From NCBI GenBank assembly GCA_002633005.1, contig NMRA01000110.1, positions 754,079-818,078 on the forward strand: DNA of 64,000 bases, written 5' to 3'. A model generated the notes under the pieces. It saw only the letters and a program-made list of their open reading frames with translations. It ran no database searches and was not told the DNA's origin. A program made the position numbers and the translations under genes. This document shows positions 1 through 64,000 of the stretch, piece by piece (position 1 is the first letter of the stretch; the number at the start of each line of letters is the position of its first letter). Origin of the DNA: Phoronis australis. Taxonomy: Eukaryota; Animalia; Phoronida.

Positions 1-120
1 TGCCGGCGTTTTTGTTTTGCTGGAGACGTTTTTGTTTTGTTTTTTGTTTTTTTAATTTTTGGGTCCTGGCCCGAGGGGGGGGTTTAAACCCCCTGAACCC
101 CCCCCGTAGATCCGCCTCTG
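1..120. mobile_element. End of a short non-autonomous DNA element (CAGAGGCGGATCTA-type terminal repeat) interrupting NTase-TPR copy A
   Basis: Ends ...CCCCCCCGTAGATCCGCCTCTG at 120, exactly where homology to the NTase-TPR coding sequence stops. Related termini occur at ~15940-15998, ~20377-20388, ~24947 and ~40404-40417. Confidence 0.5.
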
Positions 121-1078
121 TACATGAGAGACATCTAATGTGCGCGTGAATGCACTGCCTCAACGAGACTAATGTCGGCATTATGAATGCAGGGGTTTAA
201 CGCCGTATTGAGTGACTAATGAAGATATCGCAATACATCATTTCTTCCTCTTTCGTTTGTATAACCAATCTAGGATGTCATCTGTGCCATGTCTGTATCA
301 AGAGTTGGGCAAATCACTTTTACCAATGACAAAACATCATCAATTTACCGCTTTGCTCTGTCGAACTCTTCTCCCAAAAATCCAGAAAGCTTATACTAGG
401 TGTGAATTGTGGAAAGATGAGTTTCTGTGTCATTATCTGATTGGGGCACCAAATAACTTAACAGTTCGTCTAATTCTTTTTCATTGAACGTTGGTAGTGA
501 TTTCAGGAGCTGGTGTACGAGTACCTTCTGATGCGGCGTAGAAAATAATATCAAACATTTCAATGAACGGCAAAATCTTGGCCCAAAGATGTCTGGTGAT
601 CTCGTGATAACCCAGATATCCACTTAACGCGAATATTTCCAAGAAATACAAAAAGTGTACGGATCAGTGAGGTCGTAGAAATGTTTTTTTCCACAAAACA
701 CCCCCACAATCCCGGTACTTTCCATTTTTGGCGGCCCACGTGTTCTCAGGTTGTTGGACGAGTTTGTAAGAGGATTTTCCAACGATAGCAATAGAATTTA
801 TATTTTAAAACTTAAAACTTTCTAATGATGTACTGGCTGCAGGTATAGAAACGCTCAGCAGTACCAACGGGGTTATGAATGGAAAATTCGTGTAGTATGT
901 AGTTGAAGAAAGGGCAGCTGTTTTGAAATATCTAGAGAGTAAGAATTTTCTTCCGTGAACGAACGATACCTTTTTTGGTCAAGGCCAGACGTCCTGTGGT
1001 TGCACGCTACTGAGTTCATTTTGCTGCGACTTGTTGGTGTACATCACAAGGCGTAAATGTTTTACTATGGATATTGAC
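121..1078 (-). pseudogene. NTase-TPR paralog A, 3' portion (end of the helical partner domain plus start of the variable TPR-like region)
   Basis: Nucleotide homology to copies B, C and D (e.g. GAGTTCATTTTGCTGCGACTTGTTGGTGTACATCACAAG, GTGTACGGATCAGTG, GAAGATATCGCAAT). In-frame stops are present, for example the W of LRYLHWSL is TAG, along with indels. Confidence 0.85.
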
Positions 1079-1080
1079 AC

Positions 1081-1588
1081 TGTCACGACGTGACTTTAAT
1101 GAGACAATTTAATAGAAAACATTAAGTTTAAAAGAAATAATATTTAATGAAGCTTCAACATTCAAAAAACAAACATTTACACACAATTAATAAGTTTCGT
1201 AACTGGATAGACCACTCTCCACGTTGCGTCCCAAACTAATATTACTGAGTCAAGAGTCCATCTTATTTCACACAGTCCGTGCACAGTCTTTTGTGGTCAG
1301 CATCCGACCCCATCATCTTTGTCCGCTGAATCTCCCAAGTCTTCTGTAGACACAAACGTTACACTTTCTGTGAACAGCTTCTAACACGTCTACACTGTGT
1401 CACGGCTGGCTCTCGACTGCCGCACCCAGGTCGAACATTTGAATGCGCTCAGCCAACACAGCAGTTCATTTGCATATAAATGACCCGGCAACAATCGCTG
1501 AACACTGACGCCGGCGACGTAACAGATTATGTTCACAATTATCCATACTTTACAGGCACTTATAGGTTGTAGCCGGATTGCTCTCACA
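1081..1588 (-). mobile_element. Possible solo-LTR-like insertion within copy A
   Basis: About 500 bp of unrelated sequence replaces about 200 bp of the gene. The minus strand reads TGTGAGAG...ATTAAAGTCACGTCGTGACA (TG...CA ends, ATTAAA near the 3' end). No TSD found, and the right boundary is ambiguous. Confidence 0.3.
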
Positions 1589-1650
1589 ACGTTTGTCATG
1601 TCATTGTACGCCTTACTAGACCTCGTTGCTGTCCGTTTCGTCAGTTTTCG
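1589..1650 (-). pseudogene. Second isolated fragment of NTase-TPR paralog A
   Basis: Translates to KLTKRTATRSSKAYNDMTNVV, versus KLTKRTAARSKAHHDMTNVV in copy B. Confidence 0.85.
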
Positions 1651-3585
1651 CCAAACGACCAGAATCAATACTTCTCAAGCAGAATCTCGACTCATCTGTG
1701 AAGAGCACATTTCTCCACTGTTGATGTGTTCAATCCCTGTGTTGTCTGCCACATTGCAACCTGGCTACGAACTCTGTGTGTTGCTGTGAAGGCCAACGAA
1801 CCAAAAATTCGAGACCCCTGCATCCTCAGTGCATCCTGCATCCCTACATTTTATGCTGGGAGCGCGCAAGTGGCGAAATTCTGGTTGTTCCTGTGCCCTG
1901 CCCCCCCNAAGCTCACTTGCGAGTTTCCAGTTAGTCAATGTGACGTCACCGGAAACGGGGCAAAACCCGCCATTTTGTTCTCGTTTTGCCCCGAGTGTTT
2001 GCTACACACGCGAAATCTTACTGGAGTTCTTATGGTGAATTTTACGCTTAAAACGTTAACACGATTTAAGGGATGGTCGATGGATCGTGGAATAACTATG
2101 AAGGGACGAAGACAATGTGAACTTGTTATGTTGTGCGAAGCTGTGAACGGACTGAAATTGGAACTCGACCCGGTCTAGGCCTGAATGCCGCAGGCATACA
2201 GGGGCGATAGTAGATCCCCATAAAAATTTACTCATTTCAAAATACAGCACATAAAATCAATTGAAACATGGGTATGTGCACATGGATTTATAATTAGCAC
2301 ATACCCTGACTCTGGATACAATTTAGTCCGCAAATAACTTGAACATATCCATGAAAACCTAGCGGTTCGCTCGAGTTTCTCTCAGCGGGCGCCATTTTGT
2401 GGAAGTTACGTGAAATTACGCCTGTTGACGAACAAAAAGTCCAAGGGAGACAAATCTTACAAATTTCACTTGATATTTGTCCATGCTATTGTGCAAGTGT
2501 CACGCGCCAGGTCACGCGCTTCGCTCAGTCTCGCGCTAGCTTTTGCCTCATACTCACCTCACTCAAGTTGAAATACTTTATGGTTATCGCGCGCGCGGCC
2601 AAAGTTAGCAGTAACCAAAAAGTAGAGTTGGAATTCTTCGCCAAAGTCACCTGAATTTCCATAGATATGCTTCATCGAAGATATATTTAGAAGCAGAAAG
2701 GATCATTGAAGAAAGTAAGCGCCTTAGTAGGTGATAATTTTAGGTGTAGAATGTATTTTTGACGAGGTGAAAACTTAATCATTGAGCGGATTTCACCTAC
2801 CGCCCGTTCAAAATACACGGGACGAAATTTGTACAGAACGCGATGGAACGTATTGTAGTACGAATCTGAATTTCATTTGCCTTAACAGCAATGCTTGTTT
2901 GGCATTTTTCACACTAAAAGATTAAAAACTCGAAGTAAACAACAGAATACATTCTGCTATCGTATCGGGCAAATCGCCAAACGACAAGCTTTTGCCCCAC
3001 TTCCAGTGACGTCACAGTTAAGTCTCACATAGTCTCGCGTTATTGTTACAAACTCGCAAAAGGACTAGCCACCATGAGTGCAATTTTGTGGTTTTTGCAA
3101 TTGACCTCTATGCCCTTTCTGGACATCCTGTACAACGCTGTGTGCATGGATAATAAAATATTTCCCAGCATTCGTTGTAGAAATAGATAAGCTTTGAAAT
3201 TATGTATAATTTATTCGCATTGATGGTAATTTGAAGAAAATGCCACAAATTTTCTGAAGGGGACAAAACCTCTTTTGAGAGGATTATATATGGGATAATA
3301 AAACAATACTAGCATGCAATATCTTCATCGCCGGCAAGAGCATGCGCACAAGTTAGTTCACGTTGGTCGCACACGCACTGCCAAAGAATGTCTTGGAAAT
3401 CGACGACATTTGGTGAGTCGGATCAACAAATAGTTTCGCAAAGCACGTCTCAAATTCAGATTGAAAGCTTTTAAAGCTTTATCCAGGAAGTAAGTTGTGA
3501 ACATTCATCAACAGGGGTCCCCCTTTCTGATAAGTGATAACAATTTGGTCTTATTTTGAAGAAAACAACAACGGTTTTAAGATTT

Positions 3586-3623
3586 GACATGTTTCGGTAT
3601 CATTTATTCAACACCATCCTCAG
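3586..3623 (-). ncRNA. Minimal hammerhead-ribozyme motif associated with the Penelope-like element
   Basis: The minus strand reads CTGAGGA-T-GGTGTT-gaataaat-GATACC-GAAA-CATG-TC: CUGANGA core, 6-bp stem II, GAAA, palindromic short stem III and a GUC site. It sits just downstream of the GIY-YIG ORF. Stem I pairing is poor. Confidence 0.6.
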
Positions 3624-3688
3624 AAGTGATAATACAGTGGCCACCTAGCTAGGCCCAGCAACAAGTAATGAAGCACAGATACAGTCAG

Positions 3689-4230
3689 TTACAGGGAGTG
3701 ACAATGAACTAGACCAACAATTACAACCTGTGGTGTCAGATTGGGCTTGCACCAACTGATGTGTAAAGCCTCACGAATTTTAAGCTCCTTTGTTGTTACT
3801 GCCTGGTCTAATACTGCAAAGTCATTGAAAGAGCACTGCTGATAACAATGATCGGAGCTCTGTAGGTGAATATTTACATGTGAATTTCTGTCAGAATTTA
3901 GATGTTCCTTGGTCCTGGTTTTCAAATGGCGAACAGTTTCGCCTACATAACTGGAGCCACATCCAGCACAGATAAATTTGTATGCTACCTTGGACCGTAG
4001 ACCCATAGAAATTTTGTCTTTAGGGTTAAACAAATTCGACAGTTTTAGAGACTTGAATGTTAATACAACTCTTAAGTTCACACAGTAATCATTCACCAAT
4101 TTGTTGAGTTTTCGTTGAGCAATTTTGGCGTAAAACCCAACATAGGGTATTTTAAAATACTTGTAGTTAGTTTTGTCTACAGGATGAACATCATCAGGGT
4201 TACGTTGGAGTCTTGCTTTCAGTACCCTAT
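3689..4230 (-). mobile_element. Penelope-like retroelement 3' remnant (GIY-YIG endonuclease)
   Basis: ORF 3689..4099 contains VAYKFICAGCGSSYVGETVRHLKTRTKEH...LKIREALHISWCKPNL, the PLE-type GIY-YIG signature, preceded by a FKIPYVG linker. The RT domain is missing (5' truncated). Confidence 0.85.
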
Positions 4231-4773
4231 TGACTAATTTGGTCTTACGTTTTCACTTCACCAAGTAATTATGAGCGTACGACAATCTACAAATAATTCA
4301 TAAAAATTTTCCAAGTAAATAGAAGTAAATAGGCAACTATTCTCAGCGACTTTGCTCGTTTACTCAAGTGAAATTTATCGTAATCTATTTTACCCGGGGT
4401 ATGTCACGAGCTATGTTAATAAGTATAACAAGATAAGAGTTGTCACATATTACATGTATGTCATTTCTTATGACGTAAGTAGAAAGACAAGACTTTGCAA
4501 GATGGACGTGGAAAAACACCACCGGCGCGTACATAGAAGTGTCCTTATAGGAAAAGAAAAGCTAAGGGATTAAGAAAAGTCTGAAGGGCCAAGCAGAAAA
4601 TGCATGATAAGAAAAAAAACTCCCTCCTGGAATGGAAGTTGAGAAAGAGAAAAAGGTGAGGTAATATTTTATATTTTCATTTTCAGGAATAGTTTGTAGT
4701 CTGGAGCGGAAGACTAAATTTGGACTTAAGACTTAAAAATCACTTTTCATGAAACAAACCCTGGTTCTGTGAA

Positions 4774-4953
4774 AATGTTGCTAAGGTGGATGTAACGTTG
4801 CTAAGGTGGGTGTAACGTTGCTAAGGTGGATGTAATGTTGTTAAGGTAGATGCAACGTTGCTAAGGTGGATGCAACGTTTCTAAGGTGGATGCAACGTTG
4901 CTAACGTGGATGTAACGTTGCTAAGGTGGATGTAACGTTGCTAAGGTGGATGT
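4774..4953. repeat. 20-bp minisatellite, 9 copies
   Basis: Unit AACGTTGCTAAGGTGGATGT repeated with few substitutions. Confidence 0.95.
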
Positions 4954-6084
4954 TACATCGTAATCGATGAGCATTACAATGTTTTGTACAAGGACTGTCA
5001 TGTCTGTGACAAGAGAGTGGTGTATACTTTATATGTTTATTAGCAAACGATGCTATATCACATGGCAGATCCCATAAGAACGAATAAAGTATATCTAACC
5101 CTTATATATCTATAAAATACTGCGATAATTGTAAAAAGATAAGTAATTATACACACCGACGTTCTTATTCAAATAAACGTTTGATGAGACTATTATCTCT
5201 CCGTATGTACATTTGGTATCCCACTGGCTTTCTCCTAAAAGCCAGGAAGTATTAGACCAGGGATTCATCCCTGAGACATTTACCTTGGAGACCCTGGCGT
5301 AAAAATCCCTCTAAAATATCACGGTTATCGGAAAATTTACGAGTAAAGGAAATACTAGAAATGATATGTAACAAGCCAAGCTATCAAACGCACTAACAAA
5401 AGTAATGACATAATTATTTGAAAACGGTCATTTGATACTGCTTTAGATGGCCAAAATTACAATGTGTCGCTCGTTTTTTATTATGAAAATACTCCCACAC
5501 GTGTGGAGGTAACTGTGACCACAGATTACGGTAATGTACTCGCTCATGATGGATTACGAAGGCAAGGTGCTAAGATGGACAGAGGGGCGCTAGTTGCGCC
5601 TGTGGGTTATAAATACCGCTACGGATTTTTAAAGTTGTCGTACCAAACGAAATTCCACATCAATTCTGAATGCAGGAGCTCGATAAAATATTGTTTATGA
5701 TGCACCCGTTCCTGCTCTGAGAGTTTGTGTAGAAGAACTTACAATAAAACTTATCTTACCAGAACTGTAATAATTGATGGTTCCCAATGAAACGTGTTTT
5801 GACTCGGTCTGAAAAATTAACACTGTTATAGCAGATTTGTAAATTTGCTTACCGAATAAGTTGTCAATTGCTAACTCACATATCATATGAGAACGAAGAC
5901 GTAATTACGAAAAAGTTGTGATACAAGATAGCAGTTGAAGTACGGGAAGAAACATTGGTTAAGATGAACAGTAAAGCTACTAGAATCCTAGCGGTAACGA
6001 CAATTTGCAAAGAACTGTATGCGGTCAACAAAAGATTATTTATGAAAGGATCAATGCCAATTACATCCGATAAAATTCTGTTCT

Positions 6085-7306
6085 AAAGTCCTGCTCTCAA
6101 ACTGCCCATGTGGTTCCAGTATCCGAAAATACTTACTACATAAAATCTTATTTGGGACACCCTTTCTTTATATTCTTTTCGCCTTTCTTGCCAAAAGTGA
6201 TTTTTTAACAGTATTTGTCCCTTCTCCGTGAGCGTATAATTACCGGCTGTCATCGGTTATTTCCGTACCCACATTTCCGGCTCATCAGTTCAGGAACTTG
6301 TCCTTGTAACTGAATGTGCTATCGCTTGCTCGAAAAGTCTTCATTAATTTGTTTCATTAGTAATATCTCGTGATTCGTTTGTGTGTGTAGTGTATTTATA
6401 GTTTGTAGTTAGTGGTCGTTGATTTTTTTTGGAATGTCACGCGTACTCATTATGTTAAAATAGCATTGCTGTTTAGTTCCTTACGTAGGGCGGTCGAACC
6501 TAGGAACCAATATGAGTCAAACCATTTTTTCCGTTTTTGATTTTTTCTCGTTTCGAAAAAGTGCTTTGCTATCATCGGAAAGGTAGTGCATCCTACTCAG
6601 TAAAAATCACAAAAGTATCAAAATCGGGGCAAGCACTGTTAAGTTATTGCAATTTTTGTGGCGAAATTTGGGTCACTTTGTTTGGATCGCGTCGGCCATA
6701 TTGGAGAACAGCGGTATAAGTTACGAGTTTAAAACTTTTTGTAAATTGTTTTCGCCAACAATTTACGGTGAAATTTAGTGAGACATATCGTTACTTACTA
6801 TTCTGCACGATTCAACGTTGTTCACCAAATTTCAGCCTCGCAGTTGTTACTCATTAAGTTATAAATGTGCTCACAATTGCCGTCTCATTTCTTAATTTGA
6901 GAAATAAGCTATGTTGTATTGTGAAGCTTTTGTATTGTACTTGTCATACTTATGTGCTCGAACGATCCCCCTATTTGGAGAAATGGAAAAAGGTCTGCCT
7001 CAGTCAGAGAAGCACGAGCTCCGAAAAAAGTAGAAAACGAGACGATATATTCCACTACAAGACAGGAAGTACCAAAATTTAGCGTCTGCAATTCATAATT
7101 CTGAACATACCCAGTGAATCTTATAGTAAAAGATAGACATTCCCTAAAATTCCAGCCCCCCATTTTTTAAGCTTGGTGCGCTCATACAAAGTCTGGGAAA
7201 ATCTCTGTCGAAAGCCAACAACTTTGCACAGTTCGCCAGAAATACCCAAGTTCTAAATAAACCTCGTTTGAGCGAGCGCTGTGGCCAGCGACCAGGTAGG
7301 CCTAAG
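6085..7306. repeat. Non-coding interspersed repeat, internally shortened copy, inverted relative to 20389-22260
   Basis: Reverse-complement match, e.g. CATGTGGTTCCAGTATCCG (6107) vs CGGATACTGGAACCACATG (~22216), and ACCAGGTAGGCCTAAG (7291) vs CTTAGGCCTACCTGGT (20389). Confidence 0.85.
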
Positions 7307-7889
7307 GGTAGCCTTGGCTCAAAGCTGTATGGGCCTACTAACAAGCTAGCTGTATTTTGACGGTAGTCTTCATACTGGTAGCTGGCACTGAGGCTAGCTA
7401 AGGACTGCCGCGGCAGTGTGACACAGGATTAACCAGCCCGTAATTTTATGCAAGTGTCTGAAACTACCTTTGAATATATACGGCATTTATGATTTGAACA
7501 TTTTACTTGTTAAAACAGCTTGCAACCGCATGCCTTTACCGTTCCCGTGGGTCTTGTCTCGATCCGCACCGGGTCCAATAGGCTGCGGTCCTGAGGCCGG
7601 CAAAATTTATTCGCTACATTTCTTCTGCAAATTCGATAAAATTTTCCGTATTTTGATTTTATTCAAATTAAGGCCACTGTCCATTATTTTATCCCCGTTT
7701 GCATGTAACAGGCACTCAGACTGACGGCGTTTTCTTAGCCTGGGTTCCTGAATGAATTGTACTTCCGGGTTCGCGGCAAGTTCAAAATGGCGGTGGTTCT
7801 TCGGGTGCGAATCGTGAGTGGCGCGTTCATTTAAACTTTTTTCGAGTACGGATCGTGTATTAGTTATGAGGTAGGTACTTCTTGGATCC

Positions 7890-8740
7890 TTATAACATTC
7901 CCTGACCACGTAATATGGTTAAAATGAACGCTTGAGACCAGGACTTTAAGTACGATTGACTAGTTGACAGCGATATATATATGTCCCTGAGTTCGTAACT
8001 GCCGGGTTTGTAAAGTAGAGCGTTGAACAAGTAATGTACCGCTAACTCGTATCTCTCCGTTTCAATGTAACATAATGCTATGCCTTGAAAAATTATGCCT
8101 TTACATTGGGATACATTAAAACACTGTTGCACCTTATCAAGAGCTGTAAAATGATTTTGCAAAGATTGATTGAACTCGCCATTTTGGAAGTAAAGGCTTG
8201 CAACTACAATGAGTTCTTTTACAACAGAATCTTGAAGTAGCCACTTAGTCATCAAATCTGATCTAAAGGCATTAAAATGTGCCGCTAAAATGCCTGGTAT
8301 GCAACCCTTTTTGGAACAAATTTCGTTTGAAAAGTCAGCGAAAATGCTTGTTCCATATGAAGGTTTTGACTTCGGAGCGGATGTGGCAGAATTTATATCA
8401 TTTAGTAGTTTTTGAGTTAAGTTCAGTATCTCCTGAGAAGACTTTAGAACACTATTAAGGTTGGGTTCATATTGGCGAATCATTCTAATCATTTGTAATG
8501 TCATGCGAATCCACTTTAAGCGTTTACTATCGGTAAGCGTAATGGAGTTGTATAGAGTATTCAGTGACCAATGAAGATATCGCAACATGACAATGTTTCT
8601 TTTGCTTAAATTTGTAGAACCAATCTCGGACATCATCTGCGCTGCTAATTCCGATTCTGCATTATTAGATGGGTAATACGGGTCTACAAGCAACAAAACA
8701 AAAACACAATACCGCACTGCTGCGTCAAAGTTTTCTAATA
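7890..8740 (-). pseudogene. Out-of-frame C-terminal TPR-like region of copy B
   Basis: The 275-aa ORF 7890..8717 aligns to the C-terminal part of copy D (LRYLHWSL; FNQSLQNHFTALD; CKGIIFQGI; RYELAVHYLFNALLY). It is offset from the upstream ORF by a frameshift at ~8738-8745. Confidence 0.8.
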
Positions 8741-10728
8741 AAAATAGTCAAGGCAACTGATGTGGTTGAAAACTATGTCAAAACGATATTCTTCTTCAAA
8801 CATTATTGTTGCTGGGAGCAAAAAACCAAATTTTAACATCAGATAGTTTTTTTGGAGCAGTTCGTCGTTTGATTTAAGGAAATTATACAGCTTTAACTCA
8901 TCATGAGATTTATAACGGATTTTGTGATTGATTGATTCAACATCCTGTCTAAGCTCTTCATAACCCAGCAGCGTGCTTACTTTCTCTATTGCCTTCAAAC
9001 ACAGTAAAGTGTACGGATCAGTGAAGTCATATGGAATTTGCTTTCCTTGATAGTAAAGGTATCCACAGAACACCCCACAACCGTGATGCTTTCTTGTTTT
9101 GGCGGCCCATGTGTTCTCAAGTTGCAGGACAAACTTGTTAAGGGCATTTTCGAACGATAGCAGTCGCAATTCTATTGAACCTTCTATGTATTGGTTGCAG
9201 GTATAGAAAGGTTCAACAGTACGAATGGGGTTATGGATCGAAAATTCGTATAGTATGTAGTTGACGAAAGGGACGATTGTACAGAAATATCTAAAGAGCA
9301 ACAGTTTGCTGTCTTGAACGAACGATACCTTTTTTGGTCTAGGCCAGACGTTCTGTGGTTTCACGCTCATGAGTTCATTTTGCTGCGACTTGTTGGTGTA
9401 CATCACAAGCCGTAAGTGTGTCACTATGGATATTGCGACTTGTAGATTGTGCCTGGATTGATCAGCAATAATTTCTTCTGTAACCATTTCATCCAAAATG
9501 TCCCACGGAGTACTGCTGTTTAGAGAGTAAACAGTTTTAAACAAACTGATTACCAGGCTGGGTAACCTGAACATCCCTTCTTTAATGTCGGCGACATCCC
9601 CGTCACCCACGAAACTCAGGTGTGGTAAATATCTTTTCACCACGTTCGTCATGTCATGGTGAGCCTTAGACCTCGCTGCTGTCCGTTTCGTCAGTTTTCC
9701 TCGATTGGACTTAAATTCTTCAATCAGTCTATCCGCCCCGTGGCTCCCGCCAATTTTGACTATTGATGTTAATATGCGATCAATATCATAACCTTCCTTC
9801 AGAGATGTATTGTATTCACAAAGCTGTGCCATACGTTGAGGTGTTTTAATTAACTCTATTCCTTTCCTCATTGGTCTATCAGGACGACCAAGCGGTGTGT
9901 GGCAGGCATGTGGCGCTGCGCTGTCGAACTGCAAACCGCGGGGAGTCACTTTGTCTTCGAACCTGTTTCCTCCAGGTTTGTCGTTGTCGTTCAGTGATTT
10001 GATTTGCATCGATTTCAAAACAGTTTCTCTTAAATTCAAAACAAATAAATGCACCATCCCCACCAAATTCCTAAAATAACCAATGTTACTTTCATCTTCA
10101 ACCAGAATGCACCACTCAATGTCAGAATACGTTGTCGTTTCACCTCTAGCCAGAGAACCTAACCCTAACACTGCAAACTGTTGAGGTGGTGGTCCTAGTA
10201 TCGATATTGACGTAGAAATCAGACCCCAGAAAAAGTTTCTCACCTCGTGATTAACGTCTTCGAACAATTGCCTTGTCTCACGAACGTATTCTTTTTCAAT
10301 GTCTATTCGCTCGTTGTGTGACAGATTTGCACTAAATTTAGCCTGAATTTCAGCCATTAGCACGTTCGCGCTGCAAGACGTCGTCCCTCTAATATTAGTC
10401 AGATTAAATTGAACTTTGGAAATGTAATTAAAAGGCGTTTTTTCGCATTTTAGTAACAGCATCTCGCAAAAGGCAACTTCATTTCTTTTTAAGGCCTCTT
10501 TGATTTTTTCAGTGGCCTTTGATCGCTTGGTTCGCAAAATAGCGGCATTGTAGAGCGCAGATGCTTTAATGAAATCGCCACGGAGCTTTGTCAACGTACC
10601 CCTCTCTGCATAAATGTCGCCCATTTTTTTCAACAGCCTACTGTCTCTTTCTAAATCATCTCGCGATCCATTTAACAGAGTCTCGGCAAGGAGTTCTTCT
10701 TCCTTCGCCAGGTCTGTCAGTCGCTTCT
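8735..10728 (-). CDS. NTase-TPR paralog B main exon: TPR-like helices + GlnD/DUF294-type nucleotidyltransferase + helical partner domain, truncated by a frameshift
   Basis: 632-aa ORF, open upstream to a CTGAC...TTTTGTAG branch point and acceptor. Motif FAVLGLGSLARGETTTYSDIEWCILV fits hG[GS]x9-13Dx[DE]. A DIKEGMFRLPSL...TPWDILDEM...LRLVMY helical domain follows. Confidence 0.85.
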
Positions 10729-11247
10729 CTACAAAACGTTGTCAGTCCATCAATAGATAACTTGCACAAAAGTTTGTTTCAAATCAAATTAAAAATTCCC
10801 AAGAAAATAATTTCACACATTTTAGTCGACGCAATGATTCCTCCAGTCCACTGACTTTTAGTCCAATTTGTACACCAACACAAAATACGTCTGCAATCTT
10901 TTCATGCGATAAACGAAAATGATTCTATCTCTGAGCAGATCATTATGGTGACCACTGTTGCGGTAAACCAACACTGTAATTTGAAATTTTCAACATTTGT
11001 TTACAAAACATCGTTCCCGTATGTTTCAAAATTCTGTAAACGCGACGTCATTCTCAATTATATACAAGTATTAGCTCTTGTTTAAGTTAATCATCACAGT
11101 GGTATCCCGACTCACACCTACGGCATTTGCCAATTTGAGTGTGAAAGTTGCTTTGGCAATGTCTTCCTGGTGTTATGCATGTCGCCCATGCGAGACATGA
11201 AACATCCATGGGGCCATCCAGAACGCCTGTGGTAGCTTCGTAGCATC

Positions 11248-11320
11248 CTGGCTGGTTCCGCACGTGCCTAGTCAGCACGCGTGCGGGCTATCACCTAGCG
11301 GCACGCAGGGAACCAGCGAG
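11248..11320. mobile_element. 73-bp mini-MITE in the predicted intron of copy B
   Basis: Termini CTGGCTGGTTCC.../...GGAACCAGCGAG match the TIR of the 54493-55082 element. Flanked by CGTAGCATC and CTTAGCATC, a 9-bp TSD with one mismatch. Confidence 0.65.
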
Positions 11321-11486
11321 CTTAGCATCATCCCTCATCTGAAGTACCAGAGGTATTTTTGTAGTCTCAAAATTCTGTGCATGTGCGAATTTCACCCATG
11401 CGGCAAATAATGAGACGGACAAATAGGAGACTAATGGGCCGGATGACTGAAATTCGCGCACAGCGTAGGTTTCGGATGGTATTTAC

Positions 11487-11523
11487 TGGTGCCGAGAAAG
11501 CTTGAATTCAGTGTCGCGGCCAT
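11487..11523 (-). CDS. Predicted first coding micro-exon of NTase-TPR copy B (MAATLNSSFLGT, phase-1 donor)
   Basis: ATG plus 37 nt ending at donor GTAAAT. It joins in frame to the acceptor at 10728. The equivalent in copy D (49400-49436) differs by three synonymous changes and one non-synonymous change. Confidence 0.55.
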
Positions 11524-13252
11524 GAAATAGCGCCACTATACGTTTAATATTTCAAACTAAAGCTCTATTTCTTAAAGTAATGAAACGATGTTTTCAGAAA
11601 TTTCCTTCTCAACTCATGCACGTATGAAGTGAAGTCAATTCATTTTCATATCATCTTGGAAATTATCAGCAACCCATTACCTGTAGCCTCTCGTTGAGAT
11701 GGAGCTGAGAAAGTTGCAGATGATGTCACCACGGCAGCGACATAACAACAAGCCAGGGATAGGTACATACAGGAGAGAGCGCTCCTTTGCCAAATTGACA
11801 GCGAAGCCATTTGTAATTCATGCAGGTGTTTGGTCTGTTTATAAAATACACTAGTAACAGCCCTGACTATTGAATGGTGAGAAAAAAATTCAATAACTGT
11901 ATCGCATCGCATTGATTTTCAACTATAAGATCGATGCGAACAGTAATCAGATCTGCCTTGACAAAATGAAGCCATAAATGTGTCCAAAAAACTATCACCC
12001 CAAACAAAAGAGCAAATTTATGGCCTCGGAGAATCCTACACGAGTCTCAGGTTTATGACATGGGCAAAAACTCTTGGAAATTTCGTCAAAATCCCCAGTA
12101 AAGGATTTGTTTGCTCACATGAACCCTTTTTAATTCTTGTTTATCTAGACTTCGAAAAGATTTTTATTTTGATAGGGTTCTCAATCTTTATTCTTTGCGT
12201 CAGTGTAAAATGAACACGATTCTTTTGTATGAAAATGTTCTTAAAGTTTAGTTGGAAGAAAGCAGTTTTTCCAAAATCCTAATTCCGCCGGGGTCGCTGG
12301 ATATCATCGAACTAGAGTACACTTATAACAGGATATGATTTTAGTTTTCAAATTTTTTACTTGCTTAATTTACACGCATTTATTTATTTCGAACTCCAAA
12401 TAAATTTCGCATTCTAAGAGTTGACCATTTTTAAGGGTTTCGTAAATACGATTTTTTCACATTCAACATAATTAAAACGTTGTCTTTTTGACATATCTAA
12501 GTAAACTGAATCAAATGTCAACCTGTAAATGTATAAATTTCCAGAAAGCAGGTGTCGAGACAAATCAAGCCATTCTGACTGGTGACCATGTGTTAGAAAT
12601 GTCGTTTGTAGAGATGTGCATTGATAAGGGAAATGTCGTTTCAAAAGCACGTACTAAACTTCACTTATTAAAGTTTTAATGAAATTGTTCGAAAGTGGCC
12701 TGTGATTTTCCATAACTTTCATAGATGTTTTTCTTACTCGCCAAGAAAATTTCAGCGTTGATGAACACTTCTTACAAGTTCAAAAAAACGGAAGAGTCAA
12801 GCTAATAAATTTTAGGAAGCAGATTACCACTAACAGACTCGGAAGTATCGTTTACGACCTTTGAACTGCCGGTTGGTTAAATCACAATCAAGCTCCGTAT
12901 TCGGTGACCATTATTGACAAAAATGACGGATGTAATATAACTCTAAAAGCTGTGCTATTTTAAAGTACCACCATTCAACGTTTGTAATCTGAAATATTTT
13001 TGCACAAGAACCACCAAATAAAATTTTATGGCCTGATGCCTCACAGTTGTATAAAAGGATACGTTCGCGTACACTACAACTTGTGGTCACAGCCCACTTC
13101 TATCATGCAAAAATTCATTAGATGCTAATTTAATGTGCATATCTCTCTGTTATTCTTTGAAAATAGGCACATCTATGTGAAAATATAGGGATATGTACAC
13201 TACCTAAATGCTAATATTTCACTCAACACATATGTATGTGTAACAAACAGCC

Positions 13253-13555
13253 TTTTAACCTAATATTTAACTGTCTGTGACAAGTGTGCTCACTTACCAT
13301 GTGATATTTTTGTTTTAACCTAACATTTAACTGTCTGTGACAAGTGTGCTCACTTACCATGTGATATTTTTGTTTTAACCTAACATTTAACTGTCTGTGA
13401 CAAGTGTGCTCACTTACCATGTGATATTTTTGTTTTAACCTAACATTTAACTGTCTGTGACAAGTGTGCTCACTTACCATGGGATATTTTTGTTTTAACC
13501 TAACATTTAACTGTCTGTGACAAGTGTGCTCACTTACCATGTGATATTTTTGTTT
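13253..13555. repeat. 60-bp tandem repeat, 5 near-perfect copies
   Basis: Unit TTTTAACCTAACATTTAACTGTCTGTGACAAGTGTGCTCACTTACCATGTGATATTTTTG. A diverged monomer lies at ~13799-13875. Confidence 0.95.
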
Positions 13556-16037
13556 CAAGGTATTTTTTAACATCGGGGTACGTGCAATATACAGGGGTAA
13601 GTACACTGCTATTCAATGACGTGTCATGTTTGTAACTAAATACAAAGAATCTACTGGGAGTTAGTTAATATTTCAAATCTATTCAAAGAGAAAACCTGTC
13701 ATTCTTTGAAAATAGGTTCAAATCAAAATATAGGGGGCACGCACACTATACAGGTGTTAATATTTCGCTCAAAACAAACGTATTTGCAATAAACACCCTT
13801 TTAACCTAAAATTTTTAAGGAAGGAAACTGTCTGTGGCCTATTTTGCTCACTTAACAAGTAATATTTTAATTTCATGGTATTTGTAAACATGGGGGTACG
13901 TACACTACAAAAGGGAGTTCATCCATTACAACAATGTTTCTGCATCACATGGTAACATAATAATGTATGGCCATTTATTTTTCTTTGATGATAATAAGCA
14001 CCATGTTGCTATTTAAAAGGCAATATTTCATTTACAATCACCATTTGTGTCACTGAATTTCACTTGGGGTACGTGCACTACATTTTGTTATGCTTTTGGC
14101 CCTTTTTCAACATAGCAGAACACAGTCAATATTCAAACGTTTGGTTTGTTAAGATATTGAATAAATTGCTGTGTTGCCTACTGTAGGATAACATATTCTG
14201 GAGTTCTTTTTATTACAGAGTATGAACTTTACTTTTTAACCTTCTTTATAGTAGTTGAGGGTTAGACACACGGAATTTACAAATTTTGTAACGAGTTGAC
14301 TTTGTGTTTTAGGATGAACCCTACGATTTCACAATAATTAAGCACAACTTCATCTGAGTGGTTCTGAAAGTGTCTCAAGTTACATATCAACGGAATTGCT
14401 TACTTTATAAAACATATTTCTTTTCTACTGTTGACAGTTGAAAATTGGAATTTTTAAAATGGCCACTCGTAACGCTAAAAATGCATGAAATTCGTAGACA
14501 AAAACATGCATAAATTTCTCAAACGCTATCTGATTTTGATGAAACTTTTTTTATTCGCAAAACTGAATCACCTTTCCATATGAGATTCAGTTGACATTTG
14601 GTAAGTGACCAAAAAAAATATTTTAGCCCGAAACGCAGCCGACTGCGGAATATGGACCTTGATAAGGATTTACACGCGGTACTGCCTACAGACACAAAGT
14701 TTTACCCTACATTCTTTCATAGTGCTACGAAAAGTACTTTTCATTATAGGTGGCGGAGGGTAAGTTGTACACAAGAAATCTCTCGGTTTGTGAGGGCAGT
14801 TCTTTATTCTCGTCTGTGGTAACGGATAATTCATTGTAGGTTTGAAATAGAAATTGAATCATAAATCTTTTGACAAACCGAGGTTTGCATTGTGGCATTG
14901 TTACCCACGGGCGCCTAAAAGCCTTGCTAAGCGGCCAGGGCACATAAAAGTGATGAAAAAATAAAAGTGATGAAGATGACCAATAATTCGATAATTATTA
15001 TCATCGTTGTCTGTCAAGTTCAAGATTTTTTACGTTTGCCTGTGTCTTGACGACATTGAGCCCTACATGTATCTGTTTTAGCTCATGTTGAAAATGGCAA
15101 TATAAGCATTGAAAGTAATCTTTCGTAAATTTGAGAACATGAACTTTATCATAAAACCACTGTTTCACATGTGCTGTTGTATGTAATTTGTGGTTAATTT
15201 CCTGTTCTCTCATGGATTTTGACATTATTCTCTTGTTGATATTGTATTTTGTCTCTTCCGTTATGTCCCCGAGACTTTTTCGGCTGAGGCATTGTCGCCG
15301 GGGCAGATTGGCGGCCCAGCACCAGTACAGTGGCACCTAAGAGTGGGAAGGCGACCAGTCAGGGGAAGTGAACAGTAATTATTGGTGACTGCATGCAGAA
15401 AGGGGGGGGGGTGACCAACAGACTCGTTAGGGAAGCATGTGAAACTGTTGGTGACTGCGAAACAAGGATCAAAGAACACCGTTTCCATTCGTACCAGTCG
15501 ACAGTATGTACGCCTGTGGAGGATGGCACGGCGTTTATTTTGTACATGATCACTTCAATGTATTATCTTACTTAGATGCGGCCAGATTACTTCCCAAGCA
15601 GGTTTTTGACGGAAAACATGACTTAATACTATTTGTAATTTTGGCCATCAAAAACAATACTGAGAAGCCATTCCATCTTTTATAAAGTTTTAATAATTAG
15701 CCTCCTTTCTTGAGCTAACTCGGGAACTGACGAAACGGTCTTGCCGCCTAAGACTACCTGCTAAGACGTACATAGCGCCCGTCAGAGGGCATTACCTGAC
15801 CGCATTGCAGTAACCCGGGGAGCTTGATTTCTGAAGAGATGTATATAACCGTTAGTTTCTGAATTTGACTGCGGCTATTTGCGTTAGAAACCTAGGTAGC
15901 AAGAGGGTAAGCGCGTATTTCTGCTGTGGTTATAGTTGCAGTGGCGGATCTAGGATACCATGAGGGGGGTCCTACCTCCCCCCCTAAATCCGCCTATGAT
16001 TTGGTCCAATCAATCTCGCCTACCTTGCACGGTTGCG

Positions 16038-16065
16038 ACCAGTGAGTTATAAATAACTCACTGGT
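16038..16065 (+). promoter_or_regulatory. Perfect 13-bp-arm palindrome containing TATAAATA, candidate promoter element of the TRIM-NHL gene
   Basis: ACCAGTGAGTTAT-AA-ATAACTCACTGGT, with CCAAT at ~16006 and a splice donor CA|GTAAGT at 16238 that could close a non-coding first exon. Confidence 0.35.
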
Positions 16066-16343
16066 ATTTTCTTTGATGACCCATTTGGAAAATAGCCAGG
16101 GCAATAATAGTCATTGCCATAAATAAACGCGCGTGACGCTGTCAGCGTAGACAACAATGTAGTCATCTCGCAGCAGTCGGTCGTGTCGATCGAGCTCTGT
16201 TCAGCTTTAGGCAGGAAACTACAGTGGTTCTGTTTCAGTAAGTTTTATCTGAAATGGAAGTTTGTGAAGATTAGTGAGTCTATATACTAAGCATGTTATC
16301 ATCCACGATATTTTTAAGCAGCGATGATCTTGTTAGGCCAGAG

Positions 16344-16496
16344 CAGTGCTAGTGGTAAAATTAGAGGTAAGTAGGCGCCCAGAGAACCCCGTATCACCTT
16401 GAGCACTGAACGTAACTTACGGTGAGTAGGCGCTACGTTCAAATGCCAAAAGGTGGTTGGCTGCGCCTATGTGCGCCTACGCCCACTACAACACTG
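16344..16496. mobile_element. 153-bp hAT-like MITE
   Basis: Imperfect TIRs CAGTGCTAGTGG / CCACTACAACACTG and a perfect 8-bp TSD GGCCAGAG on both sides. Confidence 0.85.
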
Positions 16497-18144
16497 GGCC
16501 AGAGAGCTCTACTTTGAAATCAACTTACCGGTACTAGACCACCTGTGGACTAGACGAGCGTTGTAGACGAACGCGCAGATGGCGTAGATAAGTCATGTAA
16601 ACAAAACTTTCTGCACATAGCCCTTCTACCTCGTCTGTACATATTACTTTCTTATTTTGTATCGGTCACTAGCACTTGTGCTACTGTTTTGCTGTTAACC
16701 TGTTCGATACCCATGTAAAATAAACATTTACTTACTCCGCACTACTTACTTACTAGAAATAGAATGTTACCGTTGTCCCTGGCCTTGGTGTTGTACTGAA
16801 ATAGAAATGTTAAGTTGTAGAATACTGTCACGTTTTTAGAAATAGAATGTTCCTTTCAGAGTTGCAATGACTTTTGATAAATATGAAGCGAGAGTGGTTT
16901 TCATTTTGCAAATTTCATGTGTTGCACCTTTGTTCATAGGTCATGGTATTTGCAGTTTCCTAGTCAATGACTAGTACTTGTGGTAATGTTGTTTTCTTGT
17001 CCTCTCTTCCCTTACCGATACTGAGTAAACATTTTATTTATTTACTTAGGCTACTTACTGCCTTACTACAAGCTAGCTAACCTTGGTGTAAAACAGCTAG
17101 TTGTCTTGTGTGGCTTGCTGTAAGTTTGCGCCTACTAGGCTAGCCTTAGACAGTACCACCTTCTCGACTGGCCGCACTGAGACGATCGTCATCCCAAAGG
17201 CCCTCCGTTTGCAGCTGGAAGCTTTTTGGCGAATTATGCCTCAAACTGTAAAGGGATACCTTAGGATGCTGTTAATGTCTTTATTTCCTTCCAACTCGGA
17301 CAAATACTCGCGTAATCGAACTGTTTTTGAACAGCCCTTCCTTCGTAGTTGCCCAACTGCTCTCGCCTTAAAATGTGACGTCATCGATATCCCTTGGAAC
17401 GTTTCATATGTACAGTACCTCAGAAGTGGCTGAACGAAGTTACATGCAACTTAAAGATATTACGTGTTATGCACTGTTTTTCAAAATACTGTTAGGTATT
17501 GATTTAAAATGTTTTACTTTTGCACCAGGGACTTTCAAAAAGCAGGACTGATTCTTAGGAAAAAATGAAAGTTGCATAAAATGAAAAGGATACCATAATT
17601 CAGAAAAGAAAAATTATGAAAAGGGTGTTGAGATTTATTTGTAGCATTTATCATTACCATACGGAATTAGATAATGTAATTGTTCTGGCCGTTTTGCTTT
17701 GAATGTACTTTTCTCCTAAATTTTACAATAAAAGCATAATCTCTTGAGCTTGTTAAAAATGGCAGATTGGTATTTAGTCAACTATTAAATTCTATGTAAA
17801 TTCTGCTTTCAGAAAATATATACTTTCACTGAGAGTTAAATTTTATAGTTTTACATATATTTTGCTAAATGTACAGATTTGTCAATAAGGTCTTATGTAA
17901 CCTTAAGGTGGTTGTTGTTGAATGTTAATAAGAACAAATGCAAACAACAGTCAATGTTTTACTCACAGCCGTTGAATTTGCATTAACTTGCCTAGGACTG
18001 TTTTAGTCCCATGTACCACGAAGTGATTGACTTTTGATAATGATAAGCCCCAGTTTAATGTCTATCAGTTATCAAATGTTAGTTCATTGAAAAAACACCG
18101 TATGAAGGTCTTGAGTGATTATGATTATTTTCTGTCTGCAGGAT

Positions 18145-19905
18145 ATGGCGTCAAACGATCCTGTTGCCCAGCTCCGTCGAGTCCTAGAGTGCCCCGTGTG
18201 CTTTGAGCGATCGGGTGACCAGAGGGTTTTGCCATGTCTTCACTCATTTTGCAAAGACTGCTTGAACAGTCACATGACAGAACAGGGGCAAAGCGGTGAA
18301 TTTCCATGTCCGCTGTGCAAAACAAAATTTCCTGTTCCAAGAGAAGGTGCCACTGGATTCCAACATAACTATTTTCATGCGGGTATCTGTGACATTGTTT
18401 TGAATTATGACAGCATGAATAAAATGCATTGTTCAGCTCATGGAGACCGGCTTTTGGAAATGTTTTGTGATCAGTGCAAGGTGGCCATATGTTCACGCTG
18501 CTCAACTTCAAGTCATAAGCGACATGATACGAAAGATTTAGACGTTGCTGCAAAAGACGCCATTGAGGTGATGCGTGATTTGTTGAAACCTTGGCGAGAT
18601 GTTACGCAGCTCTGGGAAATATTGCGCGATAAACGACAACAAGTTGCACAAAGTTATGCCCAACAACAAAAAGCTTGTAAGAGTGAGATAAAACGTTTAT
18701 ACAGTGATTTCCTGGCAGAGATCACTCGTCAAGTCAAGGTTAATGAAGAGAAAGCTATTGCAGAGTTGGAAAAACAAGTAGATGCGGCGAGAAAACAGGC
18801 AGAAGCTGCTTGCGATGAGGCTGAACTGAACAGGGCGAAGTTTGCTAGCGTTTATGATTATGTAAATAATGTTCTTGAGTCATGTCATGACGCTGAGAAA
18901 CTGCAACAATTTAATGAGATTAAGTCTCTTCTTAAAAACTCGAATATTGATCAAATCGAGACGCGGGTTGAAAAATCAGTCTTTGAAATCCAACCTGCGA
19001 CAATTGCAGTTCCAAATGTAGCTGTGAATATTATGAAAAAAATGGAAGACGAAAATATTTCATCCAGTTTTTTTTTTGAAATGTTTGCCTCAGTTGTTTC
19101 AGTTTTCAGTAAATCACCTGTCCACCGTGTGACCCCTCAATTGACTGTTAAAAAACGTGTTCAACTTGAGCGGAGATTTAGCAGTCTGCTTGAGGGGGAG
19201 AGAGGAGGCTGTTGTCGTGGACTGGCAGTGGTTGATGGGGTGGTGGTTGTGACGGACAGTATCAACAAGAATGTCAAGGTGTTTCGTAAAAACAACGTGA
19301 CATTCAAATTAACGTTGAACACCGCCCAGCACCGACTGCAGGACCCTTTTGATGTGACATGTAATAGACTTGGTGAGATCTTCATCACTGACCTTGGTAT
19401 TCAAGGAGTTGTCAAGTATGACGCCAGAGGTCAACAGATGAAGGTCTACCCAGGTGTGTATAAACATAGGGGGTGTATTACGTGTCACACCGACCAGCTG
19501 GTAGTGGCGGATACACAGGGTGGACGGGTGTTGTACACCGACTTTGAATGTAAGGTCCGTCAACAAATAGATGCCCGCTCCCTGGGTCTGAGTGAGTTTT
19601 CACCAGACTGTATATGTGTGGATGAGAACACTGGACATGTGGTGGTGAGCCAGCAGACACATCCTCGTGTGTACGTGATTGACCCCACACAGCCGGCCGT
19701 TATACACACATTATTCAGTGATGCGCTGGGTGGGCCGTGCAGTCTGTGTGTGGATCAGTTCGGCCACATTCTCCTGGCTAACTTATTCGAGTACAGTATA
19801 CATCTGTTGACCCTTGCACTTGCACACGCGATGTCGTCAGGCCTACAGCCCTATGTCCATCAGGCCCAGGGAGGGTGTACGTACTGGAGTTGGGAGGTGA
19901 TGTGA
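18145..19905 (+). CDS. TRIM-NHL family E3 ubiquitin ligase (RING, B-box, coiled coil, NHL-type beta-propeller), single coding exon, last blade frameshifted
   Basis: C3HC4 RING (CPVC..CLHSFCKDC..CPLC), B-box (CSAH..FCDQC..CSRC..H..H), long coiled coil, and NHL repeats (LQDPFDVTCNRLGEIFITD; GPCSLCVDQFGHILLA). A splice acceptor TTTTCTGTCTGCAG lies just before the ATG at 18145. Confidence 0.9.
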   Translation: MASNDPVAQLRRVLECPVCFERSGDQRVLPCLHSFCKDCLNSHMTEQGQSGEFPCPLCKTKFPVPREGATGFQHNYFHAGICDIVLNYDSMNKMHCSAHGDRLLEMFCDQCKVAICSRCSTSSHKRHDTKDLDVAAKDAIEVMRDLLKPWRDVTQLWEILRDKRQQVAQSYAQQQKACKSEIKRLYSDFLAEITRQVKVNEEKAIAELEKQVDAARKQAEAACDEAELNRAKFASVYDYVNNVLESCHDAEKLQQFNEIKSLLKNSNIDQIETRVEKSVFEIQPATIAVPNVAVNIMKKMEDENISSSFFFEMFASVVSVFSKSPVHRVTPQLTVKKRVQLERRFSSLLEGERGGCCRGLAVVDGVVVVTDSINKNVKVFRKNNVTFKLTLNTAQHRLQDPFDVTCNRLGEIFITDLGIQGVVKYDARGQQMKVYPGVYKHRGCITCHTDQLVVADTQGGRVLYTDFECKVRQQIDARSLGLSEFSPDCICVDENTGHVVVSQQTHPRVYVIDPTQPAVIHTLFSDALGGPCSLCVDQFGHILLANLFEYSIHLLTLALAHAMSSGLQPYVHQAQGGCTYWSWEVM

Positions 19906-20388
19906 AGGAGTTTAGTTATCTTGATATCTAATTTAACACACCTGTACCATCACCTGGTTGAGTAAATGTTTGTGATAATGTTTTGTGAAACAACTTTTTG
20001 AAATTCTTCAAGTCTGTGTATAACATTGCGTGCAGACAACAAAGTAATATGGGACGTATTTTGGCTAAAGATTCCAATAAAAGTTTGAAAAAAGTCAGCA
20101 CATTTATATCTGAAGGTCTGTGTATTGGAATGAACGTTGTAGTTATACCCTTAAATTTGTGTGTTTACCTTTTTACAGACCTGTTTGCCTGTGGCTAGTT
20201 GTAGGGATTTTCGAACCTTTTGACTACAAAAAGGTAAACGGGGTTTGTTCAGAGCCTATGCATTGTTTATTCACTCCCCTCCGAGCCCCCCTGGTTGCGC
20301 AGCAATTCGCACCCGAGCTGCCAAATGGAATGTGGTAGAATTTTAGGTGGGCATAGCCCCCTTGCCCCCCACCCCAAATCCGCCACTG

Positions 20389-22260
20389 CTTAGGCCTACC
20401 TGGTCACAGTGCTCGCTCAAACGAGGTTTATTTAGAACTTGGGGTCTTCTGGCGAACTGTGCAAAGTTGTTGGCTTTCAACAGAGATTTGCCCAGACTTT
20501 GCATGAGCGCACCAAGCCTAAAAAAATGGGGGGCTGAAATTTTTGGGAATGTCTACCTTTTACTATAAGATTCACTGGGTATGTTCAGAGCTATGAATTG
20601 CAGACGTTAAATTTTGGTACTTCTTGTCTTCTAGTGGACTATTGTCTCGTTTTCTACTTTTTTCGGAGTTCGTGCTTTTCTGACTGAAGCAAACCTTTTT
20701 CCATTTCTCCAAACAGGGGGCTCCTTCGAGCACATAAGTATGACAAATCCAATACAAAATGTTATAATTTTTTATTCATTAAGCCAAAATGATTCAACCT
20801 TTTACCGTAATAAGTAACTTAAAATGCACAATACTTTACAACATTTAAGCATTACAAACGCTATTCAATAGCACAAGTTTCCATGATATGAAAATTGGAT
20901 ATACATGTATCTATTACCATGGTGACCGAATAGTGTTTCCTTACACCAGAATTTGACAAGCATGATTTTAAAAAATATGAAGTTGCAAGGAGCAAGAATT
21001 GGAGGCTTGAAGCTTCACAATCCAACATAGCTTATTTCTCTAATTAAGATTCTTCATATTGTTGACTTGATAACCTGATTTAAGAAAGCAATAAGTTACA
21101 AAACATGACTTGAAAGCAGTTTAGACTTAAAATGTAGAAGAATGTGATTCATTTTGTGACACTTAATCAAGCCTTGAACAGCAATTTCAAAATTATTTCA
21201 ACTATTTTTTTAGCTTTTTTTAGATCACCTGAATTGGAAATTCACAGAAAAATAATTCGAATGCATCTTATATTTTTTGCACAAAAACACGAAAATTGAA
21301 CAAAGTTCCTTTTTTGTAGCAACGTTTATCAAAATGTATCAACGTTAAATCTTCACAATTACAAATTAACAGGTTGAACATGCCTTCCAGTTCAGAAAAA
21401 GTCGCCATGTTGTCGGTGCCACCAGAAATGAGATTGAGTCCAACGGGAATTGTGAGCACATTTATCACTTAATAAGTAACAACTGCGAGGCTGAAATTTG
21501 GTGAAAACTGTTGAATCGTGCAGAATAGCACGTAAAGATATGTCTCACTAAATTTCACCGTAAATTGTTGGCGAAAACAATTTACACAAAGTTTTAAACT
21601 CGTAACTTATCCCGCTGTCCTCCAATATGGCCGACGCGATCCAAACTAAGTGACCCAAATTTCGCCACAAAAATTGTAATAACTTTACACTGCTTGCCTC
21701 GATTTTGATACTTTTTCGATTTTACTGAGTAGAATGCACTACCTTTCCGATGATAGCAAAGTACTTTTTCAAAACGAAAAAAAAAATTCAAAACGAAAAA
21801 AAATTAAAAACGAAAAAGTGGTTCGACTCATATTGGTTCCTAGGTTCGATCGTCCTACGTAAGGAACTAAACAGCAATGCTATTTTAACACAATAAGTAC
21901 GCGTAACATTCCAAAAGAATTCAACGACCACTAACTACAAACTATAAATACACTACACACACAAACGAATCACAAGATATTACTAATAAAACAAAATAAT
22001 GAAGACTTTTCCAGCAAGCGATAGCACATTCAGTTGCAAGGAAAAAATGGCGGCGTTCAGGTCAAGTTCCTGAACTGACCAGCCGGAAATGTGGTACGGA
22101 AATAACCGATGACTGCCGGTAATTATACGCTCACAGAGAAGGGTCAATATTGTTTAAAAATTGCTTTTGGTAAGAAAGGCGAAAAGAAAATAAGATTTTA
22201 TGTAGTAAGTATTTGCGGATACTGGAACCACATGAGCATTTTTCGACCAGGTCTTTAATA
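20389..22260. repeat. Longer copy of the non-coding interspersed repeat, probably a non-autonomous DNA transposon
   Basis: Inverted homology to 6085-7306, with extra internal segments at ~20760-21010 and ~21050-21440. Confidence 0.85.
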
Positions 22261-23429
22261 AATGTCCACATTCTCAAAAACTCGAGCCTCCATTTTTAGG
22301 CTTGGTGTGCGCATGCTTCTATCACAAGCAGTGTTACAGATACTTAACGGATGTAACAAAAATTGAAAGAGCTCTTAAAAAAGAAAAAGACCAAGGTGAT
22401 AATGGAAATAATGTTGAGCACACTAGAAAATTAAGGAGATTGTCACTGTCAGTTACATGTACATTTAACAGTGCTCAAAGAAATATACCTTATGTCTTGC
22501 CACCACAATGAACCGTTTGCCACAAATCAAATTTCATCACAGGGGAACTTCACAAACAAAAGAAAAGTTGAAAACCTATCCTAGTTCCAAACATTCAATT
22601 GTAAATACGCCTACCTATTCTTAATTTGAAAAGGTGCCATTTATGGTAAATAATCTTTAGTTTAGGTCACAGAACAAAAATTATTTTGCTTGATAAATTT
22701 GTAGTAATAGTAGTCTCAAGCTCAAATGTACTGGGAGTAGTTTTTAACTACATGTGAGTGATCAGCGCAGTGTGACTGCTTTTTATGAGCTTCTAAATCT
22801 ATTTTGAGATCCTTTTAAAATCATAAGCAGTGATTGGAATTTGAGAAATATAAAAATGGAAATATTGCCTGTGTTCTGTAATTTATTTATCTTGAAAATT
22901 CAAATGTTGCGCAGGTTTCAGTATCTCACATTTTGAAGATTCTTGAATTGGAGTTTTTAGCAAAGGAAAATTTTTACTCTTCCAATTATGTGCTATTTGA
23001 AACAGGAAGCGTCAAATGAAATTTAAGCTCTACGGTAAAGACGACGCTTTTCAATTTCAAACTATTGCCAACATGACCATTCCTCTATTTTTCAAAGGCT
23101 GAACTACTGTATTAAGGATGATAAAGATGTTTCTATGTTTTAAGTTGTTTGAAGGCAGCTACACAGTGCAATCAATGCTAGTAATGATGCTCATTTCTCT
23201 TAATGCTTATTTTGCTGAGCACTTAGACAAAATAAAATTTCAGTTGTTGGCCATACTGTGTGCTAAAGTGAAGAGTATTTTGATTATCTATTTAAGTTAA
23301 ATAGGATTACTGTAACAAGGTGTTTAGATGAAACGGTATTCAGATTGCCAAAACTTTTTTATTTTGGGTAGGGTGCAGGCTTGCAGAGATATTTTTTTAA
23401 CTTTGTCTTTGCCATTAAAGTTGAGCTCA

Positions 23430-23850
23430 AAATTTGTGTTTCCTGGTTAACTCATGGAAGGCATGGAACCGTTTGTATGGAAGCTGTACGGCGAGTCATC
23501 AAACAGTTAACAAAGCACGCTACCACATATTCAGGTTGAAATCTGTGATCTGCCTCCTCATCATGATTGTTTGCTGCTACATGCTAAAAGAGCAAACTAC
23601 CAACGTGCCATTCACAAACGAGCCTTGCAACAGCATGTCAGTGCACCATCTCCAGTTGCTAATGGGTGGCTTTTGGAGCGGGGTAATCTGATGCTCCACT
23701 GGATGACTCTACCTTTAGCCCCAGAAAATGCCATAAAAAATGTTAGTGGCAAGTGTAAAAGAAGTGACTGTAGTAAAAACTGTGCTCTTGTTTGGAGTCA
23801 GGCATGCCATGTTCTAAGTTGTGTGACTGTCCAGACTTTGTGAACACGGT
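23430..23850 (+). mobile_element. Degenerate C-terminal fragment of a transposon-associated protein with a CXC-like Cys-rich tail
   Basis: LHAKRANYQRAIHKRALQQ..PSPVANGW....LMLHWMTLPLAP...KCKRSDCSKNC fits a HxxRAxYQ / PxPxxxGW / CxC pattern recalled from animal DNA-transposon-derived ORFs. Frameshifted, superfamily not assigned. Confidence 0.6.
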
Positions 23851-26800
23851 GTCTCAATCAATAAACACCATTTGATGACAATAATGATGATATAAATGAT
23901 GATGGAGTGGATGAAGAAACACAATAAGTTATGCTATGTTGCTAAAGAACTTTAAATTTTCAACCTAATAGAAAATATGACAACATTTCATTATGATCAT
24001 GACTCAGACTGACACTGCTCGGTGTCTCGTTGCCTGTGACAGTTGGCAGTGAACTGCAATGTAGGATAATGTTAATTAATTATGACAATTAATGAAATTG
24101 ATGACAGAAAATTTGTTGCATAAGCATTGGAAATGTATGGTGTTCACATGTAGGTTGTGACGTCAAATCTTTATCAAGTTCCAAATGGTTAACAGTTCAG
24201 TTCTTTTTATAGGAGTTCAGAATATAGTAAGTATGTTTTCTGGCCGACAGGAGGCGCTGCTAAAATTTTACTTTTTCACTTTTTTGAGCAATTTTCCGCC
24301 TAATGTCATAATAGTTATAACTTTCCTTGTCCAATAACTTTAAATGAACAAATCCAATCAGATTATCATTCAGTTTTTATCTAGTGCTGTTGTTGAAGAT
24401 TGGTTTTCTGTGTCAAATTTTGTAAAAAGTCAGATTTTTAGGTCAAATTTCTCGAAAACGTGCAAGTCAAACCTTGGGAACTGTTTAGATTCTACTTAAT
24501 GACCTTAAAAAACCAAAATTATATTGCCCCCAAAAAGTGGCCACGGAAGTGATTTTCTAGGCTTCCTAGAGTCGAATGGACTGTGGCCTGTTGTGCGTGG
24601 CGTCATTTTATCATCTTAGTAAAACGCACTTTCTCACATTTCAGTTCGAGTGAGGCACGTGTTGTAAAGATTGTGCGCTGTTCTTTATTTTCAATACCAA
24701 AATTCTATTCACGATGTCAATAACATTATCTTATTTCTACCATATTAAATAACTGTGATCATAGTGTTCTCAAGTGTACAATTAACATTTTTCTAACTTC
24801 AAATAGTCCCATTAATGCAATATGTCAAGTTTGCTAGATTTTGGTATTCTAATTGAAATTATTCAGACTATTGATTAAAGGGTAAATTCATGGATTAAAC
24901 TGTGATTACTTAGAGTTCGTTTCAATTGAAATTGTCACTTTTAACTTAGGCGGATTTAGAGGGGAGGGGCAGGGGCCCCCTCTTGACTGCCGCCAAAAAA
25001 TAAAACAGCAAGAGCGTGAGGAAATATTGAGTATATCAATTAACCCTAAAAAAGCTCTTTAGATATTTCAGAGTTCAACTTTCTTCAGATAAATGTAGCT
25101 TTTCAGATTTTAGGTGTGCTCCCTACAACAGAATCTACAAAAGAGTAGGAAACAACCAGATGACCACCTGGGAGATTATTACTTTTAAGGCCAGGGGATG
25201 CTTTGATTTGCAGTTATAAGAATCAAACACAAGTGCGATTTTATCGCTGATCTATAGACTTAGAGACGGTAAATTCTATCGGACTTTGCCACCATTTCCT
25301 ATCATAGCATGGACATCATTTCGCGTTACTTTTTTGCCATCATCTGAGCCTCTTCTGTGTATGTGATAAGATCTCCTTCAGAAAGAATTACGTTTTACGT
25401 AGGCAAACTGTTGTTTACAGCTTGGTATATTTACATTTTGTTGTCCTCAATCCACTAACTACAGAAATATATCAACTAACCTGGGTGATAATGTCTAATG
25501 GAACAGGCAGTGACAAAACACAAAATGAATTACCAGTTAGTGATTGCAGTTGATGTTAAGTAAACTTAATTGAAGAGCATTTACTTATAGGTACCCTGAG
25601 TACATGCAAAGCTATTTTCTCTTCTCTGAATGAGCTTTAATGTGTTGGAGGAGTATTTTGGTGCTGTCTTGGGACTAAAGTTTCCTGCCTATTTACCCTG
25701 GTTATACATGTATCTCCACTGTCACATATAAATCAGTCTCAGTCCCTATCTGAAGTGGTTGTAGGGCACAACCCACACACAATTACGACATATAACTCAA
25801 CTGTGTATTTGACCTGTTCATGTCAATGTTGTTAACCAAGCATATAAGGAGCGTTTGACTGAAGACTGAACATGTATAGCCAAAACATAGCCTGGGATCG
25901 AACACAATGATGATGGTAGCAAGAAAACGCTGGAAAGTCGCAAATGGATTTCAGCTGTCGTTTTTATTAGTTGGGCACTTATTTTTTATATTATCCTCAT
26001 GAATGAGCTAGGTTGCATTCTAACAAGAAAAAAGAATAGTTTATAAAACTGTGACATCAGCATATTTCTAAGGTGTAAAGTCGGTTTCTTTTTGGGATTC
26101 AGATTGTTACTATTTATACTTGTACGAAAATGGAGAATGGGTTTACTTTGGTCAAATTCGATGTACCTTTTACACATTCAAATGAAAAACTATGAATAAT
26201 GGATAAACAAGATTGCTTGGTTAATAATGTCTAAGATTCTCTTGACAACTGTCTACAACTTGATAAAAAATCTGCCATTATTTCGTGTCTTGTTCTACTC
26301 ACTGGATTTTACTTAAATGAATGTAAAACTATTATATCCAACTGTTATGAAAAAATCATGAAGTTCTCAAAAGTGTATGAATGAAACTGAAAAGCTTGAA
26401 ATAAACCACCAAAGTGTGTCACTGAAAATTACCTTTGTATCTTAGTCCACCTTCACATCAACTTATTATTTTGTAAAATTATAAATATTGGGTGTAGAAA
26501 AAATCGATGTCATGTCATACACTGTTTGACCCATCGGTATAGTACCATGACGATATCAGGTTCACGTAGATTAAACGGCGCAAGAAACCACAGGATACAG
26601 TTGCAAAATTTGTCACATATTGGTCCAGGTCGTTGTCACTGATCTCAAACCTACGTCGGAGTCATTCGTCCAGTGTGTAAACACTTTGGCCACATCTCAA
26701 AAGAGAATAAAGACACAGTAACGAAAAAGAGTATTGCTGCAAAGAAATTGACGAAGGCAGAAAAACATTCTTTAAGAGAATAAAGCTAGTAGAACAAAAA

Positions 26801-27097
26801 CTATAATCAGAAGCAAAATATGAGTACTTTGCGAGAAAAATCGTGTAGTTAATGATTTCCAACGAAATATGTGTTTTGAATTGGTCTAAAAATTTGACAC
26901 TGATATAGCATAAAGTATTATAGCTTTATTCACACTGAGTCTACAAAACTACAACACCAATCGATAACAAATCCAAAATACAAAGCAAGGCCCTCAAGTT
27001 CCGCTGAATGAAATTGTACCACGAAGGCATAATGCAGAGGTTAGAAAGCCCAGTGGGTCATTTGTGGAACACCATGATTCGTGAACCAAAAAAAAAA

Positions 27098-29863
27098 TTA
27101 AAAATCCCAGATATATAGCAAATTTTTAAATTCTGTAAGAATAGTTGAGTATGCCTCTGGCCAAGTGTGCCACGATAATTTTGTCATTGTATTGGCATTA
27201 TTATACGTTCGTTCGAGTTCATGATTGCCTGGATCATTAGTTAGTGCATTGAATAAGTAGTATTTCGCTAACTCATATCTCTTCGTAAAAAAGTAACTAT
27301 ACCCTATACCTTCAAAAATTAAACTTTTACATTGGGATGTCAGGAAGAGATATTTCGTGCCTGGCTGACAACCTTTTGTGGCACAAATCCTCCTTGAAAG
27401 TTTCATGAAATCGTTTCTAATTGTACTTGATCGTATAAGCTTCGGAGCCGGTAAACTGTTTTCATCATTTAGTTCATGAAGTGTTAAGTTCAGTAACTCC
27501 ACTGAGTACTTTAGAGAATCATCGAAATTTTGTTCATCATGGTAAATTTTTGCCATGACTTTTAACGTTTGTTTAAGGACAAGAAAGTCGGCTCTGTCAT
27601 TACGCTAAATGCAGGGATACAATTTATCTCGTGACCAATGAAGATATCGCAATATAACACCATTTCTTTCTCTTCCGTTTGTAGAACGAGTCTCGGTTAT
27701 CATCTGGGCTATATCAAGAGTTGGACAAACCATTTCCACCGACGACACAAGAACATCAGAATGCAACGATAATGCTTTGTCGACGTCTTCTAACAAAAAA
27801 CTAAGGAGCATAATCTGTCGGGATATTAGGGTAAGACGAATTTCTGTGTATGGAAAATCTGCTTCGGGGAACAAACATATTAATGTTAGCATCCTCATCG
27901 CTTGTAATAGTTAGTCATATTGCCTTTCACTGAACTCTGAAGGTGATTCAGGGAGCTTGCTTTTGAGTTCTTCATACCACGCATAGATACAAACATCCAT
28001 TTCACTTATTTTTACAATCTTGGGGGAAAGACATCTCGTGAGCTCGTGGTAACCCAGGCTTGGACCTACCGTGGCTATGTTCACCAAACACAGGAAAGTG
28101 TACGGATCAGTGACGTCATAGGAAATTTGCTTTTCTTGATCGTAAAGGTATCCACAGAAAACCCCACAACCCTGATGCTTTCTTGTTTTGGCGGCCCATG
28201 TGTTCTCAAGTTGCAGGACAAACTTAAGGGCATTTTCGAACGATAGCAGTCGCATCTCTATTAAACCTTCTATGTATTGGCTGCAGATATAGAAACGTAC
28301 AAACGCGGTTATGAATCGAAAATTCTTATAATATGTAGTTGATGAAAGGGACGATTGTACCGAAATATCTAAAGAGCAACAGTTTGCTTTCTTGAACGAA
28401 CGATGCCTTTTTTGGTCGAGGCCAGACGTCCTGTGGTTGCACGCTCTTGAGTTCATTTTGCTGCGACTTATGGGTGTACATCACAAGGCGTAAATGTTTT
28501 ACTATGGATATTGCAACTTCTAAGTTGTGTGCGGATTGCTCAGCAATAATTCCCTCTGTGACCATTTCATCCAAAATGTCCCACGGAGTACTGCTGTTTA
28601 GAAAATAAACAGTTTTAAGCAAACTGATTACAAGGCTGGGTAACCTGAACATCCCTTCTTTAATGTCGGAGACATCCCCGTCACCAACGAAACTCAGGTG
28701 TGGTAAATATCTTTTAACCACGTTCGTCATGCCATGGTGCGCTTTAGACCTCGCTGCTGTCCGTTTCGTCAGTTTTCGTCTATTGGACTTTAACTCTTTA
28801 ATTAAACTATTCGCCCCTTTGCTTCCACCGATTTTGACGACAGTTTTCGTCTATTGGACTTAAATTCTTCAATCAGTCTATCCGCTCCTTTTCTCCCGCC
28901 AATTTTAATTACAGATGCTAACATGCTATCAATATCATAACCTTCCTTCAGAGCTGTATTGTATTCACAGAGCTGCGCCATATATTGAGGTGTTCTGAGT
29001 TAACTCTATTCCTTTCCTCATTGGTTTATCAGGACGACCAAGCGGTGTGTGGCAGGCATGTGGCGCTGTCGAACTGGAAACCACGGGGGGTCATTACATC
29101 TTTGAACCAGTTTCCTCCAGGTTTGTCGTTGTCGTTCAGTGATTTGATTTGCATAGGTTTCAAAACAGTTTCTCTTAAATTCAAAACAAATAAATTCGCC
29201 ATTCCCACCAAATTCCTAAAATATTCAATGTTACTTTCATTTTCAACCAGAATGCACCACTCAATATCGGAATACGTTGTCGTTTCACCTCTAGCCAGAG
29301 AGCCTAACCCTAAAACTGCAAACTGTTGAGGAGGTGTTCCCAGTATCCGTATTGATGTAAAAATCAGACTCCAGAAAAAGTTTCTCACCTTGTGACTAAC
29401 GTCTTTGAAAAATTGCCTTGTCTCACGAACGTATTCTTTTTCAGTGTCTATTCGCTTGTTGTCTGACCGATTTGCATTAAATTTAGCCTGAATTTCTGCC
29501 ATTAGCACGTTCGCGCTTTGAGACGTCGTCTCTCTGATATTAGTTAGATTAAATCGAACGTTGGAAATGTCATTAAAAGGTGTTTTTTCGCATTTTAGTA
29601 ACAGTATCTCGCAAAAGGTAACTTCATTTCTTTTGATTACCACTTCATTATTTAATATTCTTTGATCGCTTGGTTCGCAAAATAGCGGCATTGTAGAGCG
29701 CAAATGCTTTAGTGAAATCGCCACGGATCTTGGTCATCGTACCCCTCTCTGCATAAATGTCACCCATTTTTCAGCAGCCTACTGTCCAAATCGTCTCTCG
29801 ATCCATTGAAGAGAGTCTCAGCAAGGAGTTCTTTTTCCATCGCCAGGTCTGTCAGCCGCTTCT
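27098..29863 (-). pseudogene. NTase-TPR paralog C, multiply frameshifted
   Basis: ORF pieces 29029..29724, 28326..28730, 27911..28456, 27605..27898 and 27098..27556 are colinear with copy D. The catalytic motif GSLARGETTTYSDIE is intact, and the same splice acceptor sits at 29864-29865. It has several indels, an internal 71-bp duplication and a C-terminal deletion. Confidence 0.92.
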
Positions 29864-31139
29864 CTACAAAACGTTGTCAGTCCATCAATAGATAACTTGC
29901 ACAAAAATGTGTTTCACATCAATTTATTCATTTTATACCGAATAATGTTTTAGCCGAAGAAATAATTCCTCCTGTGAATTATAATCTATGTTATTCAACA
30001 ACACAAAATACGTCCCAAAAATTATTCCGTCTCTAGGCAGATCATTATGGGAATTGAGAGGTACAGAAAGACTAAAAAGTAATTTATTTTGATAAGATTA
30101 ACCAGTTATTTCAAGGCTGATTGTGATATCAACTGCAGACAGTATATCTATCCCTACAGATCTTTAAATTGGCTTTGATAGCACAAACTAATTTCTGTCA
30201 TATCAAGGATAATTTAAAGACGAGTTTATCACAATTAATCGAACTATTTTGCGATTCCAGTGTTCAGTACATAAATAAGGAGAAAGTTTAGAGGTACATG
30301 TAGTTTGAAAACAATAGATTACATTTATTCCAAAATTTTCACAAGGAGGAATGCAATGATTAAGATTTTTTTACTTTGAATCACAACATTACCGAAGATA
30401 ATAACCATGCACTACTTGTCGAAGAATATCAATTGAAGTCATAGGAAAATCACTCACAATATATGCTTCTTAACACTTCAAGGTGGACCACAAAATGCAT
30501 ATTCTTACCGGGAGTTTCCTGATGAAACGCCAATGAGTGTTTATTCGGAAAATTATGCCGAATAAAGGCCCATGGGCTTTCATTTAGTTTTACAACTTCT
30601 GGTGTCAAGTGTCCACATAGCAGGACGTTTATTCGGAAAATTTCCTCTTAAAAGCCCACTAAGTGTCAACGTTTAATCACAAGTTCAGTTTTATGGAACA
30701 TTCATTTGTAAAAACGAACACAGTGTTGGCGAACTATGAATTTATTAACATAAAAATTAAAAGCTCATATTGAAGTAAAACATGTCAAATCAAAATCGGG
30801 AAACCTATGACTTTCCGTTTACACGCCCCATTTTACAATCAAACTCCAAGGCGTTTATTTGTGTTACTAAAACGTATATGATTTTTCATTTTCCGAATAC
30901 ATGCCCATAGGTTTATCTACGGAAAATCCGTGTGACAGCGAACAATATGTCCCTTTGATGTGGCTTTCTGACATGTTCATACACTAATTTTGAGAGTAGG
31001 TGTCGTAAAAAGAGAGTGTACTTGAAATCGCTAGCACCTAATGCACTTGGAATGTGCGTGGCCTTTAGATTTTGACGAAATTTCACCCATGTAATCAATG
31101 TGAGATTCATGTAGGATTCTCTATATGAACAACTAGAGT

Positions 31140-32500
31140 ATGTGTACAATATTTACAACAATGATTATGCAGCACAGACGCATAATAGAGATTTAAGACC
31201 TGACATCTGGTATAAAGTTGACAGTTACAGTTAGTGAGGAGACGTAAGACATGATCAGGTGAGACATAATACCTAAGGGTCCGTGCTTAATCTAATGTAG
31301 TTAGGTAAGCTATTCCAAAACAATGCTCCCTGGCAGGAAATGAAATTATAACCATACGAAAAGGTGTAGACAGTTAACATGTTTTCTGAGCAAAAACTGT
31401 AGTGTTTCAGTATTGATACGAACTTGTGAGACAGTGTCCATTTTGTGAAACATATTTAAACTCTTTAATTGCCAGAGATTTGAGCCCTGCAACTGATAAG
31501 GGGAAGTGAGTCTGTCCTTCTTAAAAATTCAAAGTGAGATGATTCAGTCATCAAATATACATCAAAGAGCCCGATGTTGGATCTTTTCTATGTTTTTTCT
31601 CATCTGTAAATTACTGGTACCAAACAATGATAAAAACATGAGCCTACAAAAGCATGGTATAAGGTTAATTTGCTGTCAGTGTCTAGTAGATATCGAAGTC
31701 TGAAAAGCTGATTTACTTGGCTGGAGACCATCTGACAGATAACGTTCACATGGTTTTATAATTTAAGATGACGGTAAAGATGAAGCCCAAGTAGTTTGAC
31801 CGAGTTTTCACATTTAATTCTCAATCAACAACCAATAAAACGTTTTCAGCATCATTTAACATGCCCTTTTTGGAAAAGATAATGGACTTCTAAGTGAGTA
31901 AACACTTTTCAGTGTTTGCTGCCATATTGTTTGCTGTAAATCAACGAGTGGCCACACGAAACGTGGAGCACTCAGATTTTGTCTTGTATTATTTAAAGAG
32001 ATATTCATATCAAGAATAGTGTTAGCCTCAACATAGTTATACATAGAAGAGGTCATTTATAAAATATTAAATAACATAGACCCCAGGACAGACCCTTGGG
32101 GAACCCCTTTAGAGAACTCGGACCATGAGGTGACTGAGCATCCTATTTCGACCCTCGTGTCTATTTGCTAAATAAGATTTTAAAAATGAGCATACATTAT
32201 CGGAACAACCATAACCTCTGAGATTAGCAATCAATAAAGTATATGAGGTACAGTCAAAGGCTTTGGACAGGTCAACTAACATTCAACCTAATATGTGATT
32301 TCGGTCCAAGGCCATGTCTTTAGGCGCAAAACAACATCTCGGTATGAGAAACCCTTTCTAAAAGCGCACAGTTGACTACACAGAATACTGTCAAAGAGAA
32401 GTTTCAACTAAGCTTTTCAAATATCTGGTTAACAGTGAGCAAAACACTTGAGCTGTCCTGTAACATATTTATCACCTTTTTGAAAACTGGGCTAACTGAG
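31140..32500 (-). mobile_element. Heavily decayed non-LTR retrotransposon (RT fragment)
   Basis: The minus strand encodes VDLSKAFDC and GVPQGSVLG (32081-32107) amid many stops. Paralogous to 52330-53700. Confidence 0.8.
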
Positions 32501-33829
32501 GTTTCAGTTACCTAATATGAAATAAATCCATGAAATAAATAAATAATTTTTTTTTCCAGAATCCATTCGGGGGTTCGGTCTGACGAGCAAAATCCTGGCT
32601 AATTAATAGTCATCTGCCCTGCACACCTCTTCCTTAACTCAAAATCCTGGATCCGACCAGGTTTTTCTCAAGTTAATTTTGAAGAAGAATTATTTATTTC
32701 CACGTTTCCCGCCAAATGATGTAATGGGTGGACACATCAGTTGTAATGGGGAACACAGCATATCAGAGGACGAGGACCTGACGATTTTGAGAGAGAACTG
32801 GGAAATTAGTATGCACTGAAGGAGAAGAGAGTGGATACGGGCATAACTCTCAAGCACTTGAAGAACATCAGACAATATTAGCTACACCTTATACGCATAG
32901 CTTCCTAATAACAATGAAACAGCAAGTGAAATCAGAACATCTTATATCTTTGTAATGCATATTTTTAAAGAATTTTACGTCTCACTTGTGTCTTGACTAT
33001 GAAACTACACTGAACTTGACAACTGCAGCTATACCATTCAAATACATGTACACATATGTTACCTCAAATGATTCATTTTCATCTACTGATCTAGTCATCC
33101 CGACAAGTGTGAGTCAGTTCATGAGTTCAATTCGCTTTTTAAGTTATTTCAACTTTAATCACCATTGCCGTTCATGCTAAAATTGGCCAATCGAGTATAG
33201 TATTGACTTAGAACCCTATTTGACTCGGGCGGCGTCATGTGCAATAAGACAATGTAATTGGCAATATCCTTTCACCCAAAGTACAGTATTCATGTTCTAC
33301 ATATGTACAAATTGTCTACCACGTTGGCTCTTACCTATTTGTATTAATATCACATCTGTAGTACGCCTATCCACTTCACTTTTTAATATTACTCAATCAT
33401 CAGTTTGCTATTTACAAAATTTAGCCTAAGTTAATGTAATTAAATTAGTAGTGGCATTTTCATGCCTACCCAAGTGTTTACCCCCCAGTGTTCATTGCTT
33501 TTGTCCAAGCTTACTTAATTACTTTTAGTCTATTCACACGCCTGTATATATTTATTTTTTCTGTTGTTAGATAAGCATGCTAAGTATGAACTGTATGAAT
33601 CTATTAGGTTTTAAGTACACACATAACTAATTACAATTGTCCGGGTGTCTGGAAAACAAAAATACCCCATTGCTTTTCGCCTATTACGCTCGACCTCACT
33701 TTTCTACTAGGAAAACGACCCCGAACTGCGCACTTACGTAATGTTTACTACGCAATTAAGAACTCACGTTGTGATATCAGAGTTATCATTGAGCAAAGCC
33801 TTTTGACTGCTGCGCACTGACATAACCAC

Positions 33830-36520
33830 ATTTAACTGGACTGAAATCAAATACTGAGCAAAAGTGACATAAATGTCACAGTCTCAACATTCACTCAGTC
33901 ACTCAACGACATACTAAATAATAATATCCCATCAACCATGAAAACAATAAAAAACAAGAACAAACCGTGGTTTAACAGTAACATTAAGTATGAAATAAAT
34001 AAAAGAAACAAACTGTACAAATCGTTCAGAAAATCAAATAACCCGTGCACGTTTAAGTGCTACAAAGAGCAGTGCAAGAGTGTGGAAAAACTAATTAAAA
34101 AGACGAAACAAGAGTACAACAATGTCGCCAAAAATTCAAAGGAATATTGGGATATAATAAACAAAATTCGAGGACAGGTAAAGCAATCTTCATAGCCCAC
34201 CATCCACTCAAAGGAATCCAACACTGAGGCGTCATCCAAAGCTGAAAAAGTAAGTCATTTTTAGAATACTTCACCGCCAAGAGTCACGTTGCGCCAACAA
34301 CAAGCTTTCCCGAATTCCCAAACAGAACATTACAACACCTCTCTGACATACAAGCCCAATCATCTGAAGTCCGAAAACTACCAGAAAATATTGACGAAAA
34401 CAAAAACGACGGTACCAATCTCATAACCAATAAAATGATCAAGCTAATAGCAAGAGAGCTTACAGTTCCTTTGACAACATTATATAACAAAATACTACAA
34501 TCTGGAAAATTTCCTTTGAACTGGAAACTTGGTGTTACGATACCAATACACAAAAAGAACTCCAAAACAGACATTGCCAACTATCGCCCCATAACTCTAC
34601 TTATACTTAACACCCTATCCAAAATTTTAGAAGAAATAATTTCTCAACACATGTTTGACCACCTCTCTTCACAAAACCTCATATATCGTCGCCAATTCGG
34701 ATTTATGAATGGTAACAGCACTGTGTCTCAACTTACATAAATTGTACACGACATCCACCTCCAGTTTGAGCAAGGGTACAACGTGAGATCCGTATTTTTA
34801 GACATTGCGTCAGCTTTTGATGTCGTTCCCCATGATCTGCTTCTACATAAATTACAATCTTACGGTTTTTCCGGAACTCTCTTCTCACTTTTAAAATCAT
34901 ATCTGGAATGTCGAACTTACAAAGTCCGAATAGAGGGTATCTTAGTCACGCTCATCAACGCCAGGTTTCGTAAATGCTGGTGTACCACAGGGTAGCGTAC
35001 TAGTCCCCTTACTCTTTTTATTGTACATCAATGATCTTCCAGACACAACAAACCCTAAAACATTCTTATATGCTGATGGCACTGCAATTTTCTACCCATT
35101 CTCAAAAGAGAATCCCCATGACTCATTACAATTGCAAACTGACCTAAACAAACTCTATGACTGGTCTTGAAAATGGATGATGAAATTTAAACCTGAAAAA
35201 GTGTTGATCTTACATTTTCTAAGTCTGATAATACTCAATTTCAAACAAATCCAATGCTGGAATTATCACTCATTGGGGAAGTTATTCCCAATAAGTTCAA
35301 ACACAAACACCTTGGATTGCTACTAGACCACAAGCTTACATTTACTCCTCACTGTCGTGAACTCGTTCACAAAGTACAAAAATTAATCAATCCAATTAGA
35401 ATTGTTGCTCGTCACCTCAACTCCATGCATCTTGAAACTCTGTTCAAGTCTTTTTTTCTTCCACATCTAGATTACTGTGACATTATCTACCAATCGGCAA
35501 ACGCTGGCATACTTCAATTATATAGAAAGACTACAATACCAAGCAGTTTTAGCCATAACAGGAGCATACAAAGGATCCAACACAATCAAGGTTCTAAACA
35601 GTCTCAACTGGAGCAAACTAGCAACCCGTCGTAAACTCCACTTGTCCATGTATGCATTCAAAATCTTAACCAACAAAAACAATTACTCATACAGAATCCT
35701 CTTTGACTCCTGCAAAAAACCTAACAAGAGACCAGGACTGCGGCAAAGTAATATGCACACCATTCCATCTTCCCTCAGCCAGGCCTTTAGGAAATCTACC
35801 ATATTAACTTGTATTGACAATTGGAATTCCTTACCATCCAAAATAAAAGAAAGCACTTCAATCGTCACTCTAAAAAATAACTTTGCCAGTCCCATTGACA
35901 TCGTTCCAACTTCCTCGCATCCACGAAATAATCCTATACAGATCAAGATGCGGCCTATTCCTAAACAACGAGAAATTTAGACATAATTTTAATAATATTT
36001 CGCCTCTGTGTTGCTGTGTAGATGCGCAGACAAATGCTCACGTTTTCTTTGCTTGTGAGGTATGCAAGGAGCAGAGGGTACAGTTTTTCCAGACACTCGA
36101 ACAATACCCCAATATTTATAAAAAATATTCTGAAATTCCTCAAGTGTACAACAAAATTAATTTTTTTCTGTATGGAAATCAAGAACTCAACCCAAATGAA
36201 AATAAGGTTTTATTCGTAATAGTATCAAAATTTCTTTATAATATTAAATCTCTTTGTGTGAGTGGATAGAATTGTACAAATGTATATGAAAATGATTTAT
36301 TTACTTTCGTAATCATATGTCATTGTAATCTTAACAGTTTTTTTAATTTATATATTTGTGTAAAATAATTGTATACAGATTTCTTTTTTATGTATTTGTG
36401 CAAAATAGTTATATATAGATTTCTTTGTACTTTTGTAACCCAGATATAATGCCTCTTGGCGCTTTCTGGGTTAGTGTATATTTATTGTATCGAAGATTTC
36501 GTAATAAACTTTATAAAAAA
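33830..36520 (+). mobile_element. 5'-truncated LINE (CR1/L2-like group) with broken RT ORF
   Basis: [55 protein letters not shown], and a C-terminal C-x-C..H..C motif. A-rich end at ~36515. Confidence 0.92.
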
Positions 36521-37099
36521 AGAATCAGACAATGAATTCAATTTCCCACGTAGGGAACTTTCGGCGACTTTCAGGCCACCGGCCCATACGGTATGAGCTC
36601 GACCCACTAGCACAAGAAATGCTGCAGACACTTGGGTATGGTGTAATTAGTTGAAATGCATGTTCTACTTCATCTACCTAATTTTACCTACCCGTTACTT
36701 AGGGAATTCCCGCAAGTGGTGTAACGAATAGTGGGAATATTTGAATAAGTGGCAATGCGTGTTTGGAGTCTCTAAAATTTGTGAGCCAGTTGATGATGTC
36801 ATGTACGTTATCTTCCAGCCCACAGGTGGCGCAGTGATTAGTGGAAATAGTTGAATTAGTTGAAGTGAGCGTTTTGTGTCTCTGAAGTTAAGAACCTGTT
36901 GCTGACGTCTTCGTCCATATATGGAGCATACGTAGCTTGTCATATTTGAATTTGCTTGGAACTTAACGCTGACTTCTTACCTGGGTATGAAGTCACCATT
37001 TCATCTTTCATTGCGCTACAGGCTTTAGCACCTCCTAGTGCCAGTATTTATAAGAGTAAGAAAAAAGTAACATGGCCCGGGGGCGTTGCAATTAGTTGA

Positions 37100-38930
37100 A
37101 CTACAGCTTCCTATTAATCTATTAGTAGGTCCCTACCAAAGATCTGCACTTGAAGACTACCAAAGCGAGACACTTTCGAATTATGTTAAAGAGCAAGTTT
37201 TCAAACGCGTCTTATTTGTAGGTCCCTATCTCCTTCGGCGTCAAAGCGTAAGGTCAAAGTCACAGACTTCCCAAAATTTCCAAATTTGATCCTCCGCTGC
37301 TATCTTATTAGGCTCGCCGGAAGAGTTGACTCACGCATTTGGAGTGAGTAAGTAAAGGGCTATTCTACAAAGAAAGAAGTTTTGAAATCGGAATAAAAAA
37401 TTTAGGCGCGAAAAAGTCTAAGAATGACGTTTTTCAAATTTGATCTTGCCGCGTAACCTTTAATAATCCGATCGAACTCAAACTTGGTGGACTGTAATTT
37501 CTCACACTCTACGTCCATCTGAAAAAGAATTTTTGAAATTGGAGACAAGAAACTTTTTGGCCCCCAAAAAACCCTGTAGGCTTTTTCGGTAGAAAAAAAT
37601 TGTCTTTGATTTTAAAGTTTCAGTTTTTATTTGAAAAGCCAATAATCTTTTAAATGGTCAATCCCCAAGTTTCAGCATGATCGACCTACTAATTAAAGTC
37701 ACTGTGGCACATCAAAGTGACTCACCCAAGGGTCCTTTTTGGAACCAAAATTATTTGTTTTCCATTTCAAAAATTCTTTAAGCACCTGATAGCCCCCTGT
37801 CTCTCCCCCCTAGAAATGTAAATGTCATACTTTTCCTGGCCTTAGTAAGGCCGGCCAGAAGGGCTCCAAAGTGACCTACCTTATCACAATATCAGAAAAG
37901 TTTGTCAAAATGGCGAGACATTTTCGAATTATGCTAAAATGCAATTTTTCAAACGGGTCTTATGTGTGAGCCCCTATCTCATTCGGAGTCAAGGTAAAAA
38001 ATTGTCTTTGATTTTAAAGTTTTTGTTTTATATGAAAAGCCAATCTTTTAAATGGTCCGGCAGTACCCAAGTTTCAGCTTGATCGGCTCACTTATTAAGG
38101 TAACAGTGGCCCAACATGTGACTCACCGAAGGGTCCTTTTTGGAACCAAAATTATTTTGTTTTTGATTTCAAAAATTCTTTATGCACCTAATAGCCCTCT
38201 GTCTCTCCTCTCTAGAAATGTAAGTATCGTACTTTTCCCAGGCTTAGTAAGGGCCTGTGAGGGCCCCAAATCGAACCTCCCCCTGTTCAAAATATCAGAA
38301 AATTTGTTTAAAAAATTAGCTATAGTTTGGGAAGTCATATCCTCATGACCTATGACCTTAAGACTACCAAAGCGAGACATTTTCGAAAGATGAGGTGAAG
38401 TGCAAGTTTTCAAACGCGTCTTATGTGAAGGCCCCTATCTCATTAGGAGTAAAGGTTTAAGGACAAAGTCACAGACTCCCCCCAATTTTCCAAATTTGTT
38501 TCACCGCTTTTACCTTATAAGGGCTCGCCAGAAGTGACAACTAACGCATTTGGAGTGAGTACGTAAAGGGCTATCCAAAAAGAAAGAATTTAGGTGCGAA
38601 GAGGTTTGAAAATGACGTTAATCAACTTTGATCTTGCAGCGTGACCTTATTAATAATCCGATCGAACTCAAACTTGGTGGGCTTTAGTTTCTCAGCACTC
38701 TACATCCATCTGAAAAAGAATTTTTGAAATTAGAGAGAATTTTTTTGGCCTCTAAAAAAACCACGGACTGTAGGCTTAGGGTTTTTTTCGATCGAAAAAC
38801 TTTTTGTCTTTGATTTTAAAGTTTCAGGTTTTATTTGAAAAGCCAATCTTTTAAATGGCCAGTACCCAAGTTTCAGCTTCATCGGCCCACTATTCAAGGT
38901 CACAGTGGCCGACTAAGTGACACACCGGTT
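37100..38930. repeat. Complex internally repetitive non-coding element made of diverged modules
   Basis: Modules such as AAGACTACCAAAGCGAGACA..AAACGCGTCTTAT and TTGTCTTTGATTTTAAAGTTT..CCAAGTTTCAGC recur two or three times. The whole block is duplicated at ~60940-63530. Confidence 0.75.
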
Positions 38931-39862
38931 AAATGGGCCAGATGCGTATTCTACCCGCAAACCAGCGAATGTCGTCTCGTGCAGCTACTAACTAGCACGG
39001 CGGAGCAAAGCATCAGTCGTCGAAGGTAATAACTAACAGGGGGCAATGAGGAACACCAAGAGGTGGGCAAAAATTCAGTTTCGATGAATTTGCAAATCGT
39101 CCAGCAAGAACTTGACTCCGGCATTTTAGTACACAATTATCACCCAAGAAAGTGTTCACGGCAACGCTAGCATACTTTTTGAAAATTTGGTCGGAGTGTT
39201 GGTGAGGTTGCGCACAGCTAGATGAGTACTTATGTCAATGGACGCACGGACACACGACACACCTACTACATCGCCTTCAACATATCCACAGAATAACAGT
39301 AGTTTTGACGCTCTCGAGAGCGAAGTTAAAACTAGTTCTTTCAGTGTAAATTTTCATTCCAACGAACATCAACATTTCATCGATACGGAGCCTTTGTGTA
39401 GGTGGGACCTTCAGGTAAAACGAACTACCTCAGTGGGTACATGCCCCGACTGAGGCCAGTGGCCTGTTCCGTGTATTTGCATAGCTCTGTGGACAGGCGT
39501 GGGCATTCGGGATACAAACAACAATAGGAATAATTAATTTGTTCATTTTTAGAAACCATATTCACTCCATAAATATTGGGGTTCGGTATAAAACACATGC
39601 AACAATGGAATTTACAAAATAACCTCGTAACATTTAACCACAAACTTTTGTGAAACAGACAGAAATGGCATAAACAAACTATGGCCATTCCGTCAAAAAG
39701 ACAAAACTGCCTCGCATATTTACATTACTGAGTTAAACAATGAGGTTCCTCTTCACAATGCACAAACTAAACCATGAGGACGAATACAGAAAAAGTGCTT
39801 CTAAATGAATTTTAGGCCCACGTTGTGGCTGAGTAGCAATTGTTACAGGTCATTAAAATAAA

Positions 39863-39876
39863 TGATTGATTGATTA

Positions 39877-39921
<45 letters not shown>
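39863..39921. repeat. (TGAT)n microsatellite
   Basis: About 14-15 tetranucleotide units with one interruption. Confidence 0.95.
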
Positions 39922-42900
39922 CTAACGTTAATGAAACGTTCTTCTAAGTATCTTAAAGTGACATTACCCCGAGCTTTCTTTCGAAAAACAGGTTGATTTA
40001 GGTCACACGCCGCTGCAAAGTTGGTCTTAAAATTGTTTCATGGTAAAAAAATGTGTGATTTCTGCGCTCGGAAAGAACTGTTCGTTACTTTTAATACCAA
40101 GATTATGAAATTTCCGGTCAACCTGTGACCTGAAATTTTTACTGAATCGGCCTGAAGATATTACGAAGTCTCAGTTCTGCCCGAGCCTACAGATCATTTC
40201 TAAACTGAACAAGGAGGAAAACAAGACCAACTTTATAACGGTAAGTTGCCTCAATTAAAATTTGTTTTCGACTGAAAGTAAGTGATATATGCCACAATTG
40301 AAACCAAAAATCATTGATCAGCATACTCATGTCTAGTGTTACATTGTAAAAATTCAACAAAGAGTGATAGCGATTACTGCCAGAGGTATGCCCCCCCCCC
40401 CCCTAAATCCGCCTATGGGTAGCTGGGCAAAGGACTTACCATGGGCAATTGGGAGTGACTTAAGCTCGTTCGGGATCACACGCTGCCCAAAGTATCGACG
40501 AAACACATCACCTCAACATTCTCCTGAGTTCCCCCACTATTTCATTCAAACACAAGGATGTTACAATTTCCCAACATTTAAGCTACTACTAGAAACTAGT
40601 TCCAATTGAAGACATCCCACAAGCAACAGAATGTCCAACTGAGTTAGCACGTCAGTCAGTTGCTGCAAAGGTTCCGCAAGTGCTCCTTAAATGGTTTATT
40701 GTTAGTGGCCACATCAGAACGATACACTGCATTCGCAACACCTCAGATTTCCCTACGCGTGTGAACATAGGATTTCAACTATGTTCCTAACCTTTTCACC
40801 GCATTTGTGGAATTCGTTAGGTCAATGTTTTTGCCATAACCTATTTGTTTTCATTTAAGTAAGGTCTCGGTTTTAAGTTATAATGTAAAAGAACAGGTGG
40901 AAAAGCATAACTTCTGTGAGTAAAGAAGACACAAATGCATCGGAGGTTCAAGGAATTTTATTGAGTCCCGGCTAACGGTCAATCATTATCCAGTTTAAAG
41001 GTCGCATGCGAGAAGTTCGCGCATGCACAGATTATGTTCACTTCCAAGAGCCTCCGACATCCAGTACTTTCGTAACTTCAAATTTCCCCTCTGGTGAACT
41101 CCATGTGTGAACTGCTGTCAAACCGCCAACCATTTCCAATTTGAAAGTCACATGACTTCCCGTACGAGATGTGCAGATAACATTCATCTCTGACGGAAAT
41201 ACACGCGTTCCCTTTTTTCTCCACCATTTCAAATATTTTTGTAGGCTTATTGACTTCACAACCATGAAATTTCAGTAGTAAAACAAGCAATATACATTTA
41301 TCAATATGGATGTAAATACAAAGTGTATTTCTAGAGAAAAACATACACATCCTATTTACACTGGAACACAATATAACTCAGTATATAATCATAGTATCAA
41401 ACATAAGCATTCATAGACCTCCAAAAATTGTCTATCACCACACTCAATACAAAAACAAAAAAGACTACATGCAATACATCCCCAGGCTCTTGGGTTTATA
41501 AGTCACGTGATACCAATTAACAGGTTAGCGGTTGTATGAAGTATAATATGGTAATAAACTCTGGGTTGTAGGAAAGAATAGTTGTGAGAAAATACACATT
41601 TTAACTAAATTTTCAACAAGTTCGAATGCTGCCAATGGTAGAGAAAATTCAGAGCTGTTACAAAAGTCCTCGTTACTCAGTACAATTCCATAAATCGCAA
41701 ATATAAACAACACCCTTGACATACCGGATTTCTTAAAATGTATACTTTTTGTCAATTAGAACTTTGAAATTAAACCAAATTGAAACGACTAACCATTTTT
41801 CACATTGTTCACAGAGTGTTCGACACAGCGGGAGAAAGTTAACAAGTGCAGTGAAATGCGCACTTCTAGGCAAAACCCATCGAAACCTGTACAGTATCTT
41901 CTATTTTACATTGACCTCGTAAGCCAACACTAGTCAGGAACCTGCACGGCACAACTAGCGCAATCTATACAGCTTGTAATATGTGTTGTGCTCGAACTGA
42001 AACCACATTTGCTCTAAAGGTCACGTCTTTGCGTCAACTTAAAGCTTTGGGGTCAACCAATCGGTCTTGAGACTTGTAAGCTTTCAAACGCCTAGATAAT
42101 CTGATGGTTCATGATTGAGTCCCCTTATCGTTAGTAAAAACTGGGGACTGGATTTCAGGGATATCCAAAAACAGCAGTTCATTTTTGCGACCAGGCCTAC
42201 AAGTCAACTTGTCACAGCGTCTCATTTTAGCTTCAACGGTCATAACGCATAATGCAGCTCTTATTTCTTTGCAAATCCAGGAATGACTTCTCATTTGAGT
42301 ACGGAACAATTGATGTTAAGACCACGTGAGTGGTCTAAATCCCAAATGTTCGTTTTTGGAACACAGGTGTGTAATAGCCACTTTTGACCTTCTCAAGTTG
42401 CAGAAGAGTGTGTGTGGTTTACTACTATGACAAAAGTAGTATCTCACTGACATCGCACGCAAGAGCATGCGTACAAATTAGTTCATGTCTCGGAAATCGA
42501 CGATATTTCGCGAGTAGGGTCAAAGCAGTTCGGAAAAGCATGTTACAGTGAATATTCATCAATACGGGTCTGCTTCTGAAAAGTGACATTAATTGTATCT
42601 TACGCTCCCATTGCACGTTTCCAAAATTAAACGTTTATTCAAGTAACTATGAGTACATGACAAAATACAAATAGTTTATAGAAATTATCTAAGTAAGTAG
42701 GAGACGTATTGCGTATTCTCAGAGATTTTAGACTTTGCTCAAGTGAAATTTTTTTTCAGAAATAGTGGTGTGGAGCGCAAGTCCCGATTTCTGGCTTACG
42801 GATTAATTAAGTCACTTTCCATGTTGTGAAAATGTAACTTAGGTGGATACCGCGTTGCGCATTAAAAGGTTTTCTATGAGACCTGAAAGGAAAGGCCCTT

Positions 42901-43344
42901 GAATTCCCTCGGTTATCGGCTGAAGAAAGTGATGAGTAACAAGCCAGGTTATCAAATGTTTTGACAAAGAGAATGACATCTTGACAAGGGATCATTTGAA
43001 ACTGCTGTGATGGCCGACGTTTCCCCATGTCATGCGTTTTTCGTCTGTGTGGAGATTACTGTGACCAGACGGAGTAATTGAATGGTTTCTAGCTGGAGAC
43101 ACAGACAGCGCTAGTTGTGCCGTCTATGCTACAGTCGTCTTCCACCTAGTCCTGCCTAGACCTCCAAGTTATTTGACAGCCTTATGCCTGCGCACATGCT
43201 TGAGTACCGAAGACCTACGGGTATTTTAAAATTGTCTTAAGAATAGAAATTTCACATCAATTTCCAGTTCAGGACCTCGAGAGAAATATTCTCATTCGTG
43301 ATGCACCCGTTCCTGCTATGAGAACTCATGTGTGAAACTGAACT

Positions 43345-44509
43345 CAGGCTCGTAGCCAGGGAGGGGGGGTTCGGAAAAGGTCCAGTCCCGACGTATCCGT
43401 TAAAGATGGGACATAGATAGACAACAACAACAAAATTGTTGCAGTTACTGGTACTACTAACTACAATCATCAACTAAGTCATTAATAATTTTGAATTTAG
43501 TTCACTTTGGGCCTTACCCGTGTAACTTCGCCCGAGTGGTGTTTGATGATAAGATCGTGAAGACGATTAGAGAAGGCTTTATGTTATTCATCGTCATTGA
43601 ACGCGCTTGGTCGCTACAACATAGGGTAACACGGGAGTCTAGATGTTAATGTCTATACCTTAATATGCTACCGTATATAGCAGCGAGAGAGCTCCCAAGA
43701 GGTAGTTCCGTGTGAACGTCTTAAAATCGACCAAGAAACAAAATAGCAAAAAGTAGGTTTATCTGCTATTTTGATAGTGGCAGAGTACGGTAAAGTGCAG
43801 ACATTTTCAAATTTCCGGTCACTTCGGTTGTGGATTGGTGGGTGACATGCATGCGTATACACGTGTGTGCGTTTCCATTCTTTTAAATTCAGTACACGCG
43901 GCAATTTCCCATGCGCATGAAATCCGGGCGTTGTTTGAGCATACATGTAGGTACACCACCTAGTGCATCTAATAACCGAAGTGTCGTTTATTTCTGCAGG
44001 TAAAGGGGGATGTCTGATACACCCAAATCCGAAATTTTAAATCTTTTCGGAGTAGTGAACCTTCGGAATAGTGAACCTTCAGAGAAGTGAACCTTTGGAA
44101 TACTGGGCTGTTCCCATTTCCAGCGGTGTAAGCAAGTTATGGTCGATCATGCTTCGATTAAATATTTCAGACCGAGTATGTCTCATTTAAGCACGCCCGG
44201 TTTGAAAGTTTGGCAGGGGGTAATGCGGGGACATTCTCTTTCTGGACCACATTACATCCGAATTTGGGTCCCGTTCTTTGTGAGCAACTGTCAGGGCATC
44301 CTCATTTCTGGTATTACGAATTCCGTCTGATCAGTTGGGAACATAGAGCTGAGAGTCGTCGTTGTGTATATAGATTTCCCTCCCCCTAGTGAAGCTGCGT
44401 CAAGGGCCTTACCGCAAACTCTACAGTGTTGACCTTTGCAAAATATCCGAAAAGGTCCACCGTTCCAGAAATTCGAACCACCCCATGCGCAATGCTGGCT
44501 ACGGGCCTG
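43345..44509. mobile_element. ~1.16-kb non-autonomous TIR element
   Basis: TIRs CAGGCTCGTAGCCAG / CTGGCTACGGGCCTG (14/15 match). It begins where homology to 5700-5740 stops. No clean TSD. Confidence 0.6.
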
Positions 44510-44675
44510 TGAACCTTCAAAGCGAGCTTGACATCCTATGAAGCAGTGTTTGACCCATCGGTAGAGTACCATGACAATATCGGATTCGCGTAGATTAAGC
44601 GGTACAAGAAATCACAGGATACAGTTGCAAAGTACAATTTTTCATACTGCCGGTCCAGGTCGTTGTCACTAATCT

Positions 44676-45261
44676 TTGGTGGGCCGTTCAGGAGAAAGTG
44701 TCGCCGTAAAATTACGCTCGTAATTACGAGCGTAAATTAAATTGAAGGAGTGTCGCCGTACGATTACGCTCGAAAATTAAATGGGGAAAAGTTTCGCCGT
44801 AAAATGACGCTCGTAATTACAAGCGTAAATTAAATTGCAAAAGTATTGCAGTAAAATTACGCCCGTAAATTAAAAGGGAGATATGTCGCAGTAAATTACG
44901 CTCGTAAAATACTTTAAGAACGTTCCAACTTTAAACCAATCAGTGTTAACCTAACATAAACGACTGTTGCTGGGCAGCTCGTTCTTGCACAGTCGCTGAC
45001 ATTGCAGCGATTTGATCCGCCATAATTCAACGCTCGTAGCGTACTAGTAGACATGTAACCCGTCGGTAAATAAGTATTTACATGGGCGCGTGCGACCGTG
45101 AGTTGTAAGAGTTAAACTAAATTACGAGCGTAATTTTACGCCGTAAAGAATTAAAATACGCTCGTAATTTTACAGCGTAATGAACGGTGTAAATAACGGC
45201 GCAATGTAAATAATTACTCTCGTATTTTTCCGGCGACACTTTCCCCCCCAACGCCCATCAT
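44676..45261. mobile_element. 586-bp MITE with TTACGCTCGTAA/TTACGAGCGTAA subterminal arrays
   Basis: Imperfect TIRs (TGGGCCGTT..GAAAGTGTCGCCG) and an 8-bp TSD ACTAATCT/ACTTATCT. The empty site ACTGATCT is present at the paralogous position ~26638. Confidence 0.85.
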
Positions 45262-45546
45262 ACTTATCTTAGCCCTACGTCGGAGTCATTCGTCCAGTAT
45301 GTAAACACTTAGGTCACATATCACATGAGAACAAAGAGTATTGCTGCAAAGAAATTGACGAAGGCAGAAAAAAATTCTTTAAGAGAATAAAGCTACTATA
45401 ACAAAAAACTTTGCGATATAGAAAAAATAGTGTAATTAATGATTTCCAACGACAAATGTGTTTGACTTGGTCTGAAAATTTGACACTGACATAGCATAAA
45501 GTATTAGAGTTTCTGAGTTCCGAATCGCCGGATTTGTAAATTAGAG

Positions 45547-48500
45547 TTATTGTACTGAATAAGTCAAGTCAATTTCGAAATCGCATATGATGAAAGTGAA
45601 TCTGTATCTATGAACAATGAGTGATACGAGGTAAAAAATGGCGAAGATGTTGAAAACAGAGATCAAGATTGCAAATCGCGCCAAATAAGTCATGTAGCAG
45701 TAACAACGTTTCCTACAAAGATACATGACGGACACTGCGATGGTTATAACAGAACACAGAAGCATAGACAAACACACTGCGGTAAGCTCAACACTATACC
45801 TAAGATTGTCGATTTCTTCTCCTTTGTGTCGGACAAACTTTTTGATCATAGAAAATGTAGTAGATAAATAAATATATCTTTGTCCGAGTTCAGAATTTTC
45901 GGGTTCGTAAATTAGCGCATTAAACATGTAGTGTAACGCTAAATCATATCTCTTCGTAATAATGTAAGATGATGTTATGCCACTAAAAATTACTTTTTTA
46001 CACTCAGATATATTTAAACAGTATTGCACCATATCAAGAGCTATGAAAAAATATTGCAAGGACAGATTGAACTTGCCTGTGACGTAGTCGGCATATGCAA
46101 CGCGGATGTATTTTGTCACAACGCTGTTTTCAAGTGAAAGTTTCTTCTCCAGTTCTGAACCAAACTCTTGGAACTGTGTCGCTATGATGTCTGCTTGACA
46201 ATCCTTTGCAGCACTGATGAACTTTGAAAGTTTTATAGAATAGTCTATTGTATTCGAGCGTATTAATTTCCTAGCGGACATACTGTTTTTGTCGTTTAGT
46301 TTATTAAGTGTTAATTTAATTGACTTCAGTAAATACATTCGAGCAGCATCGTAATTCCTTTCTCTTGAGTGAATCAGGTGGATGATATCTAATGTAATCC
46401 GAACGAGATGGACACTATCATAATCATTACCCAGAATGCACGGGTATAATGTATCAAGTGACCAATGAAGATATCTCAATATAGTAATGTTTCTTCCTCT
46501 TCCTTTTGTAAAACCGATCTCATACAGCATCTGTGTTAGGTCTGTACCAAGAGTTGGGCAAATCGCTTGTAACAATGGCAAAAGAATATCAAAATGCCGC
46601 GCTGCTTTCTCGAAGTCATTGCTATGATACATGTAGTTAAGGAGCGTGTACTGAGCGTCAATTACGGCACCAACAGGTGTTTTCTCACCAGTTGGTCTGG
46701 GGAACAAATAACCTAACATTCTCGTTTCTTGTAACAGTTGCCGATAATCTCTTTCCCTAAACGTTGATCGCGATTCAAGGAACTGGTATCCGTATACCAG
46801 ATGTTGTGTATTGAAAACATTCAACATTTCTTTTATTTGCAGAACCCTCGACGAAAGATCCTTAAAAAGCTCCAGGTAACCCAGAGATCTACTTGCCTCG
46901 CACAAGTTCACCAAACACGACATAGTGTACGGATCAGTGGCGTCATAGAAAATTTGTTTTCCTTTGTAGTAAAAGCTTCCACAGAACACCCCACACTCCT
47001 GCTTTAAAGTTTTGGCGGCCCATGTGTTTTCTAGATGTCGGACTAGCTTGTTAAGAGCATTTTTGAATGACAGTGATCGTATTTCTATTAAACCTTCTAT
47101 GTATTGGTTGCAGGTATAGAAACGCTCAAAAGTACAAACGGGACTATAAATAGAAAATTCGTGCAGTATGCAGTTGACGAAAGGGACGACTGTACAGAAA
47201 TATCTAAAGAGCAGCAATTTGCTTTCTTGAACGGACGACACCTTTTCTGGTCGAGGCCAGATGTCCTGTGATTTCACGATCATGAGTTCATTTTGCTGCG
47301 ACATGTTGGTGTACATTACAAGCCGTAAGTGTGTTACTATGGATATTGCGACTCTTAGATTATGTCCGGATTGTTCTGCCATAATTCTCTCTATGACCAT
47401 TTCATCCAAAATTTCCCACGGAGTATTGCTATTTAGAGAGTAAACGGTTTTAAACAAATTGATTACGAGGCTGGGTAACCTGTACATCCCTTGTTTAATG
47501 TCGAAGACATCCCCATCACCAACGAAACACAGGTGTGGTAAATATCTTTTCACCACCTTCGTCATGTCATGGTGAGCCTTAGACCTCGCTGCTTTCAGTT
47601 TCGTTTGTTTTCGTCTGTTGGATTTAAATTCTTCAATCAGTCTATCCGCCCCGTGGCTCCCGCCAATTTTGACTATTGATGTTAATATGCGATCAATATC
47701 ATAACCTTCCTTCAGAGATGTATTATATTCACAAAGTTGTGCCATACGTTGAGGTGTTCTAATTAACTCGATTCCTTTCCTCATTGGTCTATCAGGACGA
47801 CCAAGCGGTGTGTGGCAGGCATGTGGCGCTGTGCTATCGAACTGGAAACCGCGGGGAGTTACTGTATCTTTGAACCAGTCTCCTCCGGGTTTGTCGTTGT
47901 CGTTCAATGATTTGATTTGCATCGATTTCAAAATAGTTTCTCTTAAATTCAAAACAAATAAATGAACCATTCCCACTAAATTCCTAAAATATTCAATGTT
48001 GTTTTCATCTTCAACCAGTATGCACCACTCAATGTCGGAATACGTTGTCGTTTCACCTCTAGCCAGAGAACCTAACCCTAAAACTGCAAACTGTTGAGGA
48101 GGTGTTCCCAGTATCCTTATTGATGTAAAAATCAAACTCCAGAAAAAGGTTCTCACCTTTTGACTAACGTCTTCGAACAATTGCCTTGTCTCACGAACGT
48201 ATTCTTTTTCAATGTCTATTCGCTCGTTGTCTGACAGATTTGCACTAAATTTAGCCTGAATTTCATGCATCAACACGTTCGCGCTGCGAGACGTCGTCTC
48301 TCTAATATTAGTTAGATGATATCGAACTTTGGAAATGTAATTTAAAGGTGTTTTTTCACATTTTAGAAACAGCATCTCGCAAAAGGCAACTTCATTTCTT
48401 TTTACGACCTCTTTGATTTTTTCAGTGGCCTTTGATCGCTTGGTTCGCAAAATAGCGGCATTGTAGAGCGCAGATGCTTTAATGAAATCGCCACGGAGCT

Positions 48501-48641
48501 TTGTCAACGTACCCCTCTCTGCATAAATATCGCCCATTTTTTTCAACAGCCAACTGTCTCTTTCCAAATCATCTCTCGATCCATTTAACAGAGTCTCGGC
48601 AAGGAGTTCTTCTTTCTTCGCCAGGGCTGTCAGTCGCTTCT
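45547..48641 (-). CDS. NTase-TPR paralog D main exon (intact): TPR-like N-terminus, GlnD/DUF294-type nucleotidyltransferase, helical partner domain, TPR-like C-terminal region, two C-terminal hydrophobic helices
   Basis: Uninterrupted 1006-aa ORF, open to the acceptor at 48642-48643. Motif GLGSLARGETTTYSDIE and downstream GFQFD. Hydrophobic segments LTAVCLSMLLCSVITIAVSVMYL and FAILISVFNIFAIFYLVSLIV. About 1043 aa with the predicted exon 1. Confidence 0.92.
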
Positions 48642-49160
48642 CTACAAAATGTTGTCAGTCCATCAATAGATAGCTTGCACAAAAGTTTGTTTCAAATCAA
48701 ATTAAAAATTCCCAAGAAAATAATTTCACACCTTTTAGTCGACGCAATGATTCCTCTAGTCCACTGACTTTTAATCCAATTTGTACACCAACACAAAATA
48801 CGTCTGCAATCTTTTCATGCGATAAAAGAAAATAATTCTATCTCTGAGCAGATTAGTATGGTGACCATTATTGCTGTAAATCAACACAGTAATTTTAAAT
48901 TTTCAACATTTGTTTACAAAACACGGTGCCCGTATGTTTCAAAATTCTCTATGCACGACGTCATTCTCAATCATATACAATTATTCGCTCTTGTTTAAGT
49001 TAATCATCACAGTGGTATCCCGACTCACAACTACGGCATTTGCCAATTTGAGTGTGAAAGTTGCTTTGGCAATGCCTTCCTGGTGTTATGCATGTCGCCC
49101 ATGCGAGATATGAAACATCCATGGGGCCATCCGGAACGCCTGTGGTAGCTTCGCAGCATC

Positions 49161-49233
49161 CTGGATGGTTCCGCACGTGCCTAGCCAGCACTCGTGCGGG
49201 CTATCACCTAGCGGCATGCAAGGAACCAGCGAG
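49161..49233. mobile_element. 73-bp mini-MITE at the same position as 11248-11320 in the intron of copy D
   Basis: Same sequence and flanks as in copy B. Confidence 0.65.
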
Positions 49234-49399
49234 CTTAGCATCATCCCTCATCTGAAGTATCACAGGTATTTTTGTAGTCTCAAATTTCTGTGCATGTGCG
49301 AATTTCACCCATGCGGTAAATAATGAGACGGACAAATAGGAGACTAATGGGCCGGATGACTGAAATTCGCGCGTAGGCTAGGTTTCAGATGGTACTTAC

Positions 49400-49436
49400 T
49401 GGTGTCGAGAAAGCTGGAATTTAGTGTCGCAGCCAT
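49400..49436 (-). CDS. Predicted first coding micro-exon of copy D (MAATLNSSFLDT, phase-1 donor GTAAGT)
   Basis: Consensus donor, in-frame join A|AG to the main exon, and conservation with 11487-11523. Confidence 0.6.
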
Positions 49437-52329
49437 AGCATAGGGCCACTACAAGTTTAATATTTCAAACTGAAGCTCTCTTTCTTAAGAAACGAAACGG
49501 TTTGTTCAGAAATTTTCTTCTCAGCTCATGGAAATTATCAGCAACTCATTATCTGTAACCTCTCGTTGAGATGAAGGTGAGAAAGTTATAGATGATGTCA
49601 CCACGGCAGCGACATAACAACAAGCCAGGGAAAGGTACATAGAGCAGAGAGCTCTCCTTTGCCAAATTGACAGTGAGGCCATTTGTAATTCGTTAAGGTG
49701 TTTGCTCTGTTTATAAAATACACTACTAACAGTCCTGATTTTTGAATGTTGAGAAAAAAATCAATAACTATATCGATTGTATTGATTTTCAACTATAAGA
49801 CAGTAATCAGATCTGCGTTGACAAAATGAAGCCATAAATATGTCCAAAAAACTATCACCCCGAAACAAAAGAGCAAACTTATCATCTCGGAGAATCCTAC
49901 ACGAGTTTCAGGTTTATGACTTGCGCAAAACCTCTTGGAAATTTCGTCAAAATCCAGAGTGTAGGATTTGTTTTCTCACATGAACCCTTTTTGATTCACA
50001 TTCAGCAAGACATCGAAAAGATTTTGGTTTTGAAAGGGTGCTCAATCTTTCTTCTTTGCGTCAGTGTAAAATGAACACGATTCTTTTGTCTGAAAATGTT
50101 CTTAAAGTTTAGTTGGAAGAAAGCAGTTTTTTCCAAAATCCTAATTCTACCGGGGTCGAACTAGAGTACATTAACACTGTCAGATATAATTTTTGTTTTT
50201 AAGTTTTCTACACGCATTTATTTAATATTTCGAACTCCAAATAAATTTCGAATTCTAAGAGTTGACCATTTTTGAAGGAGTTCGTAGAAACGATTTTTTA
50301 TATTCAACATAATAAAAGTAAAATGTTGTCTTTTGACATATCTAAGTAAAAATCAATTGTCAACCTATAAAAGTATAAATTCCCAGAAACCATGAGTCGA
50401 GGCAAATCTATTCAAGCCATTCTGGTCCCCATGTGGCCATGTGTTACAAATTTCGTTTTTACAAATGTCGTTTTTAGAAATGTGCATTGATAAGGAAAAA
50501 GTCGTTTCAAAACTAAACTTCTCTTATCAAATTTTTAATAAAATTGCTCGAAACTGGCCTGGGATTTTTCGTAACTTTCACCGATGTTTTTCTTAATCAC
50601 CAAGAAACGTTCAGCCTTGACGAACACTTCTTACAAGTTCAACTAGACGGACGAGTCAAGTTAATAAATTATAGGAAGCAGAGTACCATTAACAGAGCGG
50701 AACGCAAACTCACTGGTCTCTCAGCAAGTAAGATTTTAAAATCTAAACACTACATTAAATACAGCATTGGCGAAAATTTACTAGTTATTGCTTGAAGTCA
50801 TTAAAGGGACGTTTTTAACATCCTCTCTGTAAAATATGTTCCTATTAAGGCCCTTAAGACTATACATTTGAAGCTGTGACAATGTCCGGGTTTCAGTACC
50901 CTTAGCAATAACAATTACATTTTAGCTACGGCTGCCCCTTCGTAGGTCACCACTTGTCCGAGGAGCCCCTTTAGCGACGAAAGCGGATCTCAATTTTCAT
51001 TGCGCTTGATTGCCACGACTATTCAATTACGTCTAAGACTGCTCGGTGACGACGAGACGAGGTCTTTTTTTCGTGAAAGGCTCTACTAAGCTGGAACATT
51101 TTACATTAACGGATTGCCCATCCCCCGGCCCCCACAAAATTCTAAATAGCCTCTGTGGGAACATGATGGGGTCTCTAATCAACTTAACATGGCTAATTCG
51201 GCACTAATTTAGTCAAGACTAAGATTTTACCCGATTCGTCCATTGAAACAGAACATGGCGAAATCACATTTTCGGTCTACTCGGAAGTATCGTTTACGAC
51301 GTTGAACTGCCGGTCAGGCAAATCACAATCAAGGTCCATATTCGGTGGCCACTTTTGGTGAAAAATAAAGTTTGTCATAAAACACTAAAAGATGGGTTTT
51401 TAATGTACCATCATTCCTGGTTTATAATCTAAAATATTTGTGCACAAGAACCACCAAATAAAATTTTATGGCCCAATGCCTCACAGTTGTATAAAAGGGT
51501 ACGCACACTACAACTTGTGGTCACAGCCCACTTCTATCATGCAAAAATTCATAAGGTAGATTTAATTTAATGACTTCTTAATCAAATTGAAGAAGAATCA
51601 CATACTAAAGTAAAAAAAATTATTACTGTGCTAATTAAGTTGTTCCAGATGATGATACATTGCATATCTTAACATATTATAATAAGAACTTTTTCTCTTG
51701 CAATACGATTCTTACAAAAAGAAAATGACAAGTAACTCGTTTTTTCAAAAACTTTATTGGTGGTATTTGCCTAGTTTTCAATATATTCGCAAGTTGGTCA
51801 AAATAGTTAAAGCAATGCAAGGCCCAGTGTTCAACTGGTAAACAGTAAAAAATGGTTCTGGTTGTTGGGTACGTACACGACGTAATTACGCACAGTCAAT
51901 CAACATCAAATTTTGACTAAGTTACAAATATATAGTGCTGGCGAACTATACATTTATTCACATAAAATTTAAAAACTCCTATTTTAGTAAAACATGCCAA
52001 AATCGGCAAACCTATTACTTTCTGTTTGCACGCCACCCTGGCGTTTACTTGTGTTACTAAAACGTAAAAAAAATTATTTTCCGAATACATACCCATAGCC
52101 TTATCTACGGAAAATCCGGGTAAAAGCGAAGAATATGTCCCTTTGATATGGCTTTCTGACGTGTTCATACACTAATTTTGAGAGTAGGTGTCGTAAAAAG
52201 AGAGTGTACTTGAAATCGCTAGAACCTAATGCACTTGGAATGTGCGTGGCCTTTAGATTTTGACGAAATTTCGCCCATGTAAACAATGTGAGATTCATTT
52301 AGGATTCTCTATATGAACAACTAGAGCAT

Positions 52330-53700
52330 ATGTACAATATTTACAACAATGATTATGCAACACAGATGCATAATAGAGATTTAAGACCTGACATCTGGTA
52401 CAAAGTTGACAGTCACATTCAGTGAGGAGACGTAAGGCATGATCAGCTGAGACATAATACCTAAGCGTCCGTGCTTAATCTAATGTAGTTAGGTAAGCTA
52501 TTCCAAAACAATGCTCCCTGGCAGGAAATGAAATTATAACCATAGGAAAAGGTGTGGACAGTTAACATGTTTTCCGAGTGAAAACTGTAGTGTTACTGTA
52601 TTGACACGAATTTGTGAGACAGTGTCCATTTTGTGAAACATGTTTAAACCCTTTAATTGACAGAGATTTGAGCCCTGCAACTGACAAGGGGAAGTGAGTC
52701 TGTCCTTAAAAATTCAAAGTGAGATGATCTAGAGTCATCAAATATACATCAAAGAGCACGATGTTGGATCTTTTCTATATTTTTGCTCATCTGTAAATTA
52801 CCGGTACCAATCAATGACAAGTAATAAAAACATGAGCTTACAAAAGCATGGCATAAGTTTAATTTGCTGTCATTGTCTAGTAGATGTCGAAGTCTGAAAA
52901 GCTGATTTACTTGGCTGGAGACCATCTGACAGACAATATTCACATGGTTATATAATTTAAGATGACGGTAAAGATGAAGCCCAAGTAGTTTGACCGAATT
53001 CACATTTAATTCTCAATCAACAACCAGTAAAAAGTTTTCAGCATCATTTAACATGCCCTTTTTGGAAAAGGTAATGGACTTTTAAGTGAGTAAACACTGT
53101 TCACTGTTTGCTGCCATATTGTTTGCTGTAAATCAACGAGTGGCCACACGAAATGAGCACACAGATTTTGTCTTGTATTATTTAAAGAGATACTGATATC
53201 AAGAATAGTGTTAGCCTCAACATAGTTATACATAGAAGAGGTTATTTATAAAATATTAAATAACATAGACCCCAGGACAGACCCTTGGGGAACCCCTTTA
53301 GAGAACTCGGACCATAATGTGATTGAGCATCCTATATCGACCCTCGTGTCTATTTGCTAAATAAGATTTTAAAAATGAGCATACATTATCGGAACAACCA
53401 TAACCTCTGAGAATAGCAATCAATAAAGTATATGAGGTACAGTCAAACGATTTGGACTGATCGATTAACATACAGCCTGCTATGTGACTTCTGTCCAAGG
53501 CCACAGTTGACTAAACAGAATGATGTCAAAGTGAAGTTTCAACTATGCTTTTTAAATATCTGGTTAACAGTGAGCAATAGAATTGAACTGGCCTGTAACA
53601 TATTTTGTGCAATTTATCACCTTTTTGAAAACTGGGCTAACTTGGCTTTTCTTAATTCGGGATTAAGGGGTAGACAGAAGAACTCAACTACTTGTTGAAG
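52330..53700 (-). mobile_element. Duplicate of the decayed minus-strand LINE fragment
   Basis: [20 protein letters not shown] (~53271-53296), VKLLGLHL..L, IEKIQHRAL. Confidence 0.8.
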
Positions 53701-54492
53701 TAGGAGTGAAGGACTTGCTTAAACCCTAGAGTAGAAATGGACAATAGTCTGTCGTAGGATTCAGTGTGCTGTTAACACACACGGGAAAACGGTTCTGGTA
53801 GAAAATGTGCTCCCTGCGTCGTAGATAATACATCACAACACGTTTCTTGCTGATAGCAGTTCGTAAATCAGACGCTGGGATTGCCCAACCGGTCATGCAA
53901 AGCAGTATGGGTCATATTTTGGAGTTCACTAAGGGAATAGCGTATGTGCGTTATTGAATAAGCTAAATTTAATGGATGTTCTCGGGCCTAAAATATTATT
54001 CAGTATAGAGGGGTGCCATGTAGTGCACACAAAAATAAAAAATTAATTACAGGTTAGTTCGATAGTCCGAACGGAGGAGAGTCCGAATGAAATTCTCCCG
54101 GCCGACAGCGTTTAATAATCTGACGGGCACTGAACTTTGGCGACGGCACGTCGACTCACATATAAATTACCATTTTAACAACTGAATTTCTTGATTTTTG
54201 AAGTTTGCTATGTATCCAACATATGAGAATACATAAATGCGAACGTGGAAAAGTATAGTTTTGCTGAAGGCGGGAGTGACTGAAGTAGCCTACCAAAATA
54301 GAAATCGCTAACTTCAGAATGACAGTTTCTGCGAAAGAAAGTCTTCTAAGAGTTTTGAAATTACCCAATTTTTACCAAATTCCATCACTGATAAGTACAC
54401 AATGTTTTTTGCGGTATTGTGCGTACATTAGAAGATACGTCTGCATTCGGAATTATGTGTTAGCGCCTATACGCGAACGAAATGAGTAAACC

Positions 54493-55082
54493 CTCGCTGG
54501 TTCCCTGCGTGCCGCTAGGTGGGGCGGTAGCCCCGCCAGCACGCAGGTATCACTTAAATTTCCTCTGTAAATTTTTTTACACCGGCTTTTCTGATTGGCT
54601 AGTCGAATTCTCAACAGGCAGCGCTTTGCGCAAACAAACTGGCATGAGTGATGGACTGAAGTGTAAATGTGGTCTGTTGTACAGACAAATCGGTGCTTAA
54701 AATTATGTTCAGGAAATGTGAAGCCTAGAAATTGTGATTGAGCCTTTTTGGAATGCATCTTTCTCACTGTCGATGACTTTTGTTTACGATATTGTCCTTA
54801 TACAGTATGGATAACACACCGGTTAAATAGGCCACATAATATGTGTTTATTGTGCATGTATGTGCTTCAAGCACGCGGCTATTAAACATCACTGCAGAAA
54901 CGAAATAGTTGCTGCGACGCCACTTGCATGACAAGGCTAAAAATCGTTCACATCCGCCATTTTTTTTACGGTGTTGTAAAGCTAGCCAATGACTGCCAAG
55001 ATTACATCGACTAATGCTAAAGCGCGTGCCACTGCGTGATACCTGCGTTCTGGCTGGGCTAAGCACGCAGGGAACCAGCGAG
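54493..55082. mobile_element. 590-bp MITE with perfect 20-bp TIRs and a 10-bp TSD (Mutator-like by TSD length)
   Basis: CTCGCTGGTTCCCTGCGTGC ... GCACGCAGGGAACCAGCGAG, flanked on both sides by TGAGTAAACC. Confidence 0.9.
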
Positions 55083-57659
55083 TGAGTAAACCATGTTTCA
55101 AATTGGTGATCTGGCGCATCCCGTCATTTAAAAAAATATACACTGATATTCGGCTCGCGTAATGTGTTGGAAGATTCTTGCCAATGTGGATAAAGGCTCG
55201 CTCGGTACGCCTGTCCTTTGGTGCGTGTGTACATGCACGTACGTGTTTGCACATTAGTTTACATCCAGATCGAACACTTAAGTTTTCTTTTTAGATGAAA
55301 TTTGGAGGCTTTACTTAACACCTATTGAAAATTTCAAAAATTGCACCCCGAAAAAGTGCCCATACAGAAGAAGAAATTTGCGTGAGAATGATTTTAGACG
55401 GCTTTTAGTGACTTTTAAGAAAAATTTGCTCGTGACGTCAGACTTTAAACTCAATCGTGCACTTTTACCCAACAAGTTGAACTAAAAAGGTGGAAACGCA
55501 CAATTCATTTATTTAGTCGACCGACTATTTTGTTAGTAAAAGGTCCACATCGCCAGGAATTCTAGCCCTCCATATTGAAGGCTGGGTGCGCGAATGCTCT
55601 GAATGGTTTTAATTTAGAATGTAGGAACTTAACTGAGAAACTGTAGAACTAATATAAACATGCCGTTTCAGCCCGAGAGAGGGCATCAGAATTCACTACG
55701 GAATTAATATACCACGTAAAGTGACGGCTGGATATAAGAGACAAGAGGCGCTGCGGAGAAGATAAGGCAGTGAACTTATGTTGTCTGCCACACCTAGAAA
55801 CCAGGCATTCGCTGAAATCTACTGGCCAGAGTGTCTAACAACTATCCGTACCGGTACTTAACATGACATTATGACTGAGATGAAAGCAGACAATGAGGGA
55901 GCTAGACTATGTAAAAATTTGATGTTGTCAAACTGATAACGACACGGCTCCCCACTGGCCGACCAGTCAATCGAGATACTTATTCACCGGTGAAATCGGC
56001 CAGAAGTGTAAGCATTGTACGTGCTTCAAGCACGCATAACTTCAGAAACGCCCGAGCGCTGTCACGCCACTGACAAGGCTAAAAACCGTTCATAGTGCGC
56101 CATTTTCTTTCTTTGTTGTGAAGCTAACCAATGATCGACTGCCTGGGTTATATCAACCAATGACAGTTTTCGTTATATCAACCAGTGATAAAACGGCGTG
56201 TGCTACTGAGTGTTCGGCACGTAGGGAACCACTAGCTAATCGAGCTGACAGTTCATGATGACTGCACAACCTGCCAAGGTGTTTTTTCTATTCATATGCT
56301 TTAAAGAGTTCCCACCATATATGTTCTTAGTTTTTGAGGTTTCAGTTACCTAATATGAAATAAATCCATAAAATAAATAAATAAATAAAAATTCCACAAT
56401 CCATTCGGGGGTTCGGTCTGACGAGCAAAATCCTGGCTAATAAATAGTCATATGCCCTGCACACCTCTTCCTTAACTCAAAATCCTGGATCCGACCAGGT
56501 TTTTCTCAAGTTAATTTTGAAGAAGAATTACTTATTTCCAAGTTTCCCGCCAAATGATGTAATAGGTGGAGACATCAGGTGTAATGGGGAACACAGCATA
56601 TCAGAGGACGAGGACCTGACGATTTTGAGCGAGAACTGGGAAATTAGTATGCACTGAAAGAGAAGAGAGTGGATACGGGCATAACTCTGAAGCACTTGAA
56701 TAATATCAGACAATATTAGCTACACCTTATGCGCATAGCTTCCTAATAACAATGAAACAGCAAGTGAAATCAGAACATCTTATATCTTAGTAATGCATAT
56801 TTTTAAGGAATTTTACGTCTCACTATGAAACTACATTGAACTTGACAACTGCAGCTATACCATTCAAATACATTGTACACATGTGTTACCTCAAATGATT
56901 AATTTTCATCTACTGATCTAATCATCCCAACAAGTGTGAGTCAGTTCATGAGTTCAATTCGCTTTTTAAGTTGTTTCAACTTTAATCACCATTGACGTTC
57001 AAGCTAAAATTGGCCAATCGAGTATAGTATTGGCTTAGAGCCCTATTTGACTCGGGCGGCGTCATGTGCAATAATACCAATGTAATTGGCAATATCCTTT
57101 CATCCCAAAGTACAGTATTCATGTTCTACATAATAATGCACAAATTGTCTACCACGTTGGCTCATACCTATTTGTATTAATCTCACATCTGTAGTACGCC
57201 TATCCACTTCACTTTTTAATGTTACTCAATCATCAGTTTTCTATTTACAAAATTTAGCCTAAGTTAATGTAATTAAATTAGTAGTGGCATTTTCACGCCT
57301 ACCCTAGTGTTTACCCCCCTAGTGTTCATTGCTTTTGCCCAAGCTTACTTAATTACTTTTAGTCTATTCACACGCCTGTATATATTTATTTTTTCTGTTG
57401 TTAGATAAGCATGCTAAGTATGAACTGTATGAATTTATTAGGCTTTAACTACACACAGAATAATTACAATTGTCCGGGTGTCTGGAAAACAAAAATACCC
57501 CATTGCTTTTCGCCTATCACGCTCGACCTCACTTTTCTACTAGGAAAACGACCCCGAACTGCGCACTTACGTAATGTTTACTACACAATGAAGAACTCAC
57601 GTTGTGATATCAGAGTTGTCATTGAGCAAAGCCTTTTGGCTGCTGCGCACTGACATATT

Positions 57660-60365
57660 CACATTTAACTGGACTGAAATCAAATACTGAGCAAAAGTGA
57701 CATAAATGTCACAATCTCAACATTCACTCAGTCACTCTACGACATACTAAATAATAATATCCCATCAACCATGAAAACAATAAAAAACAAGAACAAACCG
57801 TGGTTTAACAAAAACATTAAGTATGAAATAAATAAAAGAAACAAACTGTACAAATCGTTCAGAAAATCAAATAACCCCTGCACGTTTAAGTGCTACAAAG
57901 AACAGTGCAAGAGTGTAGAAAAACTAATCAAAAAGACGAAACAAGACTATAAGATGAAAATTATCTCCAACTTCAACAATGTCGCCAAAAATCCAAAGGA
58001 ATATTGAGATATAATAAACAAAATTCGAGGACAGGTAAAGCAATCTTCATAGCCCACCATCCACTCAAAGGAATCCAACACTGAGGCGTCATCCAAAGCG
58101 GAAAAAGTAAGTTATTTTTAGAATACTTCACCGCCAAGAGTCACCCTGCGCCAACAACAAGCTTTCCCGAATTCCCAAACAGAACATTAGAACACCTCTC
58201 TGACATACAAGCCCAACCATCTGAAGTCCGAAAACTACTAGAAAATATTGACGAAAACAAAAAAGACGGTACCAATCTCATAACCAATAAAATGATTGAG
58301 ATAATAGCAAGAGAGCTTACAGTTCCTTTGACAACATTATATAAAAAATACTACAATCTGGAAAATTTCCTTTGAACTGGAAACTTGGTGTTACGATACC
58401 AATACACAAAAAGAACTCCAAAACAGACATTGCCAACTATCGCCCCATAACTCTACTTAACACCCTATCCAAAATTTTAGAAGAAATAATTTCTCAACAC
58501 ATGTTTGACCACCTCTCTTCACAAAACCTCATATATCGTAGCCAATTCGGATTTATGAATGGTAACAGCACTGTGTCTCAACTTACAGAAATTGTACACG
58601 AAATCGGCACCTCCAGTTTGAGCAAGGATACAACGTGAGATCCGTATTCTTAGACATTGCGTCAGCTTTTGATGTCGTTCCCCATGACCTGCTTCTACAT
58701 AAATTACAAACTTACGGTTTCTCAGGCACTCCCCTATTACTTTTAAAATCATATCTGGAAAATCGAACTTACAAAGTCCGAATAGAGGGTGTCTTAGTCA
58801 CGCTCATCAACGCCAGGTTTCGTAAATGCTGGAGTACCACAGGGTAGCGTACTAGGCCCCTTACTCTTTTTATTGTACATCAATGATCTTCCAGACACAA
58901 CAAACCCTAAAACATTCTTATATGCTGATGACACTACAATTTTCCATCCATTCTCAAAAGAGAATCCCCATGACTCATTACAATTGGAAACTGACCTAAA
59001 CAAACTCTATGACTGGTCTTGAAAATGGATGATGAAATTTAAACCTGAAAAAAGTGTTGATCTTACATTTTCTAAGTCTGATAATACTCAATTTTAAACA
59101 AATCCAATGCTGGAATACTCATTGGGGAAGATATTCCCAATAAGTTCAAACACAAACACCTTGGATTGCTACTAGACCACAAGCTTACATTTACTCCTCA
59201 CTGTCGTGAACTCGTTCACAAAGTACAAAAATTAATCAATCCAATTAGAATTGTCTCTCGTCGTCTCAACTCCATGCATCTTAAAACTCTGTTCAAGTCT
59301 TTTGTTCTTCCACATCTAGATTACTGTGACATAATCTACCAATCGGCAAACGCTGGCATACTTCTTCAATTAGAAAGACTACAATACCAAGCAGCTTTAG
59401 CCATAACAGGAGCATACAAAGGGTCCAACACAATCAAAGTTCTAAACAGTCTCAACTGGAGCAAACTAGCAACCCGTCGTCAACTCCACTTGTCCATGTA
59501 TACATTCAAAATCTTAACCAACATAAACAATTACTCATACAAAATCCTCTTTGATTCCTGCAAAAGACCTAACAAGAGACCAGGACTGCGGCAAAGTAAT
59601 ATGCACACTATTCCATCTTTCCTCAACCAGGCCTTCAGGAAATCTACCATATTAACTTGTATTGACAACTTGAATTCCTTACCATCCAAAATAAAAGAAA
59701 GCACTTCAATCGTCACTCTAGAAAATACTACTACTCAAGAGTTGCCAGTCCCATTGACATCGTTCCAACTTCCTCGCAACCATGAAATAATCCTATACAG
59801 ATCAAGATGCGGTCTATTTCTAAACAACGAGAAATTTAGACATAATTTTGATAATATTTCGCCTCTGTGTTGCTGTGGAGATGCGCAGACAAATGCTCAT
59901 GTTTTCTGTGCTTGTGAGGTATGCAAGGAGCAGAGATTACAGTTTTTCCAGACACTCGAACAATACCCAAATATATATAAAAAATATTCTGAAATTCCTC
60001 AAGTGTACAACAAAATTAATTTTTTCTATATGGAAGCCAAGAACTCAACCCAAATGAAAATAAGGTTTTATTCGAAATATCAAAATTTCTTTATAATATT
60101 AAATCTATTTGTGTGAGTGGATAGAATTGTACAAATGTGTATGAAAATGATTTATTTACTTTCGTAATCATATGTCATTGTAATCTTAACAGTTTTTTAA
60201 TTTATGTATTTGTGTAAAATAATTGTATACAGATTTCTTTTTTATGTATTTGTGTAAACTAATTAAATATAGATTTCTTTGTACTTTTTTAACCCAGATA
60301 TAATGCCTCTTGGCGCTTTCTGGGTTATGTATATTTATTGTATCAAAGATTTCGTAATAAACTTC
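57660..60365 (+). mobile_element. Duplicate of the plus-strand LINE
   Basis: [27 protein letters not shown] and ORF 59166..60116. It shares its 5' truncation point and some lesions with 33830-36520. Confidence 0.92.
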
Positions 60366-62138
60366 AGACAATGAATTCAATTTCCCACTTAGGGAACTTT
60401 CGGCGACTTTCAGGCCGCCGGCTCATACGGTATGAGCTCGACCCACTAGCACAAGAAATGCTGCAGACACTTGGGTATGGTTGCATTAGTTGAAATGCGT
60501 GATCTACTTGATCTACCGAATTTTACCTACCCGTTACTTAGTGAATTCCCGCAAGTGGTGTAACGAATAGTGGGAATATTTGAATAAGTGGCAATGCGTG
60601 TTTGGAGTCTCTAAAATTGTCAGCCAGTTGATGATGTCTTGTACGTTATCTTCCAGCCCGCAGGTGGCGCAGTGATTAGTGGAAATAGTTGAATTAGTTG
60701 AAGTGAGTGTTTTGTGTCTCTGAAGTTGAGAAGCTGTTGCTGACGTCTTCGTCCGTATGTGGAGCAGACGTAGCTTGTCATATTTGAATTTGCTTGGAAC
60801 TTAACGCTGACTTCTTACCTGCGTATGAAGTCACCATTTCATCTTTCATTGCGCTACAGGCTTTAGCACCTCCTAGTGCCAGTATTTATAAGAGTAAGAA
60901 AAAAGTAACATGGCCGGGGGGCGTTGCAATTAGTTGAACTGCAGCTTCCTGTTAATCTATTAGTAGGTCCCTACCAAAGATCTGCACTTGAAGACTACCA
61001 AAGCGAGATATTTTCGAATTATGTTAAAGAGCAATTTTTCAAACGCGTCTTATTTGTAGGTCCCTATCTCCTTCGGCGTCAAAGCGTAAGGTCAAAGTCA
61101 CAGACTTCCCCAAATTTCCAAATTTGATCCTCCGCTGCTACCTTATTAGGCTCGCCGGAAGAGTCGACTCACGCATTTGGAGTGAGTAAGTAAAGGGCTA
61201 TCCAACAAAGAGAGAAGTTTTGAAATCTGGATAAAAAATTTAGGCACGAAAAAGTCTAAAAATGACGTTTTTCAAATTTGATCTTGCCGCGTAACCTTTT
61301 TAATAATCCGATCGAACTAAAACTTGGTGGGCTGTAATTTCTCACACTCTACGTCCACCTGAAAAAGAATTTTTGAAATTGGAGACAAAAAACTTTTTGG
61401 CCCCCAAAAACCCTGTAGGCTTTTTCGGTAGAAAAAAATTGTCTTTGATTTTAAAGTTTCCGTTTTTATTTGAAAAGCCAATAATCTTTTAAATGGTCAG
61501 TCCCCAAGTTTCAGCTTGATTGACCTACTAATTAAAGTCACTGTGGCACACCAAAGTGACTCACCCAAGGGTCCTTTTTTGGAACCAAAATTATTTGTTT
61601 TCGATTTCAAAAATTCTTTAAGCATCTGATAGCCCCCTGTCTCTCCCCTCTAGAAATGTAAATGTCGTACTTTTCCTGGCCTTAGTAAGGCCGGCCAGAA
61701 GGGCTCCAAAGTGACCTACCTCATCACAATACCAGAAAAGTTGTGTCAAAATGTTAGCTATAGTTTGGGAAGTCATATTCTCATGACCAATGACCTGAAG
61801 ACTACCAAGGCGAGACATATTCGAATTATGCTAAAATGCAATTTTTCAAACGGGTCTTATTTGTAGGCCCCTATCTCTTTCGGAGTCAAAGGTAAAAATT
61901 GTCTTTGATTTTAAAGTTTCTGTTTCATATGAAAAGCCAATCTTTTAAATGGTCCGGCAGTACCCAAGTTTCAGCTTGATCGGCCACTAATTGAGGTAAC
62001 AGTGGCCCAACAAGTGACTCACCGAAGGGTCCTTAGTGGAACCAAAATTATTTTGTTTTTGATTTCAAAAATTCTTTATGCGCCTAATAGTCCCCTGTCT
62101 CTCCTCTCTAGAAATGTAAGTATCGTACTTTTCCCAGC

Positions 62139-62852
62139 CTTCGATGTGCTGGCATTTTTAGCAATTTAAGCCAATACTTGACCAGTTTAACAAACAGCTT
62201 TACATAAATTGGATACCTTCCCAGGACAGCATGATTTGGACAGTTGCTTCCAACACCCAGCAGTTGCTTACAGAATTTCAATTGGACGCGCTCGATACTA
62301 GAGTATTCTTTAAATTCCCAAATCTCACTTCCATAGCTAATGATTGGGTATACCATTTTATCAAAAATCTCGAGTGCAATTTTTGGTGAAAATCGTCCAC
62401 ATTTTCACTGAAAACGTTTAATTGAAAAAATTGCTTTCTGTGCCTGGTGAGACAAAGTTTCCGTAGCTTGCGTCCAAACTAACTTAAGTGTAAGGCAAAT
62501 ACCCAGGTACTTATATGATGAGACGACATCAATTTTGTCATTTCCAAAATGCCATTTTTCGTATTTTCTCAATGGTCCGCCCTTTCTAAATACCATTATT
62601 TTTTTGTAAGATTGACTTTCATACCCCAATCCTGACAGTATTCATGCAGAGCGTTAATTTGTTGCTGTTGTTTAAATGCTGTCTCTGCACAACCAACCAT
62701 ATCATCAGCGTATAGCAACATACAAATTTGAGGCACATTCTCATTCACGTAAATTCCGCTAATTAAAGATTCTCTTAAGTAATCAACAAACTCGTTCAAA
62801 TACATACTAAATAAAAAAGGACTAAGCATACACCCTTGGCGAGTACCAATAT
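62139..62852 (-). mobile_element. Internal RT fragment of a third non-LTR family, present only in the second duplicate
   Basis: GTRQGCMLSPFLFSMYLNE, LLYADDMV, YKYLGI, PIISYGSEIW. Absent from the paralogous site at ~38240. Confidence 0.85.
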
Positions 62853-64000
62853 TATTATCCCAAATCGACCTTCCCTGTTCAAAATATCAGAAAAGCTGTT
62901 TAAAAAATTAGCTATAGTTTGGGAAGTCATATCCTCATGACCTATGACCAGAAGACTACCAAAGCGAGACATTTTCGTATGATGGTAAAGTGTAAGTTTT
63001 CAAACGCGTCTCATGTGAAGGCCCCTATCTCATTAGGAGGGTTAAGGTTTAAGGTCAAAGTCACAGACTCCCCCAAATTTGTTTCACCGCTTTTATTTTA
63101 TAAGGGCTCGCCAGAAGTGGCAACTAACGTATTTGGAATGAGTACGTAAAGGGCTATCCAACAAAGAAGTTTTGAAATCGGGGTAAAAAAATTTTAGGTG
63201 CGAAGAGGTCTGAAAATGACGTTTATCAACTTTGATCTTGCCGCGTGACCTTATTAATAATCCGATTGAACTCAAACTTGGTGGGCTTTAGTTTCTCAGC
63301 ACTCTACGTCCATCTGAAAAAGAATTTTTGAAATTAGAGAGAATTTTTTTTGGCCTCTAAAAAACCACGGACCGTAGGCTTAGGGTTTATTCGATCGAAA
63401 AACTTTTTGTCTTTGGTTTTAAAGTTTCAGTTTTTATTTGAAAATCCAATCTTTTAAATGGCCAATACCCAAGTTTCAGCTTGATCGGCCAACTAATGAA
63501 GGCCACAGTGGCCCACTAAGTGACACACCGGTTAAATGGGCCAGATGCGTATTCTACCCGCAAACCAGCGAGTGTCGTCTCGTGCAGCTACTAACTAGCA
63601 TGGCGGAGCAAAGCATCAGTCGTCGAAGGTAATAACTAACAGGTGGCAATGAGGAACACCAAGAGGTGGGCAAAAATTCAGTTTCGATGAATTTTCAAAT
63701 CGTCCAGCAAGAACTTGATTCCGGCATTTTGGTACACAATTATCACTCAAGAAAGTGTTCACGGCAACGCTAGTATACTTTTTAAAAATTTGGTCGGAGT
63801 GTTGGTGAGGTTGCGCACAGCTAGACGAGTACTTTTGTCAATAGACGCACGGACACACGACACACCTACAACATCGCCTTCGACATAGCCACAGAATAAC
63901 AGTAGTTTTGACGCTCTCGAGAGCGAAGTTAAAATTACTTCTTTCAGTGTAAATTTTTAGTCCAACGAACATCAACATTTCATCGATACGGAGCCTTTGT

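Follow-up and report, generated by a model that had tools for sequence, protein, structure and literature searches.

What is a tandem array of bacterial-type nucleotidyltransferase (NTase) genes doing in an animal genome? The window, the whole 64,000-nt stretch of Phoronis australis DNA analysed here, holds such an array, which a sequence-only reading had taken for four same-orientation paralogs of a GlnD/DUF294-like NTase that would either tag proteins or make a signalling nucleotide. We argue that the array likely represents an overlooked kind of protein-tagging enzyme, possibly used in defence. Our preferred reading, which we put at roughly four chances in ten, is that these are protein AMPylases of the DrrA/GlnE type, serving immunity or conflict, with targets that would be picked by the variable tail.

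The four paralogs were recovered when copy D was compared with the window by TBLASTN; the matched loci, all on the minus strand, are D (45550-48654), B (7938-10741), C (27203-29876) and A (144-1095). An exact copy of the motif GLGSLARGETTTYSDIE, which had been described as shared, lies in B at 10115-10165, in C at 29260-29310 and in D at 48028-48078; A has none. Copy D is whole, with 1035 open codons over 45550-48654, and nearly all of its coding sequence does lie in one long exon (Table 1), to which we add a putative first coding exon of 37 nt. In both D and B this small exon opens with an ATG (at 49436 and 11523), and its GT donor pairs in phase with the AG acceptor opening the long exon; no RNA reads crossing the exon 1/exon 2 junction were seen among those mapped to D. 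The intron is 94% identical between B and D. In C the AG acceptor is present and no match to exon 1 was found. A TRIM gene and LINE remnants are neighbours of the array.

Table 1. Features of the array by position in the window; copy D residues are numbered from the start of the open frame, at 48654.
Feature	Position	Strand	Remarks
Copy D, putative coding exon 1	49400..49436	-	MAATLNSSFLDT plus 1 nt, then GT donor; B counterpart 87% identical
Copy D, long exon 2, open to TAA	45547..48641	-	Spliced protein ~1043 aa
D residues 1-100, N-terminal TPR-like helical hairpins, family-conserved	48355..48654	-	Model helices, TPR-like matches (Z 7-9), alignment
D residues 140-335, pol-beta nucleotidyltransferase core	47650..48237	-	G195-S196, D207, E209 (48028-48078), D273 (47836-47838)
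D residues 352-503, HEPN-like helical partner domain	47146..47601	-	Conserved K387, R392, R444
D residues 580-940, fast-diverging helical tail, degenerate TPR solenoid (weak)	45835..46917	-	Relatives carry TPR arrays there
D residues 959-1014, pair of hydrophobic 19-mers that may form a membrane anchor	45613..45780	-	D only
Copy B, putative coding exon 1	11487..11523	-	
Copy B, exon 2 up to premature TAG	8735..10728	-	Enzyme module entire, tail truncated
Copy B, remaining tail, different frame	7893..8747	-	Single TPR_1 match, E 7e-5, under Pfam cut-off
Copy C, pseudogene	27101..29863	-	Several frameshifts, motif intact
Copy A, decayed 3' fragment without catalytic core	121..1650	-	Firm match 144-1095

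The states assigned earlier to the damaged copies (B frameshifted, C and A dead) stand, with a reservation for B. Copy A has stops within both of its TBLASTN pieces (3 and 5), the extra piece at 1583-1650 being weak (E 0.05). Copy B changes frame once, near 8740, with a stop at 8737-8735. An Illumina DNA contig that spans 8038-9209 of B differs from it at 39 letters and has no indel at the frameshift, so that an assembly error is an unlikely cause and was rejected. Because its enzyme module is complete (~676 aa), B need not be dead. Summed DNA contig depth is 89-170 over the enzyme part of B versus 21-31 over its tail, and 22-30 versus 5-12 in D, which hints at additional near-identical 5' parts elsewhere in the genome, contig depth being no copy number. 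The array sits in segmental duplicates, 30722-39397 matching 51934-64000 at 88-94%. The possibility of bacterial contamination was rejected in view of this duplication, the GT-AG intron in two copies, and the LINE remnants and TRIM gene nearby.

From copy to copy, identity is ~90% in the enzyme part and ~40% in the tail. For B against D, dN/dS is 0.33 (95% CI 0.22-0.52; dS 0.20) over residues 151-500 and 0.82 (95% CI 0.60-1.11; dS 0.67) over residues 581-940. At 40% identity, alignment noise inflates the latter value, and the bulk of the B tail lies past the frameshift. By this comparison the enzyme part is under purifying selection (CI below 1) and the tail diverges faster than it; no positive selection on the tail was detected between B and D, as the CI includes 1. 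Which copy is the odd one out shifts along the gene (chi2 62.9, df 14, p 4e-8), as would be expected from exchange between copies. Together, the differing states of the four paralogs and their divergence bear out the birth-and-death array that had been proposed.

D or close paralogs are transcribed at a low level from the sense strand: about 27 RNA reads from one study fall in D coding bins, all of them sense and some differing from D, and B-like transcripts are represented by about 20 sense reads. This very low expression, the segmental duplicates, the damage to three of four copies and the lack of detected positive selection would suit a protein-modifying enzyme with a non-immune task, in development or stress, or else a family in decay, the copies in either case having accumulated by segmental duplication with no adaptive significance. 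Simple decay would nevertheless not be expected to leave the enzyme part under purifying selection or to make dS differ threefold within a single exon, and the relatives form separate lineage-specific clusters in amphioxus, in Owenia and in a 40-row clade holding Styela; we regard this explanation as rather improbable.

What the genes encode is best seen in the structure model of D residues 1-520 (pLDDT 91.5), which together with its structural matches supports the pol-beta fold and GlnE-type helical partner claimed at the outset. Ranked with VIA-align against 48,161 chains, the best match is the AMP-transferase domain of DrrA/SidM, a Legionella effector that AMPylates host proteins (6yx5; Z 25.3, rmsd 4.2, 321/339 residues), followed by GlnE (Z 18.5 and 18.4) and ANT(4') (Z 7.7). 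Foldseek found four matches at E<=0.001 among 350,542 PDB chains, namely DrrA (1.4e-8) and three GS-ATase/GlnE chains; a BFVD search yielded no match at E<=0.001. Pfam DUF294 hits D with 25 bits (cut-off 21), as the sequence-only reading had foreseen, so its GlnD/DUF294-like assignment is upheld for DUF294 and the GlnE-type fold, although the closest solved structure is DrrA/SidM, not GlnD.

Pol-beta superfamily members are marked by hG[GS] and [DE]h[DE]h motifs and by a third carboxylate, h[DE]h, on an adjacent strand (PMC2794190). The first two occur in B, C and D as LGS (194-196) and SDIEW (206-210), and are kept in 182-187 of 187 family domains; the candidate third carboxylate, in an F-D273 pair invariant in 98/98 rows, falls at a short strand of the D model. 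Across 187 family domains the presumed metal-binding triad is acidic at D207 in 186 (182 D, 4 E), at E209 in 186 (183 E, 3 D) and at D273 in 185 (all D); S206 is kept in all 187, K387 in 185, R392 in 180 and R444 in 182. The module is very probably an active NTase. Its partner domain, residues 352-503, matches 3l0i (Z 12.1), 8xdj (Z 8.4) and 1ylm, and in the GlnE/GlnD/DUF294/DrrA clade an NTase core is fused to a HEPN-like bundle that lacks the RNase motif (PMC3710099). The HEPN RNase histidine motif is not in D, where Y448 follows R444, and R-x4-6-H occurs in just 17 of the 187 domains; its absence led us to rule out HEPN RNase activity.

Of the two products originally envisaged, a tagged protein and a signalling nucleotide, the former is favoured because DrrA/SidM is the closest solved structure, and we predict that the substrate is, on balance, a protein. 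DrrA and GlnE are both enzymes that attach AMP to proteins or take it off (PMC7815794, PMC12409994). The array pattern would be the same for a second-messenger synthase, an analogue of cGAS-like receptors making a cyclic or oligo-nucleotide when its tail binds a ligand; the pol-beta superfamily contains adenylate cyclases and OAS (PMC2794190), and expanded oyster proteins have Mab21/cGAS-like domains followed by TPRs (PMC8195603). Against such a synthase, which we hold to be distinctly unlikely, the structural matches are headed, well ahead of the rest, by protein NMP transferases, and GlnE and DrrA have the same HEPN-like type of partner domain. Among the fold matches listed for the D model there is no cGAS, OAS or PAP/TUTase, and those listed for its C-terminal bundle are HEPN-like domains, where a cGAS/Mab21, OAS or CD-NTase member would be expected to show a Mab21/OAS1-C type lobe.

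The same fold is also used by aminoglycoside NTases and adenylate cyclases. An enzyme that inactivates small molecules like ANT(4') or LinB, adenylating microbial toxins or antibiotics, could be read from the ANT(4') match (Z 7.7), from kanamycin NTase (E 0.11 in structural searches) and from NCBIfam ANT(4')-II (E 0.002, with 17.6 bits where the cut-off is 350), but these matches are far weaker than those to DrrA or GlnE, and the long repeat tails and the F-box or OTU fusions indicate protein partners; this possibility is very slight.

The TPR-like nature claimed for the C-terminal half comes through faintly, with the one sub-threshold TPR_1 match in B set against no match in a Pfam TPR search of D. 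The repeat profile score of the D tail was attained by 27 of 300 shuffles and that of the B tail by 9 of 300, hhalign of the tail against TPR gives a probability of 31.5%, and the single-sequence model of the tail has pLDDT 39. TPRs are present in 16/16 long relatives scanned, four of which bear extra conflict-type domains (Roc-COR-Death, Roc-COR with GT4-conflict, OTU, F-box). A hydrophobic segment like that near the end of D is found in the last 120 residues of 0/174 stored proteins of at least 600 aa.

Conservation of the enzyme beside a variable tail would also fit a trigger that varies while the substrate stays the same: the tail might sense a microbial ligand and free the enzyme to AMPylate one fixed host protein (e.g. 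a small GTPase), halting trafficking or killing the cell. Relatives fused to Death and Roc-COR domains point this way, and DrrA itself is allosterically switched on (PMC7815794). Yet B-like transcripts are seen even though B is without most of its tail, a difficulty if loss of the tail made the enzyme constitutively toxic, and we judge such gating unlikely.

By database matches the family is not peculiar to the P. australis genome. It is broadly distributed, with 1,534 clusters matched at E<=0.001, and has many divergent members in amphioxus and others in an acorn worm, an ascidian and the annelid Owenia. The named bacterial relatives are all of intracellular groups; a GTDB scan with a bacterial-looking relative gave four matches to the TPR region, in Methanothrix-type genomes, and none to the enzyme. 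Recent symbiont-to-animal transfer was rejected, the nearest named relative being ~2 changes per site away. In the literature searched we found no description of the animal family and no functional one. The sequence-only reading is partly supported, and none of the three outcomes that would refute it was seen: the modelled fold is of pol-beta type, no functional account of the family came up in the literature searched, and the genes form a multi-copy array.

In our preferred reading, that of a protein AMPylase with a target-choosing tail, D207, E209 and D273 would hold Mg2+, K387, R392 and R444 would help bind the NTP, and the NMP would be passed to a hydroxyl, probably of a tyrosine as for DrrA and GS-ATase. 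The conserved front half would then likely move AMP from ATP onto a protein and the fast-diverging helical tail would likely choose which, with defence against microbes as the probable role; given a protein substrate, we consider a defence or conflict role with tail-based recognition quite probable. In the text available to us, reviews of AMPylation list FICD and SelO as the sole AMPylases of animals and place the GS-ATase/SidM type among bacterial enzymes (PMC12409994, PMC12894286); host-side use of, or defence against, AMPylation is called unexplored in one of the two. We tentatively suggest that animals may have, beside FICD and SelO, a third class of protein AMPylase, DrrA-like and anciently shared with intracellular bacteria, which would have been retained in several marine invertebrate lineages and expanded as an immune arsenal, with swappable helical tails aiming the enzyme at changing targets. 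If true, the large DrrA-fold family of amphioxus, an acorn worm, an ascidian, an annelid and Phoronis would constitute a novel class of AMPylation writer and, in invertebrates, a novel type of immune effector, and the NEX2-type proteins of amoeba symbionts would gain a function.

Among known systems, the ATase domain of DrrA/SidM aligns with D at the GS-x(10)-D-x-D/E motif, and in it, too, a HEPN-like helical bundle comes after the NTase core. The two share 12% identity, however, with a weak sequence match (E 0.03-0.11), and the Phoronis family is animal-encoded, intron-bearing and multi-copy, with a variable tail. Pfam SidM_N scores 20.6 bits on D, under its cut-off of 27, which some relatives pass (e.g. 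31.9); the DrrA GEF and P4M domains have no Pfam match in D at E<=1, and one of three residues of the DrrA allosteric Rab site (R70, Q71, K74) is matched in a pairwise alignment.

NEX2 of Neochlamydia (F-box, optional OTU, DUF294, TPR) has a homologous enzyme region, with 30% identity over 88% (E 3e-35). NEX2-type enzyme regions are matched at 11 places on one Neochlamydia plasmid, and two adjoining genes on it, F-box-like plus DUF294 plus TPR, match the family core profile at E 1e-89. This bacterial branch was described in 2014, with birth-and-death expansion and dN/dS of 0.29, and those members that were tested have a type III secretion signal; the available text of that paper holds no enzymatic test and no mention of animal relatives (PMC4209131). 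Unlike the Phoronis copies, NEX2 is bacterial and has an F-box (no Pfam match in D or B) and long canonical TPR arrays.

GlnE/GlnD share the fold (GlnE Z 18.4-18.5) and the DUF294 match, and amphioxus relatives are labelled 'Protein-PII uridylyltransferase N-terminal domain-containing' in databases. NCBIfam GlnD nevertheless scores 11.8 bits on D against a cut-off of 799, no GlnE model matches at E<=0.1, and D differs in having no HD, ACT, CBS or second ATase domain by Pfam and no nitrogen-regulation context. FICD, finally, joins its AMPylase domain to TPRs and a membrane segment (PMC12409994), as the Phoronis protein may do, and its TPRs set specificity, according to the title of one paper (PMC8065156). 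FICD/HYPE and SelO have Fic and pseudokinase folds, respectively, and FICD is single-copy, whereas the Phoronis family is of pol-beta type and expanded.

The four tandem DUF294/DrrA-like nucleotidyltransferase paralogs (copies A to D) that the sequence-only reading placed in one orientation all lie on the minus strand, in DNA that is eukaryotic (38.7% GC, with a TRIM gene and LINE remnants within). Their states also bear it out, one intact, one frameshifted and two dead: D is open; B has a single frame change near 8740, with a stop at 8735, and retains the entire enzyme module in a product of ~676 aa; C has several frameshifts and lacks the first exon; and what is left of A is a decayed 3' piece. 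One DNA contig covering the B frame change shows no indel relative to the window, and an assembly error is an unlikely cause of it. The 17-residue catalytic motif, held to be invariant, matches exactly in B, C and D. Residues of D are numbered from the start of its open frame (position 48654); its first exon is predicted from conservation, because none of the RNA reads placed spans the exon 1/exon 2 junction.

Features of the array and of the DNA around it
Feature	Position	Strand	Details
Copy D, open frame	45550-48654	-	1,035 codons
Copy D, short first exon	ATG at 49436	-	GT donor, in phase with AG acceptor 48642
Copy B, equivalent first exon	11487-11523	-	predicted from conservation with D
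TRIM gene, one long open frame between B and C	18145-19902	+	RING, B-box, coiled coil, NHL-like repeats
Segmental duplicate, upstream of C and D	30722-39397 and 51934-64000		88-94% identical
Decayed LINE-type reverse transcriptase, one per duplicate	33845-36266; 57678-60113		RVT_1 E 2e-4
Open frames	3692-4252 and 7610-7918	-	
Tandem repeat, 60-bp unit	13253-13571		~five copies, 94-96% identity

Three RNA runs from one study, with ~18-19% of each read, gave ~27 reads in total in the coding bins of D, all depth being sense, and ~20 sense and 2 antisense reads in those of B; library direction was fixed by the opposite mate orientation of the plus-strand TRIM gene. Part of the reads on array copies differ from the window sequence and may come from paralogs. 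The TRIM gene has ~133, 67 and 1,528 sense reads in the three runs, and since these diverge several percent from the window sequence and DNA depth is elevated there, it is probably another multi-copy family. Because the repeat unit of the segmental duplicate continues past the right end of the window, there may be another copy outside it. The two small open frames resemble GIY-YIG endonuclease remnants of Penelope-type elements; a Pfam scan of the larger gave no match, and the smaller lies directly behind the B tail.

Pfam matches DUF294 to D residues 156-227 (E 2e-5, 25 bits against a cut-off of 21) and, over the same residues, SidM_N under its cut-off (E 3e-4, 20.6 bits against 27). An AlphaFold2 model of D 1-520 from a 98-row alignment (pLDDT 91.5, pTM 0.91) has TPR-like helices at 1-100, long helices, an NTase core at ~140-335 and a HEPN-like bundle at 352-503. 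DUF294 and a predicted pol-beta-type fold, both expected earlier, are present; a TPR match, also expected, is found by Pfam nowhere in D, tail included. With this model, Foldseek returned four chains at E<=0.001 among 350,542 (DrrA 6yx5 and three GS-ATase chains), and VIA-align over 48,161 chains ranked DrrA top (Z 25.3, rmsd 4.2, 321 aligned, 12% identity), then GlnE (Z 18.5 and 18.4) and two DrrA fragments (Z 12.1 and 10.8), all remaining chains scoring <=9.1.

A family alignment holds 187 domains from 174 of 200 proteins (26 with <75% profile coverage were left out). It keeps the NTase superfamily motifs (G195 in 186/187, S196 in 182/187; the defining motifs are in the available text of PMC2794190), the acidic positions D207 (182/187, plus 4 E), E209 (183/187, plus 3 D) and D273 (185/187), the last the putative third metal ligand, and K387 (185/187), R392 (180/187) and R444 (182/187) of the HEPN-like bundle. 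The HEPN RNase motif is absent, R-x4-6-H occurring in just 17/187 domains, as it is from the GlnE/DrrA group in the part of PMC3710099 available. DrrA itself uses D110, D112 and D150 and AMPylates Rab1 at Y77 once Rab1 has activated it allosterically (PMC7815794, partial text); D matches 1/3 of its key allosteric residues, and Rab1 is therefore not implied as substrate.

We propose, with a probability of about 40% for the whole chain, that a Mg2+-dependent enzyme would transfer AMP onto protein, that the variable tail would pick the target, and that this target-directed AMPylation would serve defence. A protein substrate is proposed because the two nearest folds are DrrA and GS-ATase/GlnE; beside these, a messenger synthase seems distinctly improbable, and an NTase acting on small molecules far more so.

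With D 1-520, phmmer found 1,534 matches at E<=1e-3 among 1.84 billion cluster representatives (1,056 at E<=1e-10, 319 at E<=1e-30), the weaker of which may cover the N-terminal helices alone. Relatives with names include many Branchiostoma proteins, Ptychodera flava and Styela clava; names were found for 11 of 30 looked up (5 Owenia fusiformis, 2 B. belcheri, 2 Ca. Jidaibacter acanthamoebae, 1 Holosporaceae, 1 without organism). No vertebrate, arthropod or nematode is among the named relatives, a minority of the matches. Among 72,556 plasmids a single one, from Neochlamydia sp. S13, gave matches, located at 11 places (30% identity, E 3e-35). The two genes examined there combine F-box-like, DUF294 and TPR domains, the architecture of the Neochlamydia NEX2 family, for which the available part of PMC4209131 gives 50 members, birth-and-death, dN/dS 0.29 and a type III signal in tested members. 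This pair (2/11 matching places) is tandem, at positions 433-10194 of the examined stretch, and annotated merely as TPR proteins; one exceeds the SidM_N cut-off.

Added domains occur in 4/16 chosen long relatives (Roc-COR-Death, Roc-COR with GT4-conflict, OTU, F-box). An Owenia fusiformis member carries an OTU domain N-terminal to the enzyme module, the same fusion as reported for ten NEX2 members (PMC4209131, same part). Several relatives, named amphioxus proteins included, have at least two enzyme modules per predicted chain, some of which may be fused gene models. An LG+G4 tree was built from 17 animal and 8 bacterial named rows, 25 in all, omitting rows without names and one duplicate domain from Owenia. 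In it the bacteria all fall to the same side of one branch, which has support 86/89 and is not starred. Every named row is ~2 changes per site away from the window copies, whose join with Styela carries a long-branch warning. The base of a quick 187-row tree is unresolved, with lineage-specific clusters. A single ancient exchange may have taken place between animals and intracellular bacteria, in either direction.

Expansion, decay, domain partners and bacterial relatives are our reasons for proposing a defence role; that the family, with its dead copies, is instead non-immune or decaying we think rather improbable.

Fold and bacterial architecture are already known, the DrrA link and animal expansions appear undescribed, and the array observation is real. 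No description of animal members was found in the literature searched, main texts with few subscription journals among them, nor in the available text of PMC3710099, PMC8195603, PMC3482391, PMC13350694, PMC2794190, PMC12409994 and PMC12894286; supplements of Aravind-group papers could list them. Databases already give amphioxus members an automatic label, that of PII-uridylyltransferase N-terminal domain proteins.

In the tail, the fast-diverging C-terminal half (D ~580-940), 16/16 chosen long relatives carry canonical TPR arrays. In the window copies Pfam gives one sub-threshold TPR_1 match, in B; the TPR repeat profile score was reached by 27/300 shuffles of D and 9/300 of B; hhalign gives a TPR probability of 31.5% over 67 columns; and a single-sequence model is nearly all helical, but with pLDDT 39. 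This thin evidence suggests that the tail may be a degenerate solenoid.

Only D ends (45613-45780, minus strand) in two hydrophobic 19-residue stretches (Kyte-Doolittle 2.45 and 2.65) flanking a Cys/basic loop. The B and C ends are unlike it, and 0/174 long proteins have a comparable end. The D end may represent a recent gain of a membrane anchor, or else translation running on into T-rich DNA.

Identity between B and D falls from 90-91% (residues 1-340) through 82% (341-500) and 71% (501-580) to 40% (581-940); their intron is 94% identical. dN/dS is 0.33 (0.22-0.52; dS 0.20) over residues 151-500 and 0.82 (0.60-1.11; dS 0.67) over 581-940, and C versus D has the same gradient (0.22-0.35 versus 0.74). 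No positive selection on the tail was detected, the interval spanning 1, and past its frameshift the B tail may be under drift. As an alternative to target choice by the tail, a gated enzyme acting on one fixed host target is unlikely. Which copy is the odd one shifts along the gene (p 4e-8; 8/10 bins, two with <150 columns left out). From this shift and the gradient, judged on sequence comparison, the 5' halves appear either to be under homogenisation or to have duplicated after the tails diverged. That the tail would select the target is suggested by the divergence gradient and by FICD, whose TPRs reportedly, according to the title of PMC8065156, set specificity. The gradient resembles that of receptor arrays, in which a constant effector joined to a variable binding part is an established pattern.

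Follow-up and report, generated by a model that had tools for sequence, protein, structure and literature searches.

The window analysed here, a 64,000-nucleotide stretch of Phoronis australis DNA with a GC content of 38%, is eukaryotic in content (a TRIM gene and LINE remnants) and carries four paralogs of one gene, all on the minus strand, which were located within it by tblastn and DNA alignment. The four copies are designated A to D:

140-1076, minus strand: copy A, a decayed, 5'-truncated fragment that matches residues ~407-735 of copy D
~7890-10730, minus strand: copy B, free of in-frame stops but with a single frameshift, which lies in TPR2 near 8736
~26945-29865, minus strand: copy C, a pseudogene
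45547 to ~48640, minus strand: copy D, the sole intact reading frame, with 1006 amino acids counted from the ORF call at 48567

Judged from the reading frames, A and C are pseudogenes, B is interrupted by one frameshift and only D is intact. Copy A has 10 non-triplet indels and six stops, while copy C has six frameshifts in its 5' half, four stops and an in-frame loss of 159 nt in its TPR part. Copy C also has a 71-nt tandem duplication at 28770-28906 that shifts the frame, and copy B has a second non-triplet gap where its alignable part ends. The frame of D stays open for ~27 codons further 5' of the ORF call at 48567. An in-frame Met-Asp-stop (ATG-GAC-TGA) is found at ~48640-48665 in D and at the matching position in the other two long copies, B and C, with a possible splice acceptor just downstream of it and an open homologous helix after it in all three copies. 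The shared ATG-GAC-TGA may be a uORF or an early stop common to the three, or it may belong to an upstream exon.

Several other elements share the window. A single-ORF TRIM gene (RING, B-box and NHL) lies on the plus strand at 18115-19905, between copies B and C, and an inverted repeat pair (6084-7306 and 20389-22257, 86-90% identical) encloses copy B together with the TRIM gene. Tandem arrays occur at 13253-13555 (60-nt units) and 4777-4953 (20-nt units). A decayed LINE at ~57600-60200, whose reverse-transcriptase-like frames are presumptive assignments from motifs, has a copy within 32497-37912 that was duplicated with the C/D unit at ~4% divergence, and further LINE pieces are found at 52700-53500 and 62100-62900.

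Along the protein encoded by copy D, the following features are distinguished, all on the minus strand:

48028-48072: catalytic motif G166-S167-x10-D178-x-E180, with no differences among D, B and C
47143-48531: DrrA/GlnE-like nucleotidyltransferase module with a helical (HEPN-like) C-terminal part, residues 13-475, from the model fold and DUF294
46924-47142: conserved linker, residues 476-548, consisting of helices and a beta hairpin that ends in DPYT (DSSP of the model)
46903-46931: divergence breakpoint, at M549, with which the first C-terminal TPR begins (position 1)
45826-46923: degenerate TPR solenoid, residues 549-914, with six hairpins and two insertions (DSSP)
45613-45780: two hydrophobic helices, residues 930-948 and 967-985, a predicted membrane anchor present in D only

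The AlphaFold model of D was built from 96 sequences and has a mean pLDDT of 77.9, mostly above 85 over residues 13-475 and with low confidence at 584-631 and 916-1006. The AMPylase domain of DrrA (6yx5) matches residues 13-475 with a Z score of 27.1 and an rmsd of 3.7 over 321 aligned residues, and GlnE domains (1v4a and 3k7d) match the model with a Z score of 20. Among Pfam profiles, DUF294 matches D above the cut-off (E 2e-5), SidM_N falls below its curated cut-off of 27 (20.6 bits for D and 24.6 for a fragment of C), and DUF294_C has no match on D. In relatives, the G, S and D of the catalytic motif are conserved in 95 of 95 sequences and the E in 93 of 95, and the motif of D fits the G-x11-D/E-x-D/E motif given for DrrA and GS-ATase in the available part of PMC8097203. 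Given this motif and the modelled NTase/HEPN-like fold, D is assigned to the GlnE/GlnD/DrrA-like nucleotidyltransferases of the pol-beta superfamily. AMPylases of the DrrA type move AMP from ATP onto Ser, Thr or Tyr of a protein, and their fold also houses UMPylases and deAMPylases. From the profile scores the domain is not classed as SidM, and at best it would act like DrrA. The conserved column pair in the HEPN-like part is R415 and Y419, the RNase motif being Rx4-6H; the GlnD/GlnE/DUF294_C family is listed as lacking the Rx4-6H motif in the accessible portion of PMC3710099.

The breakpoint was located for each pair of copies by a maximum-likelihood two-segment change point in D coordinates, with 200 permutations per pair. 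Divergence along the gene is not uniform: the change point falls at 46903-46931 in all six pairs among A-D, nucleotide difference rises in each of them from 9-18% before the breakpoint to 33-46% after it, and the log-likelihood ratios are 16-175 compared with at most 9.9 in permutations. The original prediction, that all four copies switch at the same place, therefore holds, with DPYT ending at 46924 in D and the breakpoint lying at the corresponding ~9008 in B, ~28097 in C and ~654 in A. It had also put the differences between B and D from ILG.PPQQF to EFKSNR at about 11 of ~167 residues, and the count is exactly 11 of 167. The conserved enzyme core that it described is real, but the conserved stretch is not the NTase core alone; it comprises all of residues 1-548, including ~230 residues past EFKSNR over which D-B identity is already down to 77-80%. 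Of the islands said to be kept in all four copies, LRYLHWS and RY.LA..Y.FNAL correspond to TPR helices of type B, but copy A ends before the GC and RY.LA islands.

Beyond the breakpoint the 3' halves are still alignable homologues with 54-67% nucleotide identity. A run of 15 nt at DPYT is identical in all four copies, but its length is within chance (P 0.71) and so provides no evidence for a recombination site; site-specific recombination at DPYT was rejected on this ground. An exon boundary at DPYT was rejected as well, since the frame of D continues uninterrupted across it and the coding sequences of the 3' halves are homologous. By the TPR consensus, the first repeat has M549 at position 1, and thus the breakpoint lies where the TPR array begins rather than where the enzyme domain ends.

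A TPR-like C-terminal region had been proposed from the sequence, and the hairpins that DSSP gives at 546-914 of the D model match TPR structures. The TPRs of RapH, KLC1 and LGN match the C-terminal half of D with Z scores of 15-16, of which ~13 is expected from a helical-repeat arrangement alone. All 10 matches listed in an Atlas feature search are TPR-named or have TPR families, with scores of ~0.9, which is treated as a lead. No Pfam TPR profile is above the cut-off on D, TPR_1 is below threshold on fragments of B and C (18 versus 27.8 bits), and residues 545-1006 of D have no sequence relatives at E values up to 10 among 4859 candidates. As modelled, the C-terminal half is a TPR solenoid with degenerate repeats. 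The tail that follows in D is open for 107 codons, a length reached in 32 of 20,000 shuffles. A C-terminal hydrophobic segment is found in none of 174 relatives, and the presence of the two hydrophobic helices in D suggests that the tail may allow the protein to act at a membrane. Homology of the D tail with that of C is not supported (alignment score 17 versus a shuffle mean of 19); the two tails do not align, though the DNA directly beyond them does. Copy C has one hydrophobic stretch just ahead of the shared 3' flank.

The family to which D belongs is large. At E values of 0.001 or lower, 1452 clusters match D, and among the best 150 of these the best-matching stretch ends by residue 538 in every case. 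TPRs are carried by 24 of the 26 relatives scanned from the best 150, and Roc-COR with Death or GT4-conflict domains by two. The amphioxus proteins P0026, P0028, P0049 and P0050 have either several matches to the NTase module per chain or fusions of Roc-COR with Death/GT4-conflict domains. GT4 and Roc-COR (AP-GTPase) domains are tied to counter-invader systems in the available text of PMC8195603. Nine of the ten relatives looked up are amphioxus proteins, the nearest named ones being at most 40% identical. Amphioxus has many paralogs of the family, and proteins of a soft coral and of Neochlamydia are matched as well. Similarity was compared among 12 of 15 similar unnamed relatives, three having been left out for a motif mismatch; in all 66 pairs similarity is higher in the core than in the TPR region (0.84 versus 0.64), which indicates that a conserved core with variable TPRs is found family-wide. 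No description of the family in animals was found in the open-access literature, and supplements, especially those of PMC3710099 and PMC8195603, could list it.

Selection was assessed with GY94 codon fits in custom code rather than PAML, using four copies, three of them broken, and a star tree. The dN/dS ratio (omega) rises at the breakpoint in all six pairs (equal-omega likelihood ratio test, P 4e-5 to 0.02), from 0.45-0.55 in the 5' half to 0.99-1.10 in the 3' half for pairs among B, C and D, and from 0.70-0.72 to 1.7-1.8 for pairs with A. Model M2a is preferred over M1a in the 3' half with P 1e-5 for D, B and C and P 1e-8 for all four copies, with the same outcome after trimming near gaps, while P is 0.19 in the 5' half. 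The 3' signal survives a null model with site-to-site rate variation (P 0.009-0.0003) and is present on a protein-guided alignment (P 2e-7). Within the TPRs, omega is 1.6-1.9 in helix A and 0.9 in helix B, and posterior probabilities exceed 0.9 at 14 of 95 helix A codons compared with two of 103 helix B codons.

Ligand contacts in TPRs are made by positions 2, 5, 6, 9, 12 and 13 according to the available part of PMC1261162. At the 36 groove codons predicted on this basis omega is 2.73 with four copies (P 1e-8), 2.17 with three and 1.93 with three on the protein-guided alignment, and it is about 1 at codons outside the groove. When the TPR register is shifted by 1-3, none of the six registers is significantly above 1. 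Amino-acid identity is 20% at groove positions and 37-50% in the other position classes. When dS is estimated only from these 36 codons, the P values weaken to 0.0075 for four copies, 0.058 for three and 0.17 for D-B. The registers come from DSSP and the consensus motif and were set after the list of fast sites had been seen. Fast sites fall at predicted concave positions, where the original prediction had suggested that variable sites be mapped, and the codon fits indicate that positive selection acts on the ligand-face positions of the TPR half.

It could be argued that domain constraint is sufficient, with purifying selection on the enzyme half, a TPR half that is relaxed and free of positive selection, and a jump in dS that is an artefact of heavy amino-acid change. 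Consistent with this account, mean 3' omega is ~1.0-1.1 and, among B, C and D, not different from 1 (P 0.6-0.97); the same drop from core to TPR occurs family-wide, both in the 66 pairs and in the best 150 clusters; and variability in TPRs is as a rule highest in the groove (PMC1261162, in the part available). Relaxation is unable to push omega above 1, however, and the groove reaches 1.9-2.7 in one register only. Synonymous divergence and conversion tracts, described next, also speak against constraint as the only factor, and this account is considered unlikely.

From the 5' to the 3' half, dS increases from 0.17 to 0.57 for D-B, from 0.22 to 0.50 for D-C and from 0.15 to 0.63 for B-C (P 6e-5 or lower). 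The jump in dS at the breakpoint that conversion of the 5' part predicts is thus present in the three pairs among B, C and D, but is not significant in the three pairs with A (P 0.09-0.56). Fourfold-degenerate sites give the jump weak support (P 0.03-0.11 for B/C/D pairs), and dS is already climbing over residues 411-548 in D-B and D-C. A model with equal dS is rejected for B, C and D and would itself require a 3' omega of 2.0-2.8, which runs counter to the account from constraint. Significant conversion tracts are present in the 5' half of two of the three pairs:

47006-47080 (D coordinates), minus strand: B-C conversion tract of 18 consecutive polymorphic sites, reached in none of 10,000 permutations, which ends just before the breakpoint
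48410-48507, minus strand: D-B conversion tract of 12 consecutive polymorphic sites (P 0.0014)

The genealogy of the 5' half is mosaic (chi-square P 4e-7), the closest pair being D-B up to residue 50 and at 251-318 and B-C at 481-548. None of nine pair tests revealed a tract in the 3' half, and shuffling of TPR pieces between copies was rejected on that basis.

Duplicated DNA extends beyond the genes, in three blocks to which no strand is assigned:

48645-50696 and 10732-12837: upstream non-coding DNA common to D and B, 8.8% mismatch
44544-45512 and 26520-26926: downstream flank common to D and C, 10-13% mismatch, with a MITE-like insert in D
51934-64000 and 30722-39397: far upstream blocks of D colinear with the upstream region of C, 4-7% mismatch, including a LINE

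The shared upstream DNA of B stops beside the tandem array at 13253-13555. The MITE-like element in the 3' flank of D, at 44677-45260, is bounded by imperfect terminal inverted repeats of 50 nt and contains internal repeats, and the matches on either side of it overlap by ~8 nt in C, which resembles a target-site duplication. In the 148 nt adjoining the start, C and D differ by 21%. The C/D flanks differ by 4-13% compared with a dS of 0.50 between the TPR halves of C and D, suggesting that the TPR half is an old island of accelerated divergence in a younger or homogenised duplication. This corresponds to the 'peak of divergence' under gene conversion described for opsins in the available part of PMC3924837. 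Positive selection and gene conversion of the 5' part had been offered as joint or alternative causes, and both appear to act, the first from groove omega and the second from the dS jump and the tracts. The pattern of a constant module joined to a diversifying one is supported, whereas 'catalytic' and 'recognition' are terms drawn from the fold and the motif.

The same flanks bear on a second alternative, in which unequal crossover at DPYT, in one or two events, joined old 3' halves that had long been diverging to a 5' half of recent spread, and selection had no special part. B and D share 2 kb of upstream DNA and no downstream flank, the 3' half of B is the most distant from all others, and the B-C tract ends near the breakpoint, all of which would fit such events. 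Against this, all six pairs switch at one place, including C-D in which both flanks are shared, and the pairs with A switch too, without a significant jump in dS. In addition, recombination predicts that omega does not differ between the concave and convex faces, which is rejected (P 3e-9), and the groove-specific omega goes unexplained. Recombination is probably part of the history of B, but as the whole account it is improbable. Pseudogene decay of the 3' halves, or a collapsed or chimeric assembly of similar 5' halves, is very unlikely even with three of four copies broken, since the 3' halves of B and D have no stops where ~11 and ~9, respectively, are expected under neutral decay, five of six 3' indel events in B and all eight in C are in frame, and the 5' halves differ by 9-12%, far beyond the level of collapse. 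The modelled TPR fold and a groove omega above 1 likewise speak against a C-terminal half that evolves neutrally with no conserved fold.

The pattern is probably best explained by a tandem cluster in which the similar 5' halves are mosaic, the TPR grooves are selected and kept from homogenisation, and copies are born and die. Selection would keep the grooves different, and conversion tracts that enter them would be removed. Divergence accumulated in the TPR half would then block further exchange, sharpening the edge at DPYT. In the turnover of copies D would be the living one, with B broken in the recent past and A and C already dead.

What such a cluster does is a separate matter. A role as an immune AMPylase is possible but tentative; the groove is predicted to bind proteins that are foreign or variable, with the DrrA-like domain adding a nucleotide either to the bound protein or to a signalling protein of the host. 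Copy D would modify its targets at a membrane via its tail, and an arms race with parasites or pathogens could drive diversification of what is likely a target-recognising nucleotidyltransferase. Somewhat more doubtful is the broader proposal that, in addition to Fic and SelO, marine invertebrates have a third, DrrA-like class of animal AMPylases, shared with chlamydial effectors and used as a diversifying immune arsenal, in which the groove would recognise pathogen proteins and the constant enzyme would AMPylate either these or a host switch, with D acting from its membrane anchor. If true, an overlooked invertebrate defence system would be represented by an animal gene family with a DrrA-type fold, intact catalytic residues and a binding face that bears the marks of an arms race. 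It can be approached through a single intact gene, a pair of catalytic residues and 36 positions that are candidates for specificity. For molecular evolution, the locus would offer a clean peak of divergence under gene conversion with its edge at the start of a domain.

Evolutionary patterns of this type are already known, and this one sits in an animal enzyme family of which no description was found in the open literature. With the AMPylase domain of Legionella DrrA/SidM (6yx5, 3nku; SidM_N), D shares the fold over residues 13-475 and the G-x11-D/E-x-D/E motif, but it is only 12% identical, is encoded by an animal and has TPRs next to the enzyme instead of the GEF and PI4P-binding domains of DrrA. 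GlnE and GlnD, which have DUF294 and DUF294_C in the accessible portion of PMC3710099, share the fold and DUF294 with D; D differs from them in being flanked by TPRs, in having tandem paralogs that are born and die, and in lacking a nitrogen-regulation context. A Neochlamydia protein is a direct sequence match (E 1e-29), and the Neochlamydia matches fit the NEX2 family as described in the available part of PMC4209131. NEX2 proteins, with an F-box/OTU-DUF294-TPR architecture, resemble D in having DUF294 followed by C-terminal TPRs and in forming an expanded family, whereas D is host-encoded and has degenerate TPRs and a hydrophobic tail. Pfam finds no F-box or OTU match in D, for which an upstream exon is possible.

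The TPR-DUF294-TPR proteins of amphioxus and soft coral, which UniRef names 'Protein-PII uridylyltransferase N-terminal domain-containing protein', have the same architecture and core motifs as D, with 29-40% identity over the best stretch for amphioxus. Their TPRs are canonical and have no sequence match to residues 545-1006 of D, whose TPRs are degenerate. In plant NLR-LRR clusters, homogenised flanks and a constant domain occur together with a binding surface that is under selection and divergent. The opsin peak of divergence has the same combination in the available part of PMC3924837. Unlike in the opsins and the plant NLR-LRR genes, the constant part here is an enzyme for which protein modification is predicted, and the variable part consists of TPRs.
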